Source: Escherichia phage vB_EcoM_phAPEC6
Reading direction: 5' to 3' (one strand)
Sequence record: MK817115.1
Length of the DNA: 64,000 nucleotides
Part shown: piece by piece, positions 1 to 64,000 of the stretch
Numbering within the stretch: position 1 is the stretch's first letter
How the letters are laid out: each line of letters starts with the position of its first letter
The notes under the pieces: generated by a model
Seen by the model: the letters and a program-made list of their open reading frames with translations, nothing else
Told to the model about the DNA's origin: nothing
Database searches by the model: none
Translations under genes and position numbers: made by a program

Positions 1-82
1 TGTTCAAGTACTGAATACTTTTTAAAATTAAGAAAATCTGAAATATCTAACATATACAATCCTCATAAATTTAGACAAAAAA

Positions 83-214
83 TTAGTCGAGAATAAATCT
101 CGACTTGTGTTTTACTTTACCATTTTTCATTTCTTTTTTACGATCCACATGTGTGTGAGGCTTGTTAAACTCATTCATGTGTTTCTGTACGAAATTGTTT
201 ACTTTCTTAGCCAT
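83..214 (-). CDS. small basic protein (43 aa), hypothetical
   Basis: ATG preceded by GGAG SD 6 nt after stop of gene 217..690; translation MAKKVNNFVQKHMNEF...; below ORF-track size cutoff. Confidence 0.3.
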   Translation of the reverse strand: MAKKVNNFVQKHMNEFNKPHTHVDRKKEMKNGKVKHKSRFILD

Positions 215-216
215 AC

Positions 217-690
217 TTACTCCAAACTGGGATCTTTAACTGTTAGACTTTCTATGTCACTCGCATAAAGAACTACATTGGATTGATTTTCAGACACTTT
301 AAAGTCGTGATAACTGTCTTTGACGATAAAATTATCTAATATAAACCCTTTACTACAGCACATCATAATTTTATCATCTTTGATTGTGTAGGTGTTTTTC
401 TTTTTACGTACTTCAGATTGTGGCGTAATACTATCGTTATTACGAATAACACAATCAATATATTGTTCATTTGTACTCATAGGCATACCCATGATAAACG
501 AGTTTTCAGTACTGATTGTTAGTATAAAAACGTTAGTATTTGGGTTGTGAAAAAAATCATGCATTGTCTTGCTACACAAAAATAGACATTGAATAATGTC
601 CTTCACATTAAACATTATATCATGAACTTTGAATGCGTCCAACTCTAAAATGTCATCAATTTTCCCATTTTCAACAGTTTTAATCTCCAT
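217..690 (-). CDS. hypothetical protein (157 aa)
   Basis: ORF track; same-strand tightly packed array; no family motif seen. Confidence 0.6.
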   Translation of the reverse strand: MEIKTVENGKIDDILELDAFKVHDIMFNVKDIIQCLFLCSKTMHDFFHNPNTNVFILTISTENSFIMGMPMSTNEQYIDCVIRNNDSITPQSEVRKKKNTYTIKDDKIMMCCSKGFILDNFIVKDSYHDFKVSENQSNVVLYASDIESLTVKDPSLE

Positions 691-732
691 GATCTATCCT
701 TGATCTTCTAATGCACTCCATGTGCGTTTTTA

Positions 733-1230
733 TTAAGTCACTGCATTATACTTCTCTATAGCATTAGTAATATTTAATATAGCTTCAGGAACCATTTCTT
801 TATTGTATTCACGTTTTAAATTTTCCATTTTCTTAATAATTTCCAAGAAAAATGGCAAAATGCATGAAGTATCTGTGAAATTACATGAGTACAAAGTACT
901 CATTTGAAATAATTCACCTGAATCAATATTAAGAGATTTGTATTCCTTAACAATGTTTTCGTTTGTATTGAAAATATGAAATACTGTTCCCATGTGATGA
1001 AGATATACACCATTCTCATTTTGAATATTGCATGGTGTGATTACAATAGCAGTGTTGTCAATATTATTTACTATTGATAAACGTAGACTATGTAAACCTA
1101 AAATAACAGTACAATCACTTGAACTGCTTTGAATTTGGTCAGCAGTTTGTGTAACACTTGTAATATTTTCCCCATCAAGACAACTCTTGATTTTATCAAA
1201 TGAATTTTTCATTGATTTAGTTAGATACAT
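733..1230 (-). CDS. family A paralog (ExxxFQxS motif protein)
   Basis: ORF track 165 aa; motif SGELFQMSTLY. Confidence 0.7.
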   Translation of the reverse strand: MYLTKSMKNSFDKIKSCLDGENITSVTQTADQIQSSSSDCTVILGLHSLRLSIVNNIDNTAIVITPCNIQNENGVYLHHMGTVFHIFNTNENIVKEYKSLNIDSGELFQMSTLYSCNFTDTSCILPFFLEIIKKMENLKREYNKEMVPEAILNITNAIEKYNAVT

Positions 1231-1634
1231 TTATGAACACCTTCGAAATATTTGATTAATGATTTTATCTTATCGCTACTAATGCCATGTAAGTCAACAC
1301 CTAAACACTCGTATTGAAAAAAATCAATATCCTCAAGCGTGTTTAGATCAATTTCCACCTTATCATGACCCAACGAATTCATAATAACGTTTTTATCATT
1401 AATTGTCAAGAAAGTTTTTTTATCTGAACCTAAAAAGATTTTTACGTGTTTTTTTGGCATTACATCATAAGATAAAGATTGTGAACCATAAATGTATATG
1501 CCTTCCATTGAACCAATATCTATAAAATATAGACGAATCCCTTTGTGGTATTTTGACTCCTTAGTGATCGCCTCTATTAGTTCATCTGTGGTTGTTAACC
1601 TTGTTTCTTTCTTCTCTAAATTGCTCAAATGCAT
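1221..1634 (-). CDS. family A-like paralog
   Basis: ORF track 137 aa; motif EDIDFFQYECLGV; start may be internal Met. Confidence 0.6.
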   Translation of the reverse strand: MHLSNLEKKETRLTTTDELIEAITKESKYHKGIRLYFIDIGSMEGIYIYGSQSLSYDVMPKKHVKIFLGSDKKTFLTINDKNVIMNSLGHDKVEIDLNTLEDIDFFQYECLGVDLHGISSDKIKSLIKYFEGVHKCI

Positions 1635-2055
1635 AAAATAATACCTTGATCATTTGTAATGTTTCTGACATTACATCAGCAGAAAATTGAACATCAGTGT
1701 ATTTTACCATAGTACTTTGAGTAAAGAAAGTAGCTTCAATATCATCAAGGTCAAATGGTTCATCAAATAAATTAGTACTGAACATATCAGTTTTTTTCTT
1801 ATAAGTCAACATAAACTTAGCACTGTATCTCAATACAATTTCATCTTTACTTACTAAAATTCGTGCAATGTTCTGTCTACCCAGTGTTGTAATGTTAACA
1901 TTAAACGTATTCTTTCGTGCCTCAACAATATCAACGAAATAACCATCACCTTGGTAAACGTTATGACGAACTTCTAATCCTTGTTGAACTGTATTGAACA
2001 GTGCGTCCTGGATAAAATAATTTGCAGTATCGATGTTTCCTAAAATATCTAACAT
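1582..2055 (-). CDS. family A-like paralog
   Basis: ORF track 157 aa; variant motif EATFFTQSTMV. Confidence 0.6.
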   Translation of the reverse strand: MLDILGNIDTANYFIQDALFNTVQQGLEVRHNVYQGDGYFVDIVEARKNTFNVNITTLGRQNIARILVSKDEIVLRYSAKFMLTYKKKTDMFSTNLFDEPFDLDDIEATFFTQSTMVKYTDVQFSADVMSETLQMIKVLFYAFEQFREERNKVNNHR

Positions 2056-2585
2056 AACTTCTCCTTTATAGCTGTCATATTTAGAAGAAATTCAGTAAGC
2101 AATTCCTCCGTAACATGCTCTGTATACCAGAATATCACAATATCTTTTGAAAGTCGTGTATTCATAAAAATATCTACTAACTCTTTGTAGTACTCTAGCG
2201 TTTCGAGATTTGTGAGAATTAACGAGTACTGAAAGAGTAATTCTTCAGTTAGATTAAATTCTGGATAAAGTAAATCATTGAACTCATGTGATGCAGTTTG
2301 AACTTGAATTCGGTCAAAGTTATTGGTTATACAACCGGAATAAATATTTCGGTGCAACTCTCTGTACAACGCAGCATAATCTATGAATTTTGCTTTAGGG
2401 TTAAAATCAAGAACACTTTCACCTTTATATGACAATCGGTGGAACGCCGAGAACATAGTCACTTCCCACGGTTGCCTAATATCTAGCTCAGTGATATCAA
2501 TATTATTGGACAGAAGAACCGTAAAAATCTCACCAATCTTTAATAGTAATTTTGTACGTGCCAGTGCTACCATCGGGTCAGTCAT
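2049..2585 (-). CDS. family A paralog
   Basis: ORF track 178 aa; motif EELLFQYSLIL. Confidence 0.7.
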   Translation of the reverse strand: MTDPMVALARTKLLLKIGEIFTVLLSNNIDITELDIRQPWEVTMFSAFHRLSYKGESVLDFNPKAKFIDYAALYRELHRNIYSGCITNNFDRIQVQTASHEFNDLLYPEFNLTEELLFQYSLILTNLETLEYYKELVDIFMNTRLSKDIVIFWYTEHVTEELLTEFLLNMTAIKEKLC

Positions 2586-2998
2586 TATACACCTTCATAT
2601 TCATCAAGAAAATCTTCGATAATCATTTCAGCTTCATCCATATGCATAGCATCAACTTCAATGATGCGAACTTTAGATGCATCCCAAATCATATAACTAG
2701 GAACATTATCAGGCTCGTAGTCATTTTTGTACTGAACAGCATCGTAACCTTTCGAAATACAATGTTCAATTAGTGCACGCCACTCATCATCACTACCTAA
2801 ATCTTCACACAGAAGCACGTTATCAACATCAACTTCTAAGGTATGCAAGTATACTGTACATGCGTCTACTACGTTCAGTGGGCTTCTCAGCTTGCGTAAG
2901 GCAGCTTCCAAAGCACTGTGTTTGCCTCCCATATGAAGTCCACCATACGGGATATAAAAGTTATCAATTTTTACAGTACTCGCATGATACAGTTTCAT
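2585..2998 (-). CDS. hypothetical protein (137 aa), not family A
   Basis: ORF track; acidic C-terminus; no recognisable motif. Confidence 0.6.
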   Translation of the reverse strand: MKLYHASTVKIDNFYIPYGGLHMGGKHSALEAALRKLRSPLNVVDACTVYLHTLEVDVDNVLLCEDLGSDDEWRALIEHCISKGYDAVQYKNDYEPDNVPSYMIWDASKVRIIEVDAMHMDEAEMIIEDFLDEYEGV

Positions 2999-3007
2999 AT
3001 TTCATTC

Positions 3008-3592
3008 CTATTTCAGTACTTTAGTCAATGCTTTCACAGCGGTTTCGAGTTGAGCATAGTCGTTAATTGTAAGGTAATGAATACCATGTGCATTCATTTC
3101 AGCATCTATTTTATTATATAAATCAAACATGTCAAGGATATGATTGTATGCATATGAAGTATTTGAAACACACAATTCTTGGAACAAACGTTCTTCCAAG
3201 TCATTCACAACTTCTCCATGAATATCAAGTACTACACCATCTTTGTAAGTGTAGTACTCTTCACTCCACTCTTCAGAAAGTCGGAACAGTAACGGATTCC
3301 CGCCGAACACTTCCATGTCATAGGAATTTATCTCACTAAGTAGTGTTTCACCTGGTTCTGGTGTGAAGTCAAAATATGCGAGTGTTGTACCATCATAGTC
3401 CTTGAGTGATATACCAGTATGATTTAAGGTTACTTCACCATAATTATTATTCTTGAACTTGATTTTGATATTAATCTCAATGTATTTTATTGTCTCATCA
3501 TCACTGAAATTGTAATCAATTTTATACTTTTTCCAAAGAAGTTTGATATCTTTGAAGTACTTTAATTTACTTTCAATTTCTTTAAAGTCCAT
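3008..3592 (-). CDS. family A-like paralog
   Basis: ORF track 194 aa; motif EERLFQELCVSN. Confidence 0.6.
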   Translation of the reverse strand: MDFKEIESKLKYFKDIKLLWKKYKIDYNFSDDETIKYIEINIKIKFKNNNYGEVTLNHTGISLKDYDGTTLAYFDFTPEPGETLLSEINSYDMEVFGGNPLLFRLSEEWSEEYYTYKDGVVLDIHGEVVNDLEERLFQELCVSNTSYAYNHILDMFDLYNKIDAEMNAHGIHYLTINDYAQLETAVKALTKVLK

Positions 3593-4184
3593 CTGGAACC
3601 ACCATTTCTTGAATGTGCTTACATTTTATATTTGCCATATTGGTATGTAATATAATGCTGTGTTTACGCAATGATTTTACTTTGTAGCACTCATTGAGTA
3701 CCGAAATAATTCCCCATAACTCTTCTACACTAATAGTGATAGGTTCACTTGTACTCAGTTGCATCAGTGCTGCTTGAACATCATCTTTGTTATTAATAGT
3801 GAACTGGATTCCTCTTTTGAGAATTTTAGTTTTTGGATTGTACTCAGCTAATACATCACCTTCTGGATAACCCTCATGAAGTAATAATGTTGTTTCAAAA
3901 TCACCGCAGTTGAAGTTAATTTCATCATAATCAGGTACACAAATGTTCCCTTCCCCGTACTCATTAGGTTCAGATTCTAGTGTTAAAATACGCTGAGTCT
4001 CATTGCTCAGGATGATAGAATCATTCCAGTACTGGGTAGTGAATGCTCTACGTTTCTTTTGAAAGCACATACTCGACATTGACCCATACTTCTTGTATAT
4101 GGACTTCTTGAACTCAATAGCAGCAGGAGCCACCTTGATAACTTCACGAATTAAGTCAATAGCTTCTTGATAACTTTTTCTCAT
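3582..4184 (-). CDS. hypothetical protein (200 aa)
   Basis: ORF track; packed in array. Confidence 0.6.
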   Translation of the reverse strand: MRKSYQEAIDLIREVIKVAPAAIEFKKSIYKKYGSMSSMCFQKKRRAFTTQYWNDSIILSNETQRILTLESEPNEYGEGNICVPDYDEINFNCGDFETTLLLHEGYPEGDVLAEYNPKTKILKRGIQFTINNKDDVQAALMQLSTSEPITISVEELWGIISVLNECYKVKSLRKHSIILHTNMANIKCKHIQEMVVPDGL

Positions 4185-4732
4185 TTATCGTATCCATATA
4201 AAATATGATCTAGTGTACTTTGGACTTCTTCATGAAAGAATGAAGGGTAAACTTGTATTAATTTATCTTTAAGTTCAAGGGAATGGCATAGTTCTAATGT
4301 TTTGTAACAATCCTCGTACTGTGCCAGATCATGTAATGTACTTAACTGAAAATGTTGTTCTTCGGAGTACAATAAATCATAAACCATATTATCGGATAAA
4401 AGATTAGATTTGATTGAAGGATCAAGTACTGTCTGGTGGTGACCAACCCAAAAGATAGCTTTTGAGTTAATGTTATTACAACCCCATCCTTTCCCCATCT
4501 TTTGGTGAATAGCAAATACACAGGAATCATACAAATTAATGCTCAGACGTTCTTCGTCTGCATGGATAGTTACACCATCAATAGATAGTGTATATTTGAA
4601 ATCCATAGCCCCCTCACTTCGTGCACGAGAACTAAAGACCAGATATCGATGAATTATGGTATTGATTTTATCTGTCCATCCATCAACACATTTGGATGCA
4701 CATAATGTAAAAAGATCATGATTGTAGTTCAT
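4181..4732 (-). CDS. family A paralog
   Basis: ORF track 183 aa; motif EEQHFQLSTLHD. Confidence 0.7.
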   Translation of the reverse strand: MNYNHDLFTLCASKCVDGWTDKINTIIHRYLVFSSRARSEGAMDFKYTLSIDGVTIHADEERLSINLYDSCVFAIHQKMGKGWGCNNINSKAIFWVGHHQTVLDPSIKSNLLSDNMVYDLLYSEEQHFQLSTLHDLAQYEDCYKTLELCHSLELKDKLIQVYPSFFHEEVQSTLDHILYGYDK

Positions 4733-4793
4733 AAAATTCTCCTTTAGGACAATGTATCATACAAAAATACCAGAGTCAACCCCTGGTACGAAT

Positions 4794-5375
4794 TTAATCC
4801 ATCATAAGTGGGATAATTGCCCATATCTTTTTCATAATCATATCTTCAGTAAAAACAAATGTTTTAGGAGCAGTATATGATATTGACACACCAAATGGAA
4901 GTTTGATTGCATCATCAATTATATTATGAATATCAAACCATGTTTTAACATAATCATACGGTGGAAGTTCATGAATTGTACTTAACTGAAAGTAATTCTC
5001 TTCACCAAAATCACTATATTCAATTTCACAAATTTTAGTGAATTGATGATTCCATTTAGATATAATACTATTTTTATTATTGTACATAGTAGTTCTATGC
5101 ATAAAACCATTTTTGCTAGTATGATTTGATATTACGTTTTCTTCAATGTCAGTATCTATTTTAAAATTCATATCAAAGTTGTAGTACGGACTTGACGATT
5201 CTTTGAATTTTAAATGTAAATTGCGATTGTTATTAATTTCAATTTCAATACAAAACACATCTGAATCAAAACGATTAAACTTGTAATCGTTATCTTCCGG
5301 TAGATTCTGTATTTTTTTCATAATACTAAGCATAGGGTGTACTACACTTTTAATAAAATCATTTGTTATTTTCAT
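4794..5375 (-). CDS. family A paralog
   Basis: ORF track 193 aa; motif EENYFQLSTIHE. Confidence 0.7.
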   Translation of the reverse strand: MKITNDFIKSVVHPMLSIMKKIQNLPEDNDYKFNRFDSDVFCIEIEINNNRNLHLKFKESSSPYYNFDMNFKIDTDIEENVISNHTSKNGFMHRTTMYNNKNSIISKWNHQFTKICEIEYSDFGEENYFQLSTIHELPPYDYVKTWFDIHNIIDDAIKLPFGVSISYTAPKTFVFTEDMIMKKIWAIIPLMMD

Positions 5376-5868
5376 AGTATTCCTTTAGAACTTTATATGA
5401 TTCAACAATACTATCTTGTGTATAATTTGAACTATATACAACAGCACTTGTTTTAGTTGACCATAGATATGACATAAAGGTTATAACACTACTACATGGA
5501 CTTAATGTATTGTTTTGAAATTCAATTTCTTCAATGTTATCAGTACTGGTATAGATGAATTGGAAAGTACCCATTGATTTATTGGACAGCGATACTATAG
5601 TAGAATCCGTACCAGGACTATACATGAATGTCTCATTACTAATTGAACTATCATTAGTATATGATGGTTTGGGAATATAAATCAAACGCATGATATCGCG
5701 TTCAAGACCTGACTTATTACTTTCCACCAAAGAAATCATATCTATATTTGATATATGTTCAACACTGACATGGAACTTTTTGTCGAGAATCACATCTCCA
5801 TGAGAATTTTTATATGAAGACAAAATCTCATACATCTCAACTAATTCGCGTGCATTTAATAAACTCAT
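5359..5868 (-). CDS. family A-like paralog
   Basis: ORF track 169 aa; motif EEIEFQNNTLSP. Confidence 0.6.
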   Translation of the reverse strand: MSLLNARELVEMYEILSSYKNSHGDVILDKKFHVSVEHISNIDMISLVESNKSGLERDIMRLIYIPKPSYTNDSSISNETFMYSPGTDSTIVSLSNKSMGTFQFIYTSTDNIEEIEFQNNTLSPCSSVITFMSYLWSTKTSAVVYSSNYTQDSIVESYKVLKEYYENNK

Positions 5869-6293
5869 GTTTTGTCTCTTAATGAAAGAATATCCTTAGT
5901 ATAAACTGAAACAGAAATATGATTATATTTCATCATTAATTTATACACATAAGAAGCTAGTACTAAATCGTAAATTAATTTAGTATTATACAGTACTTGG
6001 TATTGTAACGCAAGTGAATCAATATCATCTTTACTTTCAATATCCAGAAATGTACCGAAAAATGTAGTACCGTAGAGATGAAAAGTGGAATTAATGCAAT
6101 CAATGCATTCATTGTCCAATAGAGTAGATGCTGATGCCCTCGGTGAATCCCAAATAGTCACTGCGTGTATGCCCTCAACGAACAAATCTATCCATATTTT
6201 GTGTCGTTGTCTTTTTTTTGTTTTATAATTTTCTGGATTTGAAAGTGTAGTTTCAATTATATCCCATATGTACAAACAATCATCTCTTGTCAT
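5865..6293 (-). CDS. hypothetical protein (142 aa)
   Basis: ORF track; 4-nt overlap with neighbours. Confidence 0.6.
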   Translation of the reverse strand: MTRDDCLYIWDIIETTLSNPENYKTKKRQRHKIWIDLFVEGIHAVTIWDSPRASASTLLDNECIDCINSTFHLYGTTFFGTFLDIESKDDIDSLALQYQVLYNTKLIYDLVLASYVYKLMMKYNHISVSVYTKDILSLRDKT

Positions 6294-6871
6294 TGTAGCA
6301 CCTTATCCATTGCTGCATTTAATGCTTTTAAACGATCAACATTCAAAGTATTGAAGATGTACGTTCCTAAAATGTGGAAATCGAATTGGTTCTTTTTGTA
6401 TGTATGATAAATTAAACTACAAAAAACAACAGTACTAAGAACCTCTTCAGGTATAACAGTGCTCATCTGGAACAGTTCTTCTTCAACTGTACTTGAATCT
6501 GGATTGATAGCTTTTAACACATACTCTTCATCACCGAATAGTACTTTAATATTATATAAAACACCAATAGTACTAATATGGAATGGGTGATGTGAAAAAC
6601 TTCCATCATCCTTAATTTGTATATCGGTTCTAATCTCACACTCTTCATTACTTTTACTTTTATTTTTTACAATACAAATATTTCTGGCCCCAGAAATAGT
6701 AAGAATACCGTGGTCGTAATATTCATTTGACCAACATTTAGATGAAATTGATACATCACGGATGAGATATTGTTTTTCAATTTCTTTCGCACTACCAACA
6801 ATTGATAGCATTTTTTTACTGATATCATATAATAACTGATGGCGTTCTGTCATATAACTATAAGCGTTCAT
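6290..6871 (-). CDS. family A paralog
   Basis: ORF track 193 aa; motif EEELFQMSTVIP. Confidence 0.7.
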   Translation of the reverse strand: MNAYSYMTERHQLLYDISKKMLSIVGSAKEIEKQYLIRDVSISSKCWSNEYYDHGILTISGARNICIVKNKSKSNEECEIRTDIQIKDDGSFSHHPFHISTIGVLYNIKVLFGDEEYVLKAINPDSSTVEEELFQMSTVIPEEVLSTVVFCSLIYHTYKKNQFDFHILGTYIFNTLNVDRLKALNAAMDKVLQ

Positions 6872-7442
6872 ATTTTTCCTTAACAGATTCTATATTTTGA
6901 AGTAGTGTATTCAGAACATCAGTCTTGCAATTGATAAAATCATTGTACATAACTAGTTCACCACAATCAAGAATTTTTGCAGTATCGTAACAAAGCATTA
7001 AGTACTCGAATTCTTTGTAATTGTCCAACAAGGATTTCTGGAAAATGAATGCATCTCGAATATCTTCACTTTGGTCTAATTCTGGTGGAACATCCAACCC
7101 AATAAATCCATCATCTTCACTGAAATTAGATTCTACAATTTTATTCATTTTTTCATGTAATGCATTCGCAAATACCATATTAGAAGAAATAGAACCAATA
7201 CGTTCACGATTTCTGGATGTGCGAATGTACATAGTAATCGTATCCCATGAACTTTTAATTTTTTTAGAAAATTCATAAGTTTTATATACATCCAACTGAA
7301 CTGATCCAAAACGATGTTTGGATTTGTTTTCAATTTTCAGTCGATAATCATCAAATTCAACAATTTCTGTAATGTCATGAATCTCTGAAAGTTCTGCAAT
7401 GTCATGCATGAGTCTCAAAATTTTAGTTCTGATATGGTTCAT
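6858..7442 (-). CDS. family A-like paralog
   Basis: ORF track 194 aa; motif DAFIFQKSLLDN. Confidence 0.65.
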   Translation of the reverse strand: MNHIRTKILRLMHDIAELSEIHDITEIVEFDDYRLKIENKSKHRFGSVQLDVYKTYEFSKKIKSSWDTITMYIRTSRNRERIGSISSNMVFANALHEKMNKIVESNFSEDDGFIGLDVPPELDQSEDIRDAFIFQKSLLDNYKEFEYLMLCYDTAKILDCGELVMYNDFINCKTDVLNTLLQNIESVKEKYERL

Positions 7443-8017
7443 TGTGCATCCTCGAATTTAACAGGTACATGTTCATTAATGAAATTCTTAAGAGCCTGTA
7501 CTAAATCCTCTAATTCTTTTGTACTGTATTTTAAAATAGTTTTAAAGTGAATCAAATCTTTTCTTTCCATGATCTTTGGAATTTTATATGCTAACTCTAA
7601 ACAGCGTACAGTACTGGCATCATACAAAAGGTTTGCGTTGAACATTAGAACATTGTATTCATCAGATGAAATTTTATAATTATATGTATCAATCACTTCA
7701 TGTGTGTATAAATTCTTATACACAATTTTATTCTCACTGAAGTTTGAGCAAACACACAGATGATCGTTGTAAAATGAAGAACGATAATCTTGTTTACGTT
7801 GTACATCTGCTATGATTTGTAATACTGTATATTTTTCTTCAGAATCCAACTCAATGTTAGCATAACTGCTCGCAGTTTCAGATACAAGGATATTGATGTT
7901 ATATTTCTCATTAACTTTAATGTACTGGCGTGAGCCAGTATCAGGAATGAACTTAAAACAATGCTTCAGAAGTAATGTGACTTCTTTAATTAATTCAGTA
8001 CTCATAGATTCCTCCAA
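7439..8017 (-). CDS. family A-like paralog (divergent)
   Basis: ORF track 192 aa; degenerate motif NVLMFNANLLYD. Confidence 0.55.
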   Translation of the reverse strand: MEESMSTELIKEVTLLLKHCFKFIPDTGSRQYIKVNEKYNINILVSETASSYANIELDSEEKYTVLQIIADVQRKQDYRSSFYNDHLCVCSNFSENKIVYKNLYTHEVIDTYNYKISSDEYNVLMFNANLLYDASTVRCLELAYKIPKIMERKDLIHFKTILKYSTKELEDLVQALKNFINEHVPVKFEDAQ

Positions 8018-8071
8018 CTCTAGTTAAAATCAAGTATAACACACCTGAATGCTCTTGTAAAGCCATAAACA

Positions 8072-8092
8072 CAAAAAGACCCATACGGGTCT
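8072..8092 (-). terminator. intrinsic terminator
   Basis: hairpin AGACCC-atac-GGGTCT directly after stop of 8093..8659, followed by T-run on minus strand (A-run 8072-8076 on plus); T-run also on plus side. Confidence 0.5.
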
Positions 8093-8659
8093 TTATTTTG
8101 GTAAAACACTGTCAATGTACGCTAGAACCTCATCTCGAAGGTACGTTCCATCTATAGTTAGGTAATAGTTCATGGGAATATCACTCCCAACCTTCTCATA
8201 AATTTTCATACATGATATCACATCTTCATCACAAATGGTACTCAATTGAAAAAGAACTTCATCGGTTAACGGTACGATATCATGTTTAGATAGGGGATTT
8301 GTATTTTCATTCAACACAATATTAATCAAGTTAGGAGTATTCTTTGACGAAATATAACGATGCTTACTACGAATTACCATTCTCGATAGTGAAATACTGG
8401 AACTCCATCTTGGATCAACATCTTCATATGATAACGATATTAACATCTCGTGAAAATCTTGAAATTTCATTGACGCATAATATGTTTTATCCTCACCGTA
8501 CATACCAAATGATTTAAATTCAATATCCCCCACTTTGTATGTATCGACATCATTATTTGAGAACTTTATTAAACTATTAATTAGTCTAATTAGAATATCA
8601 TCTTTATCCATTCTTAAATAACTCCAAGTGCATGTCGTATAAATCTCTGAAGTCTTCAT
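8093..8659 (-). CDS. family A paralog
   Basis: ORF track 188 aa; motif DEVLFQLSTICD. Confidence 0.7.
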   Translation of the reverse strand: MKTSEIYTTCTWSYLRMDKDDILIRLINSLIKFSNNDVDTYKVGDIEFKSFGMYGEDKTYYASMKFQDFHEMLISLSYEDVDPRWSSSISLSRMVIRSKHRYISSKNTPNLINIVLNENTNPLSKHDIVPLTDEVLFQLSTICDEDVISCMKIYEKVGSDIPMNYYLTIDGTYLRDEVLAYIDSVLPK

Positions 8660-9167
8660 AGAAATCTTTTTCTACCAGAATATCCTTTAAACTAGGAAAC
8701 TCTTCCATAATTTCTTCTATATCCGATTCTATGAAAAACCCTGATGGTTTATCGTAGTTTTGTAACAGATAACTGAAAGTAATAATGTAAAGAAGTTCAT
8801 TAGGATTGTGAATTAAACTTAGCTGGAACATAGCTGATTCTAAATCGGATTCAGTACTAAGATCAACCCAACGTGAATTTCTATAATCAATTCGTACTTG
8901 ACTTGTATTTGGATTCCATGTGAAGCAATGTGTACCAATATGACCTATACAACCAACCCTTGTACTGTCTCCGGTATCAACACTGATATCAACAAATAGT
9001 TCAACACAGATATCGGATGATGTTACACGACCTTTTTTCAGAAATAAATCATTATCCTTACGAAATTGTTTGGATGAAAGAGTGTCAATGATGCACATCA
9101 ATGTTTTTGCAAATGCAACACAATGACGAAATTCAAGCCTATGAAATTGGTAATCATTGATATTCAT
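8604..9167 (-). CDS. family A paralog
   Basis: ORF track 187 aa; motif ESAMFQLSLIHN. Confidence 0.7.
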   Translation of the reverse strand: MNINDYQFHRLEFRHCVAFAKTLMCIIDTLSSKQFRKDNDLFLKKGRVTSSDICVELFVDISVDTGDSTRVGCIGHIGTHCFTWNPNTSQVRIDYRNSRWVDLSTESDLESAMFQLSLIHNPNELLYIITFSYLLQNYDKPSGFFIESDIEEIMEEFPSLKDILVEKDFYEDFRDLYDMHLELFKNG

Positions 9168-9706
9168 AATTCAACCCCCAATATTTTATCAGCAATTGAT
9201 ATAACCTTATCATTGAATACATTACCAATCTCAATCCTTATATACATAGCAGGTGGAATCTTTCCTTGTAGTGAATAATATGTTTGTATACCTAAGTACT
9301 CATTATCTGATAATGAAAATTTGATTCTCTCCATATCAATGTCTGTTACTGGTAAATCAATCATTTCATAATGGTAGTCAACGTTTTCAGTGTATATTTT
9401 ATCGAAGTAATTTGAATAATCACTACTAATATAGATGCTATCATCACGAATAATCACTTTATAATCAGAAGGTTCAAATTTATCTTTAGAAGAAAAGAAT
9501 GCATCATCTATCTTCTCTTCTCTTATACCGAATAACATTTTACCATCATATTTTACATCAAGAATACTACCTAGTATATTAATGGTACAATGCTCATCAA
9601 TATTATGACGTAAAGAACGAGTCTTGTATTTTGGGTTAATGAAAATTTTCATTAATTTTATACAAATGTCAGTAATGCATTTTACATTCTCATTTTCTAT
9701 GTACAT
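9164..9706 (-). CDS. hypothetical protein (180 aa)
   Basis: ORF track; no family motif. Confidence 0.6.
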   Translation of the reverse strand: MYIENENVKCITDICIKLMKIFINPKYKTRSLRHNIDEHCTINILGSILDVKYDGKMLFGIREEKIDDAFFSSKDKFEPSDYKVIIRDDSIYISSDYSNYFDKIYTENVDYHYEMIDLPVTDIDMERIKFSLSDNEYLGIQTYYSLQGKIPPAMYIRIEIGNVFNDKVISIADKILGVEL

Positions 9707-10193
9707 TAAAAGCCCTCTTTAATTCTTTTACATTTTTAATGAATACTTTCATTGCAGAAATCTCAAAAGATAATGTATTAAATTTGCAGTACTTTTTAAA
9801 GTACGACATTATGAATAACATTTTGAGTTCTTTTTCTGTATAAATTAAACTGTTTTGAAAGTAACTTTCTTCGGAAATGTCCGTAAGAAAAGAATAAAAT
9901 GTATTTTGCTTGTGCACAATTTTAATACTATCAGACCAAGATTTGTATGAAACGTAATCAGTACGTGCAAAATCATATAGTGAATTAGATGTATCTGTGT
10001 ATGTTTCCGAGAACACAATCTTATATATCTTATCTTGAATTCGAGAACATATGTACCTATGGTCATCTGTCTCACTGATTGCAATGTATCTATGGAGTAA
10101 ATCTTTATGAGCATTGATGAACTCAAACACTTCTAAACACTCCTTAGCGAACTTCATAGTTTCTCTGTACTTTCGGTTCATTAGTCTCTCCAA
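9690..10193 (-). CDS. family A paralog
   Basis: ORF track 167 aa; motif EESYFQNSLIYT. Confidence 0.7.
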   Translation of the reverse strand: MERLMNRKYRETMKFAKECLEVFEFINAHKDLLHRYIAISETDDHRYICSRIQDKIYKIVFSETYTDTSNSLYDFARTDYVSYKSWSDSIKIVHKQNTFYSFLTDISEESYFQNSLIYTEKELKMLFIMSYFKKYCKFNTLSFEISAMKVFIKNVKELKRAFNVHRK

Positions 10194-10594
10194 ACTTTAC
10201 CAGGGAAGTGTTTCTCGTAGTACTCATCATCACTTAACATATAATCAGGAGTTTCTACTTCTATGGTTTTGAAGATTGTTTCTGGAATGTGTGTGACTTT
10301 ATTGGGTTGTACTTTATGTTCGCGTAAAACCTTCTGTATCGCTCCTAGACGTTGTAAATCGATACATGTAGGAAAGACTAAGCTGTACTGAAATAACTCA
10401 TCAGGGGTCATTATAGACACATCTTTAGCTTGTTTGATTTGATAATTAGTACTAATGAATATATCAAATCCTTGTACAGCATTATAGCTTACATAGGTTG
10501 TTTTATTTTTGTCAATAGGAGCACTTAAACGATATCCATATATCCCGTGTTGGTCAACAAGACAGCGTTGCATAATTTTAATCATTTCTAACAT
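10181..10594 (-). CDS. family A paralog
   Basis: ORF track 137 aa; motif PDELFQYSLVFP. Confidence 0.7.
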   Translation of the reverse strand: MLEMIKIMQRCLVDQHGIYGYRLSAPIDKNKTTYVSYNAVQGFDIFISTNYQIKQAKDVSIMTPDELFQYSLVFPTCIDLQRLGAIQKVLREHKVQPNKVTHIPETIFKTIEVETPDYMLSDDEYYEKHFPGKVWRD

Positions 10595-10940
10595 AATTTA
10601 CCTCATATGTATTGTAACACCACGGTTTAACAATATCGATTTGTATATCATTTGCTTCATGAAAATGTTTAAGTACCTTCTGGTATTCCATTATTTCGTA
10701 CACATCTTCAGTACTTATAGTGCTCTCCTGAAATAATTCCTCTTCTGATAAAGTACTATAATCAGGGATTTTTATTTCTGAATATATATCATTTATCTTT
10801 CCATTATATTGATAAATCTGGATATAAAATTGATTGTATTCTGGAATATAGGTTACATAATGGTTGTGGTTGATTACATATCTTGAAACAAAGTATTCAG
10901 TACCATCAGTCATGTACTGAATTGTTGTCGTATTTTGCAT
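10578..10940 (-). CDS. family A paralog
   Basis: ORF track 120 aa; motif EEELFQESTIST. Confidence 0.7.
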   Translation of the reverse strand: MQNTTTIQYMTDGTEYFVSRYVINHNHYVTYIPEYNQFYIQIYQYNGKINDIYSEIKIPDYSTLSEEELFQESTISTEDVYEIMEYQKVLKHFHEANDIQIDIVKPWCYNTYEVNYVRND

Positions 10941-11400
10941 TCAAATAATCCACGCATTTATAGTATACTGCTAAATCTAAAAAGAATCGTTGTTTGTATT
11001 TGTAATGATGAAGTAGTGCACCATAAAATAACATAGCATTAAGTACTTTTGTATCATTAATCAATGATTTCTGAAAGTACATTTCCTCTGACATGAATAC
11101 TAAATCATTATATGGAACTTGTACTGCTTCTCTAAATGTATCAATATTAATCTTCAAATCAGACCCAGGGCAATATGAAATGTATTCTGCTTTGTAATGA
11201 AAGTCATTATTATCAAAGTACTCCGCGTAGATTTGATTACCTCTACCATTAGTAAATGCTAGTCTTCCTTTAGATGAACTGAACTCATCGTATTGAAACA
11301 TACCACCAAAAGGTTTAGGACTTCTGAACTCCTTTGCAATGCGATAGATATTTTCTGCAAATTCTAAAACACCATCGTAATCATATTCTGTAGTAATCAT
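10906..11400 (-). CDS. family A paralog
   Basis: ORF track 164 aa; motif EEMYFQKSLIND. Confidence 0.7.
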   Translation of the reverse strand: MITTEYDYDGVLEFAENIYRIAKEFRSPKPFGGMFQYDEFSSSKGRLAFTNGRGNQIYAEYFDNNDFHYKAEYISYCPGSDLKINIDTFREAVQVPYNDLVFMSEEMYFQKSLINDTKVLNAMLFYGALLHHYKYKQRFFLDLAVYYKCVDYLNAKYDNNSVHD

Positions 11401-11873
11401 AAACCATTTTTCTCCAGGTACTCAATAATACAATCGACATTGTTCAGGTCCAAGTAGAAATGATCACTATCGGAATTTAGTTCATTTTTAAGGGCTGTTA
11501 AAATCACTGAACTGAAAACAATCCTCTCTGGATACACAGTACTGTACTGGAAGAACTCTTCTTCAGTGTTAATTACAATCGTATCAAATGCTTCATTTAT
11601 AAGAAGATGATTGTAGTATTTGAAATTATCTGAACTTGGGAAATGGTATGAAATAAAATCACCACTTGGTACTTCATCAAGCACTCTAATACTACAAGTT
11701 GATTCATCTGAGCTATAGAGTAACCCATCCATAAAGGAAAGATATCCATTTCGTTTAATAACTTTATTTTTATCAATTAAAAAATCTTCAGTAACATTCG
11801 CAAGGAATTTATAAACCCTGATAATGTCTTTTGCTATTTTTTGTGCATTGCTAAATGATAGGTCTTTGGACAT
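11397..11873 (-). CDS. family A paralog
   Basis: ORF track 158 aa; motif EEEFFQYSTVYP. Confidence 0.7.
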   Translation of the reverse strand: MSKDLSFSNAQKIAKDIIRVYKFLANVTEDFLIDKNKVIKRNGYLSFMDGLLYSSDESTCSIRVLDEVPSGDFISYHFPSSDNFKYYNHLLINEAFDTIVINTEEEFFQYSTVYPERIVFSSVILTALKNELNSDSDHFYLDLNNVDCIIEYLEKNGL

Positions 11874-11932
11874 TGTGTTATAACCCTTTACAATTAATAT
11901 AAAGGGATTATATCACAAAAAATCGGTGGGTG

Positions 11933-12517
11933 TCAAGAGTGGTTGCGAAGTTCTACCATTTCTTCCCAAACTAATTGGTAATCTTCTAAGTCCAGATAGA
12001 AGTCTTCATTCCAGTGCTCATGAAAGTACTTATACATGAATAGAACTCCTAAATCGTATGCAGGAAACAATAATGATAGTTGAAAGTAGTATTCCTGATT
12101 TAAAACTATATCAATAAACTCTAATGTACGTATGCCACCTTTCGATGAACGTATCTCAATGTGTGAGGTATCCTTCATACTGTAACACATGAAACCACCT
12201 CTAAATTCTGGATCATATTCACATTCGAACTGCTCACTGTTGTTATAGAAATCTCTCCCACTTTCTTGATCTTTCGGTCTACGTACTGATACATGAATAT
12301 TTTTATCACGGTACATTGAACGATTTAGTATTTTCAAACATTTGAACTTATCTTCTTTAATGAACTTGATAATATCAATTATATCTTGTGCTGTACTGAT
12401 AGCTGATTCGAATGTATCCAACTTAAGATGATTATATTGGGTTCCAGAGTTCATTTTTTTATCTAACATATAAACCTCATAATTCATACATTTTTGATTT
12501 GAACTGCATATGACCAC
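11933..12517 (-). CDS. family A paralog
   Basis: ORF track 194 aa; motif QEYYFQLSLLFP. Confidence 0.7.
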   Translation of the reverse strand: MVICSSNQKCMNYEVYMLDKKMNSGTQYNHLKLDTFESAISTAQDIIDIIKFIKEDKFKCLKILNRSMYRDKNIHVSVRRPKDQESGRDFYNNSEQFECEYDPEFRGGFMCYSMKDTSHIEIRSSKGGIRTLEFIDIVLNQEYYFQLSLLFPAYDLGVLFMYKYFHEHWNEDFYLDLEDYQLVWEEMVELRNHS

Positions 12518-12818
12518 CTATTTCACATGGATAACAATTCATAATTTTGTTCAATAGAATCTGGTATTTTTTAATAACTTCTATATCAATTTTTATATTA
12601 CTATTAAAAACTAATGATTCTTGAAATAATTCCCCCTCGTCAAGTGAAGTAAAATCATTTATCTTCAAGGGTATATTGTTGCATCGCAAGGAGAATGTAT
12701 TTTCATCACGAATTAAAGTATAGAAATCATTATGTTTTTTATTATAATCAAATTTAACAAGTAGTAGTTTAATATGAGTAGCGTACATTACTTTAACTAA
12801 TTCAGATTCACGTCGCAT
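12477..12818 (-). CDS. family A paralog
   Basis: ORF track 113 aa; motif EGELFQESLVFN. Confidence 0.7.
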   Translation of the reverse strand: MRRESELVKVMYATHIKLLLVKFDYNKKHNDFYTLIRDENTFSLRCNNIPLKINDFTSLDEGELFQESLVFNSNIKIDIEVIKKYQILLNKIMNCYPCEIGGHMQFKSKMYEL

Positions 12819-13240
12819 ACAATACCTCTCTTATGATGCAAACATTCTTGCATAATGTGTTGTATTTTTCGTAACAGAAACACATCCAGTTCATTAAAAA
12901 CAGTACTGTACTGGAACATCTCTTCTTCCCCGTACTCAGTTAAATCATCAATTTCATCTCTAGAAACAGCTACAATATTAAAACCACGTGTACTACAATA
13001 ACCCTTAGTAAGATAATATATGTACTTGTACTCTCCGTTGATATCTAAGAGATCTTGTGTGATACAGAAGCTTTTGGGTGACAGTTTATCATCAGGAACC
13101 ATATGCCTTGCTTGTACATAGCAACGGATACCATCACCTATACTATATGTAATAACTTCAAATTCAATCTTCATAGGTGAATATAATCCTTTTATATTGC
13201 TCAGGTGCAGTACTGAAACGTTTGATTGGATAATTATCAA
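12797..13240 (-). CDS. family A paralog
   Basis: ORF track 147 aa; motif EEEMFQYSTVFN. Confidence 0.7.
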   Translation of the reverse strand: MIIIQSNVSVLHLSNIKGLYSPMKIEFEVITYSIGDGIRCYVQARHMVPDDKLSPKSFCITQDLLDINGEYKYIYYLTKGYCSTRGFNIVAVSRDEIDDLTEYGEEEMFQYSTVFNELDVFLLRKIQHIMQECLHHKRGIVCDVNLN

Positions 13241-13526
13241 AGATTCTTTTCATTTCTTTCTGGATTAAACATAAGAAATCAAAGTTACAATCGTACTTAT
13301 TATCCCATACTAAACTTTCTTGGAATAACTCATCCTCTTGCATTAGTGTAGTGTCAATTACATCTTCACGGACATAGCTATATACTTCATAGCTCTTGAA
13401 GCCATCTTCTGATAATTCTAATTCATATGCAGCCATATCAAACATATCATCATGGTTTGTCTTCAAAGATATTAAACAAGTAACTAATTTTTTAGTTGTA
13501 TAGTATGTAATACTTAATGTGTTCAT
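13164..13526 (-). CDS. family A paralog
   Basis: ORF track 120 aa; motif EDELFQESLVWD. Confidence 0.7.
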   Translation of the reverse strand: MNTLSITYYTTKKLVTCLISLKTNHDDMFDMAAYELELSEDGFKSYEVYSYVREDVIDTTLMQEDELFQESLVWDNKYDCNFDFLCLIQKEMKRIFDNYPIKRFSTAPEQYKRIIFTYED

Positions 13527-13531
13527 TTGTT

Positions 13532-14134
13532 TTATACCTCAGTATATAGCTTACAATAGCTTTCATCGAAATTACAAACACTTCTCAAGTACTGACACAG
13601 GTCATTGAAAATATTTACATTTGATATATATACATTATCAAATTCTGTTCGTTGAAAGAATGTATACATAGAATTTGTAATATATCGCATTGCATCTTCA
13701 CGTCCCATAGTTATATCATTTGTGAACATTGCATCTTCATCAGTACTGATGTGTTCTATTTTAAATGATTTCATAAATGGAATACTCTTTCCTAGGGCAT
13801 AACCATCACCATATGATGCTTCTACTGCACCTTTGGAATAAAGGAATTGATATAAGTCCGAATCACGATTATAAAAAGTACGACATACGGAGGAACATAA
13901 TTTATTATCTATATGAAATAAAAATCTTTTAGCATTTTTGTCTAATACTATTCGCAATGCATCACTCTCTAGAAATATATCACCATCAAGCATAAATGAG
14001 AACTGTACTAATGCTTTTTCTAAATCCGCTCGTTTGTGATAAATCATTTCCTGCATATATATAATATCATTTGCTAATTTCTTAAAAAACAAATGCACAT
14101 CTGCACTACAACATTTATTTGCATTTATTGACAT
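13532..14134 (-). CDS. hypothetical protein, possibly divergent family A
   Basis: ORF track 200 aa; weak motif EDAMFTNDITMG. Confidence 0.55.
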   Translation of the reverse strand: MSINANKCCSADVHLFFKKLANDIIYMQEMIYHKRADLEKALVQFSFMLDGDIFLESDALRIVLDKNAKRFLFHIDNKLCSSVCRTFYNRDSDLYQFLYSKGAVEASYGDGYALGKSIPFMKSFKIEHISTDEDAMFTNDITMGREDAMRYITNSMYTFFQRTEFDNVYISNVNIFNDLCQYLRSVCNFDESYCKLYTEV

Positions 14135-14685
14135 AATAGTTCCTTATACATATGATGTACTTTACAAATCTCATTATAGTATTTCATATCAATGTCATTT
14201 GTATTAAAAACGGAAACAGACAATACTGCTAACTTATCAATTAAGTAATTATTATCGGCGTACTGTTTTAACTTATTGAACATATAGATGCATTTTATAC
14301 TTAATTCATCATGCAACACACTGTTCTGAAAAATATTCTCTTCAGTATTAGGAGATAAGTAATCTTCAATTATATACGATAAACTACTATCGCAATCTTT
14401 ATAGATTGAAATTGATGGATGTAATGTGTCATACATTACACTAAACAGATCACCGTCATATGTGGATATTAAACTATTATTGGAAACAGTAGGATGATAA
14501 TATTTCAGTACTGAAAACTTTGAACAATCAGTGCAGTAAAAATGATCCATCCCTCGACGACTTTCGTATGAGAATAGTTTACTTGTATATTCAATCCCTT
14601 TGGTGCGACGGATTGTTTCATGCATTTCTGCACATTGCATTAAAATTACCATACGTTCAAACGCAAGATCTAAATCATCGTACAT
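14125..14685 (-). CDS. family A paralog
   Basis: ORF track 186 aa; motif EENIFQNSVLHD. Confidence 0.7.
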   Translation of the reverse strand: MYDDLDLAFERMVILMQCAEMHETIRRTKGIEYTSKLFSYESRRGMDHFYCTDCSKFSVLKYYHPTVSNNSLISTYDGDLFSVMYDTLHPSISIYKDCDSSLSYIIEDYLSPNTEENIFQNSVLHDELSIKCIYMFNKLKQYADNNYLIDKLAVLSVSVFNTNDIDMKYYNEICKVHHMYKELLCQ

Positions 14686-14866
14686 AACGGATATCCTTCT
14701 TCAACGAATTAATATATTCCAAAATAACTTGTTCCTGATATTGGGTTCCCAAGTACATCAGTACTTTCAACTCTTTGAATTCAGTACTATATGAGTCTGT
14801 TTGCATCATTCTAGTAGAATATATATTGAATAGTTTAGCAATATCATCTTGGTCTATTATTTTCAT
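14675..14866 (-). CDS. family B paralog (LGTxxQE motif small protein)
   Basis: ORF track 63 aa; motif YLGTQYQEQVILEYINSL. Confidence 0.6.
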   Translation of the reverse strand: MKIIDQDDIAKLFNIYSTRMMQTDSYSTEFKELKVLMYLGTQYQEQVILEYINSLKKDIRYVR

Positions 14867-15062
14867 TAACCCTCTTCTGTATTAGTTCCTGTAAGTGCTG
14901 AATATAACCCTTCATTGCAACATCCTGTTTGTTAGAGCCAACGAAGAACAAGAGCTTAAAGTCATGGTAATCCATTTTTGGTTTAGTAGTGAACCATATG
15001 TCCCACACTGCACTCACAGTTCTCATGTATTCAATTCGATTAAATGTTTTTGAATACTTCAT
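14844..15062 (-). CDS. family B-like paralog
   Basis: ORF track 72 aa; motif FVGSNKQDVAMKGYIQHL. Confidence 0.5.
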   Translation of the reverse strand: MKYSKTFNRIEYMRTVSAVWDIWFTTKPKMDYHDFKLLFFVGSNKQDVAMKGYIQHLQELIQKRVNENNRPR

Positions 15063-15576
15063 CGATGTTCATTGCCAATAAGTTAATATACAAATTACTG
15101 TTAAATGCTATCTGCAATTCCATATAGAACTGAATGATTGCATAGTCAGGGTCAGTACACGATAGTTGAAAACACTGTTCGTCGAATGCATTGTAATTGT
15201 ACTTAGGGATGTGAATTTCACGCTTCAAATCAGGTTGCCCCCACTTCATCGCGTACACACCAATGTTATTGTTCTTTTTCCTTTTCTTAAATGTTAATTG
15301 TTGAATATTTCCTGCGTTATCCAGGAAAATAGAATTATTCGACACAGGTGCACCAATAGAAAACAATGATGTATCAATTACGTGTTTCTCACGTACATCA
15401 CACTTCTGAAATGCACCTGTACCCTGTAATACACGATGAAAATTGTACTTCTCATTAACAACAGTACTAGGATCAATTAAACCAGTACTGCATTTTTTGA
15501 GTACTGGTACGATGATACGAATCTTTTTTGATAAATCTTGTAATGCATCAAAGTCATTGATGTTAACTTTCATCAC
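15040..15576 (-). CDS. family A-like paralog
   Basis: ORF track 178 aa; motif DEQCFQLSCTDP. Confidence 0.65.
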   Translation of the reverse strand: MMKVNINDFDALQDLSKKIRIIVPVLKKCSTGLIDPSTVVNEKYNFHRVLQGTGAFQKCDVREKHVIDTSLFSIGAPVSNNSIFLDNAGNIQQLTFKKRKKNNNIGVYAMKWGQPDLKREIHIPKYNYNAFDEQCFQLSCTDPDYAIIQFYMELQIAFNSNLYINLLAMNIDEVFKNI

Positions 15577-16022
15577 TCAAATGTGGCCTCTTCAGTAGTA
15601 ACAAAATTGATTAGTGTATCCAGTTCAGCAGTGTCAAGATAAAATACATCCAGTACTGATTTCTGATATATTACACTGAATGTGCATAGATTGTCAAGCG
15701 TTCCTTGTTCATAAACAGTACTACCCTGGAAGTACCCTTCTTCAGTACTCAGGGATAAAATGTCTGAAATTTTAAAAGATTCTTCAGTCGCATGTCTTTC
15801 TATATTAACTAAATGTCCGTTTCGGTTCAATGAAATATAATCGTATGCTAACTCAATTAGACTATAATTATCCGCATTAGTGTCAAATAAAGCGACAATT
15901 TTTCGTCTCAATCTCTCATCGTGATCATGGTTTTCATCAGCTAAGTATTCAGGATTTTCTTTGAAGAACTTAACAACTTTTAGAATATCATTTGCTTTCT
16001 TGATTGCACTTTCGTAACTCAT
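15573..16022 (-). CDS. family A paralog
   Basis: ORF track 149 aa; motif EEGYFQGSTVYE. Confidence 0.7.
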   Translation of the reverse strand: MSYESAIKKANDILKVVKFFKENPEYLADENHDHDERLRRKIVALFDTNADNYSLIELAYDYISLNRNGHLVNIERHATEESFKISDILSLSTEEGYFQGSTVYEQGTLDNLCTFSVIYQKSVLDVFYLDTAELDTLINFVTTEEATFE

Positions 16023-16327
16023 AATAATTCAACCACTCCATCTCTAAAGTACATATAACTACCACCATTGGATACTGTGAATTCTATTGTCCCCAATAAT
16101 ATATTATATTTTTTTATTTCACATGTAGTACTTGTAGTGTAAGGCTCACCATCTCCTAAGTACATTGACATATGACATAGAACTTTTCTACCAGCATATT
16201 TCTCTTCAAACGATTGTTCAAAACTATGCATAATTTGATTTAAAGCTGAAATGTAATTAATAAAGTCAGGTATTTCTGTCAATGAATTATAAACCGTACA
16301 AAGTGAATCAAATTCATTTTTAGTCAT
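16019..16327 (-). CDS. hypothetical protein (102 aa)
   Basis: ORF track; packed in array. Confidence 0.6.
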   Translation of the reverse strand: MTKNEFDSLCTVYNSLTEIPDFINYISALNQIMHSFEQSFEEKYAGRKVLCHMSMYLGDGEPYTTSTTCEIKKYNILLGTIEFTVSNGGSYMYFRDGVVELL

Positions 16328-16641
16328 TATATTTCTATCTCAATGTAATCCTGTGTGATTAAGTAATCCCAATGATACTTCACCTGCTTTTGTAATTCAA
16401 TTAACGTAAAGAAGTTGATCGATTTATCCCATACGAGCGATTCCTGGAAAATAAATGATTCATGTTCATCGTAATAATCACACTCTAAAAAATCAGGTAT
16501 ATATTCACTATCGTGAATGTATTCAACAAACGAACTAGCTTGGCATTTCTTTACTACTAGTAATAATGAATTATCATGATCAAACAGATACAATAAACTA
16601 ATTTCACCAGGGACGTACTGAACACTGAATAAGTTTTTCAT
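16327..16641 (-). CDS. family A paralog
   Basis: ORF track 104 aa; motif ESFIFQESLVWD. Confidence 0.7.
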   Translation of the reverse strand: MKNLFSVQYVPGEISLLYLFDHDNSLLLVVKKCQASSFVEYIHDSEYIPDFLECDYYDEHESFIFQESLVWDKSINFFTLIELQKQVKYHWDYLITQDYIEIEI

Positions 16642-17090
16642 TCTATACCTTCTGGATCTTTACGAAGTTCTTCGAAATCCAAATAAAATCGAGGACAGTT
16701 AACACTCTTTAAATACCACATAATAACTAATGCTTCAAGTACTTCATCATCGTAAACAGTACTGTTTTGGAAGTAATACTCTTCACTATCCCACGGACCA
16801 TCCAGTACTTCATAATTCAAAATTAATGGTTTTTTGCGATTAATAAAACGAATGCTACCATTTTCAACATAACTAATAAATTCTGCATCTCTATTGTATT
16901 CAGAAAACGATATAGGACTATTGGAATTCAACCCAAGAATAACCCTTACACCAACGGAGTTATTATACATTTCATCTTTGTAGTAGTTGCCGTTCTCGGC
17001 TTTGTACACTTCTTTGAACTTTCCTGCCTTTATATCGTCAAAGTATCCATGTAGTTCTTTTGCTTTTTCAAGAGCACTTTGTAATGACAT
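16638..17090 (-). CDS. family A paralog, MSLQSALEKAK subfamily
   Basis: ORF track 150 aa; N-term MSLQSALEKAK, motif GPWDSEEYYFQNSTVYD. Confidence 0.75.
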   Translation of the reverse strand: MSLQSALEKAKELHGYFDDIKAGKFKEVYKAENGNYYKDEMYNNSVGVRVILGLNSNSPISFSEYNRDAEFISYVENGSIRFINRKKPLILNYEVLDGPWDSEEYYFQNSTVYDDEVLEALVIMWYLKSVNCPRFYLDFEELRKDPEGIE

Positions 17091-17556
17091 TACCTTCTCC
17101 TACAGTATTCTCTACATATTCATAATCAAAATAGAAACTACTGGAGTCAATACTTTTGAAATACCACATAATCACAATAACATCCAGTTCTTCTTCATTG
17201 TACAACGTACTATTCTGGAAGTAATACTCTTCACTATCCCACGGACCTTCTAGTACTGAATAAGGAATGATAGTGTCATCAGCATCACTATCTGTGTTGT
17301 AGATGGTAATATCTTCATTACGGCAATAACTAATGTACTGATTGTACATATGATATTCACAGTTATCACTGTCACCAGTATCAGTGTGCAGTACTAATGT
17401 TTCTGCACATATCTCGGACTCGTCATAATCGTCACGGTCTTTTACAAAAAATTCAGTATCAGATGTTTTATATACACCTGGAACTGAACCTTCTTGTACC
17501 ATAATCATATACTCATGAATCTTCTTTGCTTCTTTCAATGCACTTTGTAACGACAT
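17068..17556 (-). CDS. family A paralog, MSLQSALEKAK subfamily
   Basis: ORF track 162 aa; N-term MSLQSALKEAK, motif GPWDSEEYYFQNSTLYN. Confidence 0.75.
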   Translation of the reverse strand: MSLQSALKEAKKIHEYMIMVQEGSVPGVYKTSDTEFFVKDRDDYDESEICAETLVLHTDTGDSDNCEYHMYNQYISYCRNEDITIYNTDSDADDTIIPYSVLEGPWDSEEYYFQNSTLYNEEELDVIVIMWYFKSIDSSSFYFDYEYVENTVGEGNVITKCS

Positions 17557-17999
17557 TACAAATCCCCTGAACTTAAATATTCACATGCTCCCCAGTCAAG
17601 AAAGAATGGTTCAAAATTCAATTCCTTAAAGTACCACAACACAACCAAGGAATCAAGCATTTCTTGGTTAAAAATGAAACTCTGTTGGAAGTAATACTCT
17701 TCAGTACCCCACGGGCCATCAAGTACCCCGAAGTCAACAGGTGCATTTGATGTGTCAAACGTAATCTTAGTACCTGGAATATATACAAAAAAACTAGTAT
17801 ATTGACTACATGAAGAGTACTGTATAGTATTGTCTTTATCCTGTCCCATAAGTAAAATATCATCAGAGTATGTCTTTATACCTGATAGATAATACTCATC
17901 ACCAAATGCACTTACTTTATCACCATAGAACCCACTTTTTATGTTATCGTGGAAGTGATGTATTCTGTGTGCTAGTTCAAGTGCACTTGCTAAACTCAT
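17556..17999 (-). CDS. family A paralog, MSLQSALEKAK subfamily
   Basis: ORF track 147 aa; N-term MSLASALELAH, motif GPWGTEEYYFQQSFIFN. Confidence 0.75.
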   Translation of the reverse strand: MSLASALELAHRIHHFHDNIKSGFYGDKVSAFGDEYYLSGIKTYSDDILLMGQDKDNTIQYSSCSQYTSFFVYIPGTKITFDTSNAPVDFGVLDGPWGTEEYYFQQSFIFNQEMLDSLVVLWYFKELNFEPFFLDWGACEYLSSGDL

Positions 18000-18466
18000 A
18001 TATCCTCTTTAATAACTCGTAGTAGATCCAAGTCCAAATAGAAGCTAGGACAATCTGTATTATTAAAGTACCACAGAATGACAAGCTTGTCAAGTACATC
18101 TTCCTCGTAGATAGTATTCTGCTGGAAGTAGTACTCTTCACTTCCCCAGTCATTATCCAGTACTGAATACGGAAGATGTTTCTCTGCTGCACCAGATATA
18201 ATGTCAGAATCTTGTATTAAAATATCAGCATCACGACAGAAGTACATGTAATTATCTTCCAAATTAACATCACACCCATTGAGTGTTGTTTCAGAAGAAT
18301 CTAAGTTTTCTTCATACATGTGAATGTACTCACTACTGTCATCGTATCTCATTCGACAATAAGATTTACCTTCCTTGAATAGATATCCATTGAGACAATT
18401 TGCTACAATTTCTTTGCTGCATAAATCAATTAACTTCGCAATCTCTAATGCTCTTTCTAAACTCAT
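17996..18466 (-). CDS. family A paralog, MSLQSALEKAK subfamily
   Basis: ORF track 156 aa; N-term MSLERALEIAK, motif NDWGSEEYYFQQNTIYE. Confidence 0.75.
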   Translation of the reverse strand: MSLERALEIAKLIDLCSKEIVANCLNGYLFKEGKSYCRMRYDDSSEYIHMYEENLDSSETTLNGCDVNLEDNYMYFCRDADILIQDSDIISGAAEKHLPYSVLDNDWGSEEYYFQQNTIYEEDVLDKLVILWYFNNTDCPSFYLDLDLLRVIKEDI

Positions 18467-18467
18467 T

Positions 18468-18959
18468 TTAACCCCTGTTAATACCGTTATCTACAGTTTT
18501 CTTTACGTATTTGTAATCGAAATAGAAGTTCCCAGAACCAATACTTTTAAAGTACCACATAATTATAATAACATCAAGTACTTCATTATCGTATACAGTA
18601 CTTTGTTGGAAGTAATACTCTTCACTATCCCACGGACCTTCCAGTACTTCACTCGGAATTATAATGTCATCGGAATCGCTATCAGTACTGTAGATGGTAT
18701 CTGTATCATTAATATAGACCATGTACTCATTATGCATATTAATGAAGCATTCATAATCATTAGGGTCGGTATCCAGTACACACGTTTCTGTATCCAGTAC
18801 GCACGTTTCTGTATCTGAGCAGTCATTATAAAGGAGGTTATCCGGTACATAATATTGAGTACTTGTGTCTTTGAAAACACCGTAAACTGAACCTTCTTTT
18901 GCCATATTCATGTACTCATGAATCTTCTTTGCTTTTTCCAATGAACTCTGTAATGTCAT
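18468..18959 (-). CDS. family A paralog, MSLQSALEKAK subfamily
   Basis: ORF track 163 aa; N-term MTLQSSLEKAK, motif GPWDSEEYYFQQSTVYD; contains in-frame 21-nt tandem duplication (ETCVLDT x2). Confidence 0.75.
   Translation of the reverse strand: MTLQSSLEKAKKIHEYMNMAKEGSVYGVFKDTSTQYYVPDNLLYNDCSDTETCVLDTETCVLDTDPNDYECFINMHNEYMVYINDTDTIYSTDSDSDDIIIPSEVLEGPWDSEEYYFQQSTVYDNEVLDVIIIMWYFKSIGSGNFYFDYKYVKKTVDNGINRG
18771..18812 (-). repeat. 21-bp perfect-frame tandem duplication inside CDS
   Basis: gtatccagtacacacgtttct / gtatccagtacgcacgtttct adjacent copies; encodes ETCVLDT twice. Confidence 0.7.
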
Positions 18960-18968
18960 TTTATAATC

Positions 18969-19328
18969 TCATATATTGAAATAATAATTATTCGTTCTTG
19001 ATGGGGATGGATTAAATACGTTTTCTTTTTCAAATCTCTTCATTTCATTTTGCAAAGAAACCATTTCTTCAAATGTACAGGAGTACTTATTCTTATCAAA
19101 CACTAATGCAGCCTGAAATAGTTCACCATCGTCCAGTACTGTATAATCTATAAGACTCTCAGATTCATAGTCATAGTCGTCATGTGATACATGAATAAAT
19201 TTAAAACAAGAATCTTTGTAATGCATATATAAACTCAACTCATGTTCCGAGTCGCCCTTAATAAGATTACAGCACAAGTCCCATCCTTTAGGTAACTTAT
19301 AATAGTACATAGAATAATCATATGTCAT
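18969..19328 (-). CDS. family A paralog
   Basis: ORF track 119 aa; motif DDGELFQAALVFDKNKYSCTFEEM. Confidence 0.7.
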   Translation of the reverse strand: MTYDYSMYYYKLPKGWDLCCNLIKGDSEHELSLYMHYKDSCFKFIHVSHDDYDYESESLIDYTVLDDGELFQAALVFDKNKYSCTFEEMVSLQNEMKRFEKENVFNPSPSRTNNYYFNI

Positions 19329-19681
19329 TCTTGAATTCCTAAATTGAATTTGTATTCTTGATTAATACTTGCATTGGGTTTATGCAAAGCAGCATACTCT
19401 TTCATTTCATTTTGTATTGCAATAACTTCTTCAAATGTACACAAGTACTTCTTATCAAATACTAATGATTCTTGGAATAGTTCTGCGGTATCCATTAATG
19501 TATAGTCCGGCATATCTTGGTGTGGATACTGTAATGAACTGTAATCAATGAATGTAAATTTACCCTGAGTGTAATGAATATACTCATTTGCACTGTGCAT
19601 TAAATCACCTTTGTTTAAATTACAAAAGTACTGATAACTGTGCTTGAAAGTATGTACTGATATTAAAAAATCAAATTCCAT
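19325..19681 (-). CDS. family A paralog
   Basis: ORF track 118 aa; motif DTAELFQESLVFDKKYLCTFEEV. Confidence 0.7.
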   Translation of the reverse strand: MEFDFLISVHTFKHSYQYFCNLNKGDLMHSANEYIHYTQGKFTFIDYSSLQYPHQDMPDYTLMDTAELFQESLVFDKKYLCTFEEVIAIQNEMKEYAALHKPNASINQEYKFNLGIQE

Positions 19682-20052
19682 CAGTACTCAACCTCTACAT
19701 AAATAGATTCAGGAAACTTAGTCATATAATCTTCTGGATAGTTCTGCATTACTTTGATCATTTCTGCCTGTGTAGCACGGACGTATTCAATTGGTGCTCC
19801 TGGTAAATTCCAGACAGTACTTTCCTGAAAGAATTCCTCTTCTGACAGTACTGTCAGATTTACAAAATCATTACGGTAATTTTTTGAATCATCATATGTG
19901 AAGATTTTAAAAGACCCATTTTCATATAGTACAAGAACAAAATGGGAGAATTTTTGTAATGCACCACCAAGGCTTTCCACGACCGCATGATTCAGTGTAC
20001 AGATGACCTCTTTTTTCCTCATACCGAATTGAATTCTAATTTCTTTTTTCAT
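19681..20052 (-). CDS. family A paralog
   Basis: ORF track 123 aa; motif EEEFFQESTVWN. Confidence 0.7.
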   Translation of the reverse strand: MKKEIRIQFGMRKKEVICTLNHAVVESLGGALQKFSHFVLVLYENGSFKIFTYDDSKNYRNDFVNLTVLSEEEFFQESTVWNLPGAPIEYVRATQAEMIKVMQNYPEDYMTKFPESIYVEVEY

Positions 20053-20210
20053 AAAATCTCCTTCAGATTAGTACTGAATTTGTACAGAATATTAGAACTG
20101 TATACAGCCTCTGTATCTGTATCCATAATCAAATCACCTTTGTTTAAATTACAAAAGTACTGATAACTGTGCTTAAAAGAATGTACTGATATTAAAAAAT
20201 CAAATTCCAT
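20049..20210 (-). pseudogene. truncated duplicate of the 5' end of gene 19325..19681 (family A remnant)
   Basis: approx. 80 bp at 20132-20211 nearly identical to 19603-19682 including start codon; resulting 53-aa ORF begins MEFDFLISVHSFKHSYQYFCNLNKGDL then diverges. Confidence 0.4.
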
Positions 20211-20587
20211 CACTCTTCCCCTAGATTGAAATGATTACAAAAATCATCTTCACCAGTACTGCACCAGATATCTATACATTCCCTGTGAATACATTTAATT
20301 CTACGCTGTAATTCAATCATCTCTTCTAATGTACAGATGTACTTCTTATCAAATACTAATGCCGCCTGAAACAGTGCAGCATCATCAAGTACTGTATAGT
20401 CCAACATCTCGGTTGCTTTACCCCTAAACCCAGTACTAAAATCCATCAAATAAAAGTCAGCATTCCAGTACTTTAAAATCTTGTCCCTAGCGTAGTTTAA
20501 ATCACCCTTGTATAAGTTAGAGTGCGTAACTAACTCACCAGTGTACATCCATGTCCTTGCACAAAATTCATTATATTTTATTTCCAT
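20210..20587 (-). CDS. family A paralog
   Basis: ORF track 20210..20695; motif DDAALFQAALVFDKKYICTLEEM; start moved to internal Met MEIKYNEF because upstream extension reads through intergenic sequence. Confidence 0.6.
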   Translation of the reverse strand: MEIKYNEFCARTWMYTGELVTHSNLYKGDLNYARDKILKYWNADFYLMDFSTGFRGKATEMLDYTVLDDAALFQAALVFDKKYICTLEEMIELQRRIKCIHRECIDIWCSTGEDDFCNHFNLGEE

Positions 20588-20783
20588 CTTAATCTCTACT
20601 ATAATTAATAAGGTAAACTCCAATATAAGGAGCACGTTGCGGGGGCGGGGTATTTTTTGTTTCAGGAAACATGAACTGTACTCTGAAAAACACAATATAA
20701 AACTTTATATTAAACATATACCTTAGCATGTTTTTCAGCGGAAATTTTTTTGACCCCCTGCGGCCTGTCAAAACGAAACGTCT

Positions 20784-21008
20784 CTATTTATTCAGCCTAG
20801 AAACCTTGATTTCTTCAATCCTTTTCATTGCACAAAGCCTTCGACTCGTCCTCTCGTATATATTCAATACTCGCTGTAATGCATTATCTGTATTATCTGC
20901 AACTGCAATCTGAACCAAATATGTATCCTTCAAAATAGAATCCATCATGAATTCAAAACCTTTCACACTAAAGCAATATGCCACTTCCGGCTCTTCAAAC
21001 GTAATCAT
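20784..21008 (-). CDS. hypothetical protein (74 aa)
   Basis: ORF track. Confidence 0.45.
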   Translation of the reverse strand: MITFEEPEVAYCFSVKGFEFMMDSILKDTYLVQIAVADNTDNALQRVLNIYERTSRRLCAMKRIEEIKVSRLNK

Positions 21009-21198
21009 AATTCCAATCCCCTATTCCCTCTAACCTTCTAAGATATCTTGCGTAAATTATTTCGAAATATCTGTGCAACGAAATTACGGATTGCTCATAA
21101 TCATCATTCCTGTACATTGTGCATGTCAGAAAATCATTTAACCCAAAATCTAAACTGCACTTGAACTTCTCCTTAGCAACATCTCTAAAATTATTCAT
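20995..21198 (-). CDS. hypothetical protein (67 aa)
   Basis: ORF track. Confidence 0.45.
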   Translation of the reverse strand: MNNFRDVAKEKFKCSLDFGLNDFLTCTMYRNDDYEQSVISLHRYFEIIYARYLRRLEGIGDWNYDYV

Positions 21199-21380
21199 AA
21201 TATGTCCTCTGTACAGCGTAGGTGTACTGTGAACTCAGCACCACTAATAGGTAATCTATATTGTAAGCACGATTTCCTCGTTGACTAGCACGGCTGGAAT
21301 AAAGAATATTATCCACATATGTATTGAACTGATCTTCAAATAACTCTTTCATCAGCATTATACCATCACATAATCATACA

Positions 21381-22004
21381 TCATACATTAACAACTTTAT
21401 CGATGTAATCTTCTAACATATCAATATATCTGGTATTGGTTCTAACTAAAAGGTATGCAAATCCAGAGAACTCCTGTGTATAATGCTTTACAGCGTACAT
21501 ACAACGAAGCTTATCATTGTCATACATTGTACTGTACTGAAACAAACTCTCGTCTGATAGCTCTAATAACGCTTGGGCTTCACTTCTCGTGAACTTCATA
21601 GGGTCATGTACTGCATCACAAAAACAAACCTGTGTCTCGCTATTGAAACCCTGTGATAGATATATACCTTCACACTCTGAACGCACCGATACTGCATTAT
21701 AACTATGTGTTGCCCCCATCATATCTGAACTCAAAACTAAAATCAACCCATTTTTATTTTTAATCAACAAATCTGACTTAAGGGATTTGATCTCCGTATG
21801 GGAAATATCACCAAATCTTCCTGGGACTTCAAACTTATCAACGTTGTATACAATCTTTTGTACTTGCTCTTTTAAACGCTTAATTGCACTTCTGTCTTTT
21901 TCTAATGTATCTAATAAACTCATTGAACTCATTGTACTTTCCTTACATATTTGTACCGAACAAAACGGAACTGCGAACGTCATTGATCGACAATTCATGT
22001 ACAT
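21381..22004 (-). CDS. family A paralog
   Basis: ORF track 207 aa; motif DESLFQYSTMYD; true start may be internal. Confidence 0.65.
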   Translation of the reverse strand: MYMNCRSMTFAVPFCSVQICKESTMSSMSLLDTLEKDRSAIKRLKEQVQKIVYNVDKFEVPGRFGDISHTEIKSLKSDLLIKNKNGLILVLSSDMMGATHSYNAVSVRSECEGIYLSQGFNSETQVCFCDAVHDPMKFTRSEAQALLELSDESLFQYSTMYDNDKLRCMYAVKHYTQEFSGFAYLLVRTNTRYIDMLEDYIDKVVNV

Positions 22005-22284
22005 ATATATTTTGTCTGAACAAAGGAACTAATTGAACTAAACTTTGTTGCATAACAATATGCATATGTAAATTGTCATATGCCGTTTCGTATTGGAAAC
22101 GTGCTGCTTCATCTTCTATGAAATTAGGAACTTGGACTGGATTTTCAAAATTTGTTCTTGAACTGAACTGCACATCATTATCCTGTACTTTAATACCATA
22201 TGCATTATCATCATCATATACATCTAATTCAATTAAACTACCATCACTTTTTATGTTTACCACACAAACCGAAAATCGACTCAT
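21943..22284 (-). CDS. family A-like paralog
   Basis: ORF track 113 aa; motif EAARFQYETAYD. Confidence 0.55.
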   Translation of the reverse strand: MSRFSVCVVNIKSDGSLIELDVYDDDNAYGIKVQDNDVQFSSRTNFENPVQVPNFIEDEAARFQYETAYDNLHMHIVMQQSLVQLVPLFRQNIYVHELSINDVRSSVLFGTNM

Positions 22285-22796
22285 AAACCTATTTCCTCTA
22301 AATCTTTGACAAATGTATCATAATCCGATAATGACAAAAATATGTCTGTACTGATGTTTTGACGTAATGTATTAAACAAATTATGTACCTGTAATAAATC
22401 AGGTGCATAAATCAGGGATTGCTGGAAATACGATTCTTCTGTATCTAATATATCCCTGCACTCAATTTCACGAACTCGTTGGTATATTGAATTTAATAAT
22501 ACATTTTCATCTTTGAGCATTGGAAGGTATCTGATGTACATGTGCTCCATCAACTCATCCTGGATTGAACCCCTGAACTGCAACACGTATTCAAAACACA
22601 TCACTACATCTTGTAGGTAATTGGCACTGTAATTATTGCTGTAAACAATCTTATGACTTCTGAACTCATCATCATTTCTGAACCAATCGTCACCCACTTT
22701 GGTGTACTTATGACTAAGCTTCCCATCCTCCAACGCTCGAATGAACTTCATAATGTTAATTGCAAAATCATATGAATGATGCTTGTGTTGATGCAT
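22281..22796 (-). CDS. family A paralog
   Basis: ORF track 171 aa; motif EESYFQQSLIYA. Confidence 0.7.
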   Translation of the reverse strand: MHQHKHHSYDFAINIMKFIRALEDGKLSHKYTKVGDDWFRNDDEFRSHKIVYSNNYSANYLQDVVMCFEYVLQFRGSIQDELMEHMYIRYLPMLKDENVLLNSIYQRVREIECRDILDTEESYFQQSLIYAPDLLQVHNLFNTLRQNISTDIFLSLSDYDTFVKDLEEIGL

Positions 22797-22804
22797 TTTT
22801 TACC

Positions 22805-22999
22805 TCAATTCTGTCCGAAAAAATAACCAAAATGTTTAAAACAAGAAAGCATTACTATGTTCATCACTCTATCATCAAATTCATCTTGTGTTTCTGCACA
22901 TAATGTTTCACAGATATTCAAATGTAATAATTCAAGCTGGAAACTGTCGGTGAACCAATCAAACTTACGGTATTTTTGTTTAACATCAACTGTAAGCAT
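22805..22999 (-). CDS. hypothetical protein (64 aa)
   Basis: ORF track. Confidence 0.4.
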   Translation of the reverse strand: MLTVDVKQKYRKFDWFTDSFQLELLHLNICETLCAETQDEFDDRVMNIVMLSCFKHFGYFFGQN

Positions 23000-23000
23000 A

Positions 23001-23624
23001 CTATATATCCAACCCTTTTACAACATCTACGAAATGTTCAAACACTTCTTTTGAAAAATAACCACCTTCACAAAAAAGCATACTAAACGGTGGCAGCATG
23101 TCCGATAACTCTTTAGCTAAATTGATTTCTGCTCTTAACTCTTGAACATCAATGATATCATGTACTAACGATAATTGAAACATGAATGCATCTACATCTT
23201 CATTCATTTCTGAATTGTAATATAACTCTTCAGGGAATTTGTCGGTTTCGTAATAATAAAAAACTTTATTGTTGAACACACCACTAATAGGAACATCATT
23301 TTCATCTTTCTTTGAAATGTTTGTTTCCCATGACTCTATATTATTAGGAACAAAAAAATCATAGGCTGATTTTGAACCCTGTACTGAATCCAACTTTATT
23401 CCATAATATTCCGTATCCATGTATTTCTGCTGTAATGTAATACCACGTGTACTGACATTCACTTGGAATATATCATCTTTATCTGGAACACTAAATGGAA
23501 TACATAACACTGAATTCTCAGGGTATTTGGCAATGAATGCATCCAGCACTTTATTAAGCACCGGAATGGCAATTTTACTGTACTGCATCAAATCATACAT
23601 TTTAATTCTGGTCATATCATTCAC
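23001..23624 (-). CDS. family A paralog
   Basis: ORF track 207 aa; motif VDAFMFQLSLVHD. Confidence 0.7.
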   Translation of the reverse strand: MNDMTRIKMYDLMQYSKIAIPVLNKVLDAFIAKYPENSVLCIPFSVPDKDDIFQVNVSTRGITLQQKYMDTEYYGIKLDSVQGSKSAYDFFVPNNIESWETNISKKDENDVPISGVFNNKVFYYYETDKFPEELYYNSEMNEDVDAFMFQLSLVHDIIDVQELRAEINLAKELSDMLPPFSMLFCEGGYFSKEVFEHFVDVVKGLDI

Positions 23625-24144
23625 CTGTGTATGTTTTCACCCTTAGCGATTCAAAATCCCATACATCACTGATTGTACCATTGTGCCTGTAATCATAATA
23701 TTCTACTAATACATTATACAATAACTTCAACGATACAAATTCATGATTCCACGGAGCTTTATTCTCATGAACACATTTGGTGATATAAGGTATAATATAT
23801 AAACTAAACAACACTAATGGTGAATGTATACATTGCATTTGAAAATATTCTTCTTCTTGCATACAATGCTCAGGAATAATCAATTCCGTATGTGACCCTA
23901 AGCTATACGAACCTGCTGTGTATTTTTTCGTATCACATGCGTACCATATTGTACTATCCGAAATAAATGGAATGATACCATTATTGTTTGCAATGTACAT
24001 CATATGGTAAGAGCGATTTGTCTTGTTAAATATCTCAATACTTTCGATATTACTACAAATCATGTATTCAATGCAATCAATAATCTTATCTTTAAATGCA
24101 CCAATTTCATTGAATGTCATTGATTTCTGCACTTCACTGCTCAT
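23617..24144 (-). CDS. family A-like paralog
   Basis: ORF track 175 aa; motif EEEYFQMQCIHS. Confidence 0.65.
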   Translation of the reverse strand: MSSEVQKSMTFNEIGAFKDKIIDCIEYMICSNIESIEIFNKTNRSYHMMYIANNNGIIPFISDSTIWYACDTKKYTAGSYSLGSHTELIIPEHCMQEEEYFQMQCIHSPLVLFSLYIIPYITKCVHENKAPWNHEFVSLKLLYNVLVEYYDYRHNGTISDVWDFESLRVKTYTGE

Positions 24145-24683
24145 ATGTTCTCCTTAAAAAAATTCAAATACTCTTCATTGAAAGCATATGTATCATCTTT
24201 TTTGTTATGCACCACATAATCATAAAGAGCTATGAATGCAGGGATTATGATCTTACATGATTTATTATTGTATTTGTACTGCTCCAAATCAACGGTGTTC
24301 AATTTAGCAATAAGCATAGCAGCAAAGATATCTTCATGGCGGTGTACTGTGCTGTACTGAAAATATTCATCCTCTCCAATATCGGGATGATATAACGGTA
24401 TAACCAAATTATTACGAATTGACATCTTATATTTTTGTAATGCAGCTAAATGTATGAACCACAATCTATCTTCATTGAAATATGGAAAAATAATTTTGTC
24501 TGTGCTAATAAAAATTTCTTCATTTCGATTATTTGTCACAAGAGGTGCATACATTTTAATTTTTGCAGATTTAATAATTAAATTAAAAATATAATGAATC
24601 TTATGAACTGCACTTGATGCATCTTCGTATGTACTTGGGATTATGAAACTCACTATATGTTCTCCTTTAAAATGAATACACAT
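24141..24683 (-). CDS. family A paralog
   Basis: ORF track 180 aa; motif EDEYFQYSTVHR. Confidence 0.7.
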   Translation of the reverse strand: MCIHFKGEHIVSFIIPSTYEDASSAVHKIHYIFNLIIKSAKIKMYAPLVTNNRNEEIFISTDKIIFPYFNEDRLWFIHLAALQKYKMSIRNNLVIPLYHPDIGEDEYFQYSTVHRHEDIFAAMLIAKLNTVDLEQYKYNNKSCKIIIPAFIALYDYVVHNKKDDTYAFNEEYLNFFKENI

Positions 24684-24735
24684 GATAACAGCTTTGGTCT
24701 TCTATGTCAATACCAAAACGAAAAAAGCCCATATC

Positions 24736-25242
24736 TTACGATACAGGCGTTCTGGGCATGTTGATTTGAATTTCATTGTACAAATCATCAATATATAGAC
24801 ATGAAAAAAATACACTATCTTGTACTATATTGTTGTGATAAAGCATTTTAAATACTACATAAAAAAATAAATCAATATCATCGTGGACTAAATTCTGCTG
24901 GAACCACCACTCGTCTGTTAAATCTTGTGCATTAAAATCATCAGGAACTTCAATGAACGACATATCACAATCTTCTTTGTACTCAAACCACATGTCGTCA
25001 TTCGGATAACGTTCATGCTTCTCTGGGTAACAATTGCTGGGATTAAATGTTAAAATATTAAACCCCGTAGAGCAACGTTCTTTATTTAAAAATGTATTAT
25101 TCCATACCTGATATTTTTCACCAACATCAAGCTCTTCTGTTACTGATTTTATTGCACATAATGTACTGTATATTGTTTCTATCTTGTGAACATATTTAAA
25201 TGCAGCATCTAAGCTGAACTCTAAATCATACATGTACTGCAT
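24736..25242 (-). CDS. family A paralog
   Basis: ORF track 168 aa; motif TDEWWFQQNLVHD. Confidence 0.7.
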   Translation of the reverse strand: MQYMYDLEFSLDAAFKYVHKIETIYSTLCAIKSVTEELDVGEKYQVWNNTFLNKERCSTGFNILTFNPSNCYPEKHERYPNDDMWFEYKEDCDMSFIEVPDDFNAQDLTDEWWFQQNLVHDDIDLFFYVVFKMLYHNNIVQDSVFFSCLYIDDLYNEIQINMPRTPVS

Positions 25243-25562
25243 AAAATTACCTCAACTAAAGCAAGGACTGTATTGAATTCCACTATACTTGTAATTCCTT
25301 GAAGGTACATATACTTTGCTACTACATATTTCTGTACTAAATTATAATTATTAAATTCCTCAAAATTGTAATTTAGAACAAAATCTGTACTCAAAAATAT
25401 CTTATGCATCTCTAATGCACTTTGATAATACGCGTACAACTCACTGATATCAATACTGGTTAAATTATATTGTTCATATCTATGATACGGGATGGCTTCA
25501 ATTTCAATACTATAAAACCATTCTCTTAACTTATTAATATCAAATGTATTATTCAGCTTCAT
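25221..25562 (-). CDS. hypothetical protein (113 aa)
   Basis: ORF track. Confidence 0.55.
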   Translation of the reverse strand: MKLNNTFDINKLREWFYSIEIEAIPYHRYEQYNLTSIDISELYAYYQSALEMHKIFLSTDFVLNYNFEEFNNYNLVQKYVVAKYMYLQGITSIVEFNTVLALVEVILCSTCMI

Positions 25563-26115
25563 AACTCAATACCTCCATTAAACACTCATACACACCATCA
25601 ATCGCATAAGCACAAAAATTGAAATTAATTTTGTGATTCTTGTGTAATGGACTATTGTGTACTGTACTCATTATGACATTATAAAATAACAAACGCACTG
25701 GTACAAGCATTGAACCTTGGAAAAATTCTTCCTCTGATTTATATGTATTGTACTCTATTGTTTTGTTCGTTTCTTTATCATATGTTACCATTACTAATGG
25801 GGCATTTTTATTATACCATGCGTACTCTAAATCATTCTTTCCAATAACAGCACCAGGTGCGAAATCCAAAAGACCAATAACACTACGGGAATTTGGGGTA
25901 TCAGGTGTATTGAATCGTTTATCAAAATGACTCGTGCACGCAATATATGTATTGTACTTCGATGGAATAATACCAATACATTTGTGGAAATGACGCTTGT
26001 GATATTTCTGGGCATTATATAAGGCTGCAACAATACAAGCTAACTTTTGTCCCATAAGGATTGCATTAGCGTAGGTGTACTGAATTTCATTGCTGGTACG
26101 GTACTTCGAGGTCAT
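25549..26115 (-). CDS. family A paralog
   Basis: ORF track 188 aa; motif EEEFFQGSMLVP. Confidence 0.7.
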   Translation of the reverse strand: MTSKYRTSNEIQYTYANAILMGQKLACIVAALYNAQKYHKRHFHKCIGIIPSKYNTYIACTSHFDKRFNTPDTPNSRSVIGLLDFAPGAVIGKNDLEYAWYNKNAPLVMVTYDKETNKTIEYNTYKSEEEFFQGSMLVPVRLLFYNVIMSTVHNSPLHKNHKINFNFCAYAIDGVYECLMEVLSYEAE

Positions 26116-26398
26116 AATATTTCCTTTGCCATATCATGGGCTTAAAATCAATAACAGCTTTCTGTATCTTTTTTAATAATAAGACATCATAACCACCCGT
26201 GTCAATCACTAATTGCTGTTGGAACAATTCTTCATCGGATAATGTATTGAAATCTACAAAATAATCTGTAACTATCGAATCATTTAAATGTGCCATGTAC
26301 CAACCTGAACTTCTTGAATAAATCAAATTCCACCCATCGTCATCATCTTCTAATTCAACATAAATCATATCTGGGGTATACATCATTTTATACTTCAT
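26087..26398 (-). CDS. family A paralog
   Basis: ORF track 103 aa; motif DEELFQQQLVID. Confidence 0.7.
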   Translation of the reverse strand: MKYKMMYTPDMIYVELEDDDDGWNLIYSRSSGWYMAHLNDSIVTDYFVDFNTLSDEELFQQQLVIDTGGYDVLLLKKIQKAVIDFKPMIWQRKYYDLEVPYQQ

Positions 26399-26936
26399 AA
26401 CTATATCCTTGCATTAATAAATCATAAACTACATGGACTAAATTTAATTGAATATAAAATTTTAAACCTTTAATTAATGGATTCAAATGCATTGTACTGA
26501 ATAACATTAGATACATCATCTCATGCGGTTTTGTGATTAATGATTTTTGAAATACTTCAGCTTCATCATAAGGGTCTATGAACTGAAATTTGTCTTCATC
26601 ATAATTTGTATTGGAATGCTGATATATAAAATAATCATCATTGGTATTGTACCACAAATATCCTTCGAATCCTGTACTAACATCTTTGGTCAATGGGGAT
26701 GCTGATACTGGATTTGAACTGATTAATGCACCTACATCAACAATCCCCGTTGTATCATATTCGATTTCAACATCAATATCAATGTATTTCCTTGCGATAT
26801 CCGCGTTTATGGACAAATATAAACTACCACCTGTCCTCTGACTCAGGATTCCATCTATATGCGATATAGGATGGTTGTTATTGAGGATAAGCATTATTGT
26901 ACTTATCTTGTGTGCTAATAACTCTATCTCATTCAT
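26388..26936 (-). CDS. family A paralog
   Basis: ORF track 182 aa; motif EAEVFQKSLITK. Confidence 0.7.
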   Translation of the reverse strand: MNEIELLAHKISTIMLILNNNHPISHIDGILSQRTGGSLYLSINADIARKYIDIDVEIEYDTTGIVDVGALISSNPVSASPLTKDVSTGFEGYLWYNTNDDYFIYQHSNTNYDEDKFQFIDPYDEAEVFQKSLITKPHEMMYLMLFSTMHLNPLIKGLKFYIQLNLVHVVYDLLMQGYSYEV

Positions 26937-27136
26937 AATTTACCTATCGATGGATACCTAGGATTTGTAGGATGTAAAATCCTGTCCTGTACTGAAAGGT
27001 GCTCAAATGTAATTAAACTCAAATAATAATCGTAATTATCAATACCACCCTTCAAATGTATATTGTAATACATCTTAATACTATCTAATAATGAATCCTG
27101 TAATGCATTTAATGTTATCGTATTAATCTTTTGCAT
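26933..27136 (-). CDS. hypothetical protein (67 aa)
   Basis: ORF track. Confidence 0.45.
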   Translation of the reverse strand: MQKINTITLNALQDSLLDSIKMYYNIHLKGGIDNYDYYLSLITFEHLSVQDRILHPTNPRYPSIGKL

Positions 27137-27284
27137 TAATGTTCTTCTCTTAAAAATCGTTTGATAGCATAATCTAAATAAAATTCATAACACATGCTAT
27201 CTCTGTTCTTTATCCATATTTTGTAATCGGATTTTATATTACGCAACAAATAATTTGTATTAATTGTGTAATAATCTAATCGCC

Positions 27285-27677
27285 CTAATCTTTCCATTTA
27301 ATAGGATACTCCTTTCCTTGTACTATATATGACAAAATCCATCCGTAATGAATAGGATGATTTTTGTCTGAATCAGGAATAAAATATAAAGCTGTACTTG
27401 GATTATGACTGAATAAATCTTTATTGTCAAATGTAAAATGTGATAATATAATTTTCCTTGCACTTGGACGAATAACATTCTTAACACTGAACTCTGAACC
27501 TTTGTATTTCTCCGATAATTCAAATAATGCATCTGTAATTAAATCACTGATCTCTTGGATTACAAAATTCTGATAAAATGCATTAATCTCTTTTAACTCT
27601 GTATACAATTCACTTCTGGTATTCAAAAGAAATATTACTTTTTTAAGATCCTGAACTATTTCTGGATTCATATTCAT
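27285..27677 (-). CDS. hypothetical protein (130 aa)
   Basis: ORF track. Confidence 0.55.
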   Translation of the reverse strand: MNMNPEIVQDLKKVIFLLNTRSELYTELKEINAFYQNFVIQEISDLITDALFELSEKYKGSEFSVKNVIRPSARKIILSHFTFDNKDLFSHNPSTALYFIPDSDKNHPIHYGWILSYIVQGKEYPIKWKD

Positions 27678-27909
27678 TTATCTCATTCTGTATCTTAAGC
27701 ATCAAAATTTGCATATTAATTTTTTGTACAAGGTGCTTGATAAATTTCTGTGCCATTTCTTCTTGTTCTTTTGTACCAAGATAAAATAACAGATTAAATT
27801 CTGATAATCGCAAAGAAAAATCTTCATCACCACCCTTTAAACAAAAATCCCTGTACTTTGTAGCGTACAAATATTGGTTTACCTTTTTATAATACCCTGT
27901 GTTTTGCAT
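27643..27909 (-). CDS. family B paralog
   Basis: ORF track 88 aa; motif YLGTKEQEEMAQKFIKHL. Confidence 0.6.
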   Translation of the reverse strand: MQNTGYYKKVNQYLYATKYRDFCLKGGDEDFSLRLSEFNLLFYLGTKEQEEMAQKFIKHLVQKINMQILMLKIQNEINEYESRNSSGS

Positions 27910-28097
27910 ACTATCTCCGTTCGCAACGAATTTATATAATAATGAACAAATTGTTCTTGTGAACGTGTTCCAAGAAAAATAAACATATCAAACTCTGTTG
28001 TTTTTAAATTCAATGCATCTTTTGTAAAATTCCTGTTGAATTCCCTGTACTTTTGGGTCTTCCATTCTTGATTAATTGTCTTGTATATCGATTTCAA
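27879..28097 (-). CDS. family B paralog
   Basis: ORF track 72 aa; motif FLGTRSQEQFVHYYINSL. Confidence 0.6.
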   Translation of the reverse strand: MKSIYKTINQEWKTQKYREFNRNFTKDALNLKTTEFDMFIFLGTRSQEQFVHYYINSLRTEIVCKTQGIIKR

Positions 28098-28398
28098 TGA
28101 TTCTCCCTGATGTACCTTGTATTAGCTTATCATACATATCGAGCATCACTTTTTGAATACTAATTAGTACTGGCATCGTGCAAATATCAATGTCGTATAC
28201 TAAGCTGTACTGGAATAATTCATCTTCCTGCATTTGTACTAAATTAGGTAAAGGATAATTGTCTGCCTCTTCATCCTGGTACTTGAAATGCATAACACCA
28301 TCCTTTTTGTACAAAAGAATGTCAATATCACCTAACTCATCAGCATAACCAAAAATACATATACTCGATGTTTTTGCTATATTAAATTTCATCTCCAC
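28072..28398 (-). CDS. family A paralog
   Basis: ORF track 108 aa; motif EDELFQYSLVYD. Confidence 0.7.
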   Translation of the reverse strand: MEMKFNIAKTSSICIFGYADELGDIDILLYKKDGVMHFKYQDEEADNYPLPNLVQMQEDELFQYSLVYDIDICTMPVLISIQKVMLDMYDKLIQGTSGRIIEIDIQDN

Positions 28399-28634
28399 CT
28401 CTCTCCGTCAGCACAAGAGTACTGGTACGTTGTCGTTAGGGTAGGGACCATGTTTGTAATGGGCATGTTGTTAACAATAACCGTAACAGGCATAAGAATC
28501 GTCTCTACTCTACTCTGTCCTGTCCTTGTGCAATTCATCTTCTGCATTTCATCTGAATCCATGAAATACAATACAAATGGTGCAATCCCAAGAACAATAC
28601 ACAAGACGATAAGGAAATTTAAAAAATTTAACAT
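28389..28634 (-). CDS. small membrane protein (predicted N-terminal TM helix)
   Basis: ORF track 81 aa; hydrophobic stretch LNFLNFLIVLCIVLGIAPFVLYF. Confidence 0.45.
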   Translation of the reverse strand: MLNFLNFLIVLCIVLGIAPFVLYFMDSDEMQKMNCTRTGQSRVETILMPVTVIVNNMPITNMVPTLTTTYQYSCADGERWR

Positions 28635-28693
28635 AATTTTTACCCTATGATTAACGTTAGTGTACTATATCAGTAATGAAAAGTACTGTCAAG

Positions 28694-29098
28694 CTAGTAT
28701 TGCACTGTTCTAATGAAAGTACCTTTACTCATGGATTTAAGCTTATGAACCTCTTCCTGCATACCCTTAATTAACCCTAAAGGTATAGGTAAATCATGTA
28801 CTAAGCTGTACTGAAAGTATTCTTCTTCAGATAAAGTACTAACATCTGGAACGCCAATTTTAGTTATATAATCTTGATGTGTTGACCAATAAATTATATC
28901 TTCAGTACTATTGTACTCCCCATATACTGAACAATATTGATGAATATCTTTCCTGTACCCTTGAGCAATAAAGAACTTATCTAATGCATTACCAGCATTA
29001 ATAGAATTTACTTCGATTGTCACAGTACTTGAGCTTGTATAACTCTTAATATTATCAGTACTCTTAATACTCAACGATGTGTTCTTCATAATCACCAT
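28694..29098 (-). CDS. family A paralog
   Basis: ORF track 134 aa; motif EEEYFQYSLVHD. Confidence 0.7.
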   Translation of the reverse strand: MVIMKNTSLSIKSTDNIKSYTSSSTVTIEVNSINAGNALDKFFIAQGYRKDIHQYCSVYGEYNSTEDIIYWSTHQDYITKIGVPDVSTLSEEEYFQYSLVHDLPIPLGLIKGMQEEVHKLKSMSKGTFIRTVQY

Positions 29099-29408
29099 TA
29101 GGCTCCTGTTTAGATTCTTTCATTAGTACTATCATCTTATGTACTAATGGCATAGGAAACTCTAAATCCCATACTAATGATTCCTGAAAGTATTCCTCTG
29201 GTGATAAAGTACTTAAATCTTTAATATCAACGTGCTTGTATATTTTATTTTCGTAATTAACAAATGATATATATAAATCACTAACATAAGAATCATAGGT
29301 AATTGTGAATGGTTTACCCTTGTAATCCATTACATCTCTACATAGACTACTTTTGATATATGTATGTTCAAATGATTTATATACCTTGAGTTGTATATTA
29401 GTTTTCAT
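29064..29408 (-). CDS. family A paralog
   Basis: ORF track 114 aa; motif PEEYFQESLVWD. Confidence 0.7.
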   Translation of the reverse strand: MKTNIQLKVYKSFEHTYIKSSLCRDVMDYKGKPFTITYDSYVSDLYISFVNYENKIYKHVDIKDLSTLSPEEYFQESLVWDLEFPMPLVHKMIVLMKESKQEPNGDYEEHIVEY

Positions 29409-29658
29409 ATTTCTCTTTATTAGCTTGTTTGGTTTTATAGTGAATTAAATCTATTAATGTAATCAAGTACAACGTCAAATAGTACTCTTGTTGATCTGTA
29501 CCTAATGATACAAAGAACTTGTGCTCATAGATTAAAACCTGTTTCTCTTCAAATGGACATTTAATCCTCTGTATAGGCTTAAGTAAATGATAGTACTTAT
29601 TAAATCTATGATACATTTCTAGTTCTGTCAGTACTTTCATATTAAACACATACTCCAT
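29398..29658 (-). CDS. family B paralog
   Basis: ORF track 86 aa; motif SLGTDQQEYYLTLYL. Confidence 0.6.
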   Translation of the reverse strand: MEYVFNMKVLTELEMYHRFNKYYHLLKPIQRIKCPFEEKQVLIYEHKFFVSLGTDQQEYYLTLYLITLIDLIHYKTKQANKEKYEN

Positions 29659-29863
29659 TAGCAGTAGCAGTACTTAAAGCACTCAAATACCTCTGTACGG
29701 CTTGCTCTTGATGATCTGTACCTAAAAGTATATACACCCATAATTCATTGTAGTGTACATCTTCTGTATAAGGGTTGTTGTAACTTTTTGATAATATAGC
29801 ATCAAATTCAGATGCATAATCCCTTGTGAACTTAAACATATCTTGTTGTGTTATGATTCTCAT
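29642..29863 (-). CDS. family B paralog
   Basis: ORF track 73 aa; motif LLGTDHQEQAVQRYL. Confidence 0.65.
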   Translation of the reverse strand: MRIITQQDMFKFTRDYASEFDAILSKSYNNPYTEDVHYNELWVYILLGTDHQEQAVQRYLSALSTATANGVCV

Positions 29864-30075
29864 AACTTTTCCTGTATAAGCTTCTTAAGTATTTCTATGT
29901 GTGAATTAACAGTTCTTTCTTGATGCTGTGTTCCTAAGAGTGTCAGTACTATCATCTCTGAACGCAAAAGATTTTTTTCAAGTTCACTTATATCAGTTCT
30001 TGAATCAAGTGCCATATATTTGTGATTATTCTTCCTGAATAGTGCCAAGTACTCTTGATTTGATATTTCCTTCAT
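29860..30075 (-). CDS. family B paralog
   Basis: ORF track 71 aa; motif LLGTQHQERTVNSHI. Confidence 0.65.
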   Translation of the reverse strand: MKEISNQEYLALFRKNNHKYMALDSRTDISELEKNLLRSEMIVLTLLGTQHQERTVNSHIEILKKLIQEKL

Positions 30076-30302
30076 AGTTTATTCCTGATGCCATTTAAAA
30101 GTGCTCTAATATGCTCATTGACAAATCGCTCTTGGGAATCTGTTCCTAGAGTGAGTAGCAATCTTAAATCTGAACTTTTGATGTGATATTCTAAATCATT
30201 CTTTGATTCTTGCATCAGTTTCTTAAAGGATGAGAAGTTTGCAGCCATTAGTTCAATGTATTCTGCTGTTCCTAGGGGTTTGTGTGTGTGCTGTCTGTGC
30301 AT
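30072..30302 (-). CDS. family B paralog
   Basis: ORF track 76 aa; motif TLGTDSQERFVNEHI. Confidence 0.65.
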   Translation of the reverse strand: MHRQHTHKPLGTAEYIELMAANFSSFKKLMQESKNDLEYHIKSSDLRLLLTLGTDSQERFVNEHIRALLNGIRNKL

Positions 30303-30514
30303 TTTAATTGTATTACCCTTTTGAGTGTATTAATGTAATTATACACATTGGCTTCTTGATAGTTTGTTCCTAGAGTAGCTTGAACGTAGATTTCATTTAA
30401 CTTAATAATTTTATCAGAATCTGGAAGTTTTGATGTGTTAATGGCAAATAACTTCGAAAACAGTCCATTTATGATTGTTAGGTATTCTACTTCGGTAATG
30501 ATTCGCATTTGCAT
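30272..30514 (-). CDS. family B paralog
   Basis: ORF track 80 aa; motif TLGTNYQEANVYNYI. Confidence 0.65.
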   Translation of the reverse strand: MQMRIITEVEYLTIINGLFSKLFAINTSKLPDSDKIIKLNEIYVQATLGTNYQEANVYNYINTLKRVIQLKCTDSTHTNP

Positions 30515-30726
30515 TGGATAAACCTTTTTAGTTCATTGATGTAATCATTAATATTGCATTCTTGATAGTTAGTCCCTAGTGTAGCTTGAACATAGATTTC
30601 ACTTACTAGAATACTTATTTCATCATCTGGTAATTTCATGCTTTTTGTTATAAACAGCTTTAGAATTAAACTACTTAATAGTTGGTTGTATTCTGTGGGT
30701 GAAATGATTTTCATTTGCATTTGCAT
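30487..30726 (-). CDS. family B paralog
   Basis: ORF track 79 aa; motif TLGTNYQECNINDYI. Confidence 0.65.
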   Translation of the reverse strand: MQMQMKIISPTEYNQLLSSLILKLFITKSMKLPDDEISILVSEIYVQATLGTNYQECNINDYINELKRFIQCKCESLPK

Positions 30727-30932
30727 TTTCTCAGTACTGATTCTTTAAGTTCATTAATGTAGCACTCTACATATTCTTCTTGTAGGTTTGTTCCGATATG
30801 TAACAGTACTCTTAAATCTGCTCTCAGTACTTCTTTATCATCTTCATCTATATCAGACAGTGTTATGTTTAAGAATTTACTTGAACTCTCTATAAGTAAT
30901 ATTACTGAATCACCTTTGCTTAAAATTTTCAT
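30711..30932 (-). CDS. family B paralog
   Basis: ORF track 73 aa; motif HIGTNLQEEYVECYI. Confidence 0.65.
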   Translation of the reverse strand: MKILSKGDSVILLIESSSKFLNITLSDIDEDDKEVLRADLRVLLHIGTNLQEEYVECYINELKESVLRKCKCK

Positions 30933-31140
30933 AATCTCTTTTTGCTTTCCTCGCCAAAAGGTACATATACGATTCTTCGTATTGTGCTTGGTAGTTTGTG
31001 TTTAAGAGTCGAAACAACTTCTGTTCTGCTAGAACGAGTTGCTTATCTTCATAACAACGATAGCGTATCAACTTTTTGTATTCGATGTTGATTACATCCA
31101 TTACTATAAGCCCATGTTCATCATCTGTCAAGTGTTTCAT
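30910..31140 (-). CDS. family B paralog
   Basis: ORF track 76 aa; motif LLNTNYQAQYEESYM. Confidence 0.6.
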   Translation of the reverse strand: MKHLTDDEHGLIVMDVINIEYKKLIRYRCYEDKQLVLAEQKLFRLLNTNYQAQYEESYMYLLARKAKRDYENFKQR

Positions 31141-31379
31141 GCATTTTTTCTTTTTCTTATATGTTTAGTTAAAAGGTATATTAGTTTTCTATTGTATTCT
31201 TCCTGATAGTTTGTTCCTAATAGTGCAAGAAGTTTTGCTTCAACTAAAGCTAATTGACGTTCTTCAAATGTGTGTTCCAGTATGTACTTGGGGTTTGATT
31301 TTTTAGCGTAAGCACTATTAGTCTTCATTACAATCTTATGATATTCATTAGCAGTTAGGATTTTTAAATACTTGATCAT
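31137..31379 (-). CDS. family B paralog
   Basis: ORF track 80 aa; motif LLGTNYQEEYNRKLI. Confidence 0.65.
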   Translation of the reverse strand: MIKYLKILTANEYHKIVMKTNSAYAKKSNPKYILEHTFEERQLALVEAKLLALLGTNYQEEYNRKLIYLLTKHIRKRKNA

Positions 31380-31599
31380 GTATCTTTTCCTTTATAGAGA
31401 ATTTAAGATATCGAAGCATACTTTCAATGTAATACTCTTGTCTGTCAGTGCCAAGAAAGTACATGAGTTGAATGTATAAAACTTCTGCACTCCTTTCCGC
31501 TGGAGACTTGTTTGTGTCGTTTGGAAGTTGATTTGTATGTTTTCTTGATTTAATTAGTCGTTCTTTTAACTCATCGTCTGTTAAGTATTTCATTTGCAT
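31348..31599 (-). CDS. family B paralog
   Basis: ORF track 83 aa; motif FLGTDRQEYYIESML. Confidence 0.65.
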   Translation of the reverse strand: MQMKYLTDDELKERLIKSRKHTNQLPNDTNKSPAERSAEVLYIQLMYFLGTDRQEYYIESMLRYLKFSIKEKIHDQVFKNPNC

Positions 31600-31825
31600 T
31601 TACTTTTTCCTTAATAGTGATTTTAAGATATCTAATCATACGTGCAACATATTCCTCTTGTCTATCAGTTCCCAGAAGATATGGTAGTGATTGGAATAAT
31701 ACTTCTGCACTCCTTTCTGCTGGGGTTTGGTTTAGGTCAATTGGACGTTTATTGGTATATCTCTTGGCACGAACTAATCTCTCGACGTATTCATTATAGG
31801 TTAAGTATATCATTTCATTTTGCAT
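31571..31825 (-). CDS. family B paralog
   Basis: ORF track 84 aa; motif LLGTDRQEEYVARMI. Confidence 0.65.
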   Translation of the reverse strand: MQNEMIYLTYNEYVERLVRAKRYTNKRPIDLNQTPAERSAEVLFQSLPYLLGTDRQEEYVARMIRYLKITIKEKVNANEILNRR

Positions 31826-32045
31826 TTACTTTTTCCTTAATACTCATTATAAGATGTTCAATCATATTTTGAACCATAAATTCTTGTTTATCAGTTCCAA
31901 GAACGTATGGTAGCTTCTGAAACAATACATTTGCAGATACTTCAGATATTGATTGATTTGGACCGAACTTAAGAGTAATGTTTTTGGTTTTTAACATCTT
32001 CTCTTGAAATTCTTCATTCGTTAAGTATATCATTTCATTTTGCAT
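31815..32045 (-). CDS. family B paralog
   Basis: ORF track 76 aa; motif VLGTDKQEFMVQNMI. Confidence 0.65.
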   Translation of the reverse strand: MQNEMIYLTNEEFQEKMLKTKNITLKFGPNQSISEVSANVLFQKLPYVLGTDKQEFMVQNMIEHLIMSIKEKVNAK

Positions 32046-32261
32046 TTACATTCTCTCATATATATTTTGGGTTAAAAGGTCAATCCAGATTTCCACATAT
32101 CGTTGTTGGTGTTGCGTCCCTAACAGTACACCCAACTTAGCTTCACACTCTAATAACAATCTGGTTTTGTATGGTAGACTTTGGAATCCTATAGTAGCAT
32201 CTAATTTGGTAATTGCATAGTTGATTCGGATGAATCTTTCTTGCAATGTGATGTTGATCAT
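32046..32261 (-). CDS. family B paralog
   Basis: ORF track 71 aa; motif LLGTQHQQRYVEIWI. Confidence 0.65.
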   Translation of the reverse strand: MINITLQERFIRINYAITKLDATIGFQSLPYKTRLLLECEAKLGVLLGTQHQQRYVEIWIDLLTQNIYERM

Positions 32262-32548
32262 TTCTTAGTACACCTCAGTGGTTGGGTCATTTGATGAAAG
32301 TACAGCTTACCTCTGATTTCCAGTAGCAACTCCGCGATTAAGCGATTTACTTCTGTATCTTGATAGTTTGTTCCTAAGAATACACCCATCTTTAACTCAC
32401 GCATCATAATCATTTTCTTACTGTGTTGAATTTCTGGGTTGTGATAGATTGTATTACGTTTGTGCGTAATTTTTGTCATACGCTCGGTATATTCATCTTT
32501 ACTTAAATTGATCATTTGCATGTTCATCAACCTCACATTTATTTTCAA
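32258..32548 (-). CDS. family B paralog
   Basis: ORF track 96 aa; motif FLGTNYQDTEVNRLI. Confidence 0.65.
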   Translation of the reverse strand: MKINVRLMNMQMINLSKDEYTERMTKITHKRNTIYHNPEIQHSKKMIMMRELKMGVFLGTNYQDTEVNRLIAELLLEIRGKLYFHQMTQPLRCTKK

Positions 32549-32550
32549 TA

Positions 32551-32817
32551 CTATTCTTTAGTTTGTAGATATAGTTTTCTTCCAATATATCTCTTAAGTG
32601 CGATTATGTATTCATCTACATAATACTCCTGATAGTTTGTTCCTATGAATGCACCCACCTTTAACTCAAGTTTCATAATCATCTTATTTCCGTGTTTAAT
32701 GACTTCTCCGTGATGGATTTCATTAAGTCCAGGTGCAATTTTTACCAGGCGTTCTTTATATTTTGCTTGAGATAATTTAATCATTTTCATGTTAATTACC
32801 CTTACATTTATTTTCAA
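32551..32817 (-). CDS. family B paralog
   Basis: ORF track 88 aa; motif FIGTNYQEYYVDEYI. Confidence 0.65.
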   Translation of the reverse strand: MKINVRVINMKMIKLSQAKYKERLVKIAPGLNEIHHGEVIKHGNKMIMKLELKVGAFIGTNYQEYYVDEYIIALKRYIGRKLYLQTKE

Positions 32818-33022
32818 TACTATTCATGAGTTCTATAAGATAGTTTTCTACCTTACCTTCCTGATAGTTAGTCCCTAGGAAGTTGCACAACACGGCTTCT
32901 ATGATTTTGATTTTCCTGATATCAGGCTTCAATCTTTTGTTATTGAATATTTGAATCCTTATATCTCTGGATGCATTTAAACGTTTTTGATATTCATGGT
33001 AAGTTAAATTAATCATTTTCAT
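32792..33022 (-). CDS. family B paralog
   Basis: ORF track 76 aa; motif FLGTNYQEGKVENYL. Confidence 0.65.
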   Translation of the reverse strand: MKMINLTYHEYQKRLNASRDIRIQIFNNKRLKPDIRKIKIIEAVLCNFLGTNYQEGKVENYLIELMNSIENKCKGN

Positions 33023-33237
33023 TTACGTTTAACCTCTCGCTGGAGGGCATCAATTAACATCAGTACAGCATTCTCTTGATAGTTTGTTCCTAAGACTGAA
33101 AGCATCTTTATCTCATTTACTAAAATCAACTTCTTTGAGGGTTCAATAATGTGACTATCATAAACGGCCTTACGTGCTGGATAAGTTTTCGCCAGTATAA
33201 CATAAAATTCGTCTTTACTTAAATTAATCATTTGCAT
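33019..33237 (-). CDS. family B paralog
   Basis: ORF track 72 aa; motif VLGTNYQENAVLMLI. Confidence 0.65.
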   Translation of the reverse strand: MQMINLSKDEFYVILAKTYPARKAVYDSHIIEPSKKLILVNEIKMLSVLGTNYQENAVLMLIDALQREVKRK

Positions 33238-33446
33238 TTACTTTTAACCTCTTTCTGTAGAGCGTCAATCCATAGATCCACATACATTTGTTGATAGTTT
33301 GTGCCTAAGAGTGCACCTACATAGAGTTCAGTTACTAGTGCGTGCTTAAGGTTAGCTTGGATGCTCTTATCGCTTGATAAGATTTTCCTTCTGCTGGTGC
33401 ATGTTTTCAGGAGTCTGATGTATTCAAAGCCTTGTAAATTTCTCAT
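33228..33446 (-). CDS. family B paralog
   Basis: ORF track 72 aa; motif LLGTNYQQMYVDLWI. Confidence 0.65.
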   Translation of the reverse strand: MRNLQGFEYIRLLKTCTSRRKILSSDKSIQANLKHALVTELYVGALLGTNYQQMYVDLWIDALQKEVKSKCK

Positions 33447-33658
33447 ATTTTGGATACCACCTTGTTACGTAAGGCACTTAACAATACGTCAGTGTAGATG
33501 TTTTGATAGTTTGTCCCTACGAAAGCACCCAACTTCATTTCAGCTATTATAACACATTTGTCCTCTTGTGCAATAGATTTGTTTAACACAATACTATACA
33601 CTTTTGATTTGATAGTTTGTAACCTCCAATGATACTGAAACTCATTTAGTGTTATCAT
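33443..33658 (-). CDS. family B paralog
   Basis: ORF track 71 aa; motif FVGTNYQNIYTDVLL. Confidence 0.65.
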   Translation of the reverse strand: MITLNEFQYHWRLQTIKSKVYSIVLNKSIAQEDKCVIIAEMKLGAFVGTNYQNIYTDVLLSALRNKVVSKI

Positions 33659-33893
33659 TCTCTCGTCTCCATATCTCGGTTCTAATGTGTTGACATTGTG
33701 CTTCGATGAACATATCTATTGATTTGGCAATTGCTTTTTTATCAGTGCCTGTCATCAGTACAAGCATCTCTGCCTCACTATGAATTAAACGCATGATATC
33801 ATAGGGTAATATTTCAGATACAGTGTCATAGTGTTTCTGTGCCAGTGTCTGTAATAGTTTACAATACATTTTGTGATTTAGTCTGTGTCGCAT
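33642..33893 (-). CDS. family B-like paralog (divergent)
   Basis: ORF track 83 aa; motif LMTGTDKKAIAKSID. Confidence 0.5.
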   Translation of the reverse strand: MRHRLNHKMYCKLLQTLAQKHYDTVSEILPYDIMRLIHSEAEMLVLMTGTDKKAIAKSIDMFIEAQCQHIRTEIWRRENDNTK

Positions 33894-34150
33894 TGTTTAT
33901 TCCATTCTCTTCTGGCTTGACGGGTTTTATCTGATATTTCGTTTCTCAATGCAGCGATATATCGTAGAGTGAACAGTTCTTGATAGTTAGTCCCTATGAA
34001 TTTATTAAGATATACATCAGCGTTGACGATATCAGCTTCACGGGAATTATAAAGTTTATTGTTCGTGCGGAGGGTGTTTAGAAGAGAGAAGAGGGCAGTC
34101 TGATACTCCACTCCTGATAAAATCTTCATGTTTTGTGAGCAAATAATCAT
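33878..34150 (-). CDS. family B paralog
   Basis: ORF track 90 aa; motif FIGTNYQELFTLRYI; start probably internal Met. Confidence 0.6.
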   Translation of the reverse strand: MIICSQNMKILSGVEYQTALFSLLNTLRTNNKLYNSREADIVNADVYLNKFIGTNYQELFTLRYIAALRNEISDKTRQARREWNKQCDTD

Positions 34151-34370
34151 CTAGTTTATCCTGTATAACATTCGTTAATTGTTCGATATATTCTGTGCAA
34201 AACTTATCTTGATATTGAGTCCCCATAAAGTACAGCAACCATAGCTCATTAACTTTAGCTCGCATTTGGTTCCATGTAAGGCTGGGGTCACCGTAGACTA
34301 TCCTTGTGATGGGGGTTAGTTTACGAATTATAGTTTCAAATTCATCATCAGTTAAGTGTTTCATTTGCAT
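34056..34370 (-). CDS. family B paralog (C-terminally extended)
   Basis: ORF track 104 aa; motif FMGTQYQDKFCTEYI; overlaps next gene. Confidence 0.55.
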   Translation of the reverse strand: MQMKHLTDDEFETIIRKLTPITRIVYGDPSLTWNQMRAKVNELWLLYFMGTQYQDKFCTEYIEQLTNVIQDKLDDYLLTKHEDFIRSGVSDCPLLSSKHPPHEQ

Positions 34371-34579
34371 TTGTCCCTTATTAAATCAGTGAGGGCAACT
34401 ATGTGTGCAACAACATACTCTTCCTGAAAGTTCGTCCCCAGTACAGCCATCATGCGTATATCGGTGGTGTTTATCCTGTGTTCCCTTACACATAAACCTT
34501 CTGTGTGAGGAAGTGTAAAATATTTGTTTATTGCAGCAACGATAATTTTATTCTTCTCGGAGTTACTTAAATGTTTCAT
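34361..34579 (-). CDS. family B paralog
   Basis: ORF track 72 aa; motif VLGTNFQEEYVVAHI. Confidence 0.65.
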   Translation of the reverse strand: MKHLSNSEKNKIIVAAINKYFTLPHTEGLCVREHRINTTDIRMMAVLGTNFQEEYVVAHIVALTDLIRDKCK

Positions 34580-34788
34580 AGTTTACTCCTGATATAATTC
34601 TGAAGTGCAATTAAGTATTCCCCTACATAATACACCTGAAAGTCTGTATCAAGGAATGCACCCATAAGTAAATCTTTTTCTAATACCCTTGATAAGTTAA
34701 GGTCTGCATTTGAAAGGTATATAAGTAAGATTTCACCCTGTGCGGAATTGAAACGTTTCTTATATTCTTCTGGTGTTAAAAAAATCAT
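34576..34788 (-). CDS. family B paralog
   Basis: ORF track 70 aa; motif FLDTDFQVYYVGEYL. Confidence 0.6.
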   Translation of the reverse strand: MIFLTPEEYKKRFNSAQGEILLIYLSNADLNLSRVLEKDLLMGAFLDTDFQVYYVGEYLIALQNYIRSKL

Positions 34789-35000
34789 AATTTGCTCCTG
34801 ATATATTTCTCAAGAGATGACAAATACTTTTCCTCATAATACTTCTGATAGTCTGTTCCTAAGAATGCACCCAATAGTATATCATTTTCCAATACCTCGG
34901 CTAAGTTTAAATCAGAAGTCTCTTCGTATATTATGAGGATTTCAAGTTGTCTGGCAGCGATGCGTTCAGTATATTGATATGAGTTTTCTATAATAATCAT
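34785..35000 (-). CDS. family B paralog
   Basis: ORF track 71 aa; motif FLGTDYQKYYEEKYL. Confidence 0.65.
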   Translation of the reverse strand: MIIIENSYQYTERIAARQLEILIIYEETSDLNLAEVLENDILLGAFLGTDYQKYYEEKYLSSLEKYIRSKL

Positions 35001-35206
35001 AATTTACTCTTTATATCTTGAATTAAAAATCGAATCCATTCTTCAACATAATCTTCCTGATGGTTTGTGTTCAGTACAGCCAACATGCGGATCTCTGCTC
35101 TTGCAACTTCAATTTCAGTTTTAGGAAGGTCTTTGCTGATATCCACCATTAAGTCCATGTATTTCAAGATAAGACCGTATGATTGGGTTCGTGTTATAGT
35201 TTTCAT
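34997..35206 (-). CDS. family B paralog
   Basis: ORF track 69 aa; motif VLNTNHQEDYVEEWI. Confidence 0.6.
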   Translation of the reverse strand: MKTITRTQSYGLILKYMDLMVDISKDLPKTEIEVARAEIRMLAVLNTNHQEDYVEEWIRFLIQDIKSKL

Positions 35207-35403
35207 TGTTTCCTCGTGGACAATATTTTATTTTTCAATGTATCCATATATTGAATCACCCATCTTTCCTGATAGTTAGTTCCCAAAGTAATCAAAAGGT
35301 ATAACTCCATTCGTTCTACGTGTGTGTCTGTATTATAAATCTTTGTGAAGTTTTTACGTAACAGTGATTGATATTCTTCTTTATTTAAAATACGCATTTT
35401 CAT
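35203..35403 (-). CDS. family B paralog
   Basis: ORF track 66 aa; motif TLGTNYQERWVIQYM. Confidence 0.65.
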   Translation of the reverse strand: MKMRILNKEEYQSLLRKNFTKIYNTDTHVERMELYLLITLGTNYQERWVIQYMDTLKNKILSTRKQ

Positions 35404-35597
35404 AGTTTACTCGTTATATCTTCAATTAAATACCAAATCCAATCGTTGACATACCTTTCCTGAAAGTTAGTTCCAATGAATAGTGCCATAATTAATTCAC
35501 GCTTATAGGCAATACCACGGTCATGGGACTTATACATTATCATAGCCATGTTATTGATAAGTCTTTCGTGGTGCTGTTCTTTAGTTAAAATACGCAT
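35400..35597 (-). CDS. family B paralog (first gene of array)
   Basis: ORF track 35400..35627; motif FIGTNFQERYVNDWI; start set to Met of MRILTKEQ which follows SD AAGGGAG. Confidence 0.65.
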   Translation of the reverse strand: MRILTKEQHHERLINNMAMIMYKSHDRGIAYKRELIMALFIGTNFQERYVNDWIWYLIEDITSKL

Positions 35598-35627
35598 AGG
35601 GACTCCCTTAAAATTATTATCGATCAT

Positions 35628-35846
35628 ATTTTATACGATTCATATAAAAAGTCAATAACATTTTATTCGTAATACCCCTTTATCGAAGTCGCTAAGGTTA
35701 CCCGCCCTTTAGCCCCCTACGCATTTTGCCATAGTCCAATCCCTTTTATTTCAAAAAAGTCAAGGGATTACCTATGCATTTTTTTAACGCATAATTTTAA
35801 AAACGCCTTGACTTTTTTCTGAATCAGTACTAGATCCCTTTACGCA
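35628..35846 (-). promoter_or_regulatory. regulatory region upstream of family B array (promoter-like TTGACT-N16-TAAAAT plus inverted and direct repeats)
   Basis: minus-strand TTGACT..TAAAAT about 40 nt upstream of array start; inverted repeat AATCCCTT..AAGGGATT; repeated cctttacgcatt-like motif three times. Confidence 0.4.
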
Positions 35847-36056
35847 TTAATCCTTCGTTACGCTAACGATTATCTGTGTATCCCCGTAGTCCTGCCATAC
35901 TTCCACGCCATCGGTCGCCCTGGTTAGTCGTGCTGTCATCTGCTTAATGGTCTTAGGCTTTAGTGGAACCTGTTGCAGTACTGTACGCATAGCATCATTG
36001 ACGTTATCATGTACGCCTGCAATAGTACCTAGAACGCTGTATACTGTATAGAACAT
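35847..36056 (-). CDS. hypothetical protein (69 aa)
   Basis: ORF track; SD AGGAG upstream; small hairpin GGCCGC..GCGGCC upstream. Confidence 0.6.
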   Translation of the reverse strand: MFYTVYSVLGTIAGVHDNVNDAMRTVLQQVPLKPKTIKQMTARLTRATDGVEVWQDYGDTQIIVSVTKD

Positions 36057-36124
36057 ATGTATGTACTCCTGATATAGTTAAGGCCGCTACAAGGCGGCCT
36101 ATGATGTTTGGTGATGTGTAACGC

Positions 36125-36526
36125 TTACAGTCCTAAGATAGTGCGTGCTTCGTTACGTTCCGTACACAGCTGCATGATGTGAGCAAGTAAGTCCTTGCTA
36201 ATGTATCCGTTGTCCATAGCTTCACGGATAGATACATCATAAGCACCGAACCCCGTGCGAACGATACGCACATCATTCAGGTTAGTATTATAGATACCGC
36301 CGAGATCAACGGCTTCGAATACTACATCAACAGAATATTCATTGTTGCCATCGTGGAAGTTTTCCAGTGCAATAGTATTGGATACCGCCCAACGTTTGCA
36401 GTTTCCAATGATGCGGCACTGTTCCGGTTGGATAGTGCCATTACTTACAGCGTACTCCAGTGCATCTTTACCGAAAGTCCGAGCCAGTACTAAAACGTCA
36501 GCGAAGGAATTGATTGAGAAGGTCAT
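36125..36526 (-). CDS. hypothetical protein (~133 aa)
   Basis: ORF track 36125..36559; start moved to MTFSINSF Met behind SD AAGGAG; track N-terminal extension translates the promoter hairpin. Confidence 0.6.
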   Translation of the reverse strand: MTFSINSFADVLVLARTFGKDALEYAVSNGTIQPEQCRIIGNCKRWAVSNTIALENFHDGNNEYSVDVVFEAVDLGGIYNTNLNDVRIVRTGFGAYDVSIREAMDNGYISKDLLAHIMQLCTERNEARTILGL

Positions 36527-36547
36527 GATAAAACTCCTTAATTTAGG

Positions 36548-36612
36548 AGGGAGAACCATTTCCCCCTCTCTATGTAAAACATTATACTTGATTCTAAGTA
36601 CTATGCAAGTAC
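36548..36612 (-). promoter_or_regulatory. early-type promoter + 5' GC hairpin cassette (PeSL-like)
   Basis: minus-strand TTGCAT-N16-TATAAT followed by hairpin around GGGAGAACCATTTCCCCC, then SD and ATG. Confidence 0.55.
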
Positions 36613-36615
36613 TTT

Positions 36616-36948
36616 TTACATTTTAATACCTGGATTCAGGTAGCGGTGAGATCCATATTCTGGATCGGTTTCGGTCCAGTACTGTAAATCTATAGTACCT
36701 TTAGCGTTAATCTTGTCTACCAGCTTATTCATCTTAGCGTATACTACATCAGCATCGATGCGTTTAAAGCCAGTAGCTTTAGTGAAGTAGTAGTGATTTG
36801 CTTCACTATCATTAAGGATATACCGAGCACCGTTTGCAGTCTGTGCGATAATGATTGAGTATTCTACTTCCCGATCCAGACCGTCGATGAATACAGATGA
36901 AACATTGGTACGGATGAAAGCTTTAACGATAGCGATTGAAGTACTCAT
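36616..36948 (-). CDS. hypothetical protein (110 aa)
   Basis: ORF track; SD AGGAG; own promoter TTGACA-N17-AATAAT upstream. Confidence 0.65.
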   Translation of the reverse strand: MSTSIAIVKAFIRTNVSSVFIDGLDREVEYSIIIAQTANGARYILNDSEANHYYFTKATGFKRIDADVVYAKMNKLVDKINAKGTIDLQYWTETDPEYGSHRYLNPGIKM

Positions 36949-37153
36949 TTTGAATCTCCTAACTTTGTGGGCCGTCGCACCATTGCCGCCCTACGAGATA
37001 CATTATTGCAGTACTGATATACTTTGTCAATACTTTTTTATTAATAGTTTTAGTTCCACCAGCAGATAGTTACTCACCGTTATTAACTATATATTTTGGA
37101 TACACTCCTGCACCCAGTGGGCTAGTTTTTGTCTATGCGTATATAATAGCAAA

Positions 37154-37181
37154 GGGACTGACCGGAGTCAATCCCTTTTTT
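37154..37181. terminator. intrinsic terminator hairpin (conserved repeat-element copy 1)
   Basis: GGGACTGAC-cgga-GTCAATCCC followed by TTTTTT on plus; A-run on other side (bidirectional potential). Confidence 0.45.
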
Positions 37182-37192
37182 ATTCTTTTTTG

Positions 37193-37393
37193 TTAGATGA
37201 TTCTCCAATCTTCTACGATCATGGTAAGATAACGGACCATCGATTCAAGTGATTCGAATTCCCGATAGTCTGCCGCTCCACCAGCGGTACAAGTACAGCC
37301 GATTAAACCATTTTGCAATTCCTTAATCTGTACATCGATAAGGTTGGCTTTAGCTTCTTTCAGTACTTCAACCAGGGCGATAGCGATAGACAT
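37193..37393 (-). CDS. hypothetical protein (66 aa)
   Basis: ORF track; SD GGAGT. Confidence 0.6.
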   Translation of the reverse strand: MSIAIALVEVLKEAKANLIDVQIKELQNGLIGCTCTAGGAADYREFESLESMVRYLTMIVEDWRII

Positions 37394-37415
37394 AATGTTT
37401 TACTCCAAACTATTA

Positions 37416-37476
37416 GCGGGAGAACTATTCCCCCGCTCTATGTAAAACATTATACATTACTGGTTAGTACTGTCAA
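37416..37476 (-). promoter_or_regulatory. early-type promoter + 5' GC hairpin cassette (PeSL-like)
   Basis: TTGACA-N16-TATAAT then hairpin GCGGGAGAACTATTCCCCCGC. Confidence 0.55.
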
Positions 37477-37483
37477 ATAGTTT

Positions 37484-37741
37484 TTATGAAATATCTTCGA
37501 TGTAGTCGGCCCATTTCATTTTTTCAGTACTGTCAATGGCTACCGGATTATTTGGATCAAACCATTCACCATTACCGCAGTACATACCAACGGCTACGGT
37601 TTTATAGCCATCCTGGGCCGTACTCCACGACATTGCACGATAGATATGGCCTTTAACTGGTTGCAGTACTGGTAATGTTTTATGGTCTTCTACGTAGGCC
37701 ATAGCTTGAGGATTTACCCGATATTGTGTGAACTGTTCCAT
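37484..37741 (-). CDS. hypothetical protein (85 aa)
   Basis: ORF track; SD AAGGGGA; promoter TTGACA-N17-TGTAAT upstream. Confidence 0.6.
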   Translation of the reverse strand: MEQFTQYRVNPQAMAYVEDHKTLPVLQPVKGHIYRAMSWSTAQDGYKTVAVGMYCGNGEWFDPNNPVAIDSTEKMKWADYIEDIS

Positions 37742-37817
37742 TATGTTTCCCCTTGTAGTTAGTAAAGTTATTACATCAGTACTATCAAGCTATGTCAATA
37801 GTACTGAAATAAAACTT

Positions 37818-38042
37818 TTAGATTAGATTATTGATGCCTGAAATGGTAGACTCACTTTCTTCTTTCTCCCATTGGCGGTAGTACTTCCACGCTTCATGAT
37901 AGGTGGCGATCAGTTCATCTTTTTGATCCTGAGTACATGCCAGTACTGAATCACTGTAAGCGGTGTTATAGATAGAATCGAATGATTTCTTCTCTTCTGC
38001 CAGGTTAGCTACTTCCCGCATCAGTTCATCAAAGTTAGCCAT
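37818..38042 (-). CDS. hypothetical protein (~74 aa)
   Basis: ORF track 37818..38087; start moved to MANFDEL Met downstream of hairpin. Confidence 0.55.
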   Translation of the reverse strand: MANFDELMREVANLAEEKKSFDSIYNTAYSDSVLACTQDQKDELIATYHEAWKYYRQWEKEESESTISGINNLI

Positions 38043-38061
38043 TTTAGTACTCCTTATTAGT

Positions 38062-38120
38062 GGGGGAGGATATCTCCCCCTATGCAAAACATTATACTTT
38101 GTTTTAGTTATTATGCAAGT
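38062..38120 (-). promoter_or_regulatory. early-type promoter + 5' GC hairpin cassette (PeSL-like)
   Basis: TTGCAT-N16-TATAAT then perfect hairpin GGGGGAG-gatat-CTCCCCC. Confidence 0.55.
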
Positions 38121-38374
38121 ACTTTTTTCATATAAACATTAAATTCTACACCGCCGTAACCTTCTACGATGATATGTTTTGCGTTATCACGTTTGCACAT
38201 AGTGAAACCGTTGTTGATGTGTTCTGCATTTTCCAGGGCGACATCACCGATAGCGGCACATACGGCACTAATAACAGTATTCCGCAAAGTACTGGTATCA
38301 TTAGCGGTCATAGTAGTTTGCAGTACTACGTTGTCGTATACGTGTGCATTGATAGTGATTTCGATAGTGTTCAT
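38111..38374 (-). CDS. hypothetical protein (87 aa)
   Basis: ORF track; SD AGGAG. Confidence 0.6.
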   Translation of the reverse strand: MNTIEITINAHVYDNVVLQTTMTANDTSTLRNTVISAVCAAIGDVALENAEHINNGFTMCKRDNAKHIIVEGYGGVEFNVYMKKVLA

Positions 38375-38391
38375 GGTGTATCTCCTGCACA

Positions 38392-38455
38392 GTCGGGAGA
38401 ACTATTCCCCCGCTCTATGTAAAACATTATACGTTAATCTAACTACAATGCAAGT
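38392..38455 (-). promoter_or_regulatory. early-type promoter + 5' GC hairpin cassette (PeSL-like)
   Basis: TTGCAT..TATAAT then hairpin GAGCGGG..CCCGCTC. Confidence 0.55.
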
Positions 38456-38460
38456 ACTTT

Positions 38461-38652
38461 TTAAATTTTATTTCCGATATAGTCCGGTCTATTCTTTTCG
38501 GTCATACGCTTTGCTAATGTTTGCATATGGCTTATTGCGTTTAATGTGTCTTCCTCCAGGGATGAATCAACATAATCAGGATCATTCTTCACCTTGCAAT
38601 GATTATGATAGCGTAGTACTGCCAGTACTTTTTTAACTTCTTCTACTGTCAT
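38461..38652 (-). CDS. hypothetical protein (63 aa)
   Basis: ORF track; start overlaps stop of upstream gene. Confidence 0.55.
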   Translation of the reverse strand: MTVEEVKKVLAVLRYHNHCKVKNDPDYVDSSLEEDTLNAISHMQTLAKRMTEKNRPDYIGNKI

Positions 38653-38921
38653 AATAAGTACCCCACTTCGTTAGCTTTCAGGTTAGTATCAATCATCAGT
38701 GGATTTTTGTAGTTCACAAAACGATTAGTTTTCTCGATAGCGAATCCCATATAATCCAGCTTACTAACAGTACATTCATTCTTAAAAACTTCTTTCGCTG
38801 CATTGATGGCTGATTCAATTGATAACCGACCATCTAAGTTAATGTTTCCAAATGATCCACCAGCAGAAGTAGGATTACCGTTCATATCTTTAATGATCAT
38901 AGTAGCGGAGTAGCTAGACAT
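38649..38921 (-). CDS. hypothetical protein (90 aa)
   Basis: ORF track; SD AAGGAA. Confidence 0.6.
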   Translation of the reverse strand: MSSYSATMIIKDMNGNPTSAGGSFGNINLDGRLSIESAINAAKEVFKNECTVSKLDYMGFAIEKTNRFVNYKNPLMIDTNLKANEVGYLL

Positions 38922-38943
38922 AATTTTGTTTCCTTTTAGTATC

Positions 38944-39002
38944 GGGGAGAACTATTCTCCCCTTGATGTAAACTATTATACAGTACTAAGATACTTTGTC
39001 AA
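38944..39002 (-). promoter_or_regulatory. early-type promoter + 5' GC hairpin cassette (PeSL-like)
   Basis: TTGACA-N16-TATAAT then hairpin GGGGAGAA-cta-TTCTCCCC. Confidence 0.55.
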
Positions 39003-39005
39003 TAC

Positions 39006-39227
39006 TTAATTACGTTTAAAATGATATGTGCCTTTATCATCCTGTACGCCCCATACTGATTTACCATCAACACCAGTGAAACCGGATTGTAATTCAATAT
39101 GGAAACCATTATTATCAACTACAAAAACTTTTTTATTTTCATCCCGATAACATTGATATTCTGAATCAACATTAAAGGCCGCATCATTCAGAAGATTGGA
39201 AGCGTAAATGCAAGTCATTGTAGTCAT
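39006..39227 (-). CDS. hypothetical protein (~73 aa)
   Basis: ORF track 39006..39302; start moved to MTTMTCIYAS Met behind SD AAGGAA. Confidence 0.55.
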   Translation of the reverse strand: MTTMTCIYASNLLNDAAFNVDSEYQCYRDENKKVFVVDNNGFHIELQSGFTGVDGKSVWGVQDDKGTYHFKRN

Positions 39228-39247
39228 GATTTTATTCCTTATTGCCA

Positions 39248-39308
39248 GGGAGAACCATTTCCCCCTCTCGATATAAAACATTATACTTGATTCTAAGTAC
39301 AATGCAAG
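39248..39308 (-). promoter_or_regulatory. early-type promoter + 5' GC hairpin cassette (PeSL-like)
   Basis: TTGCAT-N16-TATAAT then hairpin GGGAGAACCATTTCCCCC. Confidence 0.55.
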
Positions 39309-39422
39309 TACTTTTTATCAAATACTTTAAAATAGTTTTCAGTACTGAATACTTATATAATAGATACACTTATGCACCCTGTGGGTCAGTGAGTTATCTC
39401 TCAATGAATATATATTAGCAAA

Positions 39423-39450
39423 GGGACTGACCGGAGTCAATCCCTTTTTT
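39423..39450. terminator. intrinsic terminator hairpin (conserved repeat-element copy 2)
   Basis: GGGACTGAC-cgga-GTCAATCCC + TTTTTT on plus; lies just downstream of kinase-like gene stop on minus. Confidence 0.45.
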
Positions 39451-39458
39451 AATCTTTT

Positions 39459-40043
39459 TTATCGTGTTATAGTTACGGCTTTTACATCACGCTTTTTATA
39501 GTACTGATTCCAGATATTGCGGGTTAAACCGTAATCAAGTACTTTAATAAGTCCATTACGATCCTGGCCGATATTCTGTTTTCTGATATCTCTTATCGTT
39601 AGTGTTGATAATGTATCATCGACGTGTTGTAGTGCATCAGCAAAGCGGTGCTGGCGTTCAATGGCATTACGTTTAATATTGTACTTTAATTCGTTGCACG
39701 CGTTAACGTGCTTCACACTGCCTTTACTTGCAGTACTCAACCGATCCATAACGATAAACATATTATCAGGATCGCATAAATGCATATGCACCTTTGCAAA
39801 GTACTGTTTCAATTGAGGGCGGTCATAGTCTAAAAAATTCCATACCTTACATTCAGTTTCATTTTGTTCTACACCCGCATCACAATTGGCGACCTTAATC
39901 ACTAACCGATCATTTAAAGCGAATACGATACGGGAAGAACCCGCCCCGATGATCTCCAGGCCAGCTAACCGACAAGCTGAAAGGATCTCTTTGTTGGTTT
40001 CCATTTCTGACAGTGTACGGATGAATTTAGTATAATTACGCAT
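39459..40043 (-). CDS. putative Ser/Thr protein kinase-like protein
   Basis: ORF track 39459..40100, start moved to Met behind SD AAGGAG; Gly-rich loop IGAGSSRIVF, VIKV lysine, catalytic-loop-like RDIRKQNIG, DYG (DFG-like) motif. Confidence 0.5.
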   Translation of the reverse strand: MRNYTKFIRTLSEMETNKEILSACRLAGLEIIGAGSSRIVFALNDRLVIKVANCDAGVEQNETECKVWNFLDYDRPQLKQYFAKVHMHLCDPDNMFIVMDRLSTASKGSVKHVNACNELKYNIKRNAIERQHRFADALQHVDDTLSTLTIRDIRKQNIGQDRNGLIKVLDYGLTRNIWNQYYKKRDVKAVTITR

Positions 40044-40074
40044 TGCATGTTCTCCTTGAGTTAATGAAACTATC

Positions 40075-40317
40075 TTACAGTACTTTACTATCAATGGCAA
40101 CCACTTTTTTCACACTAACCGCGTGAATCACTTCCTTAGTGTTTTTAGTACTGAATACTTTCGCTGTTCCTTGTTCTACTGCAATGCGATAACGACCGTT
40201 AACATCAACCATATTAATAAAGTCCGGTGTACTAAACCGAGTAGTACGGCATTTCAGTACTGTTAACAATTCCACCAGCGATGTAGTTTCTTTGATACGT
40301 TTTTCTAAAGTAATCAT
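40075..40317 (-). CDS. hypothetical protein (80 aa)
   Basis: ORF track; promoter TTGACA-N17-TACTAT upstream. Confidence 0.6.
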   Translation of the reverse strand: MITLEKRIKETTSLVELLTVLKCRTTRFSTPDFINMVDVNGRYRIAVEQGTAKVFSTKNTKEVIHAVSVKKVVAIDSKVL

Positions 40318-40375
40318 TTTGTTTTCCCCCGTGTTGGTATGTACATATAGTACTAAAACATTTGAGTACTGTCAA

Positions 40376-40594
40376 TTAGATAATAGAATATTTCTTTAGT
40401 GATAATGCGTCTTCTGTCGGTTGATATTCTACACCGTTCCCGTTATCAACCTTAGTGAGTAAACCTTTATCAATGAGTTTTTTGATGGTACGGTTTCCCT
40501 GTTGAAAACTGGTGAAGTGTGAATCATTACGAAAGGTATAACCGTGCTTCACTGCTTCATCAATAGTTTTCTTTTCGATTTTAGATAATTTCAT
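40376..40594 (-). CDS. hypothetical protein (~72 aa)
   Basis: ORF track 40376..40654; start moved to MKLSKIEK Met because promoter TTGACA-N17-TATTAT overlaps the track N-terminus. Confidence 0.55.
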   Translation of the reverse strand: MKLSKIEKKTIDEAVKHGYTFRNDSHFTSFQQGNRTIKKLIDKGLLTKVDNGNGVEYQPTEDALSLKKYSII

Positions 40595-40650
40595 TTTGTT
40601 TCTCTCTCTGTGTTGGTATAGATACATAATACTAAAACAATTGAGTACTG

Positions 40651-40905
40651 TCAACGTGATATTAGTTTTATTTTTTTATTGTATTGTTGGTGTTCATATA
40701 GATTAATTTTTCCAGTACTCTCAATTACTATTCTATTGTTAGTGTCTACATCGATAACACGTAGTTTCCCGTTGCTTAACTTCCTGGGTAATAGACTACC
40801 ATTAATAAACTCATTAGCAAGCTGTACGGCCTTTGTGATGATTCTCTGTGGTGCTTTATAGTGTACCCGCAAGATATTATCTTTAGATAGTTGTACCTTC
40901 ATCAT
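40651..40905 (-). CDS. hypothetical protein (84 aa)
   Basis: ORF track; SD AGGAT. Confidence 0.6.
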   Translation of the reverse strand: MMKVQLSKDNILRVHYKAPQRIITKAVQLANEFINGSLLPRKLSNGKLRVIDVDTNNRIVIESTGKINLYEHQQYNKKIKLISR

Positions 40906-40920
40906 TTTAGTTTATCCTAT

Positions 40921-40946
40921 AAAAAAAGGCGGGAACTGAACCCGCC
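40921..40946 (-). terminator. intrinsic terminator
   Basis: hairpin GGCGGG-aactgaa-CCCGCC with T-run on minus side (A7 on plus) directly after stop of 40970..41365. Confidence 0.5.
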
Positions 40947-40969
40947 GTGTTGTTAGTACTGCAAAGTTA

Positions 40970-41365
40970 TTAGATAACCTGGCGGCGTTTACTGTATACT
41001 GTTACACGGTTTCCTTTACGGTCATGACGGATCTCTTTCTGGTTACGAATCAGTTCACTTGGACGCTTAAGGTTTGCCAGGTGATCCGCGTGAGTCCATG
41101 CATTTGCGTTAACTGTAACTTCAATATCAGAACCTTTCAAAAAGTCATCTTGAGCGTTCAGTACTTCAGCCAGTTCTTGAGCTTGCTTTAGTTCTGCTTC
41201 AGTAAGTACAGGCTCAGGTGAATTCACAATATCAGAGATCTCTTTGAACTGTACCGCCCAGCGTTGTCCTTTCGGTGCATCTTTGCCCATGTCTTTAAAT
41301 GTTTCACCTTCTTCACGAGCAACGATGCGAGCTTGTTCACGGGTAGCGAAGAATTTAGTAATCAT
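40970..41365 (-). CDS. hypothetical protein; paralog of 52987..53253
   Basis: ORF track; shares FATREQAR..TFKDMG..RKGNRVTVY with 52987..53253. Confidence 0.6.
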   Translation of the reverse strand: MITKFFATREQARIVAREEGETFKDMGKDAPKGQRWAVQFKEISDIVNSPEPVLTEAELKQAQELAEVLNAQDDFLKGSDIEVTVNANAWTHADHLANLKRPSELIRNQKEIRHDRKGNRVTVYSKRRQVI

Positions 41366-41464
41366 GGTGTACATCCTATTAGTTAAGTTAATTAGTACTA
41401 CAAGTTAGAGTCTATTATAAAGTACTATCTGGGCAATGTCAAATAGTACTTTAAATGGATTCTA

Positions 41465-41788
41465 TTACATGTCTTTTTTACGTTTTACATCGTAGTAACG
41501 AACTGTAATTTCTTTGTTGATCTCATCCTCAATTCTGTGTAGTACTTTCTCTTTCGGGTTGAAACCTATTACAGTTTCTTTAATGATCTCCAAGCCCGTG
41601 TATTCGCCTTGTGTACCGTAACCGTAAGTAAAGGTTTCATGTCCCAGGTCTTCCCAGCGGTCACCAATCAATGCAGACACGTAGCATGAGTGGTAAGTAT
41701 TGCCGTGGCTATCAGTCCACCGATTAACTTTAATGTCAAAGGAAGTTACAATTTTCATTTCTACTTTCTGGGCAAGGATCATAGTCAT
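41465..41788 (-). CDS. hypothetical protein; paralog of 47657..48001
   Basis: ORF track 107 aa; shared GNTY.S, YGYG, DVKRKKD with 47657..48001. Confidence 0.6.
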   Translation of the reverse strand: MTMILAQKVEMKIVTSFDIKVNRWTDSHGNTYHSCYVSALIGDRWEDLGHETFTYGYGTQGEYTGLEIIKETVIGFNPKEKVLHRIEDEINKEITVRYYDVKRKKDM

Positions 41789-41875
41789 TTTAATTTCTCT
41801 CTTTTTGTTAGGAAGGGAACCATTCCCCTCACTTGATGTAAACTATTATACAGTACTAAGATACTTTGTCAATAC

Positions 41876-42151
41876 TTAAGTATTGTAAATGTCGTGAATA
41901 GTGATAAAGTTTTTACGACCGTAAACATGTAAATCAGTATCAATGTAGTGCTTATCAAGTACATCCTCGACGCTTAAAGCCGTGTCGTGAATATCTTCAT
42001 AGAATTGTGGATCTACAATCTTACTTAAATCATCCGGCGTTAACTTATCATTGAGCCATTGCACCGCCTGGATATCTGCATCACGTTTCCAGTCTTCCAG
42101 GTTAGTAGTCAGTACTTGCTCGATTTCGTTAGCTGTCAGTAGAATCCGCAT
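41876..42151 (-). CDS. hypothetical protein (91 aa)
   Basis: ORF track; promoter + hairpin GTGGGGAActatTCCCCAC upstream. Confidence 0.6.
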   Translation of the reverse strand: MRILLTANEIEQVLTTNLEDWKRDADIQAVQWLNDKLTPDDLSKIVDPQFYEDIHDTALSVEDVLDKHYIDTDLHVYGRKNFITIHDIYNT

Positions 42152-42240
42152 TTTAATTTCTCTCTTTGTTAGGTGGGGAACTATTCCCCACTTGATGTAA
42201 AATATTATACAGTACTAAAAACTATTGTCAAACTATTTTA

Positions 42241-42441
42241 TCAAATTGTTTCCCATTTCATGTTACCCGCTTTACGCTGTGAAACAGGAATAAACATGTT
42301 ATTAATGTTACTAATATAACCGACCTGTAAGTCACGCTGTGAACCATACGCCCGACTTGCTGCATTTTTAGCACCGCGTTCTGATTTATAAACGCCGCTG
42401 GATACTGTAAAGCCTACTACACCGAAAGTAAAATGTTTCAT
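42241..42441 (-). CDS. hypothetical protein (66 aa)
   Basis: ORF track; SD AGAGGA; preceded by tandem promoters and structured leader. Confidence 0.6.
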   Translation of the reverse strand: MKHFTFGVVGFTVSSGVYKSERGAKNAASRAYGSQRDLQVGYISNINNMFIPVSQRKAGNMKWETI

Positions 42442-42507
42442 TTTGTATTCCTCTTTGTGGTTGATGTAAGTATTATACTCGTTTAATTTCTATTGTCAAA
42501 CTATTTT

Positions 42508-42581
42508 ATCAGGGGAGGTTTTCGTATGTCTTACTCCTGGACTACTTAACGGGGTTACTTATTTCGTTCCCCGTCCTGATG
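42508..42581 (-). ncRNA. conserved structured 5' leader element, copy 1
   Basis: ~75 nt between two sigma70-like promoters; closing stem ATCAGG/CCTGAT with two internal hairpins; near-identical copy at 52314-52389, diverged copy near 49351-49421. Confidence 0.35.
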
Positions 42582-42726
42582 TAAAACATTATACTTGATT
42601 CTAAGTACAATGCAAGTACTTTTTAAAAATAGTTTTCAGTACTTGATAGTACTAGCCACCAGCATATAATAGATACATTTATGCACCCTGTGGGTTAGAT
42701 TGTTTCTATGCATATATAATAGCAAA

Positions 42727-42754
42727 GGGACTGACCGGAGTCAATCCCTTTTTT
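42727..42754. terminator. intrinsic terminator hairpin (conserved repeat-element copy 3)
   Basis: GGGACTGAC-cgga-GTCAATCCC + TTTTTT. Confidence 0.45.
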
Positions 42755-42762
42755 AAATCTTT

Positions 42763-42912
42763 TTAAACTTGTTTTGGGTTGCGATATGTGATAGCGTTCG
42801 GGTACATTTGTTTAATGTTATTCCATGCCTGGTTAACATTGTAACCACTTGATCGAATCAGTTGGTTACTTCCTACGCCCTGAAACACTACTTCGAATAA
42901 GAATTCTTTCAT
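42763..42912 (-). CDS. small protein (49 aa), hypothetical
   Basis: own reading: MKEFLFEVVFQGVGSNQLIRSSGYNV...; ATGA overlap with upstream ORF; below track cutoff. Confidence 0.35.
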   Translation of the reverse strand: MKEFLFEVVFQGVGSNQLIRSSGYNVNQAWNNIKQMYPNAITYRNPKQV

Positions 42913-43079
42913 GCTGCAATCCCCTCTGATTTACCTTTACGCCAGGCGTTAGCCAGTTCATTACGTTGCCATACATCCAATGCAATGTATAGTTTAGCAG
43001 TATCCCCTTTAGGGTATTCGCCAGTAGTGCCTAACCGATAAAACAGATCTTTCAGTACTGATAATTCTACTTGGATCAT
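42909..43079 (-). CDS. small protein (56 aa), hypothetical
   Basis: own reading: MIQVELSVLKDLFYRLGTTGEYPKGD...; ATGA overlaps both neighbours. Confidence 0.35.
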   Translation of the reverse strand: MIQVELSVLKDLFYRLGTTGEYPKGDTAKLYIALDVWQRNELANAWRKGKSEGIAA

Positions 43080-43168
43080 TGTATTACTCCTGATTGTGTT
43101 AGTACTTCTACGATGGCATGAATGATCATAAGTACAGCTAACACAACAATCATCGGATTCATTTGCAT
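43076..43168 (-). CDS. hydrophobic micro-protein (30 aa), putative membrane peptide
   Basis: own reading: MQMNPMIVVLAVLMIIHAIVEVLTQSGVIQ; SD GAAGGAG 8 nt upstream. Confidence 0.35.
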   Translation of the reverse strand: MQMNPMIVVLAVLMIIHAIVEVLTQSGVIQ

Positions 43169-43185
43169 AAGCTGTACTCCTTCTA

Positions 43186-43398
43186 TTAATCTTTCAGCCA
43201 ATGATCTTGAATGAATTTTTCACAGAATCCCTGTTTCATAGATTCTAACAGGCGTTCACGGTGAGCGGCGGCATATTGCTCAGTACTATGCGTTACGCCA
43301 GGTTGATAACGTGAAACACCGTCCGGTCCGATATATTGAACATCCCACGGTTTTTCGTTAGTATCAGACCATTTACGAACGATTAGTTGACCTTGCAT
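43186..43398 (-). CDS. hypothetical protein (70 aa)
   Basis: ORF track; SD AGAGGAA. Confidence 0.6.
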   Translation of the reverse strand: MQGQLIVRKWSDTNEKPWDVQYIGPDGVSRYQPGVTHSTEQYAAAHRERLLESMKQGFCEKFIQDHWLKD

Positions 43399-43415
43399 GT
43401 TTCTTTCCTCTTAGT

Positions 43416-43476
43416 GGGGAGAATCATTTCTCCCCTTCATGTAAACTATTATACAGTACTATAATCTATTGTCCAG
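43416..43476 (-). promoter_or_regulatory. early-type promoter + 5' GC hairpin cassette (PeSL-like)
   Basis: TGGACA-N16-TATAAT then hairpin GGGGAGAA-tcat-TTCTCCCC. Confidence 0.55.
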
Positions 43477-43483
43477 TACTTTT

Positions 43484-43672
43484 TTACAGTTTATGAATCA
43501 ATTCTTTATCTAAGCGATAGCGTACATTATTAATGGTAACAGCATTATTTTTAATGCTACGCTGTACTGGCCCACCAGCAATAACAAACGTTGCTTTATT
43601 ACCCCGAACAATGATAGCACTACCAGGATTGCCAAAATCATCTTGTACTAAAATACTTGATAAGTTTTCCAT
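43484..43672 (-). CDS. hypothetical protein (~62 aa)
   Basis: ORF track 43484..43678; start moved 2 codons to Met behind SD AGAGGAA. Confidence 0.55.
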   Translation of the reverse strand: MENLSSILVQDDFGNPGSAIIVRGNKATFVIAGGPVQRSIKNNAVTINNVRYRLDKELIHKL

Positions 43673-43750
43673 TTTCATTTCCTCTTAGTAGGGGAAGACG
43701 TTTCCCCTTGATGTAAGTACTATAACAGTACTGGAAACTAAATGCAAGTA

Positions 43751-44107
43751 CTACGATAAAATCATGATAGGATATTCACTATCGATCAGTACTTCAAATC
43801 CAAAACTTTCATACCATTCTTTAAGATTAAAGGCGTTATCTTCTCCCGTATCGCATTCTAAAATGATACAATCTGAATCATCGGCGGCATCAATAAAGGC
43901 GTTCATCAATTCCGTACCTTCACCATTACCCCGACTAGCAGGATCAACATAAAGAGAATCAATAAACGCTACACGGTCATAATCAAGATCCGGTGCAATG
44001 ATTCCACGTTTAACAAACCAGTACTGCAATTGTGCTACTTTGCCCTGTACTTGATAGCCAGTGATCTCGCCATTGTCAGTAGTACGCGTGGTATGTTGTA
44101 TTCCCAT
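43751..44107 (-). CDS. GNAT-family N-acetyltransferase-like protein
   Basis: ORF track 118 aa; acetyl-CoA-binding-like RGNGEGTELM and C-terminal WYESFGFE resembling GNAT motifs A/B. Confidence 0.45.
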   Translation of the reverse strand: MGIQHTTRTTDNGEITGYQVQGKVAQLQYWFVKRGIIAPDLDYDRVAFIDSLYVDPASRGNGEGTELMNAFIDAADDSDCIILECDTGEDNAFNLKEWYESFGFEVLIDSEYPIMILS

Positions 44108-44170
44108 GATTTCTATCCTCAGTTAAGATATAAAATATTATACACTATCTTTCAGTACTGTCAATACTTT

Positions 44171-44428
44171 TTATCTCATAGATCTATGCCAACAATTACG
44201 CGGATCTCTTTTAAAAGTACTATCATGATCCTCCTGGCAAGTTATGCAATACTTACATCCCTTAACAGCCTGGCGGCGATTCTCAGGGATTTTATCGCCA
44301 CAGTCGAGGCAATGTATCAGTGATTCTATTTGTGCGTTAATTTGCTTTCTAGCGTGGTTTACGGCGGCCTGAATCACTGCGTTAATCTCGTCTTGCTCGG
44401 CCCCGTCTTTCGCGAATCCTACAGCCAT
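44171..44428 (-). CDS. TraR/DksA-type C4 zinc-finger protein
   Basis: ORF track 85 aa; CLDCGDKIPENRRQAVKGCKYCITCQ (CxxC-N17-CxxC, as in TraR/DksA family). Confidence 0.45.
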   Translation of the reverse strand: MAVGFAKDGAEQDEINAVIQAAVNHARKQINAQIESLIHCLDCGDKIPENRRQAVKGCKYCITCQEDHDSTFKRDPRNCWHRSMR

Positions 44429-44625
44429 TATTTTAACTTTTTTCTGTCATTGATTAATGCTTTCAGTACTATACTAATGATTTGCAATGATTCATCAATA
44501 ACTATAAAATTATTTTCTTTCATTAGATGATAGTTACCATTGATATTATATTCTAACGAGTACTGTTTACGTTTAATTTTTGATAATGTTTCTATTTGTT
44601 TTTGTACTGATTTCATGCTAATCAT
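44428..44625 (-). CDS. hypothetical protein (65 aa)
   Basis: ORF track; translationally coupled to downstream gene (TAATG). Confidence 0.55.
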   Translation of the reverse strand: MISMKSVQKQIETLSKIKRKQYSLEYNINGNYHLMKENNFIVIDESLQIISIVLKALINDRKKLK

Positions 44626-44730
44626 TGTTAAACGTCCTGTAACGCATTCTAACGAGATAAACGGTTTAGTACTGGCATTGTATAGGGTAATGGATTAAAG
44701 CCCACCAGCGTTAACCAGTGGGCTATAATC

Positions 44731-44874
44731 TTACATCTTGCGGATAATCTTAACAGTATCTTTCACCGATTTACCGTTTTGCTGACATTGTTCGATCATC
44801 GCGTATTGTTCTGCGGTCAGATCCTCGCCAGTTTTTGCCAGTACTGCATCGATGAATGAATCTAGTGCGATCAT
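44731..44874 (-). CDS. small protein (47 aa), hypothetical
   Basis: own reading: MIALDSFIDAVLAKTGEDLTAEQYAMIEQCQQNGK...; own promoter TTGACA-N16-TATAAT upstream. Confidence 0.35.
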   Translation of the reverse strand: MIALDSFIDAVLAKTGEDLTAEQYAMIEQCQQNGKSVKDTVKIIRKM

Positions 44875-44973
44875 TTTGTTTCTCTCTTAGGTTAAGTTAA
44901 CTACTGTTTATAAAACTTATTATACAGTACTATCAAACTATGTCAATATCTTTAATAGTACTGGTAATATATT

Positions 44974-45153
44974 TTAGCGGTAGTCGTCGTATGCTTTATT
45001 CACCTGGCGAATGTAACTTTCAAAGGCTTCGTCTACCGTTTCATACTCCCGAACATAATCACCATAGGAAACTACATACATCCCTTTTTGATCTTCAAAC
45101 GTCATGATGATAGAATCCAGGCCGATGATTTCAGTTTTTGCGATGATAGCCAT
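44974..45153 (-). CDS. small protein (59 aa), hypothetical
   Basis: own reading: MAIIAKTEIIGLDSIIMTFEDQKGMYVV...; SD AGGAA; own promoter TTGACA-N16-TATAAT. Confidence 0.4.
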   Translation of the reverse strand: MAIIAKTEIIGLDSIIMTFEDQKGMYVVSYGDYVREYETVDEAFESYIRQVNKAYDDYR

Positions 45154-45234
45154 TTTTAATTCCTTAGTAGTGTAGTTGATAAAACTTATTATACAGTACT
45201 ATCAAACTATGTCAATAGTACTGTGATAATATTT

Positions 45235-45447
45235 TTAGTTAATGATAGTCAGTGTAAAATTGTAATCCCCTGCCTGGTATAGTACTTTGTCGCCGAACGT
45301 ACCAACACGTTTCATATTGCAATAGATACCCATAACACTTTTTACATCTTTGATATTCCGAACGCCTGTGATATCCTTGTTGAAATTTTCATGATCAGAA
45401 AATAAAACTTGTTTTGCATTTTTCAGTACAGTGCAGATATTAGCCAT
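45235..45447 (-). CDS. hypothetical protein (70 aa)
   Basis: ORF track; SD AGAGAA. Confidence 0.6.
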   Translation of the reverse strand: MANICTVLKNAKQVLFSDHENFNKDITGVRNIKDVKSVMGIYCNMKRVGTFGDKVLYQAGDYNFTLTIIN

Positions 45448-45467
45448 TTTGATTTCTCTTTGTTAGT

Positions 45468-45527
45468 GGGGAGAACTATTCTCCCCTTGATGTAACTTAT
45501 TATACAGTACTATAATCTATTGTCAAA
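45468..45527 (-). promoter_or_regulatory. early-type promoter + 5' GC hairpin cassette (PeSL-like)
   Basis: TTGACA-N16-TATAAT then hairpin GGGGAGAA-cta-TTCTCCCC. Confidence 0.55.
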
Positions 45528-45540
45528 CTATTTTTTAATA

Positions 45541-45882
45541 TTATTCAAAATCTTCTGGACCGGACTGATAATCATCTTCACCGTATGCACTTTCTAACTT
45601 CTCGCCAGTGTGATCATCAGTTAGTGAGTCATCCTCATAGTTCACGTCTACGCCCGTGATGTAAAACTGGCTATCGTCTGGATCATTGAAATTAATTTTC
45701 TGAATGTTTACAATAACGGTATTGATGCCCAGGACACCGCCATCAGCAGTTACAAAGTACTGATAGTTTTCACAACCGCCTGTATTGAAACCGTAATTAA
45801 TTTCGGCCCGACCATCATTTAAACGCAGTGCCTGGGCGATGATTTCGTTTTCAAAGTTAGATTGAGCAATTGAGATAGTCAT
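45541..45882 (-). CDS. hypothetical protein (~113 aa)
   Basis: ORF track 45541..45945; start moved to MTISIAQS Met downstream of hairpin. Confidence 0.55.
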   Translation of the reverse strand: MTISIAQSNFENEIIAQALRLNDGRAEINYGFNTGGCENYQYFVTADGGVLGINTVIVNIQKINFNDPDDSQFYITGVDVNYEDDSLTDDHTGEKLESAYGEDDYQSGPEDFE

Positions 45883-46065
45883 GATTCGTTTCCTTATTAC
45901 CAGGGGAAACCGTTTCCCCTCTCGATGTAAAACATTATACGCCAATTGAGATAGTTTGCAAGTACTTTTTAAAAATAGTTTTCAGTACTCAATACTTATA
46001 TAATAGATACACTTATGCACCCGGTGGGCTAGTGAGCTATCTCTCAATGAATATATAATAGCAAA

Positions 46066-46094
46066 ATGGCTGACCGAAGTCAACCACTTTTTTC
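46066..46094. terminator. intrinsic terminator hairpin (conserved repeat-element copy 4, diverged)
   Basis: TGGCTGAC-cgaa-GTCAACCA + TTTTTT. Confidence 0.4.
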
Positions 46095-46096
46095 AT

Positions 46097-46231
46097 TTAT
46101 TTTTTAGCTTTCAGTACTGCCGCCTTTCGCGTCATGCCTTGCTTAATGTACTCCTTTACTTTCGCTTTACGTGCTTTCGCTTTATCTGCTTTCGTTTTAG
46201 GAGTACTGTAAATTAAACCGTTAGGATTCAT
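46097..46231 (-). CDS. small basic protein (44 aa), hypothetical
   Basis: own reading: MNPNGLIYSTPKTKADKAKARKAKVKEY... Confidence 0.3.
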   Translation of the reverse strand: MNPNGLIYSTPKTKADKAKARKAKVKEYIKQGMTRKAAVLKAKK

Positions 46232-46321
46232 TTAAATCACCATAAAGAATAGATAGGTTACTAACAATGCCGCGATCAATGCACCGATCACCGCTGAACT
46301 GTAATAAGCTAATGATTTCAT
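46232..46321 (-). CDS. hydrophobic micro-protein (29 aa), putative membrane peptide
   Basis: own reading: MKSLAYYSSAVIGALIAALLVTYLFFMVI; ATGA overlap with upstream gene stop. Confidence 0.3.
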   Translation of the reverse strand: MKSLAYYSSAVIGALIAALLVTYLFFMVI

Positions 46322-46500
46322 TTTTTAGCCTGGAAGTAATGTTTAATTTGTGCGGCGGTCAGTGCACAATTACGCAGGAAGTTTTCTGTATAACTGCGGC
46401 GAGTACTGAAAGAGAATTGACCTTTGCCGTTACCGATAGTAACATCAAACCGAGCGTTGTATTGTTTCATTTTGTTTCTCCTGTTATTGGGGAGAATCAT
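46318..46500 (-). CDS. hypothetical protein (60 aa)
   Basis: ORF track; SD AGGAG. Confidence 0.6.
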   Translation of the reverse strand: MILPNNRRNKMKQYNARFDVTIGNGKGQFSFSTRRSYTENFLRNCALTAAQIKHYFQAKK

Positions 46501-46549
46501 TTCTCCCCTTCATGTAAAACATTATACAGTACTAAAAACTAATTGCAAG
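46489..46549 (-). promoter_or_regulatory. early-type promoter + 5' GC hairpin cassette (PeSL-like)
   Basis: TTGCAA-N16-TATAAT then hairpin GGGGAGAA-tcat-TTCTCCCC. Confidence 0.55.
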
Positions 46550-46551
46550 TA

Positions 46552-46698
46552 CTATTTTTTAGATTTACGCAAACTTTCTACCATCTCAGGAGTAAGGCCA
46601 GGCGGGTAGGAAACCACTTCATCAACGAAACGTAAAGGGAATACCCCAGCGAAAGGTGAACATGCTTTCTTAGTATTACTCTTTTTTGATGCTTTCAT
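46552..46698 (-). CDS. small protein (48 aa), hypothetical
   Basis: own reading: MKASKKSNTKKACSPFAGVFPLRFVDEV...; preceded by promoter + hairpin GGAGAGAAtcatTTCTCCCC. Confidence 0.35.
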   Translation of the reverse strand: MKASKKSNTKKACSPFAGVFPLRFVDEVVSYPPGLTPEMVESLRKSKK

Positions 46699-46767
46699 TT
46701 CATATTCCTTAATTAGTGGAGAGAATCATTTCTCCCCTTCATGTAAAACATTATACGCGTTTAAAAA

Positions 46768-46977
46768 CTAATTGCAAGTATTATTTGAAAGTAAATGCTC
46801 ATACGCTGCATTAACTACGTTTTCAATAACCGACTGTACAGAAAGATCCCCCACGTCCTGGCTATAGTAGAAATCGCTTACAGTACTATCATCGTATGCA
46901 AATACTTTACCAGGATCTGCATCAATCACATACATATTAACCTTTAAGATGTCGATCTTATCCTGTACAGTAAGCAT
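46768..46977 (-). CDS. hypothetical protein (69 aa)
   Basis: ORF track. Confidence 0.55.
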   Translation of the reverse strand: MLTVQDKIDILKVNMYVIDADPGKVFAYDDSTVSDFYYSQDVGDLSVQSVIENVVNAAYEHLLSNNTCN

Positions 46978-46982
46978 ATTAA

Positions 46983-47255
46983 TTAACCTTTTAAGTACTG
47001 GCTTAAGTAGTCTTGTTGATCTTCGGTGATTGCAGCCATCTTCCCTAGTACTGGATTGATGATATAATCCCCTGTAACGTCCTGTAACGCATTCTCAGGC
47101 GGTTTAACGGCTGGGGTAGCCATAGCCATTGCCTGGACTTGTTCGACGCTGTAACGCTCATAAAGGCGGCATTCTTCCGGTGTTAACATAGCATCAGTAC
47201 GCTTCATCGGTTTAATGATGCTTTCGATCTCATTCAGTACTTGATTAACGTTCAT
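46983..47255 (-). CDS. hypothetical protein (90 aa)
   Basis: ORF track. Confidence 0.6.
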   Translation of the reverse strand: MNVNQVLNEIESIIKPMKRTDAMLTPEECRLYERYSVEQVQAMAMATPAVKPPENALQDVTGDYIINPVLGKMAAITEDQQDYLSQYLKG

Positions 47256-47306
47256 GGTATAATCCCCAATATAAGCGGCCTAAATCGACCGCTAACGATG
47301 TTTTGA

Positions 47307-47576
47307 TTAATAGGTGTATGGTTGACGCTCAAACAATGAATAGACGTTATACGCCCCGCTTATGGGCTTCGCTGGTAAATCAATTTTATATTGTTCACGC
47401 TTAAAGATAATAAAACGGCAATTGTTTTTAACATCAAAATTGATTGAACGTTCCAGGAGTTTACCATCGTGCACAAATACAAGATAACCGCTCGCTACTT
47501 GTTTTGTAGTACTGGTTGCAACCATAGACCGCCGAACATGTGTACCTGCATCAATTAAAGTACTGATATTTTTCAT
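47307..47576 (-). CDS. hypothetical protein (89 aa)
   Basis: ORF track. Confidence 0.6.
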   Translation of the reverse strand: MKNISTLIDAGTHVRRSMVATSTTKQVASGYLVFVHDGKLLERSINFDVKNNCRFIIFKREQYKIDLPAKPISGAYNVYSLFERQPYTY

Positions 47577-47656
47577 TATACTATCTTCTTAAGTTAATTT
47601 AATTTCTTTCCCCTATGCAGACACTATATCAAAGTATCTGCATAAAGTAAAGCTAA

Positions 47657-48001
47657 TTAAAGATCTTTTTTGCGTTTAACATCAGTTACCGAACTGTAAA
47701 CAGTGATATTATTGTCACGGCAAAAACGGGAAAGATAAGAACCGCGTAAAAACTCTTTATCTTCCATATTAATAACCTTGCTAAATTCTTCCATTGCTAC
47801 AGTGTCAAAGTGATCCCCGTATCCATATTGGAACGGCACGTTTACTACTTCAATAAAATTACCATCAATTTCTACGTCTACACTTAAAGAGAAATAAGTG
47901 TTACCATATGAAGCCTGGAACCAACGCCGAGCGGCAATATGTACAACTTCAACAGAAGACAGGTTGATATTTTGTTTTGCGATAGTGTTGATATTAGCCA
48001 T
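47657..48001 (-). CDS. hypothetical protein; paralog of 41465..41788
   Basis: ORF track 114 aa; shared GNTY, YGYG, DVKRKKD motifs. Confidence 0.6.
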   Translation of the reverse strand: MANINTIAKQNINLSSVEVVHIAARRWFQASYGNTYFSLSVDVEIDGNFIEVVNVPFQYGYGDHFDTVAMEEFSKVINMEDKEFLRGSYLSRFCRDNNITVYSSVTDVKRKKDL

Positions 48002-48082
48002 TTTAATTTCCTCTTAGTTGTCTTGATAAAATCTATTATGCCAGTACTATCAAACTATGTCAATAGTACTGTGATAATATTT

Positions 48083-48226
48083 TTACTTACTTTTTGCTTT
48101 CTTTGCTGCTTCCACCTGGTCGGCCCATTCTTTACCCCATACTTGTAAATTATAATGGTACTGGCAAAGTGCAACGCCCCGCTTTAAACCAGTAATAGAT
48201 TTTTTACCACATTGACAAGTTTTCAT
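48083..48226 (-). CDS. small Cys-containing protein (47 aa), hypothetical
   Basis: own reading: MKTCQCGKKSITGLKRGVALCQYHYNLQ...; preceded by promoter + hairpin. Confidence 0.35.
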   Translation of the reverse strand: MKTCQCGKKSITGLKRGVALCQYHYNLQVWGKEWADQVEAAKKAKSK

Positions 48227-48312
48227 ATTAGTTTCCTCATTATCAGGGAGAACCATTTCTCCCCTTGATGTAATGTATTATACTTTATCTGATTTACTTT
48301 GCAAGTACTTTT

Positions 48313-48540
48313 TTAATTTAATTCATCCAGGCAAAGGATACGCTCAACGCCCAAATCAGTTAAACTAATCGACGGCACTTGATAGGTTTCAATGTATGCT
48401 ACACTTGCCCACTGACCGAACTCATTAACGGCCCATTTATCCATTGCAAAATGCAATTCCGCACCTTTCTTATTAGTAATTACAGCAACAGTAGAAGAAT
48501 TGCCAGTAGTACCAGTTACGCGAGTGATTACGATAGCCAT
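48313..48540 (-). CDS. hypothetical protein (~75 aa)
   Basis: ORF track 48313..48597; start moved to MAIVITRV Met downstream of hairpin. Confidence 0.55.
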   Translation of the reverse strand: MAIVITRVTGTTGNSSTVAVITNKKGAELHFAMDKWAVNEFGQWASVAYIETYQVPSISLTDLGVERILCLDELN

Positions 48541-48775
48541 TGTTTTAATTCCTTTGATTTGGAAGGAGAACCGTTTCCCCCTCTCGATGTAAAACATTAT
48601 ACGCTAATCTCTTAATCGTGCAAGTACTTTTTATTACTTTTTGCAAAATACTTTAAACGCACTCAATCGCGTTCTTACAGCCTTAACGCCACCAGCTAGG
48701 GCAATGCATCAGATAATCAGTTTAATGCGTTAGAATCGATTCTAGGCGGTGCTGGTGGCCTGGTAAACGTTAAAC

Positions 48776-48803
48776 ACAAAAAAGCCCACTTATGCAGTGG
48801 GCT
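48776..48803 (-). terminator. intrinsic terminator
   Basis: hairpin AGCCCACT-tatgc-AGTGGGCT followed by T-run on minus (A-run on plus) after stop of 48825..49307. Confidence 0.5.
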
Positions 48804-48824
48804 AGTGATTCAGTACTTTAATTG

Positions 48825-49307
48825 TTATGCTTCCACTTTGCGATGAGCTTCGATCCATTCCTCGCGAGTCATACCGCTGGAGTTAATCGCATCCAGTACT
48901 ACCGCAATGCAGTTACCACGCACCGGAATCAGATATTCTTCCCCGTTGTCCAGTACTACCGCTACACGTTTTTGAATCCATTTTTTAGGCTTAGATTCCG
49001 GCTTATCTTCCCCATACTTAACCGCCAGGGCTTTTTGTGCCATCTCTGTAACTACTTCCAGATCCAATCCAACTACTGCCGCCTGAATACTTTCAATTGT
49101 TGCTTGTAGTTCTGCTTCACGGGCCGCCTTTGCCGCTTCAATTTCTGCCGCTTTATTTGCTTGTAGTTCTTTCGCAGTACTATAAGCGATGTTAAAATTA
49201 TTGCGTACCGCTTTCATGGTATCGTTATCCAGATCAGCCAGGATCTCTGCCGCGACGTTAGTTTCATTTGCTACCAGTGCTTTGATGAATGATTTTACAT
49301 TAGCCAT
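48825..49307 (-). CDS. hypothetical protein (~160 aa), Ala/Glu-rich central helix
   Basis: ORF track 48825..49322; start moved to MANVKSF Met behind SD GAGGAT. Confidence 0.6.
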   Translation of the reverse strand: MANVKSFIKALVANETNVAAEILADLDNDTMKAVRNNFNIAYSTAKELQANKAAEIEAAKAAREAELQATIESIQAAVVGLDLEVVTEMAQKALAVKYGEDKPESKPKKWIQKRVAVVLDNGEEYLIPVRGNCIAVVLDAINSSGMTREEWIEAHRKVEA

Positions 49308-49350
49308 TTTATAAATCCTCAATTAAAGTTTAGTTTACGTTGGTTAGTGT

Positions 49351-49421
49351 ATCAAAGTTTTCTCGACGTGTCCAGTTTTTCGTTCGACTTACTGGCGGTC
49401 TACTTAGTGCTCCCCGTCTTG
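49351..49421 (-). ncRNA. structured 5' leader element, diverged copy 3
   Basis: partial sequence similarity to leaders at 42508-42581 and 52314-52389; sits between promoter TTGACA-N16-TAGAAT and gene start. Confidence 0.25.
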
Positions 49422-49510
49422 ATGTAATATATTCTACGCCTTTTTGCGGTAATGTCAACTATTTTTTAAAACTATTTTCAAAGTATCTCAGTACTACGAT
49501 ACTACAAAAA

Positions 49511-49534
49511 CAAAAAAAGCCCACCAGGTGGGCT
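49511..49534 (-). terminator. intrinsic terminator
   Basis: perfect hairpin GCCCACC-a-GGTGGGC with T-run on minus side (A7 on plus) after stop of 49541..49771. Confidence 0.5.
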
Positions 49535-49540
49535 ATGTAC

Positions 49541-49771
49541 TTAATCAGTAATTAAAACATTAAACACTTTATCATTTAACGTTATGGGTGTACTGCTACC
49601 AGGCTTGAGATCAGTTAGTACACCTGCAATAGCTTTTTCATTGGCGACCTTTCCAGTGTCCAACAGTACTACAGTACTGATAAGATTAACGCTCGTTTCA
49701 ATATCATAATGCACGGCGTTAAGTAGTTGTGTAGTACTGCTTTCGTTAAGTAAAACAATTCGCTTAGTCAT
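49541..49771 (-). CDS. hypothetical protein (76 aa)
   Basis: ORF track. Confidence 0.6.
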   Translation of the reverse strand: MTKRIVLLNESSTTQLLNAVHYDIETSVNLISTVVLLDTGKVANEKAIAGVLTDLKPGSSTPITLNDKVFNVLITD

Positions 49772-49792
49772 GATGTTACCCCGTAGTATCTA

Positions 49793-50092
49793 TCAACGGC
49801 AATTAATAACGCCAGTATGAGTTACTTTCTCAGTATCCATAACAGTGACCGAACCGCGTTTAGTACTTGCATCGTAATAAATTGTCGTGCTACCGTTTTC
49901 GTCTTCTTCATGGAACGGGCCGTTTTTAAATGCTTCCGGCTGGATCTCTAAATCCTTTAAAACAATCTCGCCAGTACTTTCATCGGTCATTGCAACAGTG
50001 CACTGAATGAATTTTTCACTACTTACATCTAATGACGCATTAACAGCGAAAGAGGAAACAGATAAAGCCAGGGCGATGATTGCAATTTTCAT
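49793..50092 (-). CDS. small secreted/exported protein (N-terminal signal peptide)
   Basis: ORF track 99 aa; N-term MKIAIIALALSVSSFAVNA has signal-peptide features; SD AGGAT. Confidence 0.5.
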   Translation of the reverse strand: MKIAIIALALSVSSFAVNASLDVSSEKFIQCTVAMTDESTGEIVLKDLEIQPEAFKNGPFHEEDENGSTTIYYDASTKRGSVTVMDTEKVTHTGVINCR

Positions 50093-50112
50093 TTGATTAT
50101 CCTTAGTTACCA

Positions 50113-50173
50113 GGGGGAACCGCTCCCCCCTTGCGATGTAAAATATTATACAGTACTAAAAACTAATTGCAAG
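50113..50173 (-). promoter_or_regulatory. early-type promoter + 5' GC hairpin cassette (PeSL-like)
   Basis: TTGCAA-N16-TATAAT then hairpin GGGGGAA-ccg-CTCCCCC. Confidence 0.55.
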
Positions 50174-50177
50174 TACT

Positions 50178-50414
50178 TTATGATTTTTTATAAAACATTT
50201 CGGCAGTGATATTTTTACCCGTTGGTTGTACTTTATCCAGAATTTTTTGATGTCCAGGGCGACCAAATGAATAAGATCCGTAAACCGTAAACCAGTAGTT
50301 ACCCTCAGTGTTTACATGTACAGCACAATAGGGAACGCCCCGCGATTCATCACTAGTAAAGTGTGATACCGTACCCGTTACATTCGCAGACGTTGATTTG
50401 ATTTGTTCGACCAT
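50178..50414 (-). CDS. hypothetical protein (78 aa)
   Basis: ORF track; SD AGGAA. Confidence 0.6.
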   Translation of the reverse strand: MVEQIKSTSANVTGTVSHFTSDESRGVPYCAVHVNTEGNYWFTVYGSYSFGRPGHQKILDKVQPTGKNITAEMFYKKS

Positions 50415-50522
50415 TTTCTTATTCCTTAGTTACCAGGGGAACCGCTCCCCCTATGCAAAACATTATACGCGTTTAAAAACTAATAGCAAGTATTTTAATA
50501 AAAAGTATTTGGAAAATAATTG

Positions 50523-50551
50523 TTGACAAGTGCATCCAGTACTGGCATAAT
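50523..50551 (+). promoter_or_regulatory. plus-strand sigma70-like promoter (antisense orientation)
   Basis: TTGACA-N17-CATAAT on plus strand; no plus ORF downstream. Confidence 0.4.
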
Positions 50552-50621
50552 TACTACATCAAGACGAAACAGTCACTAACCCACCGGGTGCCGAGATCCG
50601 TCTATTAAATGATTCAGTACT

Positions 50622-50650
50622 AAAAAAAGAAAGGGGATCAATTGATCCCC
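50622..50650 (-). terminator. intrinsic terminator
   Basis: perfect palindrome GGGGATCAATTGATCCCC with T-run on minus side, directly after stop of 50657..50878. Confidence 0.55.
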
Positions 50651-50656
50651 TCGTTG

Positions 50657-50878
50657 TTATTTTGTAAGGTATAAACAGAAGTCACCTTTATTTGCTACGC
50701 CGCCAGTGTAACGCGAGGAATAGTTAGAAACGTCCTGGACTTCTGCTATTACCAGGGTATCATCATTCAATTCGTCGCAGAAGCAAACGGCTGGATCTTG
50801 TACGCCGATATTGTCGGCATGTTCCCGCATAGATTTAACCAGTGCTTCAAGTTGGGAAAGAGTAGTGATATTAGCCAT
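50657..50878 (-). CDS. hypothetical protein (~73 aa)
   Basis: ORF track 50657..50908; start moved to MANITTLS Met downstream of hairpin. Confidence 0.55.
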   Translation of the reverse strand: MANITTLSQLEALVKSMREHADNIGVQDPAVCFCDELNDDTLVIAEVQDVSNYSSRYTGGVANKGDFCLYLTK

Positions 50879-50961
50879 TTTATTTTCCTCATTACCAGGG
50901 AGAACCATTTCTCCCCTTGATGTAAACTATTATACAGTACTAAAAACTAATTGCAAGTACT

Positions 50962-51243
50962 TTAACTGTAAGATCCGCAACGGTCGCAGTAGTGCCCCTC
51001 GTCATCGTCAACGAATTGACCAACGAAATTATCTACTTTCGCTTTCAGGTTATTATAATCGTTTTCTACTTCATTTAAACGCTTCTGGTAGTATTCCAGT
51101 GCTTTAAGATATGCCGCATCAGCAGTTTTCTCCTGCATAGCTAAATTCATGCCACGCGTTTCATCGTACAGCCAAAAACCATCGGTGCACTGGCTAATAG
51201 ATAATGACTTGCTTAGTACTGTATAGTTAATTACTTTACTCAT
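50962..51243 (-). CDS. hypothetical protein (~93 aa), Cys-rich C-terminus
   Basis: ORF track 50962..51324; start moved to MSKVINYT Met downstream of hairpin GGCGGGAAccatTCCCCGCC. Confidence 0.55.
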   Translation of the reverse strand: MSKVINYTVLSKSLSISQCTDGFWLYDETRGMNLAMQEKTADAAYLKALEYYQKRLNEVENDYNNLKAKVDNFVGQFVDDDEGHYCDRCGSYS

Positions 51244-51301
51244 TAGATAAACCCTCAATAAAGGCGGGAACCATTCCCCGCCATTGTTACAGTACTGAAT
51301 A

Positions 51302-51541
51302 TTACATTCCAACCATTGCAGCACGGATCGCAGTAGTGCTATACTTAAAGCCGTCCGGCGTTGTAGTAGTACCGTTGGCTTTTAATCTGCGGTACATGCA
51401 TTCCGCTGCAATATCTTTAGTTCTACTTTGTGCGATACAACTTTGTGCAAGCCGATACAATGACTCACCGTTATTAATCCATAAGGAAACATTCCAATGA
51501 GTTTTGTTTTTGTGCCCGTTGTAAGTTTTAGTACTAGCCAT
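51302..51541 (-). CDS. hypothetical protein; paralog of 53339..53578
   Basis: ORF track 79 aa; shared HKNKTHWNVSLWINN..LYRLAQ..PDGFKYSTTAIRAAMVGM. Confidence 0.65.
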   Translation of the reverse strand: MASTKTYNGHKNKTHWNVSLWINNGESLYRLAQSCIAQSRTKDIAAECMYRRLKANGTTTTPDGFKYSTTAIRAAMVGM

Positions 51542-51633
51542 TTTTTTTAATCCTCGTTTGAGCGGGGAACCACTCCCCGCCTCGATATAAAGTATTATAC
51601 GCTTTTAAACTTAGTTTGCAAGTACTTTTTAAA

Positions 51634-52245
51634 TTAATATTCGATTGATTCTACTACGCCATCAATAACATTGAATTGATATTCGTTACCCTCAATCAGT
51701 GCTGTAATGTTTTCAGTAGTGAATTGATCCTCATATGCATTCTCTAAATCACGGTACAACTTGCGGGATAATTCACGAATAGTTTCAGTGAGTAGTTCCT
51801 CAAGCTCATTAACTAACGTTTCTTGTTTTGCGGTTAAATCAGTGTAAGCCGATTCAATGTACCCGCTTACAGTGTTTTCATGCGAGTAGTGGGAGTGAGA
51901 ACGCTTTACACTCATCGCCAAATCATCTTCATTCAGCAGGTGACGGATTGAGCGATACTTAGTTAATGCTCTTACCTTGCGTAAAAACTTCACTGCGTCA
52001 ACGTGGTCAGTACTGATTGATGCACCGTCACCCTGGGACCAAAAACCACTGAATTGTATTTCAGCGTCATTAATGCCATATTCCGGCAATACTGTTTCTT
52101 TATAGTGTTCAATTTCACTTTCAGAAAAATAATCGTCGTTTGAGTTTTTTTCACGTTCCCGAACCAGTTCGATAGCTGACGTTTTTTGTTCTGCGTTCAA
52201 TTCAGAAAAATCCATAACATAAGTAGTAGTAGTGATAGTTTTCAT
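51634..52245 (-). CDS. acidic hypothetical protein (203 aa)
   Basis: ORF track; SD AGGGT; preceded by tandem promoters and structured leader copy 2. Confidence 0.6.
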   Translation of the reverse strand: MKTITTTTYVMDFSELNAEQKTSAIELVREREKNSNDDYFSESEIEHYKETVLPEYGINDAEIQFSGFWSQGDGASISTDHVDAVKFLRKVRALTKYRSIRHLLNEDDLAMSVKRSHSHYSHENTVSGYIESAYTDLTAKQETLVNELEELLTETIRELSRKLYRDLENAYEDQFTTENITALIEGNEYQFNVIDGVVESIEY

Positions 52246-52313
52246 TTTGTAACCCTCATTCAGTAGTTTATGTAAGTATTATACGCTTTTAAAAACAATT
52301 GTCAAACTATTTT

Positions 52314-52389
52314 ATCAGGGGAGTTTTTCGTGTGCCTTACTCCTGGGCTACTTAACGGGAAGTTACTTATTTCGTTCCCCGTCCTGATG
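52314..52389 (-). ncRNA. conserved structured 5' leader element, copy 2
   Basis: near-identical to 42508-42581 with some differences falling in predicted stems; flanked by promoters TTGCAA..TATAAT and TTGACA-N16-TATAAT. Confidence 0.35.
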
Positions 52390-52467
52390 TAAAACATTAT
52401 ACGCCTTTAAACATAGTTTGCAAGTACTTTTTAAAAATAGTTTTCAGTACTGAATAGTAAAAAGGTA

Positions 52468-52496
52468 TTGACAGCACTATCCAGTACTGGTATAAT
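52468..52496 (+). promoter_or_regulatory. plus-strand consensus sigma70 promoter (antisense orientation)
   Basis: perfect TTGACA-N17-TATAAT on plus strand; no plus ORF follows. Confidence 0.45.
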
Positions 52497-52670
52497 ATAC
52501 CCCATGACAACAGCTAACCCACCGGGTGCACAATTGTAACTGTACTAAACTACTTTTTCTATAGATACACTCCCGCACCCTATGGGCTACGGCTTATCTG
52601 CCAATGAATACATTATGCCAGTACTGACAAAATAAGTCAATACCGGCAATTGTAAAGATTTGTAAACTAC

Positions 52671-52901
52671 TTATACTGCAATCGCGTCCAGGCTATAATA
52701 ATAATAAGTGCCGTATTGGTGTACTTTATTACCTTTTATTTCAGTACTGAATGAATCCGAACGATTGGCATATGATGTTAATTTATAGTACTTTACTTTA
52801 CTAATACGTTGCCATACACCGCAGATCCGCTGTAAGTAAGTAGTTTTATTTGTGGTAGTATCTTTTACGGCTTTCAATTCGATCATATACATAGTGGTCA
52901 T
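52671..52901 (-). CDS. hypothetical protein (76 aa)
   Basis: ORF track; SD AGGAG. Confidence 0.6.
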   Translation of the reverse strand: MTTMYMIELKAVKDTTTNKTTYLQRICGVWQRISKVKYYKLTSYANRSDSFSTEIKGNKVHQYGTYYYYSLDAIAV

Positions 52902-52986
52902 TTTATTACTCCTTGCTTTAGTGGGGAACTATTCCCCACCTGATATAAAGTATTATACGCGTTTAAACTTAGTTTGCAAGTACTTT

Positions 52987-53253
52987 TTATTCAAGTACTG
53001 CGATCTTTTTAATACGGTACACGGTCACGCGGTTGCCCTTTCGGTCGAGCTTTATTTCTACCACTCGACGCGATACACTATCAGGACTTTTCAACGCCGC
53101 TAACCAGTACTGTAATGATCTGGCGGTACTACGCTTTACAATGGCCCAACGTTTACCACGTTCCGATTGTACGCCCATATCTTTAAACGTTGCCCCGTCC
53201 TGGCGTGCGGCGATCCGAGCTTGTTCACGCGTCGCAAAATACTTAATATTCAT
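52987..53253 (-). CDS. hypothetical protein; paralog of 40970..41365
   Basis: ORF track 52987..53289; start moved to MNIKYFATREQAR Met behind SD AAGGG. Confidence 0.6.
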   Translation of the reverse strand: MNIKYFATREQARIAARQDGATFKDMGVQSERGKRWAIVKRSTARSLQYWLAALKSPDSVSRRVVEIKLDRKGNRVTVYRIKKIAVLE

Positions 53254-53338
53254 GCTGTTGCCCTTATCGTTGGTGTATGAATAAAACACTATTATAAAGT
53301 ACTATCGCAAAAAATGATAGTACTTTAAATAAATTCTA

Positions 53339-53578
53339 TTACATTCCAACCATTGCAGCACGGATCGCAGTAGTGCTATATTTGAATCCGTCCGGTGTTT
53401 TATCTTGTCCAGTCTGTTCTAAAAATAACATCATATGACGGGCCGCATCATTACGATTAGTATTGGCGGCAATAAAGTCCTGGGCCAACCGGTATAATGA
53501 TTCATCGTTATTAATCCAAAGGCTTACATTCCAATGAGTTTTGTTTTTGTGACCTAAGAACATTTTTGATTTAGCCAT
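53339..53578 (-). CDS. hypothetical protein; paralog of 51302..51541
   Basis: ORF track 53339..53617; start moved to MAKSKMFLGHKNKTHW Met by paralog alignment and SD GAGGAT. Confidence 0.6.
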   Translation of the reverse strand: MAKSKMFLGHKNKTHWNVSLWINNDESLYRLAQDFIAANTNRNDAARHMMLFLEQTGQDKTPDGFKYSTTAIRAAMVGM

Positions 53579-53671
53579 TTTTTTAATCCTCTTATATAGT
53601 GGGGAACTATTCCCCACCTGATGTAAAACATTATACGCTTTTAAACATAGTTTGCAAGTACTTTATTAAAC

Positions 53672-54034
53672 TTATTCGTAAATTTTGCCACTGTCAGCCC
53701 ATACCAGGAAACGAGGCATATTATCCCATGCATCTTGTTTTAAATTTAAACCGTGTAATACTTCTGTACTTTCCATTCCTGGTACTGGTTTACTATACAC
53801 CGCAAATAGTTCACCCATATACTGATAAGCCATCGTTAAATCACTGGCGATCATCTTATGGATCATCGCATCAAGCATCACGGTAGCGGCGTATTGTTCA
53901 CGCTTAAGCGGTAACATTGCAATAAGTTCCCGATAAGCTGAAATGTGAATTTTTACCGTTTCAGCCGGAAGACCTTTCATCTCTTCACGGAAGTTAACCA
54001 GGTTAGCAATAATTTTATTGATTTGAGTCGCCAT
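53672..54034 (-). CDS. hypothetical protein (~120 aa)
   Basis: ORF track 53672..54091; start moved to MATQINKI Met downstream of hairpin AGCGGGAAgtgtTCCCGCT. Confidence 0.55.
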   Translation of the reverse strand: MATQINKIIANLVNFREEMKGLPAETVKIHISAYRELIAMLPLKREQYAATVMLDAMIHKMIASDLTMAYQYMGELFAVYSKPVPGMESTEVLHGLNLKQDAWDNMPRFLVWADSGKIYE

Positions 54035-54148
54035 CGTTTTCATCTCTCTTACAGTGTAGCGGGAAGTGTTCCCGCTCTCGATGTAAAACATTATACGCTT
54101 TTAAACATAGTTTGCAAGTACTTTCTACATGTACTTTTAAAATAGTTT

Positions 54149-54235
54149 TCTTTCTATATAGGAGTACTATTATTCAGTACTGCAACCATCCAGGGGAACT
54201 ATCTTTCTATATAGTAGTACTATTATTCAGTACTG
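54149..54235. repeat. direct repeat, two ~34-bp copies
   Basis: tctttctatataggagtactattattcagtactg at 54149-54182 and near-identical copy at 54202-54235. Confidence 0.7.
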
Positions 54236-54397
54236 AATCAATCAACCAAATCACTACTACACCCCGTAAAACGGCCTCAGACGCATTCTAACGCATTAAT
54301 ACACCCAAGCTATACATTTGCACCATTCCAATCATTCCAGGGCTTTACGGGCCGTTTAAACGCGTTAAATTATTTTCAATTATTTTGTTTTTAGGTA

Positions 54398-54425
54398 TTG
54401 ACTCAGTACAGAAAAAGCGTATAAT
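54398..54425 (+). promoter_or_regulatory. plus-strand sigma70-like promoter
   Basis: TTGACT-N16-TATAAT on plus. Confidence 0.4.
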
Positions 54426-54612
54426 TACTATATAGACGCGAGAAAGCGGAAACCCCAGAGGGTGCGGAATTACGCCCAAAATTCAAGATATAAAAAAAGG
54501 ATACACTCCCGCACCCTAGCAGGTAAACGCACTTTCTCAGTACTGAAATATAGTACCATAGTCCGGCCCAGGATAGCAAGCAAATTAATTAAAACTTTTT
54601 TCATCCAGGGTA

Positions 54613-54640
54613 TTGCTTTATTTTTCCAGTACTGTATAAT
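54613..54640 (+). promoter_or_regulatory. plus-strand sigma70-like promoter
   Basis: TTGCTT-N16-TATAAT on plus, followed by CCCACCGGGTG motif. Confidence 0.4.
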
Positions 54641-54860
54641 AGTTCCATCAAGTCGAGAAAGACTCAAGCCCACCGGGTGCATAGTTACGCCCAAAATTCA
54701 GTACTAGATTATTTTTTAAAAATATTCATCCAGGCGGTTGACATTGCCCCCAGTTTATAAGATAATGATTCCAGATTCAGAAAAATCTAACTCCAGATAC
54801 TGCGGGGAAACTATCCCCACGCGGTAGGGGAACTATTGGAAAAAACAAAATAAAATTTTG

Positions 54861-55000
54861 ATTTAGCCGTCTATACTTCCAGACGTGTAACCATCTAGCC
54901 GTTTAGCCGTCCAAACGTCTAGCCATCCAGCCCTCCAGAAATCTAGCCGTTTAGCCGTCTAGATGGATAGCCATCTTTACTTCCAGACTTCTGGAGGGCT
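54861..55000. repeat. iteron-like cluster of short direct repeats with flanking inverted repeat
   Basis: TAGCCGT occurs at least five times and TAGCCAT twice within ~110 bp; inverted repeat GCCCTCCAGAA ... TTCTGGAGGGC; direct repeat ACTTCCAGAC x2. Confidence 0.6.
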
Positions 55001-55860
55001 AGACATATCTACGTCCAAAATCCACCCAGGGTAACTACGCCCAAAATCCGTCAGTACTATACCATAGATCTATCTTTTGAAAGGGAGTATTCAGTACTGC
55101 CATCATAGCCCTCACTATGTTACCCTAGGAGGATGAAGACTATCATGTAGTACTGAATACTGTTAGAGGGAATCCACCAGCACAAGCTGGTGGCATAATG
55201 CTTTAGATTAAAATCAGTACTGACACCATTCTGTTAATATCAGTACTGTTATTACGATTTTCATATGAGGTTCAAAAAGATGTACCACCACAGGAGGAAC
55301 TATCTTTTCTGTACTGTCTCACGACAGGAGGTAGAGTAAATGAATTGTTCGCAGCAACTCATCACCCTATGTAGAACATTATACAGTACTGAATCATAAT
55401 GTCAATAGCTTTCTTTCATTATTCAGTACTGATATTCTTGAGAACTACCCGACTACAAACATCATTATATCCCACAAATCATAAACGTCCCAACGTAAAT
55501 TTCAACTTTCGAAGATCCAACTTTTATTTCATAGGTACTCCAAAATTTTTAGGATCGAGATTTAGGATGGAGTACTAACCAACTTTTTGCTGGAGCCTCA
55601 AGGGGTAATGGAATTTTACCCCGAAGGGTAAAGGGGTAATTGAAATTAAGGTGAAAGTAATAATTCAGTACTAATCATTGCGTGATTACTTTTGATTACA
55701 TTTGATGTAATTTGAAAAATGGAAAAGGAGCTTGGAAACTACAAAGTACGGCAGACTTCCTCTGCCTACTTAGTGGCATATCAGTACTGAATCCTTCCCG
55801 TGCATTCTTGAGCATTCTTGTCTATACTAATCAGTACTGAATCATATATAATCATTCTGT

Positions 55861-55920
55861 GATTCTACGGTGCTCATATAAATGTTTATATATGATTACT
55901 TATGACTACCTATGATTACG
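55861..55920. repeat. tandem TGATTAC-type short repeats
   Basis: tatgattac / tatgactac / tatgattac in tandem; further gattac copies near 55680-55720. Confidence 0.5.
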
Positions 55921-56033
55921 GGGTTTAGCCTGGGGAGAATCCTAGTGATCGCATTTGTCCAGGCTGAATTTTAACAATTCGCCTGTACATAAAGGTTGTT
56001 CACTAGGAGCTTCCCCTGTCTCTATGTGTTTAA

Positions 56034-56225
56034 TTACTTTCTATATATAAGCATTAAGATATAGTAGTACTGATTATACTGTACATTCTCTTTAATATTA
56101 TAAGGGTCTATAGCAATCTCGGTACATCTGTTAAATGCATATCTATTAAATGCCAGTGGAATTATAGATCTAATCCATACTTGTTCATTTTCTTTTAGTT
56201 TACTTATATAGAAGTTTTTATACAT
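56034..56225 (-). CDS. family C paralog (small protein, N-term M.KEFY, C-term LIxRY)
   Basis: ORF track 63 aa; MYKNFYISKL...ILMLIYRK. Confidence 0.6.
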   Translation of the reverse strand: MYKNFYISKLKENEQVWIRSIIPLAFNRYAFNRCTEIAIDPYNIKENVQYNQYYYILMLIYRK

Positions 56226-56240
56226 AGTATTCTCTATTAA

Positions 56241-56423
56241 TTAATATGATAGTACTAGTGTTAGTACTGAGCACAATTGTTCTTTATAGTTCTTAGGGTA
56301 TATAGAATCTTTTATGCACTCATTGAAGTGCCATAGGTATAATCTTGGGTCGCATTCTTTATATATTCTTACGGGGACGAATGTTAGTTTTCTTATATAG
56401 AATTCTTTATGTTCTTTATTCAT
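56241..56423 (-). CDS. family C paralog
   Basis: ORF track 60 aa; MNKEHKEFYIRKL... Confidence 0.6.
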   Translation of the reverse strand: MNKEHKEFYIRKLTFVPVRIYKECDPRLYLWHFNECIKDSIYPKNYKEQLCSVLTLVLSY

Positions 56424-56424
56424 A

Positions 56425-56613
56425 TTAGTACCTGAATATAAGTAGGATTATGTTATAGTACTGGTTAGTACTGCAATGATTCTCTATACATCGATTAACA
56501 GTTATGGAATAGCTATATCTGGCGTAAGCATTATCCAGCGGGATTTTACATTGAGCACTTAGAGAAAGTACAGTAGGTAGTGTATTCAAATAGAAGTCTT
56601 TGTAATTATTCAT
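56425..56613 (-). CDS. family C paralog
   Basis: ORF track 62 aa; MNNYKDFYLNTL...IILLIFRY. Confidence 0.6.
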   Translation of the reverse strand: MNNYKDFYLNTLPTVLSLSAQCKIPLDNAYARYSYSITVNRCIENHCSTNQYYNIILLIFRY

Positions 56614-56815
56614 ACAGGAATAGTATACCTATGATACCTGAGTACAGGTTAGTACTGTTACCATCTTCGTTTGCGTTTAAAGTCATTTGAATACAATTAT
56701 TGTAGCATACTCTGCCGAAAAATGTATTAGTACTTAAAGGTGGAGTAGTCCTTAGAAACATTTGTTCTGAGGGGCTTATGTATTTGGAGTAGAATTCTTT
56801 ATGTTCTTTATTCAT
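56606..56815 (-). CDS. family C paralog
   Basis: ORF track 69 aa; MNKEHKEFYSKYIS...GILFLYE. Confidence 0.6.
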   Translation of the reverse strand: MNKEHKEFYSKYISPSEQMFLRTTPPLSTNTFFGRVCYNNCIQMTLNANEDGNSTNLYSGIIGILFLYE

Positions 56816-56820
56816 ATTAG

Positions 56821-57006
56821 TTAGTGTCTGTATATAAGTAATAGTAAGAATACGTACTGCACATCTTCATCTTTAGTATTGAGTACTGTACGTATTGCGT
56901 CATTAAACAAGAATATAGTACTTGGGTCATGAGAATTTAAAGGGGTTCTGGGTACGGCATGTTTGTAGTTCCCTTTAACAAATTGTGTGTAGTATTCTCT
57001 ATGCAT
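56821..57006 (-). CDS. family C paralog
   Basis: ORF track 61 aa; MHREYYTQFV...LLLLIYRH. Confidence 0.6.
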   Translation of the reverse strand: MHREYYTQFVKGNYKHAVPRTPLNSHDPSTIFLFNDAIRTVLNTKDEDVQYVFLLLLIYRH

Positions 57007-57007
57007 A

Positions 57008-57193
57008 TTAGTACCTATATATTAGGGCGATAATGTAGTACAATTCATATGGAATGTAATTTGGGGTGATCGCACACTGTGTATGGTAAATGAATTGTTC
57101 GGTATTTTTCTTATCCTTGATATCTATTGGGATTAGTGGTATAAGCATTTGGGAGTTTAGATCGAGATGGCTTAAGTAGAATTCTTTATGCAT
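57008..57193 (-). CDS. family C paralog
   Basis: ORF track 61 aa; MHKEFYLSHL...IIALIYRY. Confidence 0.6.
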   Translation of the reverse strand: MHKEFYLSHLDLNSQMLIPLIPIDIKDKKNTEQFIYHTQCAITPNYIPYELYYIIALIYRY

Positions 57194-57202
57194 ATTGTTC
57201 TT

Positions 57203-57391
57203 TTAGAATACGAAAGCTAGGTACAGGGTATGATACAGTACTCGATGATAGCTGTCAAAATCTAGTATACATGCTTTAGTGCACATAGTAAAGTACACTT
57301 TATCGTTTTGTGCATTGATACCGCGAGGTTTATCTAATAGATTAGTACTGAGGTACATTGGGAAATATTTTGTGTAGTATTCTTTATGCAT
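57203..57391 (-). CDS. family C paralog
   Basis: ORF track 57203..57436; start moved to MHKEYYTKYF Met by paralog alignment. Confidence 0.55.
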   Translation of the reverse strand: MHKEYYTKYFPMYLSTNLLDKPRGINAQNDKVYFTMCTKACILDFDSYHRVLYHTLYLAFVF

Positions 57392-57392
57392 A

Positions 57393-57575
57393 TTAGTACC
57401 TGAATATAAGTAGGATAGTGTTATATAGCTGGTCATAACTACTACTATTTTCTATACTTCGTTCTATGCAGTTATTGAATCCCAGTACTGCCAAATCGTT
57501 ATCCATAGGGACTTTGTATCTGGCGTAGTGTTCAAAAATGCTGGGGAGAAATTGTGTGTAGTATTCTTTGTGCAT
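57393..57575 (-). CDS. family C paralog
   Basis: ORF track 60 aa; MHKEYYTQFL...ILLIFRY. Confidence 0.6.
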   Translation of the reverse strand: MHKEYYTQFLPSIFEHYARYKVPMDNDLAVLGFNNCIERSIENSSSYDQLYNTILLIFRY

Positions 57576-57576
57576 A

Positions 57577-57762
57577 TTAGTACCTATATATTAGTAAAAG
57601 GATGTGATACAGTACTCGATTATAGTCTTCAATATATATCGAGGATTTAGTGCACTGAATGAAGTAGTCTTTTTCGTAGTTTTTTTCTATACCCAATGGT
57701 TCTGTTGGTACAAGGTGTTGGAGATACATTGGGAGTTTCTCTATGTAGTATTCTTTATACAT
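57577..57762 (-). CDS. family C paralog
   Basis: ORF track 61 aa; MYKEYYIEKL...LLLIYRY. Confidence 0.6.
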   Translation of the reverse strand: MYKEYYIEKLPMYLQHLVPTEPLGIEKNYEKDYFIQCTKSSIYIEDYNRVLYHILLLIYRY

Positions 57763-57771
57763 ATATTATCC

Positions 57772-57972
57772 TTAGTACTGGAACGCAAGGTACAGGGTGT
57801 GGTAAAGTTGTACTTGATAATTGTTTTCATTAGCTTCTTCATTAAGTACTTGTTCAGTACATGTACGGAAGTAATCAGCTTCATATATACAGTCAATACC
57901 GCGAGGTTCATCTTCTAATAGATTTCCTTGTAGAAACTTTGGTAGTTCTTTTATGTAGAATTCTTTATACAT
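57772..57972 (-). CDS. family C paralog
   Basis: ORF track 57772..58035; start moved to MYKEFYIKEL Met by paralog alignment. Confidence 0.55.
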   Translation of the reverse strand: MYKEFYIKELPKFLQGNLLEDEPRGIDCIYEADYFRTCTEQVLNEEANENNYQVQLYHTLYLAFQY

Positions 57973-58636
57973 AGTTTGTAATATACGTAATGAGGTGATG
58001 CATTTTCTTATCAGTACTGATAATTTCCTGTACATGTTTTGTCAGATTGTACGCGTTTTTATAGAGTACTGGATTATCGATTACAGTACTGTACATGAAT
58101 AGTTCTTCTTCCTGTAGTTCTTTGTGTTCTAGTTCTTTGAGGAATTCTACAATTGATTTAGTTTCTTCTGTACGTTGTGCTTGCCAGAAGTGCATATTCT
58201 CGTGTACTTTTTTTGCACCTATACTGTATATACCACCCATTTGGAATTGTGCTGTATTGACATCGTGGGAGGTGTTACAATTCCCGAAGAAGTATGTATT
58301 CCCGAAGTATAGCATTAAAGTGCACGGGGTATTATCCAACTGCATATGGATGATGAAGGATGCGTTCTTTAGTACCTTTGTGCTCGTATTAGTACTCAAT
58401 ACTTTTAAATCAGTATTATAGATATTCATATAATGAACAGCTATATTATTTTTCTTCATGTACAATCCCAGGTTCTTTGATACGTTAACTCCATTTGTAC
58501 TGGATTTTTCCTTTTTATTTCGTTTCTTTAGTACATTCGGGTGATACGTATATGCAGATGTAACTGATTCTGCCTGAATACTATTGAGGTACTTAAAGTG
58601 CTTAAGGTATTGTTTGCTGTGTGCATTAAGTTTCAT
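57965..58636 (-). CDS. hypothetical protein (223 aa) with family A-like motif, embedded in family C array
   Basis: ORF track; motif QEEELFMYSTVIDNP; SD AGGAAA. Confidence 0.6.
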   Translation of the reverse strand: MKLNAHSKQYLKHFKYLNSIQAESVTSAYTYHPNVLKKRNKKEKSSTNGVNVSKNLGLYMKKNNIAVHYMNIYNTDLKVLSTNTSTKVLKNASFIIHMQLDNTPCTLMLYFGNTYFFGNCNTSHDVNTAQFQMGGIYSIGAKKVHENMHFWQAQRTEETKSIVEFLKELEHKELQEEELFMYSTVIDNPVLYKNAYNLTKHVQEIISTDKKMHHLITYITNYV

Positions 58637-58646
58637 TTGGTTTCCT

Positions 58647-58826
58647 TTATATAGATGCCAGGGCGAGGATTTCCCTGTAGGGATTATCTTGTGTTAGTAC
58701 AGCATAAATGCAGTTATTGAGATTAATATTTTTAGTACTTTTTGTTCCTAGTTTGTAGTACTTCACGAAGGTGTCGTACATGAAACGGTCTTTTATGGTT
58801 ATACGTTCTCTATAGAATTGTTGCAT
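58647..58826 (-). CDS. family C-like paralog (59 aa)
   Basis: own reading: MQQFYRERITIKDRFMYD...ILALASI; just below track cutoff. Confidence 0.4.
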   Translation of the reverse strand: MQQFYRERITIKDRFMYDTFVKYYKLGTKSTKNINLNNCIYAVLTQDNPYREILALASI

Positions 58827-58834
58827 AGTATTCC

Positions 58835-59017
58835 TTAAATAGCGATTAGTTTCATTACTTCTCTGTATGTGTACTTTTCGTTTTGTGCATCTCTTGTGAC
58901 GACATATAGGAAGGTGTGTTTATCTTTTTTGTTCCCGCAATTGTAGAAAATATTGAACTTATTGAAGTTGAATCTTTCGGCGTGTTGTAGTTTAGTTAAA
59001 TAGAATTCTATGTTCAT
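58835..59017 (-). CDS. family C paralog
   Basis: ORF track 60 aa; MNIEFYLTKL...VMKLIAI. Confidence 0.55.
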   Translation of the reverse strand: MNIEFYLTKLQHAERFNFNKFNIFYNCGNKKDKHTFLYVVTRDAQNEKYTYREVMKLIAI

Positions 59018-59025
59018 TTTCTTCC

Positions 59026-59211
59026 TTACATTTCAATAAGTTTCAGTACTGCTCGGTACGTGTACTTAGTTGTCAGTGCTTCTTTAATAGAAATACAGAA
59101 GTAATGTTGTTTGTCTCTTATACTGCCGCGTTTGTAGTACCACACATGGGAGTTGTGACTGTACTTGTCTCTGTCGGATAGTTGTTGGTAGTAGTAGCTT
59201 ATATGATTCAT
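59026..59211 (-). CDS. family C paralog
   Basis: ORF track 61 aa; MNHISYYYQQL...VLKLIEM. Confidence 0.55.
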   Translation of the reverse strand: MNHISYYYQQLSDRDKYSHNSHVWYYKRGSIRDKQHYFCISIKEALTTKYTYRAVLKLIEM

Positions 59212-59420
59212 TATAATGTAATTAGCCTTACTATATTAAAGTACTCGGTCCCTGGTGTACCTTGTAGTATATTACGCACGACATTTTTTTGGTGCTGGAT
59301 GATTGCTGAAGGTGCGGTTCTTTTTAGTTTTTTTAAAGTACTGAATTCTTGTTTAAGTATGAACTGTACATCTTTAGGGAGAATATCTATGTAGTACTGA
59401 TGAATGTTTGTAGTTTTCAT
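59211..59420 (-). CDS. family C paralog
   Basis: ORF track 69 aa; ...QYYIDILPKD...IVRLITL. Confidence 0.55.
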   Translation of the reverse strand: MKTTNIHQYYIDILPKDVQFILKQEFSTLKKLKRTAPSAIIQHQKNVVRNILQGTPGTEYFNIVRLITL

Positions 59421-59430
59421 ATAGCACCTT

Positions 59431-59625
59431 TTAGAACTTAAAGATGAGGTTCAGGATAGAGCGGTACTTAGTTTCAGGGAACTGATGTTCTATTGCATAA
59501 CGTGTCGCCATCCTGAAATCGTAATTGTAATATAGATTATCCTTTCTCATAGGTGGTGCTAAAGAGAATGATAGCTGGTCTTGCTTGTGTAGTTTACTAC
59601 CATAGAAATCTTTATGATTATTCAT
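59431..59625 (-). CDS. family C paralog
   Basis: ORF track 64 aa; MNNHKDFYGSKL...ILNLIFKF. Confidence 0.6.
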   Translation of the reverse strand: MNNHKDFYGSKLHKQDQLSFSLAPPMRKDNLYYNYDFRMATRYAIEHQFPETKYRSILNLIFKF

Positions 59626-59827
59626 AGAAGTAGATTAGTCCTATTAAACCTGAGTACATAATATTTTTGTTATTGCATTCGATTGCTTCTAGAGTACTAC
59701 GTATACAATTATTAAAGCAATCTCTACCGAAGTGAGTATTGGTACTTACAGGTGATACACTCCTTAGAAACAATTGTTCTTCGTTGCTAAGGTATTTGGT
59801 GTAGAATTCTTTATGTTCAGTATTCAT
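59618..59827 (-). CDS. family C paralog
   Basis: ORF track 69 aa; MNTEHKEFYTKYLS...LIGLIYFYE. Confidence 0.6.
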   Translation of the reverse strand: MNTEHKEFYTKYLSNEEQLFLRSVSPVSTNTHFGRDCFNNCIRSTLEAIECNNKNIMYSGLIGLIYFYE

Positions 59828-59828
59828 A

Positions 59829-60032
59829 TTAGTACTCGATTAAAAGGGCAAGGATATAATAGTATTGCATACTTTCTGCCCCTTGTAAAGCATTTCTTAT
59901 GATATTATTCCTGTACGAGTTCAGGAGTTTAGGACAACGTTTGTAGTGTATAATAGTATTTTGTGTATACAGTAGGCTTTCTCGTAGACCTTTTGTTGGT
60001 AGTGCATCGATGTAGTACTGTTCGATATTCAT
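59829..60032 (-). CDS. family C paralog
   Basis: ORF track 67 aa; MNIEQYYIDAL...ILALLIEY. Confidence 0.55.
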   Translation of the reverse strand: MNIEQYYIDALPTKGLRESLLYTQNTIIHYKRCPKLLNSYRNNIIRNALQGAESMQYYYILALLIEY

Positions 60033-60256
60033 ATAGATAGCAGTACTAAGATTTTTGATAATTGTTTATTGCTATCCCCGCAGATGTTGCTGTGTAAAAT
60101 ACTCACAATGAGGGTATCAATTGCATTGTTCATCATAAGGGTGCATCCTGGACTATTATAATTTTTTAGCTCAATTAGCCACGAACTATCCGAGAGAAAC
60201 TCCCCGTACTCTAGTTCATTTAGAGTATTGAGGTAGTACTTAAGAGTATTTGTCAT
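60029..60256 (-). CDS. family C paralog (first gene of array)
   Basis: ORF track 75 aa; MTNTLKYYLNTL...; SD AAGGAG. Confidence 0.55.
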   Translation of the reverse strand: MTNTLKYYLNTLNELEYGEFLSDSSWLIELKNYNSPGCTLMMNNAIDTLIVSILHSNICGDSNKQLSKILVLLSI

Positions 60257-60281
60257 GTGTAGTTCTCCTTATATTCCTTCT

Positions 60282-60310
60282 ATAGTACAACAGTACTGAA
60301 AGGATGTCAA
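60282..60310 (-). promoter_or_regulatory. sigma70-like promoter for family C array (divergent region)
   Basis: minus-strand TTGACA-N17-TACTAT about 25 nt upstream of 60256 start. Confidence 0.45.
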
Positions 60311-60358
60311 GGGTTTTCTTTATGGGGTAAATATGATATAATGAATAAGGAGGGATTT

Positions 60359-61507
60359 ATGTTACCTTTTGCAAGAATGATTAAGTACGGGAATATTGCC
60401 CCTGGTGATGATGGACGTTTTAAAATATATTCCAGTGATTCCATGTATCTTCATGATACTTATACTGATAAGTTGTATGCATCTTCTGCGACGAATTGGG
60501 GTACTGGTACAGGTGTAGCATCGAGTAAATTTATTCTTTGTGCGGAGAATGTTAAACGAGTTCTATTGGAAGATAACAGTAGTGATTGTCAATTGTACGA
60601 AGAGAAAGGTACGGGAAAAGTTTTTATCACTGGCAACACGAAGGCATTCACTGGTGTAACTGATAGAAAAACTTTGTGGACGGACTGTACTACATGGATA
60701 ACATCAGGTGGTATTAATGTTTCTGATATAAAATACATGAGTAGTTTTTATGATATGAAGGTGAATTTGATAACAAACGATGGTACATTGTATTGTTGTG
60801 GAGCTAACAATATATCGAACATATCATCATTTGGTGATGGCACAAACATTAATTCTTTTAACACATTCAAAAGAGTAGATACTATAACTTCGGTTAAAAA
60901 GGCAGTTGGTAACATTTATTTGCGAGAAGATAATACTTTATGGGGTTGTGGTTTTAACTATTACTACCAGTTGGGTACGGGTAATCAAACTTCTATTACT
61001 GGGGTGACGATGATTTCTTCGGATGTTATAGATTTTAATGTAAGTTATCAGAGTACATTTTTTATCAAATCGGATAATAATTTGTACGCTTGTGGTAAAC
61101 AGTTCGGTGCACAATATGGGAACGAATTTGGTACAGGTGGTACTTCTACATCTACAGATATACAATATAAAACTCCGACATTATTGAGTTCAGGAGTTTA
61201 TACTCTATATACTTGTGTTGGTAACATGGCATCACATATTGTCAAAGCAGATGAAGTTCTATATGCTTCTGGAACGAATGGGTTTGGGCAATTAGGTGTT
61301 GGTAATAATAATAATCAGTACTCCTATACTCCTTCTTATACTTCTTTTAATAGTTCGTGTGATTTGGTACGCAGTCCATCTGGATCACTTATACTTACGG
61401 ATACTGGAAAATTATATTATTGTGGCATTGCAATAGTAGTAATGGGTGGTATTTCTGGACAGAACGTTCTTAATTATACAGAAGTAGATATGTCATTTAT
61501 ACAATGA
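60359..61507 (+). CDS. RCC1-like repeat (beta-propeller) protein, paralog 1
   Basis: ORF track 60341..61507, start set to MLPFARMIKYGN Met behind SD AAGGAGGG; repeats with G.N..GQLG.G signature (WGCGFNYYYQLGTGN, GTNGFGQLGVGN). Confidence 0.6.
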   Translation: MLPFARMIKYGNIAPGDDGRFKIYSSDSMYLHDTYTDKLYASSATNWGTGTGVASSKFILCAENVKRVLLEDNSSDCQLYEEKGTGKVFITGNTKAFTGVTDRKTLWTDCTTWITSGGINVSDIKYMSSFYDMKVNLITNDGTLYCCGANNISNISSFGDGTNINSFNTFKRVDTITSVKKAVGNIYLREDNTLWGCGFNYYYQLGTGNQTSITGVTMISSDVIDFNVSYQSTFFIKSDNNLYACGKQFGAQYGNEFGTGGTSTSTDIQYKTPTLLSSGVYTLYTCVGNMASHIVKADEVLYASGTNGFGQLGVGNNNNQYSYTPSYTSFNSSCDLVRSPSGSLILTDTGKLYYCGIAIVVMGGISGQNVLNYTEVDMSFIQ

Positions 61508-61515
61508 ATTAATAT

Positions 61516-61545
61516 GCCAGTACTTGATACTGGCTTTTCTTTTTG
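61516..61545 (+). terminator. intrinsic terminator
   Basis: hairpin GCCAGTA-cttga-TACTGGC followed by TTTTCTTTTTGT. Confidence 0.6.
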
Positions 61546-61579
61546 TATTAAATATAGTATAATGAATAAAGGAGGAATT

Positions 61580-62722
61580 ATGTTACCTTTTGCAAGAATG
61601 GTTAAGTACGGGAATATTGCACCTGCACAAATCGGTAGATATAAAATATACAGTTCATCTTCTTCACTATTTTTATTGGATACCCAAAAACACAATTTGT
61701 ACAGTACATCGAACATTAATTATACTAGTGGTACAGGTAATGTTGAGCCTAAATTTGTGTTAAGTGCAACTAATGTTAAAAGATTATTACTATCTGATAA
61801 TAGTTGTGCAATGCAAATATATGAAGATATGAATGGGCGTGCAGCGATGTGTGGCACAAGAACTGCATATAGTGGGGTTGCAAATGATAATGTACTGGTA
61901 TGGACGGATTGCACTACATGGTTCACAAATGTAGGGTTGAATGTATCAGATATTCAGTACATGTCTGGTTTTTATAATCTGAAACTAAACATAGTTATGA
62001 ATAATGGTGATTTGTGGTGTAGTGGGAAAAACAACACTACTACTATGTCATCATTTGGTAATAGCACAAATATCGATTCATTCAATCAGTTTACCAAAAT
62101 AACAACAATATCAAATGTTATTAAAGCCACCGGGAATATATACTTATGTGCAGATAATACTTTATGGGGATGTGGTTTTAACTCTTACTATCAGTTAGGG
62201 ACAGGTAATCAAACATCCAGTATTAATTTGATTATGATGGCTTCTAATGTTATCGACTGTAATGTTGGTCTTCAAAATACTTATTACTTGACTAATAATA
62301 AAGAACTTTATGGATGTGGTACACAATTTGGTACAACTTACGGGAATGAATTTGGAACAGGAAGGCAGGGAACATCAATACAATATAAGACTCCTACTAT
62401 AATTTTCACAAATGCAGATGGTCTGGCTGTTTGTGTCGGTAATATGTCTACTCATGTTATTCAATATGATAAAGTTTTTAGTTCTGGTAATAATGCCCTT
62501 GCACAGTTGGGTGTAGGCAACCGTGACAATGTGTACACATATACACAATCATTTGATAATTTCAAAATGGATTCTTCTATAGTACGTGCAAACGTTGGAA
62601 CATTGATAATGACAGCGGACAATAAGTTATATTACAGTGGGAGAAATGATGTTGTTATGGGTGGAACAAGCACACAATACACGACGGTTTTCAGTGAAGT
62701 TAATATGTCATTTATACAATGA
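61580..62722 (+). CDS. RCC1-like repeat (beta-propeller) protein, paralog 2
   Basis: ORF track 61514..62722, start set to MLPFARMVKYGN behind SD AAAGGAGG; motifs WGCGFNSYYQLGTGN, NALAQLGVGN. Confidence 0.6.
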   Translation: MLPFARMVKYGNIAPAQIGRYKIYSSSSSLFLLDTQKHNLYSTSNINYTSGTGNVEPKFVLSATNVKRLLLSDNSCAMQIYEDMNGRAAMCGTRTAYSGVANDNVLVWTDCTTWFTNVGLNVSDIQYMSGFYNLKLNIVMNNGDLWCSGKNNTTTMSSFGNSTNIDSFNQFTKITTISNVIKATGNIYLCADNTLWGCGFNSYYQLGTGNQTSSINLIMMASNVIDCNVGLQNTYYLTNNKELYGCGTQFGTTYGNEFGTGRQGTSIQYKTPTIIFTNADGLAVCVGNMSTHVIQYDKVFSSGNNALAQLGVGNRDNVYTYTQSFDNFKMDSSIVRANVGTLIMTADNKLYYSGRNDVVMGGTSTQYTTVFSEVNMSFIQ

Positions 62723-62728
62723 ATTAAT

Positions 62729-62758
62729 GCCAGTACTTGATACTGGCTTTTCTTTTTT
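62729..62758 (+). terminator. intrinsic terminator
   Basis: same hairpin GCCAGTA-cttga-TACTGGC + T-run. Confidence 0.6.
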
Positions 62759-62794
62759 GTATTAAATATAGTATAATGAATAAAGGAGGGAATT

Positions 62795-63937
62795 ATGTTA
62801 CCTTTTGCAAGAATGGTTAAGTACGGAAATGAAGCACCAGAACCAAAACCTCTATTTAAAAATAGATTACAAGCAAATTATAATACTCGTTTTTATTTGC
62901 ATGTTAATGGTGACTTGTACTGGTATGGTTCATCTTCATTTGGACAAGGTGGTAATGGTTCATTACAATCATCCACCGTATGGACCCGTGTGAATAATAA
63001 TATTGAACGTTACTGGGGTGGTGTTCTTGGTTCCATTGCCATTAAGAATGATGGAACTATTTGGTTCACAGGTGCTAGTATAGTAATGCCACAAATCGGA
63101 ACAAATACAAATGGGGTTTGGATTGATGTAACCCAGTACTTCACTGATTTTGGTGTCAGTGCTGATGATATTGATGGTATTGCTGTTGGACAGAATTTGC
63201 GTGTATTTTTGAAAAATGGAAAATGGTTCTACTGTGGTGCTGGCGAGGGTGGTGTATTTGGTAACGCATCAACAGCTAATGTCACATCGTTCAGATACAG
63301 CACTATAGAAAATGTTAAAAGTTATGGCTGTTCTTTGCTCAGTACTGGGTTAGTTCTTGATGATGGTTCCTATTGGTATGCAGGAAATACTGTTGCTCCT
63401 GGTAGTACAACAACATCAAATATATTAAGTTTTACAAAAGACAATACGATCACCAATGCTATACAAGCTGTAAATACATACCGTACTTCATATATATTTC
63501 TTAATGATGGTTCAGTGAAGGTTGCTTCACCAAATGCATATGGTCAAGCTGGTGTAGGTAGAGTATCAGCAGTACCAATGAGTACATTAATTCCCAATTT
63601 ATCATTCCAAGGTGAAATAGAGTTGGTGGGTGGTTTATCCAACAACGAAGGGAATGGATGTGTTGTTAAAAATAATAATAAGTTATATACTTGTGGTCGA
63701 AATACCTATGGTGCATGTGGTGTTAATCAAACATCCGAAAATATACTAACTTTCACCGAAATGGTTCTTGATGCATTAGAAGGAAGACGAATTTCAGGCT
63801 TCGTAATTGATAATTTCTATTCAATGATAATTGATGAAAATAACAATTTGTATATGAGTGGTTTGGCTGAACTTGGAAATGTTCCAGCCGTGAGAGTTCC
63901 AACCAGAGTCCCCGATTCCCTTCTACCGTGGAAATAA
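62795..63937 (+). CDS. RCC1-like repeat (beta-propeller) protein, paralog 3 (more divergent)
   Basis: ORF track 380 aa; N-term MLPFARMVKYGN; motifs SSFGQGGNG, NAYGQAGVGR, NTYGACGVN. Confidence 0.6.
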   Translation: MLPFARMVKYGNEAPEPKPLFKNRLQANYNTRFYLHVNGDLYWYGSSSFGQGGNGSLQSSTVWTRVNNNIERYWGGVLGSIAIKNDGTIWFTGASIVMPQIGTNTNGVWIDVTQYFTDFGVSADDIDGIAVGQNLRVFLKNGKWFYCGAGEGGVFGNASTANVTSFRYSTIENVKSYGCSLLSTGLVLDDGSYWYAGNTVAPGSTTTSNILSFTKDNTITNAIQAVNTYRTSYIFLNDGSVKVASPNAYGQAGVGRVSAVPMSTLIPNLSFQGEIELVGGLSNNEGNGCVVKNNNKLYTCGRNTYGACGVNQTSENILTFTEMVLDALEGRRISGFVIDNFYSMIIDENNNLYMSGLAELGNVPAVRVPTRVPDSLLPWK

Positions 63938-63945
63938 TGTAATAT

Positions 63946-63975
63946 GCCAGTACTTGATGCTGGCTTTTCTTTTTT
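63946..63975 (+). terminator. intrinsic terminator
   Basis: hairpin GCCAGTA-cttga-TGCTGGC (one G-T wobble) + T-run; followed by the same TATAAT/RBS module, suggesting a fourth copy begins beyond the window. Confidence 0.55.
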
Positions 63976-64000
63976 GTATTAAATATAGTATAATGAATAA

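Follow-up and report, generated by a model that had tools for sequence, protein, structure and literature searches.

The question raised by this locus is what is encoded by a long run of small, mutually related genes in the genome of Escherichia phage vB_EcoM_phAPEC6 (MK817115.1), an Asteriusvirus jumbo coliphage of the PBECO4/121Q/slurp01 group, and what role such a run might play in infection. The stretch of this record that was analysed, referred to here as the window, is 64,000 nucleotides long. About 100 of its ~170 genes fall into four paralog families that are confined to Asteriusvirus-like phages and have no assigned function. The largest and best defined of the four, family B, is the one that forms the array considered here.

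An earlier note, made from the sequence alone, had described 28 back-to-back genes of ~70 aa with an LGT[ND]xQE motif at 29398-35627, and this description was confirmed by ORF listing, alignment and HMM. The array is made up of 28 contiguous minus-strand ORFs of 66-104 aa that fill exactly this interval. Gene 1 lies at 35400-35597. Its ORF reaches 35627, but the upstream ATG at that position is missing from fEgEco12 and WPEC3 and an AAGGGAG Shine-Dalgarno site stands in front of the ATG at 35597 (MRILTKEQ...), so that the latter is most likely the start. It is followed by genes 2 (35203-35403), 3 (34997-35206, in which NT replaces the GT of the motif), 4 (34785-35000, acidic, pI 4.4), 5 (34576-34788, DT replacing GT) and 6 (34361-34579). 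Gene 7 (34056-34370) encodes 104 aa, with a C-terminal extension that overlaps gene 8 (33878-34150, probable start 34129), and gene 9 (33642-33893) is the most divergent member, with an insertion after GTD. Genes 10 (33443-33658), 11 (33228-33446), 12 (33019-33237), 13 (32792-33022), 14 (32551-32817, probable ATG start near 32784), 15 (32258-32548, probable ATG start near 32515), 16 (32046-32261), 17 (31815-32045), 18 (31571-31825), 19 (31348-31599) and 20 (31137-31379) come next, and the array is completed by genes 21 (30910-31140, NT replacing GT), 22 (30711-30932), 23 (30487-30726), 24 (30272-30514), 25 (30072-30302), 26 (29860-30075), 27 (29642-29863) and 28 (29398-29658, probable start 29640). 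When the longest ORFs are used, the spacing at the 27 junctions has a median of -10 nt and a maximum of no more than 40 nt; when the starts are aligned to the family profile, 4-nt ATGA overlaps are found at 12 of them. The observation that each stop overlaps or abuts the next start is thus upheld, the array being without intergenic gaps.

Four dispersed genes in the window, at 14675-15062 and 27643-28097, had also been assigned to the family. An HMM trained only on the 28 array members was searched against 429 six-frame ORFs with a cut-off of E<=10 and recovered exactly these four, with E values from 5e-12 to 1e-5; no further member was found by this search. The four, all on the minus strand, lie at 27879-28097 (E 1.5e-10), 27643-27909 (E 1.6e-6), 14844-15062 (E 1e-5, with GS replacing GT) and 14675-14866 (E 5e-12), and their relationship to the array therefore holds. 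The 32 genes, 28 in tandem and four dispersed, are all intact and on one strand. A MAFFT alignment of their products gives the consensus M.xL...EY...E......LGTNxQE..V..YI..L...I..K, whose G, T, Q and L are shared by 90% or more of the members. Within the array the motif was counted 25 times, on the minus strand only, against 0.19 expected from shuffles. A search for a DNA-level tandem repeat within the array found none, and the repetition is therefore at the level of protein.

The family is already catalogued as PHROG 4148. Matches to phrog_4148 at E<=1e-3 were obtained for 30 of the 32 members (best 9e-27), ten also match phrog_28039, and the annotation of SHEFM2K names its own copies phrog 4148. 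The PHROG entry (4148, with phrog_28039), which represents the same family, reads 'unknown function' and carries no function, structure or context; described here are its location beside the terminal repeat, its fold and its pattern of evolution. One sentence in Hua et al. 2017 (mBio, PMC5646251) mentions similar genes arrayed in tandem in 121Q, a phage of the same genus, and such an array is noted there for phage G too; the interpretation given is the same, tandem duplication. As the family B genes of 121Q (23 + 2 in the region compared) have low mutual similarity, that sentence may refer to another paralog family of the genome.

Alignment and structure prediction, which the earlier note had proposed, gave the common consensus described above and a confident fold. 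AlphaFold predicts a three-helix bundle for the product of gene 12, with pLDDT values of 97.1 and 97.6 and identical topology in two runs made from two non-overlapping alignments. Helix 1 opens with a conserved T/S-x-x-E pair; the other conserved positions in the predicted fold are the heptad core and LGT[ND]xQE, which connects helices 2 and 3 and bridges to the N-terminus. On this model the conserved polar residues could constitute a common functional site instead of having a purely structural role. The surface is hypervariable (entropy >3 bits). Predicted pI ranges from 4.4 to 9.9, with a median of 8.6 and values above 7.8 in 20 of the 32 members, and K and R are abundant at the C-terminal ends. 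Inspection of the sequences revealed no membrane or signal features, and no informative likeness to a solved structure or Pfam family was found.

Several more specific identities were considered and rejected. Neither a helix-turn-helix (HTH) profile match nor an HTH fold was found that would make these proteins HTH DNA-binding proteins. When compared in sequence and in fold with characterised anti-defence inhibitors (Acr, Ocr, Tad, Gad, Dmd and others), the family showed no homology, nor was any similarity to known anti-defence or host-takeover proteins detected. The possibility of an array of polymorphic-toxin immunity proteins was set aside, there being no match to a Pfam Imm family and no toxin domains in the neighbouring genes. 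Packaging in, or ejection from, the virion was likewise rejected, since none of the 62 proteins of the phAPEC6 virion proteome is of 7.5-10 kDa (PMC7247149 Table 1), although mass spectrometry can miss small proteins.

The most informative context of the array is its adjacency to the direct terminal repeat (DTR). By homology, a DTR region of ~20 kb occupies 35695-55770 on the minus strand and contains about 49 small genes, most with a consensus sigma70 promoter of their own. In blastn, position 1 of fEgEco12 corresponds to window position 55770 and position 20,993 to about 35695; the DTR of fEgEco12, 1-20,993, was verified with PhageTerm and by restriction digestion (PMC13070987), and the vB_Ec-M-J record annotates a DTR at 1-21,525. 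On homology to these two phages the unique genome opens with the array, whose gene 1 begins 98 nt past the inner DTR edge, so that family B lies outside the terminal repeat. The same order, a repeat-like region of spaced genes and then the array, is seen in two metagenomic lineages (contigs L009/L010 and L011/L012). The DTR region has a median intergenic gap of 81 nt, and its approximately 40 intergenic sigma70 promoter matches appear to mark the neighbourhood as one transcribed by the host polymerase.

It had further been suggested that the array is a single polycistronic unit driven from the 35628-35846 region. Sequence signals support this. A sigma70-type promoter-like site on the minus strand, TTGACT-16-TAAAAT (35628-35655), matches the consensus at 10 of 12 positions and lies in the intergenic space before the array; its -35 hexamer is invariant and its -10 is TATAAAAT or TATATTAT in eight of nine relatives, the site being deleted in the Salmonella SD-15_S21 record. 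Matches of this 10/12 type are not enriched overall in such an AT-rich region (50 observed, 52 expected). A terminator-like nested hairpin (35753-35818, minus strand) separates this site from the last repeat gene. It has a 13-bp stem, AAAAAAGUCAAGG/CCUUGACUUUUUU, and an MFE of -27 kcal/mol (z = -4.3), a stability equalled by none of 200 shuffles, and it is also kept in relatives. Shine-Dalgarno pairing of -4 kcal/mol or stronger is predicted at 19 of the 28 array starts, against 22% of background positions. Given the 12 ATGA overlaps and the lack of intergenic gaps, a polycistronic, translationally coupled mRNA is likely. The unit probably runs on past the array through two phrog_13866 genes (28694-29408, minus strand; 'ELFQESLV' motif paralogs), which overlap gene 28 by 11 nt at 29398-29408, and ends at 28694. 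A further promoter-like sequence, TTGACA-17-TATAGT (28664-28692), is found in the next intergenic gap.

Copy number across related phages, a comparison also proposed in the earlier note, ranges from 23 to 30 in nine genomes. The doubt that the ORFs might not be conserved in relatives is removed by the same comparison: they are intact in all nine, on one strand only, and just four of 247 copies are truncated. The copies fall into 36 ortholog groups, of which 16 are universal and six more are present in eight genomes. Pooled dN/dS between orthologs is 0.35-0.40 (about 0.36), by site class it is lowest in the motif (0.17), intermediate in the core (0.23) and highest on the surface (0.44), and most paralogs are retained under purifying selection. 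No alignment column has dN/dS >1, and an arms race is therefore not demonstrated. Seven flanking repeat genes have an omega of 0.12-0.24, about half that of the array, but the other paralog families that make up the downstream flank have values close to those of the array (0.18-0.39); fast evolution is thus a property of the whole left arm and not of family B alone. Within the array, paralogs share at most 56% identity (mean 25%) and the most similar are neighbours. Judged by this divergence the paralogs are old, with neighbours resembling each other as expected from tandem duplication. Recent adaptive amplification of the 'accordion' type, with near-identical copies, was rejected on the same divergence and on the absence of a DNA-level tandem repeat, although copy number does differ between close isolates. 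The array turns over rapidly. Its similarity to the arrays of relatives changes from one gene to the next in a mosaic, with whole genes or blocks exchanged between lineages. In contig L011 the repeat is 93% identical in nucleotide sequence up to window position 35578, whereas amino acid identity to any member of the nine arrays is no higher than 55% for 19 of its 21 array members.

Taken together, these results lead us to favour, at roughly even odds, a reading in which the PHROG 4148 proteins are a lineage-specific multigene family of soluble ~70-aa three-helix bundles that act early as non-redundant binders of host factors. Transcription of the array by the host RNA polymerase would come early, directly behind that of the terminal-repeat genes, and would yield a single polycistronic mRNA with translational coupling. 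The encoded proteins would be non-enzymatic binding modules that display about 30 different surfaces on a common scaffold, each surface directed at a different host protein (in host takeover or anti-defence) or possibly at a protein of a competitor. The earlier characterisation of the family as diversified small binders or regulators fits the conserved core and hypervariable surface of the predicted fold and the retention of paralogs under purifying selection; that the members bind particular targets is our inference. A stronger version, which we regard as tentative and rather less probable than otherwise, is that of an arsenal of ~30 members in which each paralog uses the shared three-helix scaffold to neutralise a different host defence or factor. 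This would be the largest anti-host repertoire from a single family known in a phage, and lineages would swap it as alternative haplotypes, as the contrast between repeat and array in contig L011 might indicate.

The proteins may instead be small nucleic-acid-binding or transcription-modulating factors that act by redirecting or adjusting the transcription of host or phage, or by coating DNA or RNA. The basic pI of most members, their K- and R-rich C-termini and the early-type location are consistent with such a role, and a comparable one was suggested for an expansion in phage G by Iyer et al. 2021 (PMC7824862), but we consider it unlikely. It is improbable, too, that the array is largely dispensable filler that built up through tandem duplication once the capsid had enlarged (the ratchet of Hua et al. 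2017) and that has a weak, redundant function at most. The duplication reading given to the 121Q array (PMC5646251), the variable copy number, the raised omega relative to the flanking repeat genes and the lack of an assigned function all accord with this. Filler is, however, difficult to reconcile with an omega well below 1 that extends even to the surface, with the rarity of truncated copies, with the presence of 22 of the 36 ortholog groups in at least eight of nine genomes, with the age and distinctness of the paralogs and with the persistence of the array in lineages where divergence has brought its members down to about 40-55% identity.

A role in phage-phage competition, superinfection exclusion or a carrier or persistent state, and not against host defences, has a similarly small chance of being correct. 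Assemblies of E. coli isolates often contain Asteriusvirus genomes, the genus has a high 'persistent phage' fraction (preprint 10.1101/2024.12.31.630880) and exclusion functions would suit the early location; against this, nothing links family B to persistence, its members lack membrane or signal features and complete E. coli genomes contain no match. Less probable again is that ~30 paralogs, made in near-equal amounts, assemble together as a single hetero-oligomer inside the cell, with coupling serving stoichiometry. The gapless, overlapping arrangement could be read in this way and the shared conserved core and pole could make a common interface, but copy number and membership differ between isolates, which is awkward for a fixed assembly, pI varies widely among members and no protein of such a size has been detected in virions. 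Finally, a DNA-level role for the repetition (iterons, or packaging or recombination signals) with incidental ORFs, which the ~215-230 bp periodicity beside the genome terminus might evoke, is effectively refuted by the excess of synonymous over non-synonymous change and the integrity of the ORFs, all on one strand, in nine genomes, and runs counter to the protein-level conservation, the confident fold prediction, the lack of a DNA-level tandem repeat and the lack of any Rfam match.

Family B offers a confidently predicted fold and individually conserved members at the site where the earliest post-repeat genes are expected. If its products are target-specific inhibitors, the array would supply natural mini-binders, in about 36 ortholog groups, directed at proteins or defence systems of E. 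coli, and there would be a concrete reason for the large load of 'dark' DNA in jumbo phages; if they are dispensable, the array would support the growth of jumbo genomes by neutral duplication.

Among known systems, zinc-ribbon proteins have expanded to ~35 in phage G in a lineage-specific manner (Iyer et al. 2021, PMC7824862). Like family B, this is a large expansion of a single family of very small proteins in a jumbo phage with a function that has only been guessed, but the zinc-ribbon differs from the metal-free three-helix bundle and both phage and host are unrelated. The pre-early genes of T5, genes 37-60 of SPO1 and the tre genes of Twort-like phages are clusters of small, mostly function-unassigned genes at the terminal-repeat end of the genome, and these modules have host-type promoters and are used in the first minutes of infection. 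A host-type (sigma70) promoter also precedes the array, at 35655-35628, as a consensus match only. The T5, SPO1 and tre genes sit within the repeat, for the most part have no relationship to one another and form many short units, whereas family B is a single paralog family in one uninterrupted block just outside it; the closer analogue of these modules is the window's own DTR (35695-55770). The MGF110/360/505 families of ASFV and the host-range families of poxviruses are also tandem paralogs located by terminal repeats and variable between isolates, and they have been implicated in host range and immune evasion. These viruses and proteins are unrelated to family B, its copies are old and divergent in contrast to those of poxvirus 'gene accordions', and a function can only be inferred for family B, but the architecture is shared: a tandem paralog array adjoining a terminal repeat, with copy number and content that vary between isolates.

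The 28 family B genes at 29398-35627 form an array that is real, well defined and ancient. They are back-to-back minus-strand open reading frames (ORFs) of 66-104 aa, and, with the longest frames taken, the spacing at the 27 junctions has a median of -10 nt and no gap exceeds 40 nt. When starts are aligned to the family profile, 12 of the junctions are ATGA overlaps. The alignment yielded a consensus, M.xL...EY...E......LGTNxQE..V..YI..L...I..K, common to the array genes and to four dispersed members (14675-14866, 14844-15062, 27643-27909 and 27879-28097, minus strand). The earlier note had proposed 28 consecutive genes with stops that overlap or abut the next start, and four related outliers. 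The ORFs and the alignment bear this out, as does the count of the motif in the array (25, all on the minus strand, where shuffled sequences would give 0.19). A profile built from the array genes only recovered exactly the four outliers, with E values of 5e-12 to 1e-5, and no further family B match among the 429 six-frame ORFs of the window. The array limits hold as ORFs, except that the start of gene 1 is most likely 35597, not 35627. No DNA-level repeat was detected in the array by Tandem Repeats Finder, which places the repetition in the proteins, and an Rfam search gave no match.

Structure prediction, which had been suggested as a check, gave a three-helix bundle in two models. AlphaFold2 produced this fold from 32 window sequences (pLDDT 97.1, pTM 0.82), and a second, independent alignment, made of 22 divergent members from metagenomes, returned the same topology (pLDDT 97.6). 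In both models the GT motif is linked through its T to the N-terminal segment by a one-residue beta bridge. Besides a hydrophobic core with heptad spacing, the conserved columns are T/S5-x-x-E8, where helix 1 begins, E40, K70 and G48-T49-N/D50-x-Q52-E53, the last forming the connection between helices 2 and 3; the polar pairs spaced i,i+3 resemble helix-capping boxes. Entropy exceeds 3 bits at almost all other positions and the pI of the members spans 4.4-9.9. By eye LGTxxQE is reminiscent of the lambda Cro turn, but a helix-turn-helix reading was rejected: the hydrophobic spacing differs, no helix-turn-helix profile matches, and the modelled bundle runs up-down-up.

The history of the array was followed in nine genomes containing 247 array genes, with ortholog groups cut at 70% identity or more. 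Copy number, which the earlier note had thought worth comparing across relatives, ranges from 23 to 30 per genome. The genes fall into 36 ortholog groups, of which 16 occur in every one of the nine genomes and a further 6 in eight, and only 4 of the 247 are truncated. Pooled dN/dS among orthologs is 0.35-0.40; on allele spanning trees it is 0.23 for core, 0.17 for motif and 0.44 for surface sites, and omega exceeds 1 in no alignment column, so that positive selection was rejected. Outside the family, the values are 0.12-0.24 for seven repeat genes on the flank and 0.18-0.39 for the paralog families downstream. Identity is mosaic, in that a gene may match one relative at 100% and another at 60-70%. 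Chimeras arising by recombination at the conserved motif were sought and rejected, as no inter-genome pair combines a half of 90% identity or more with a diverged half, and the N- and C-terminal identities differ by more than 0.35 in only 1.2% of pairs. Exchange thus occurs in whole-gene units. Within the array, paralogs are 32% identical when adjacent and 25% when distant (permutation p<1e-4), and for 16 of the 28 genes the best paralog is a neighbour. Together with a maximum paralog identity of 56%, this likeness of neighbours indicates old tandem duplication, after which the copies diverged and were retained.

The window shows 94-96% identity to Asteriusvirus jumbo coliphages such as slurp01, SHEFM2K and G17; PBECO4 stands at about 93% and 121Q at about 87%, and in all of them the family B genes are annotated as hypothetical. 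The direct terminal repeats of fEgEco12 are 20,993 bp long, as PhageTerm and restriction digests confirmed (PMC13070987), and the vB_Ec-M-J record annotates its repeat at 1-21,525. In both genomes the first family B gene starts 98 nt past the inner repeat boundary. When fEgEco12 is mapped on the window, its position 1 falls at 55770 and the boundary at about 35695, which by homology defines a direct terminal repeat of about 20 kb at 35695-55770. Window 61591-55771 aligns with the right-hand end of the unique part of fEgEco12, and the window map therefore has the two repeat copies collapsed. The order on one strand is therefore family C array, terminal repeat, family B array and further paralog families.

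Family C (phrog_11711) comprises 18 minus-strand genes of about 60-75 aa in tandem at 56034-60256, with the consensus ..HKEFY...L...FN.CI...Y..IL.LI..Y, and closes the unique genome on the right, immediately ahead of the repeat, so that tandem arrays of small paralogs stand on both repeat flanks. Kinship between families B and C was rejected (hhalign probability 1.4%). The rest of the left arm (1-29408, minus strand) is made up largely of two further paralog families with overlapping junctions and function-less annotation, one marked by the motif (E)ELFQESLV(W/F)D in proteins of about 105-135 aa (phrog_13866) and one of about 140-200 aa (e.g. phrog_9317).

The repeat itself contains about 49 small genes at a median spacing of 81 nt, and its GC content is 0.37-0.40 as against 0.30-0.35 in the flanking arms. 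Among its few recognisable genes are a GNAT acetyltransferase (43751-44107) and a DksA/TraR-type zinc-finger protein (44171-44428). Relatives annotate a Ser/Thr kinase at the equivalent of 39459-40100, which has no Pfam match in the window, and a 'spackle' protein. A ParE-like (toxin) Pfam match was seen in a gene of about 83 aa in the repeat-like early region of two related contigs (L009, 4832-5083; L011, 2237-2491). About 40 intergenic sigma70 consensus promoters, nearly one per gene, are present in the repeat and are of two classes, TTGACA-16-TATAAT (many of them perfect, 12/12) and TTGCAA-16-TATAAT. This layout is that of a region read by the host polymerase.

A nested hairpin (35753-35818; -27 kcal/mol, z = -4.3) and a promoter-like site, TTGACT-16-TAAAAT (35655-35628), separate the last repeat gene from the array. 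The hairpin lies within the repeat, about 60 nt from its inner boundary; an A-run and a T-run border its perfect 13-bp stem, AAAAAAGTCAAGG/CCTTGACTTTTTT, and it looks like a bidirectional terminator. Gene 1 has a Shine-Dalgarno sequence, AAGGGAG, before the ATG at 35597. All three elements are kept in eight of nine relatives. Salmonella phage SD-15_S21 (L008, about 10025-10200) is without 73 nt spanning the array promoter and the gene 1 Shine-Dalgarno, which may reflect a genuine deletion or else faulty assembly of the 326-kb record. Of the array starts, 19/28 pair with the anti-Shine-Dalgarno at -4 kcal/mol or stronger, compared with 22% of random positions, and the embedded AGGAG often codes the conserved C-terminal R-S of the preceding protein. 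No gap separates the array from the next two genes, which belong to a different family, and the block stops before a promoter-like site at 28692-28664. Five coding-strand promoter matches of at least 10/12 occur inside the array (best 31131-31103, 11/12) and were discounted because all are intragenic and the overall count equals the shuffled expectation. The earlier note had favoured one long polycistronic unit. A single early, translationally coupled polycistronic unit is the best reading, given the gap-free array, the Shine-Dalgarno sites and the promoter-like sites at both ends, with consensus matches as its evidence.

Beyond the closest relatives, nucleotide identity between the window and a metagenomic contig, L011, stays at 92-93% across the repeat as far as 35578, and a short stretch of another such contig (L012) is about 83% identical. 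In both, identity vanishes within a few bases of the array start and the left arm downstream is also diverged (69% at one spot). The L011 array holds 21 family B members, 19 of them at no more than 55% identity to any known copy. These contigs therefore seem to combine the same terminal repeat with an alternative left-arm haplotype. A more distant contig (L009; 65% nucleotide identity at the boundary) has 12 contiguous and 5 scattered members. An exhaustive scan of 1.84 billion representatives found only 92 clusters matching the family B HMM, almost all of 57-96 aa, and every named match is an E. coli, Escherichia phage or Salmonella phage record. Many members lie on contigs of about 350 kb that carry the label Escherichia coli and represent complete Asteriusvirus genomes within bacterial isolate assemblies, in agreement with the high 'persistent virulent phage' fraction reported for Asteriusvirus in a preprint (10.1101/2024.12.31.630880). 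Complete RefSeq E. coli genomes gave no match, nor did IMG/VR with two divergent members as queries; a BFVD fold search returned family B members only, and PADLOC and NCBIfam nothing meaningful.

Escherichia phages EC.P1 (L013, 2501-3310) and UB carry a 269-aa ORF, annotated in the EC.P1 record as one CDS, in which a family B domain is joined to a domain of about 200 aa. Homologues of the latter are only hypothetical proteins of RaK2-like Klebsiella phages. RaK2 and K64-1 were rejected as distant family B relatives from other jumbo genera, since tblastn with the EC.P1 fusion matches the C-terminal domain only. A Rosetta-stone inference was also rejected, the C-terminal domain being uncharacterised and unrelated to the window gene beside the corresponding outlier.

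The family B proteins lack the size and the constancy that an enzyme would require, and no conserved catalytic-type site was found in them. They were undetected in virions (PMC7247149). These properties, with the intact and distinct paralogs and a position where the first early genes after the repeat would be expected, lead us to give roughly even odds to a repertoire of specific proteins that would bind host factors or defences early in infection. In this reading, the most economical one, a common and very stable scaffold would present many different surfaces. The earlier suggestion of diversified small binders or regulators fits the variable surfaces on a shared predicted scaffold and the intact, distinct paralogs. 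Coding, fold, location, sequence signals and selection are shown by the analysis, while binding and targets, like the timing and the polycistronic expression, are what we infer. That each of some 30 paralogs neutralises a different host defence or host factor is conceivable though rather less probable, and would be notable if true. Nucleic-acid-binding or transcription factors, which a basic bias of the family might favour, are unlikely, given that acidic members exist and a DNA-binding fold is not seen. Neutral filler left by duplication is more doubtful still, being contradicted by retention and purifying selection, and functions in phage-phage competition or persistence deserve as little credence, as no evidence ties the family to either. 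Stoichiometric hetero-assembly is less plausible again, because membership differs among isolates. A DNA-level role of the array is refuted by dN/dS and ORF integrity.

Family B has three parallels in kind. T5, SPO1 and Twort-like phages carry host-takeover modules in their terminal repeats, and ASFV and poxviruses have terminal multigene families. Family B is like both. Unlike the phage modules, it is placed just beyond the repeat, and it consists of a single paralog family arranged as one unbroken block. From gene accordions it is set apart by the age and divergence of its copies. The third parallel is phage G with its zinc-ribbon expansion (PMC7824862). A tandem array of similar genes was mentioned for 121Q in one sentence (Hua et al., 2017; PMC5646251), the only description found in the literature, and the family is already catalogued, as PHROG 4148, under unknown function. 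We file family B as a lineage-specific expansion of small early phage proteins, unsurprising in kind yet an unusually clean and experimentally tractable case.

Follow-up and report, generated by a model that had tools for sequence, protein, structure and literature searches.

A block of small genes at 35.8-54.1 kb of the 64-kb stretch of phage DNA analysed here (the window) carries a repeated module in which a sigma70 promoter is followed by a short hairpin, and selection for pairing in this element acts on the transcribed strand, that is, on an RNA hairpin. The window belongs to a jumbo E. coli phage of Asteriusvirus type (PBECO4/121Q-like; PBECO4 is an Asteriusvirus), and its best match is Escherichia phage SHEFM2K (95.6%). 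Every gene of the block lies on the minus strand, and our reading of the ORFs gives about 53 of them, all small. The original prediction had placed a cassette before nearly every gene, which is too high: about 36 have a promoter of their own and 23-25, just under half, have the full cassette upstream. About 17 genes do without one, being coupled to the preceding gene or placed after it.

Near-consensus sigma70 promoters had been proposed throughout the block, and these are abundant. Counting as strong any site that agrees with TTGACA or TTGCAA, N16-18 and TATAAT at 11 or more of the 12 positions, we found 35 strong promoters on the minus (coding) strand of positions 35,800-54,200 and 6 on the plus strand, with 1.1 ± 1.0 expected from first-order Markov simulations. 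The coding-strand promoters recur about every 300 bp, all stacked on one strand. The proposed extent of the block was also correct: cassette -35 sites run from 54117 in the first to 36608 in the last, with the minus strand used throughout. However, the predicted figure of about 35 cassettes is the promoter count; the hairpins number 23 canonical, one variant and three long structured variants. The full module is about 85 bp long and near-identical between copies, with six parts in fixed order. It opens with an A-rich stretch and an AGTACT abutting the -35, continues through TTGCAA or TTGACA, a 16-bp spacer often ending in AGTACT, TATAAT, a conserved start region ((G/A)nTTTACAT) and a G-rich/C-rich hairpin of 7-10 bp, and closes with an A-rich linker containing the Shine-Dalgarno site, followed by ATG (often ATGGCT). 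The predicted framing of the promoter by AGTACT is real. Separately, AGTACT is about 13-fold over-represented in the window, which also holds nine small-RNA-like units.

In the 23 canonical cassettes the hairpin starts 8-14 nt past the -10 and ends 14-23 nt (median 19) before the ATG, and the hairpin criteria are satisfied at just 1.9% of random window positions. A covariance model trained on 10 hairpins and run over the whole window returned 22 matches, all on the minus strand within 36,543-53,622, and none in the rest of the 64 kb. As had been claimed, no U-tract follows the hairpin in any of the 23 cases; the tails are A-rich (for example ACTAATAAGG), and genuine U-tract terminators occur elsewhere in the block at 40946, 48803, 49534 and 50652. 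Being downstream of the -10 and lacking a U-tract, the hairpins are best read as 5′-leader structures and not as terminators, in agreement with the prediction.

All canonical cassettes are on the minus strand. Those with the promoter TTGCAA-16-TATAAT lie at 54041..54126 (hairpin 54076-54058, AGCGGGAA cac TTCCCGCT; ATG 54043), 53576..53666 (hairpin 53618-53598, GGTGGGGAA tag TTCCCCACT; ATG 53578), 52899..52988 (hairpin 52940-52920; ATG 52901), 51539..51630 (hairpin 51581-51561, GGCGGGGAG tgg TTCCCCGCT; ATG 51541), 50876..50965 (hairpin 50916-50897, GGGGAGAA atgg TTCTCCCT; ATG 50878), 50090..50181 (hairpin 50131-50112; ATG 50092), 48224..48313 (hairpin 48264-48245; ATG 48226), 46696..46786 (hairpin 46737-46718 with an internal G·U pair; ATG 46698), 46468..46557 (hairpin 46508-46489; ATG 46470) and 45880..45970 (hairpin 45920-45902; ATG 45882). 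TTGACA-16-TATAAT is found at 45445..45535 (hairpin 45486-45468; ATG 45447), 42149..42240 (hairpin 42191-42173, GTGGGGAA tag TTCCCCAC; ATG 42151), 41786..41881 (hairpin 41830-41812 with an internal G·U pair; ATG 41788), 38919..39011 (hairpin 38962-38944; ATG 38921) and 37391..37485 (hairpin 37437-37415, 10 bp; ATG 37393), and TTGCAT-16-TATAAT at 39225..39316 (hairpin 39266-39247; ATG 39227), 38372..38462 (hairpin 38412-38394; ATG 38374), 38040..38127 (hairpin 38080-38062, GGGGGAG atatc CTCCCCC; ATG 38042) and 36524..36617 (hairpin 36568-36547; ATG 36526). The remaining promoters are TTGCTA-16-TATAAT at 50412..50498 (hairpin 50453-50434; ATG 50414), TTGCAC-16-TATAAT at 48538..48632 (hairpin 48583-48562 with two internal G·U pairs; ATG 48540), TGGACA-16-TATAAT at 43396..43484 (hairpin 43435-43416; ATG 43398) and one with a weak -10 (TTGCAT ... 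TATAGT/TTATAG) at 43670..43754 (hairpin 43708-43690; ATG 43672).

The variants are likewise on the minus strand. A TTGACA-17-AATAAT cassette at 36946..37039 (-35 at 37030) has the leader GGGCGGCAATGGTGCGACGGCCC, of a stem type common in Phapecoctavirus nepoznato, and drives the gene at 36948-36616. In a long variant at 52306..52432, the cassette promoter (-35 at 52423) drives about 80 nt of structured RNA without an ORF, and directly afterwards comes a second TTGACA promoter (52305), which drives the gene at 52245-51634; a second copy at 42500..42624 (-35 at 42615) precedes promoter 42499 and the gene at 42441-42241. A diverged long variant, TTGACA-16-TAGAAT at 49305..49467 (-35 at 49458), places a leader of about 120 nt before the gene at 49307-48825. 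Ten strong promoters of the same family, spanning 37743..52314 on the minus strand (-35 at 52305, 48063, 45215, 44946, 44164, 42499, 41442, 40654, 40375 and 37798), have no hairpin, and their leaders fold with energies of 0 to -3 kcal/mol. Possession of the hairpin follows the -35 type: 19 of 19 TTGCAx promoters have it as against 8 of 18 TTGACA promoters (Fisher p=1.3e-4). Four further elements, separate from the cassettes, have a promoter inside a hairpin (37178, 39447, 42751 and 46090).

Pairing was assessed on 90 model matches (65 distinct) from the window and related loci. Paired cells made up 98.0% of the total, compared with 89.3% after shuffling and 59-88% after sliding; compensatory double changes occurred at 4 of 8 stem pairs (57 cells), and the covariation score of 0.39 (versus 0.21) was reached in 0 of 500 shuffles. 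The predicted maintenance of the stem by compensatory changes is thereby upheld. Sixty-six distinct stems occupy the same position, and unrelated ones are among them: Serratia phage BF has GGGTAAGC/GCTTACCC and GACAGGAGA/TCTCTTGTC, nepoznato has AGCGGCA/TGCCGCT, and a further example is GGTTAAGGA/TTCTTAACC. With strand-symmetric detection, non-Watson-Crick pairs were of G·U type in 29 cases and of A·C type in 6 (p=1e-4), and the sense fold was the more stable in 53 of 80 cases (p=4e-5). Orthologue comparisons supplied no more than 6 stem substitutions, a number too small for a test. Together, the compensatory changes and the strand-specific G·U pairs demonstrate selection on an RNA structure. 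The loops are free to vary (tag, atgg, atga, gcgg, cac, atatc, acatc, aatacc), and one orthologous loop is inverted over an unchanged stem (cac in the window, gtg in PBECO4). Perfect palindromes account for about a third of the stems. The G-rich or purine-rich arm is always the 5′ one, apical GAA/UUC pairs are kept in about 85% of 88 distinct copies, and the loops often end in RG before the UUC. The purine-rich 5′ arm and conserved apical pairs could reflect descent or sequence-specific recognition, and not generic structure.

The original prediction matched these units to the PeSL (promoter-early stem-loop) cassettes of T4-type phages, which are known from RB49/phi1, PST/T4 and nt-1/KVP40 (PMC2839356, PMC4122927). 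Both recur as units no longer than about 100 bp, in which an AT-rich stretch lies upstream and an early sigma70 promoter close to consensus is combined with a GC stem-loop, a Shine-Dalgarno site and a start codon. Both are concentrated in variable small-ORFan regions, at places where close relatives differ by insertions, deletions and gene replacements. The match fails on position. The published PeSL stem-loop lies between the -35 and -10, over the -10 or just upstream of the promoter, and acts as a terminator or attenuator of upstream transcription (PMC2839356, PMC4122927), whereas the window hairpin is always downstream of the -10, in the transcript, 8-14 nt past it, without a U-tract and optional; strict identity was therefore rejected. 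The phage itself is Rak2-like and not of Tevenvirinae type. Within that clade, vB_PcaM_CBB and GAP32 have clusters of RpoD-like early promoters which, as in the window, combine short hypothetical ORFs with consensus sigma70 promoters after a UP-like element, 18 such promoters being reported for CBB (PMC5259590). The words stem-loop and hairpin are absent from that paper, and the leader hairpin and AGTACT framing are not described in it (PMC5259590).

Transcription is predicted to begin at the A of the conserved TTACAT, 7-8 nt past the -10, which would put the hairpin 3-5 nt from the 5′ end of every early mRNA. Our tentative preference for its function, at a little short of even confidence, is that of a generic leader by which the message is protected and insulated. 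Attack by RppH and RNase E that depends on the 5′ end would be limited, 3′ exonucleases would be blocked in read-through transcripts from an upstream promoter, and the ribosome site would keep the same surroundings with any ORF attached. Emory, Bouvet and Belasco reportedly found in 1992 that E. coli mRNA is stabilised when a stem-loop lies within 2-4 nt of its 5′ end, and the ompA and papA 5′ UTR stem-loops are said to be stabilisers of this kind (that work and Bricker and Belasco, 1999, both cited in PMC3997798). Like them, the window hairpin is a simple stem-loop near the (predicted) 5′ end whose stem is free to vary while paired; unlike them, it is a repeated cassette and not the property of single genes, and its predicted overhang of 3-5 nt, against the 2-4 unpaired nucleotides at most that they need, is at the edge of the rule and counts against protection. 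Against RNase E scanning, an ordinary stem-loop within a 5′ UTR affords next to no protection (PMC11194081). The hairpin is also dispensable, since ten equally strong block promoters and most same-family promoters of relatives lack it. Regular intercistronic RNA structures between early genes are known from T7, where RNase III hairpins end up protecting message ends; those hairpins are long, irregular duplexes that extend over about 20 bp or more, and the 7-10-bp window stems would be too short for RNase III.

The conserved apical GAA/UUC, the frequent RG before UUC and the always G-rich 5′ arm would also suit a tag for a trans-acting factor, a phage RNA-binding protein or nuclease that co-regulates the tagged early messages by timed shut-off, selective translation or processing, much as T4 RegA and RegB act on early mRNAs. 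A defined early-gene subset is indeed marked, as the bias towards TTGCAx promoters indicates. We nevertheless consider a tag rather unlikely, because the loops vary freely, the cac/gtg inversion left its stem unchanged, and the BF and nepoznato stems have no sequence in common with those of the window. A quite improbable alternative is an attenuator or terminator like the PeSL stem-loop, limiting read-through from the upstream promoter; each gene would then be expressed mainly from its own promoter. In its favour, promoters are stacked about every 300 bp on one strand, and the RB49 PeSL stem-loop, which is GC-rich and described as polyG/polyC tracts, lowered lacZ expression about as well as rrnB T1 (PMC2839356). 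However, a hairpin that follows its own promoter would dampen its own gene and read-through to the same degree, all 23 lack the U-tract that classical terminators in the block use, and the PeSL layout already belongs to the four promoter-in-hairpin elements, whose stem lies over the -35 and is followed by a T-rich tail.

That the element acts as DNA is very unlikely. The candidates are a palindromic operator bound by a dimeric repressor a little past the start, a cruciform or recombination site, and an N4-type hairpin promoter used by a phage RNA polymerase. The perfect palindromes, the clustering of breakpoints in cassettes (below) and the cac/gtg change, which shows that the palindrome has flipped at the DNA level, fit such roles. 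Yet a double-stranded operator would show no G·U over A·C asymmetry, and the stems covary rather than stay conserved. Also against this reading, sigma-factor genes are annotated in CBB (PMC5259590), and the Rak2-like relative PA5oct is reported to depend on host RNA polymerase (PMC7318152). Least probable of all, and very unlikely, is that the hairpin signals antitermination in the manner of lambda nut boxB or HK022 put, likewise promoter-proximal RNA hairpins of early transcripts; RNA polymerase from the cassette promoters would then resist downstream terminators such as the four in the block. Those signals are conserved in sequence, are present in one or two copies per genome and act together with terminators downstream; the window carries over 20 copies whose stems and loops vary, and no boxA-like partner motif was seen by eye in the conserved leader. 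Since the tagged genes are mostly single short ORFs, each followed by the next promoter, antitermination would gain little.

The proposed role as recombination modules fits the data: of the 33 synteny breakpoints with related phages, 22 lie inside cassettes, which cover 20% of the block (p=1e-8), although cassettes are the intergenic DNA and breakpoints within them are confounded with those that simply separate genes. The acetyltransferase module at 43735-44154, missing from PBECO4, is an example. Seven gene segments are common to the window and the Vequintavirinae phage A73 (75-86% nucleotide identity), which has four such cassettes of its own; cassette-plus-gene modules are shared with Vequintavirinae and Stephanstirmvirinae phages, and nepoznato has identical cassette geometry. 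Among same-family promoters of relatives, 129 of 382 have the hairpin, and those of Eneladusvirus, Munch and other relatives are mostly without it (0-20% in those genera). As far as sequence comparison can tell, these patterns support a PeSL-like shuffling role, in which the 85-bp homology would provide a crossover site and cassette-plus-ORF units would be swapped, lost and gained, even between phage families. The cassette is a variant on known phage promoter/stem-loop shuffling modules in which the leader-hairpin arrangement is new, and for the reading as a whole, in which the block is a host-RNA-polymerase-dependent early region made of self-contained expression modules, we judge the chances even.

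All plausible genes at 35.8-54.1 kb of the vB_EcoM_phAPEC6 window lie on the minus strand. Over 45,000-54,200 the best match, Escherichia phage SHEFM2K, reaches 95.6% along the full length of that stretch, and mosaic matches come from PBECO4, which is classed as an Asteriusvirus, and from SP27, slurp01, 121Q and other ~350-kb E. coli and Salmonella phages. Reading of the sequence yielded about 53 genes in this block; their starts were set by that reading and by their placement relative to the hairpins described below, not by a Shine-Dalgarno-based caller, which took ATGs within hairpin loops and missed genes. ARAGORN found no tRNA genes in the block. Just downstream, at about 28000-35600, lies a long series of closely spaced paralogues, each about 70 codons in length, with 4-nt overlaps and no intervening promoters; in the SHEFM2K counterpart of this run (locus L002, 6200-12150), about two dozen genes are assigned to PHROG 4148.

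A site counted as a promoter if it agreed with TTGACA or TTGCAA and, across a spacer of N16-18, with TATAAT at 11 or more of the 12 positions; first-order Markov simulations served as the null. The coding strand of 35,800-54,200 holds 35 such sites, 11 of them perfect TTGACA-16/17-TATAAT, compared with 6 on the opposite strand and 1.1 +/- 1.0 in the simulations, which bears out the near-consensus sigma70 promoters foreseen ahead of the block's genes. The original prediction also placed a full cassette (promoter, leader hairpin, Shine-Dalgarno site and ATG) before nearly every gene. This went too far: a promoter of its own stands before about 36 genes and the full cassette, about 85 bp long, before 23-25, and about 17 lack a promoter. 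The promoter part of the cassette has the consensus aaAAAGTAC-TTGCAA-N16-TATAAT-(G/A)nTTTACATc, the spacer often ending in ...TTAGTACTG, and is followed by (a/g)a, the stem-loop-stem, aCTAAnAAGGAaannAAA and ATG(GCT). The stop codon of the upstream gene often abuts or overlaps the A-tract/AGTACT of the cassette, and the genes are therefore packed as units of cassette plus ORF. A hairpin or long variant stands behind all 19 promoters with a TTGCAx -35 but behind only 8 of 18 with TTGACA (Fisher p=1.3e-4); whole cassettes, it follows, propagate as units. Many cassette-driven genes start with ATGGCT, several opening with ATGGCTAATATC (protein MANI...), as at 50878, 48001, 45447, 38042, 49307, 53578, 51541, 48540 and 45153; the similarity between cassettes thus extends into the first codons.

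A hairpin-first scan identified 23 canonical hairpins with stems of 7-10 bp and loops of 3-5 nt, the Gs being in the 5′ arm and the Cs in the 3′ arm. These hairpins begin 8-14 nt past the -10 and end 14-23 nt (median 19) ahead of the ATG, and random positions satisfy the same hairpin criteria in 1.9% of cases. With ten of the hairpins as its basis, a covariance model recovered 22 copies, every one of them on the minus strand from 36,543 to 53,622; the rest of the 64 kb has none. The predicted figure of about 35 cassettes consequently stands for promoters but not for hairpin-bearing units, which comprise the 23 canonical hairpins, a variant whose -35 is at 37030 and three long structured forms (52423, 42615 and 49458); at ten strong promoters of the block the leader is unstructured. 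The hairpins had also been expected to lack a U-tract, and this is so for all 23, whose tails are A-rich. None was called by a terminator scan for a GC stem with a U-tract, which located classical U-tract terminators in the block at 40946, 48803, 49534 and 50652. Rfam covariance models run against 34-56 kb at E<=1 returned only chance-level matches, none of them relevant, and the cassette hairpin fits no Rfam family. The ATG that some loops contain (ATGG or ATGA) was considered as an upstream start codon, but it shares the frame of the gene in only 4 of 8 cases and was judged coincidental. The stems are probably too short for an RNase III site. Two orphan hairpins of the cassette type occur on the minus strand with no promoter upstream (51263-51282 and 54802-54820); the former is followed by TTTATT after the stem and by a gene at 51243-50962.

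To assess selection on the structure, the window was pooled with SHEFM2K, PBECO4, the Rak2-like phages Munch, fHe-Yen9-04 and Serratia BF, the Vequintavirinae phage A73, Phapecoctavirus nepoznato and 58 IMG/VR stretches, most of them on contigs of about 350 kb, carrying a AAGTACTTGCAW-N16-TATAAT promoter. A hairpin begins 8-15 nt past the -10 at 129 of 382 promoters of this family, giving 66 distinct hairpins. The stems at that position include GGGGAGAA/TTCTCCCC, GTGGGGAA/TTCCCCAC, AGCGGGAA/TTCCCGCT, GGGTAAGC/GCTTACCC, GACAGGAGA/TCTCTTGTC, GGTTAAGGA/TTCTTAACC and AGCGGCA/TGCCGCT. Aligned with plain MAFFT, the leaders fell out of structural register and yielded only 5 pairs in RNAalifold; a covariance-model alignment was used instead. 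Across 90 model matches (65 distinct), 98.0% of cells were paired, compared with 89.3% after shuffling and 59-88% when the partner column was slid. Both sides had changed in 4 of the 8 pairs (57 cells) and the covariation score was 0.39 versus 0.21; none of 500 shuffles reached the observed paired fraction, double changes or covariation score. Compensatory covariation, which had been set as a check on the predicted selection, is thus present. Because the alignment is itself fitted to structure, the counts were repeated without it, ring by ring in Python, with a strand-symmetric detection that allowed any mismatch. G·U-type pairs outnumbered A·C-type pairs by 29 to 6 at 7 rings (p=1e-4) and by 36 to 18 at 8 rings, and for 53 of 80 hairpins the sense strand gave the more stable fold (p=4e-5). 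Palindromes acting as double-stranded DNA would lack this asymmetry, and pairing is therefore selected on the transcribed strand. A comparison restricted to orthologues offered 6 stem substitutions, too few to use. Together, these data demonstrate that the leader hairpin is an RNA structure under selection on the transcribed strand.

The sequence TTACAT after the -10 is conserved with or without a hairpin and moves one base along with the -10. Since sigma70 transcription usually starts 7-8 nt from the -10 and follows a pyrimidine-purine rule, we infer a start at the second A of TTACAT, 7-8 nt past the -10. The early message is then predicted to open with AUCA(A) followed by the stem, leaving 3-5 unpaired nt before the hairpin. 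Our leading reading is that the hairpin would protect and insulate the message; in read-through transcripts from an upstream promoter, the GC stem (-11 to -17 kcal/mol) would also halt 3′ exonucleases. As in an ompA-type stabiliser, pairing is kept over sequence, with covariation and 66 distinct stems. Work by Emory and colleagues in 1992 reportedly found that a stem-loop stabilises E. coli mRNA when it sits no farther than 2-4 nt from the 5′ terminus, a rule under which the predicted overhang is borderline. Also counting against protection, RNase E scanning is impeded only negligibly by a simple internal stem-loop (PMC11194081), and the hairpin is dispensable at the ten strong promoters with unstructured leaders as well as at most promoters of the family in Eneladusvirus, Munch and others.

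Other roles explain the data less well. As an attenuator, the hairpin would act on its own promoter, and the U-tract is missing; as a DNA-level element, it should not display the G·U asymmetry. A nut/put-like antitermination signal is difficult to reconcile with a sequence that is not conserved, and there would be little need for one. The conserved apical GAA/UUC and the constantly purine-rich 5′ arm would suit a recognition tag for a factor, but the loops vary freely and one is inverted between orthologues. At that site (54058-54076, minus strand) the loop is CAC in the window and in SHEFM2K and its reverse complement, GTG, in PBECO4 (locus L003, near 31753), while the stem is identical; the difference suggests a DNA-level flip of the loop inside the palindrome.

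The original prediction had equated these units with the promoter-early stem-loop (PeSL) cassettes of T4-type phages, and the likeness is broad but breaks down at the position and role of the stem-loop, which define a PeSL. The cassettes share with PeSLs a strong sigma70-like early promoter (35 sites versus about 1 expected), an AT-rich stretch (82% A+T, 51% A, in the 20 nt upstream, versus 66% in the window) and, at the 3′ end of the unit, a start codon preceded by an AAGGA/GAGG-type ribosome site between hairpin and ATG. They also sit among small ORFans in a hyperplastic region with indels and replacements among close relatives, all copies falling within 36.5-54.1 kb, and are tied to rearrangements. 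In RB49 and phi1, however, the stem-loop mostly occupies the interval from -35 to -10 or overlaps the -10, and a lacZ test showed it to behave as a terminator (PMC2839356). In the present cassettes no hairpin of the 23 stands ahead of the promoter, within it or across it, where it could terminate incoming transcription; all are downstream of the -10. The closer structural analogue of the PeSL in the window is not the cassette but a 12-bp hairpin containing the -35 (AAAGGGATTGAC tccg GTCAGTCCCTTT), found on the minus strand at 37151-37178, 39420-39447, 42724-42751 and 46063-46090 and followed by TTTGCTATTATAT (also given as TGCTATTAT). The terminator scan calls three of these (37178, 42751 and 46090), and they are composite terminator-promoter elements laid out as published for PeSLs. 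Two designs formerly lumped can thus be told apart, the terminator-promoter composite of the PeSL and the promoter-leader composite of the block's cassettes.

The hairpins containing the -35 drive small-RNA-like units, not protein genes. Nine such units carry the motif CCCANNGGGTG, against 0.08 expected by chance, on the minus strand at 37111-37121, 39375-39385, 42684-42694, 46018-46028 and 52576-52586 and on the plus strand at 50580-50590, 52518-52528, 54454-54464 and 54669-54679. Each has its own strong promoter, about 10 nt, a 4-6-bp stem with a covarying GAAA-type loop and the conserved core TAACCCACNGGGTGC(R)nnAnTGTATC, with no ORF and no Rfam match in the search of 34-56 kb at E<=1. Some are paired convergently (promoters at 52640 minus and 52468 plus, and at 42744 minus and 42643 plus). 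Serratia phage BF and Salmonella phage Munch have conserved counterparts of the units, and promoters in Yersinia phage fHe-Yen9-04 are followed by similar leaders. The long variants of the cassette are likewise without an ORF: the cassette promoter drives a conserved RNA, structured and about 80 nt long, on the minus strand (52306-52392 and 42500-42584), with the terminal helix ACAUCAGG/CCCCUGAU, and a second TTGACA promoter directly after it drives the gene. Further copies lie at 5602-5692 of the compared locus L001 and, diverged, at 49345-49430, and the element is common to the window and A73.

The palindrome AGTACT, usually in the context C-AGTACT-G, is the commonest hexamer of the window (270 copies versus about 21 expected). 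It was surveyed over 1-64000 and in the compared loci L002-L006, L018, L019, L044 and L058. Each cassette promoter is framed by one copy directly against its -35 and another against its -10; others occur in all three frames of long ORFs, and the motif is nearly missing at 24-28 kb (0 copies) and 32-36 kb (2 copies). Every sampled Rak2-like locus has 4-7 copies per kb, but A73 and unrelated contigs have 0.2-0.5 per kb.

The proposal that cassettes serve as recombination modules fits the alignments with PBECO4 and other loci, in which 22 of 33 distinct breakpoints between 36.0 and 54.2 kb fall inside cassettes that make up 20.5% of the block (binomial p=1e-8), several more lying within 30 nt of one. 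An acetyltransferase module (43735-44154) is exactly missing from PBECO4, which has insertions at the cassettes at 43484, 50956 and 53657, and between the cassettes at 46777 and 46548 the gene 46698-46552 is replaced. Since the intergenic DNA here is made up of these cassettes, the clustering is what cassette-mediated exchange predicts, short of proof. Exchange also appears to cross phage families: a 12-kb region of the 142-kb phage A73 contains seven segments of the block in a changed order, at 75-86% nucleotide identity, and has four cassettes, the long variant included. AGTACT is rare in A73 (0.5 per kb versus 4-7 in Rak2-like phages), and 2 of its 6 copies are in or adjoin cassettes, which hints that these came from the jumbo-phage lineage. 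The small genes of nepoznato have promoter, TTACAT, hairpin and ribosome site in the same order, with different stems. We regard as rather improbable the broader proposal that the unit is a horizontally mobile cassette across unrelated coliphage lineages (Asteriusvirus and other Rak2-like jumbo phages, Vequintavirinae and Stephanstirmvirinae), with the hairpin, beyond a passive stabiliser, a 5′ tag read by a phage or host factor to mark an early 'accessory' regulon, and AGTACT part of the same control system.

Clusters of RpoD-like early promoters before short ORFs have been described in Rak2-like phages (PMC5259590) and in rV5 (PMC3606486). Such clusters and PeSLs are therefore already known; the regular leader hairpin downstream of such promoters would be the new part. 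Our literature search found no description of it for Asteriusvirus, Rak2-like or rV5-like phages, nor of the AGTACT enrichment. The small early genes of large phages number in the hundreds, have no known function and are replaced fast. The block presents a standard plug-in unit of promoter, leader hairpin and ribosome site that is attachable to any ORF, and the same unit, cargo genes included, is present in three E. coli myovirus groups that are not otherwise related. If the hairpin stabilises or tags early messages, it would be a compact natural part for phage engineering, and it would explain how newly acquired genes are expressed immediately after transfer.

Follow-up and report, generated by a model that had tools for sequence, protein, structure and literature searches.

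Among the known sites at which phage chromosome ends are formed, the cos site of phage lambda consists of the nicking site cosN flanked by cosB, with its terminase-binding R sites, and by cosQ. The pac sites at the concatemer junctions of T7 and T3 go with short and exact terminal repeats of 160-230 bp, where each of the two cuts, left and right, depends on specific sequences adjoining the repeat, and where duplication of the repeat, for which a hairpin-primed model exists, has been linked to inverted repeats near the junction. In Bacillus phage SPO1, there is a 13-kb terminal redundancy with host-takeover genes. In T5, the injection stop signal (iss) is located in the untranslated part of the left terminal repeat and is rich in repeats, inverted repeats and palindromes, and the T5-like iss is a large untranslated region with eight ordered DnaA boxes (Davison, bioRxiv 10.1101/866236).

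Regarding the RaK2-like jumbo phages, terminal repeats of about 20 kb have been reported for many of them. The direct terminal repeat (DTR) of fEgEco12 was published as 20,993 bp, on which PhageTerm and restriction digests agree; that of Sharanji, which is near-identical to G17, was given by PhageTerm as 20,668 bp, and the terminal repeat of G17 was observed as doubled coverage. PhageTerm DTRs were also published for ELP-22, E9.1 and BF17, and the 8.3-kb repeat of UE-S1 is misassigned in the view of the fEgEco12 authors. The papers examined on Asteriusvirus and RaK2-like DTRs give lengths only: neither the boundary sequence, nor the rule GGACTATG-N35-CT↓TAGC presented below (the arrow marks the cut), nor conservation across genera is described there, and terminal repeats are passed over in a recent review of jumbo phages. 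That these phages have a DTR is already known, while its boundary motif and the cross-genus rule appear to be undescribed. At the same time, many Asteriusvirus and Alcyoneusvirus records have arbitrary start points or hold one repeat copy.

The window analysed here is a stretch of 64,000 nucleotides (64 kb) from Escherichia phage vB_EcoM_phAPEC6 (MK817115.1), an Asteriusvirus, i.e. a jumbo coliphage like PBECO4, 121Q and G17. A 4-kb query around the non-coding gap of interest matched 41 phage records with 80-99% identity. The original prediction had seen in the interval 35628-35846 a promoter with its Shine-Dalgarno site, together with inverted and direct repeats as possible operators of the gene array that follows. 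The genes around the gap are on the minus strand. Upstream of it lies the last gene of the DTR in the ORF list, with 69 aa (35847..36056, minus strand; stop TAA 35849..35847), which is annotated as a CDS in G17, 121Q, vB_Ec-M-J and others; downstream of it lies the first gene (35400..35597, minus strand; an orthologous CDS of 198 nt in G17, 121Q and vB_Ec-M-J) of an array of paralogous ~70-aa genes, the family-B array, which runs from 35597 leftward to about 29.6 kb and of which 14 ORFs were matched by one BLASTP query at E<=1e-3. The mechanically called ORF, 35400-35627, begins at an ATG within the -10 region of the promoter, but the gene probably starts at the ATG at 35597..35595, behind the Shine-Dalgarno sequence AAGGGAG (35609..35603, minus strand), as annotated in G17, 121Q and vB_Ec-M-J, and not at the in-frame ATG 35627. 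With this start the true gap is 35598-35846, and the predicted Shine-Dalgarno site is indeed present, just outside the interval 35628-35846. Along 35500-36100 there is a step in G+C content, the array having ~33% and the first DTR cassettes ~45%, and the gap has a strong negative GC skew, its minus strand being G-rich beside the cut.

The 69-aa gene has homologues across genera (window 35847-36056; 186-392 in locus L073; 743-952 in locus L076), and ENKO_050, the last DTR gene of fENko-Kae01, shares 38% identity with it (E 2e-14). A protein-seeded search of IMG/VR with this gene yielded 121Q only. Its RaK2-type homologue, ORF410, is located 37 kb from the left terminus in a packed gene block outside the predicted DTR; an attempt to locate the RaK2 boundary through the 69-aa gene failed on this position, and the non-coding gap was used instead.

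Six deposited records (G17, WPEC3, vB_Ec-M-J, E9.1, BF17 and fEgEco12), which carry both repeat copies, end at one base, position 35695 of the window, from which the plus strand at the right end reads AGGTTACCCGCCC..., and the opposite ends of three records (G17, fEgEco12 and vB_Ec-M-J) map to 55770. Record ends at 35695 and 55770 mean that the window holds one collapsed repeat of 20,076 bp (35695..55770, minus strand), in line with the published PhageTerm and restriction data of relatives. Recomputed from the mapping of 35695, the DTR is 20,993 bp in fEgEco12 and 20,668 bp in G17, and the right limit of the DTR annotated in vB_Ec-M-J (1..21525) falls inside the homologous gap. The relatives' records of 366-384 kb hold two copies of the DTR, with two matching places each, and fENko-Kae01 has repeat regions annotated at both ends; as seen through the relatives' records, in which the segment stands at both ends, the repeat has the character of a fixed-end long DTR (PhageTerm class 'DTR long'). 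For the window the end position is a homology-based transfer, drawn from relatives with 92-99% identity in the gap and from two further genera; some of the deposited ends may themselves have been copied from homologous earlier records instead of being measured, and PhageTerm results of their own are reported for fEgEco12, BF17, Sharanji, Kae01 and Muenster at least. By this comparison of sequences, the inner DTR boundary is identified as the right physical end of the virion DNA, between 35695 and 35694, which is the main feature of the gap and was missed by the original prediction. The boundary also divides the gap by content: the terminal 152 bp of the DTR (35695..35846, minus strand) are non-coding and hold all the inverted and direct repeats, and the unique DNA, beginning at 35694, holds only the promoter and the Shine-Dalgarno site.

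The DTR contains early-type gene cassettes on the minus strand and consensus sigma70-type promoters. A side observation concerns the motif AGTACT, which is about 14-fold over-represented in the window (270 copies vs 18.7 +- 4 in shuffles; GTAC, 640 vs 213), the palindrome TCAGTACTGA with at most one mismatch occurring 55 times vs 2.6 expected. The DTR has ~7 of them per kb and the family-B array hardly any, with the densest part at 36000-60000. The motif is often found between the two hexamers of consensus sigma70-type promoters (TTGACA..CAGTACTG.TATAAT) and also within ORFs, and RaK2, Muenster and fENko-Kae01 have many copies of it near their termini.

The sequence context of the right end is strongly patterned. 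At the cut, the block AACCT↓TAGCGACTTCGA (35683..35699, minus strand) contains the six record ends, with the DTR ending at 35695 and unique DNA from 35694, and upstream of it, at a distance of exactly 35 nt from the chromosome end, there is a conserved box, GATTGGACTATG (35730..35741, minus strand), with the core GGACTATG at 35737..35730. In an alignment of 10 Asteriusvirus-type gaps, among them those of the divergent Turkey5, JNE01 and EJP2, conservation was highest in the block straddling the end, GGGTAACCT↓TAGCGACTTCGA, and outside the cut block the gap has undergone indels and replacements.

The same arrangement holds in three genera with independent read-based termini, represented by Asteriusvirus, fENko-Kae01 and the Alcyoneusvirus Muenster: a GGACTRTK box, exactly 35 nt, and (C/G)CT↓TAGC. 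The right end in the window reads GATTGGACTATG (35741..35730)-N35-...aCCT↓TAGCg, and the PhageTerm DTR of fENko-Kae01 (1..19736), a Klebsiella phage whose DNA around the terminus gives no BLASTN alignment with the window, ends with GATTGGACTATG-N35-...gCCT↓TAGCc. In RaK2, a gap of 784 nt located ~20 kb after the left-terminus homologue contains cGGACTGTG-N35-GGCT↓TAGCAC, which gives the predicted end. Since this RaK2-type cut was predicted from the rule seen in Kae01 and the window, its later match to the annotation of Muenster, where the last base of the 'terminal repeat region predicted by PhageTerm' (1..20030) is the T of the predicted cut, confirms the prediction. RaK2 and Muenster have the box forms GGACTGTG/GGACTGTT at the same 35-nt spacing. 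Between genera the spacer sequences from box to cut are unrelated and their length is fixed at 35 nt. The box core and the 35-nt spacing are also found in 9 other Asteriusvirus-type sequences, in fENko-Kae01/Munch and in a metagenomic relative (L079), which follows the whole rule of box, 35 nt and cut.

Within the window the box has one exact copy, the cut block is likewise single, and near-matches are at chance level; the composite pattern GGACTRTG-N33-CTTAGC has 1 match in the window vs 0 in 100 shuffles. As in a cos- or pac-type site, there is a unique and conserved cut sequence at a conserved position. Some variation exists among the relatives: the box of EJP2 is degenerate (GACCTATG), A4 has the box GACCTGTT and a spacer of 36 nt before its putative terminus, and vB_Ec-M-J has an additional T directly after the cut. 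In metagenomes, a scan of IMG/VR with the exact 14-mer GGGTAACCTTAGCG gave 53 loci, one of them recognised as a relative (121Q), and a scan with an 18-base gapped pattern gave 9 loci, 3 of them Asteriusvirus and the other 6, judged by flanking sequence only, apparently chance matches.

A second GGACTA(C/T)GG was observed at 35884-35892, in the 3' end of the 69-aa gene, besides the one at 35729-35737, with TTAGCG 17 nt later, and several relatives carry an exact GGACTATG at this place. It loosely mirrors the pair of box and cut and is probably a coincidence or a relic, because no record ends there.

The partner of the right end is the left-terminus block ATTCAGTACTGATATGCCACTA↓AGT (55768..55792, minus strand), where the cut lies between 55770 and 55771 and the first DTR base is 55770. 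Three Klebsiella Alcyoneusviruses, K64-1, KP13-7 and RCIP0023, share all 25 nt of this block, though their other sequence there is unalignable, and the RaK2 block differs only at TTAAGT. In agreement with the prediction from this block, the Muenster record, which was opened at the PhageTerm terminus, ends with ...GATATGCCACTA and starts with AGTCCG. A k-mer comparison of the two DTR boundaries (+-200-250 nt, both orientations) found no extended common motif and yielded only the genome-wide palindrome AGTACTGATT and the 10-mer TAAAGGGGTA, so that there is no evident sequence by which both cuts could be recognised alike. A CTNAG core for both ends was also considered; it fits the window and RaK2 and fails at the left end of Kae01 (CGCTA↓TATC), and it was dropped. 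As further observations, the chromosome begins with an imperfect palindrome of 26 nt (AGTAGGCAGAGGAAGTCTGCCGTACT), and the left cut is flanked by GTAATCA repeats and two CAAGAATGC repeats (55600-55950).

The repeats of the terminal segment differ much in their significance. The longer of the two predicted inverted repeats is a perfect one of 13 nt (AAAAAAGTCAAGG 35753-35765 / CCTTGACTTTTTT 35806-35818) with TTGACT as its half-site and 40 nt between the arms, in which an inner 9-bp hairpin is held; none of 500 dinucleotide shuffles of the 219 nt reached this length (mean longest 7.5, maximum 12). The 8-nt inverted repeat (AATCCCTT 35738-35745 / AAGGGATT 35762-35769, 16 nt between the arms), whose 3' arm abuts the GGACTATG box, is present as predicted, but an inverted repeat of at least 8 nt arises in 43% of the shuffles and this one alone is not above chance. 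Similarly, the three predicted direct copies of an ACGCATT-type motif do exist (CCCCCTACGCATT 35713-25; CCCTTTACGCATT 35836-48; and a weaker CCTATGCATTTT 35771-82), but a direct repeat of at least 10 nt is present in 10% of the 500 shuffles. AATGCGTA, with 4 copies in the window vs 2.1 expected, is not enriched, and TTGACTTTTT occurs 3 times in the 64 kb, vs 0.6 expected, always within the gap: one copy is the -35 of the array promoter and two are in the repeats. Statistically, nothing is notable beyond the long inverted repeat and the TTGACTTTTT triplet.

Among the relatives, AGTCAA...TTGACT inverted repeats are found upstream of the box with 23 nt between the arms in fENko-Kae01, 7 in RaK2 and Muenster, 7 in A4 and 40 in the window type, and L079 has two TTGACT copies in direct orientation. 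Such variable arm spacing and orientation argue for protein-binding half-sites and not for a required hairpin. Where the element TT(G/A)AC(T/A)TTT is present (window, Kae01, L079, EJP2), it stands 26-27 nt before the box; the RaK2, A4 and Turkey5 types have AACCAATACCTTA in its place, beginning 32 nt before the box. The original prediction proposed conservation in related genomes as a check, on which the promoter hexamers described below held while the repeats fared unevenly: the 13-nt TTGACT inverted repeat is absent from Turkey5 and JNE01, hence it is not essential for end formation, and the 8-nt repeat is retained in L079 and lost in EJP2. Their loss in some lineages shows that the inverted repeats are accessory.

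Several minor candidates in this segment deserve record. The TTGACT copies inside the DTR were considered as promoters, and no acceptable -10 was seen by eye at 16-18 nt on either strand (ATTGGA, TAGATC). An inverted repeat of 32 nt, 75% complementary, links 35587-35618, the ribosome-binding site and start of the first array gene, with 35753-35784, which holds a plus-strand RBS-like AAGGGATTACC and an ATG with a 6-codon ORF; this mini-ORF (35762-35795, plus strand) was rejected as a candidate, its ATG being lost in EJP2. The array promoter likewise has an imperfect inverted copy at 35808-35825. These inverted links between the start and promoter of the array and the DTR end may be a relic of an inverted duplication.

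Past the cut, the promoter reading of the original prediction finds support, the promoter being conserved in most of the Asteriusviruses that were compared. The sigma70-type TTGACT-N16-TAAAAT (35655..35628, minus strand) begins 39 nt past the cut, in unique DNA, and agrees with the consensus at 10 of the 12 positions. With 63 promoter-like matches in the window vs 60 expected, such matches are at chance level, so the promoter call is based on conservation and not on the match. The -35 TTGACT is identical in every examined Asteriusvirus that retains the segment, and the -10 keeps its fixed 16-nt spacing with T1, A2 and T6 constant (TAAAAT, TATTAT, TAATAT, TATAAT; a perfect TATAAT in EJP2), with drift in the spacer. 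At the equivalent place fENko-Kae01 has the promoter TTGACA-N17-TATACT. The locus thus has what is expected of a sigma70-type promoter, namely hexamers 16-18 nt apart whose key positions are conserved in relatives. In the Salmonella SD phages the promoter is deleted and the repeats are retained. In Salmonella phage SD-15_S21, the deletion (homologous to 35598-35680) lies between two AAGG repeats and brings the first array gene up to sequence ~15 nt beyond the cut; in PBECO4 the sequence is replaced from 12 nt beyond the cut onward. The two cases indicate that rearrangement breakpoints cluster just outside the DTR end.

Taking these data together, we consider that the gap is probably a right-end maturation site for the packaging terminase followed by the sigma70-type promoter of the array, and that the repeats belong more likely to the end site than to an operator. 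On this view the GGACTATG box, probably along with the TTGACT-containing repeats beside it, would be bound by the packaging terminase or by a nuclease associated with it, and cleavage would follow at a fixed distance, 35 nt from the box, in CT↓TAGC. The left cut, 20 kb upstream, would be directed by a different conserved block, ATTCAGTACTGATATGCCACTA↓, and by analogy with T7 and T3 the repeat would have to be duplicated between the two cuts. TTGACT-N16-TAAAAT and the Shine-Dalgarno site would then drive the family-B array from the left DTR copy only, which means that this promoter occurs once per chromosome, immediately after the left repeat.

The reading of the original prediction, by which the repeats, inverted and direct, are binding sites for an early phage regulator of the array promoter, finds some encouragement in the 13-nt inverted repeat far beyond chance, in the use of TTGACTTTTT once as the promoter -35 and twice in the repeats, and in the arms 35637-35655 / 35808-35825, which form an imperfect inverted copy of the promoter. 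We find it very unlikely nevertheless. An operator should overlap or adjoin its promoter and co-occur with it, whereas the closest repeat arm here is 98 nt upstream of the -35 and no repeat overlaps the promoter; the repeats lie in the DTR and are hence duplicated at the right chromosome end with no array promoter after them, and the Salmonella SD phages keep them after losing the promoter. Moreover, Kae01 and RaK2/Muenster have TTGACT repeats upstream of the box despite different downstream genes and promoters, the arm spacing varies from 7 to 23 and 40 nt with the orientation flipped in L079, and across genera it is the chromosome end that the conserved elements track. Another possibility is an intrinsic terminator, in which the 13-nt nested hairpin ending in U6 would end transcription of the last DTR cassette ahead of the array promoter. 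It is rather unlikely as the explanation of the gap, and a terminator function could possibly coexist with the end site as a secondary role. The RNA fold of 35690-35850 is stable (-43 kcal/mol, z -3.5, as stable in 0 of 200 shuffles; z -1.9 for the DNA fold of the terminal segment), with a nested structure whose 13-bp stem encloses the 9-bp hairpin and whose 3' arm is CCUUGACUUUUUU; the stretch from the 69-aa gene to the promoter has no other terminator, and Turkey5 and JNE01 have at the same place an ATGCAT hairpin followed by a T run. A terminator scan of the gap, however, calls none, the arms are separated by a 40-nt loop, and the U run is paired with an A run; in RaK2 and Muenster the last DTR gene is followed by a canonical terminator of its own (annotated in Muenster), and the TTGACT repeat is kept all the same; and the inverted repeats of A4 and RaK2 have no U run after them. 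In Rfam the sole match was bglG-cis-reg with 28 bits against a gathering score of 80, which corresponds to no known RNA family.

A stop signal for DNA injection like that of T5 was also weighed, by which the repeat-rich inner end of the DTR would pause DNA entry until early proteins are made. Its position is analogous to that of the T5 iss, and the DTR cassettes have consensus sigma70-type promoters, but no DnaA box TTWTNCACA occurs between 34,202 and 40,106 (34.2 to 40.1 kb), with the window total at chance, as against eight in T5-like iss regions; the non-coding segment is 152 bp and no large untranslated region; two-step injection is not reported for these phages in the literature examined; and the most conserved element coincides with the cut itself, a position in better accord with end formation. 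We therefore regard this account as highly improbable. Returning to the end site, a more far-reaching form of it would make the gap a 'ruler' end-maturation signal of the whole RaK2-like supergroup, where a protein would read GGACTATG and cut 35 nt away, the cut position being independent of the intervening sequence, and where the flanking TTGACT half-sites, each equal to a strong -35 hexamer, might recruit host RNA polymerase with sigma70 or a phage factor. Such recruitment at the chromosome end would couple end formation, protection or DNA entry to early transcription. In this full form we think the idea unlikely; if it were true, it would give a handle on the duplication of 20-kb terminal repeats.

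In practical terms, a measured end in another genus was correctly predicted from a motif that is short, unique and fixed in its 35-nt spacing, and the motif is a concrete cis element to mutate. With the two terminus motifs, true ends could be set, and records with arbitrary starts or misassigned repeats could be re-oriented. For annotators, the repeats of the gap should be assigned to the chromosome end and not to gene regulation.

The boundary motif belongs to the familiar class of phage end-formation sites. Like lambda cos, it is a unique cis site with protein-binding elements, putative here, at a set distance from a sequence-specific cut; lambda differs in its 12-nt cohesive ends and its lack of a terminal repeat, whereas here two sites 20 kb apart define a duplicated repeat, and the window site has no sequence similarity to cos. 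With T7 and T3 it shares exact, non-permuted ends with a direct terminal repeat, though of 20 kb here against 160-230 bp there, and again there is no sequence similarity. The likeness to T5 is a long DTR with first-expressed genes and a non-coding, repeat-rich inner end, which in T5-like phages is a large region with eight DnaA boxes and here 152 bp with none. SPO1, although of an unrelated lineage, resembles these phages in a long terminal redundancy of short early genes behind strong host-type promoters. The closest systems are the RaK2-like jumbo phages fEgEco12, G17, BF17, Sharanji, vB_Ec-M-J, fENko-Kae01 and Muenster, which have the same feature, a fixed-end DTR of ~20 kb, and the DTR boundary of the window is at the same nucleotide as in their records.
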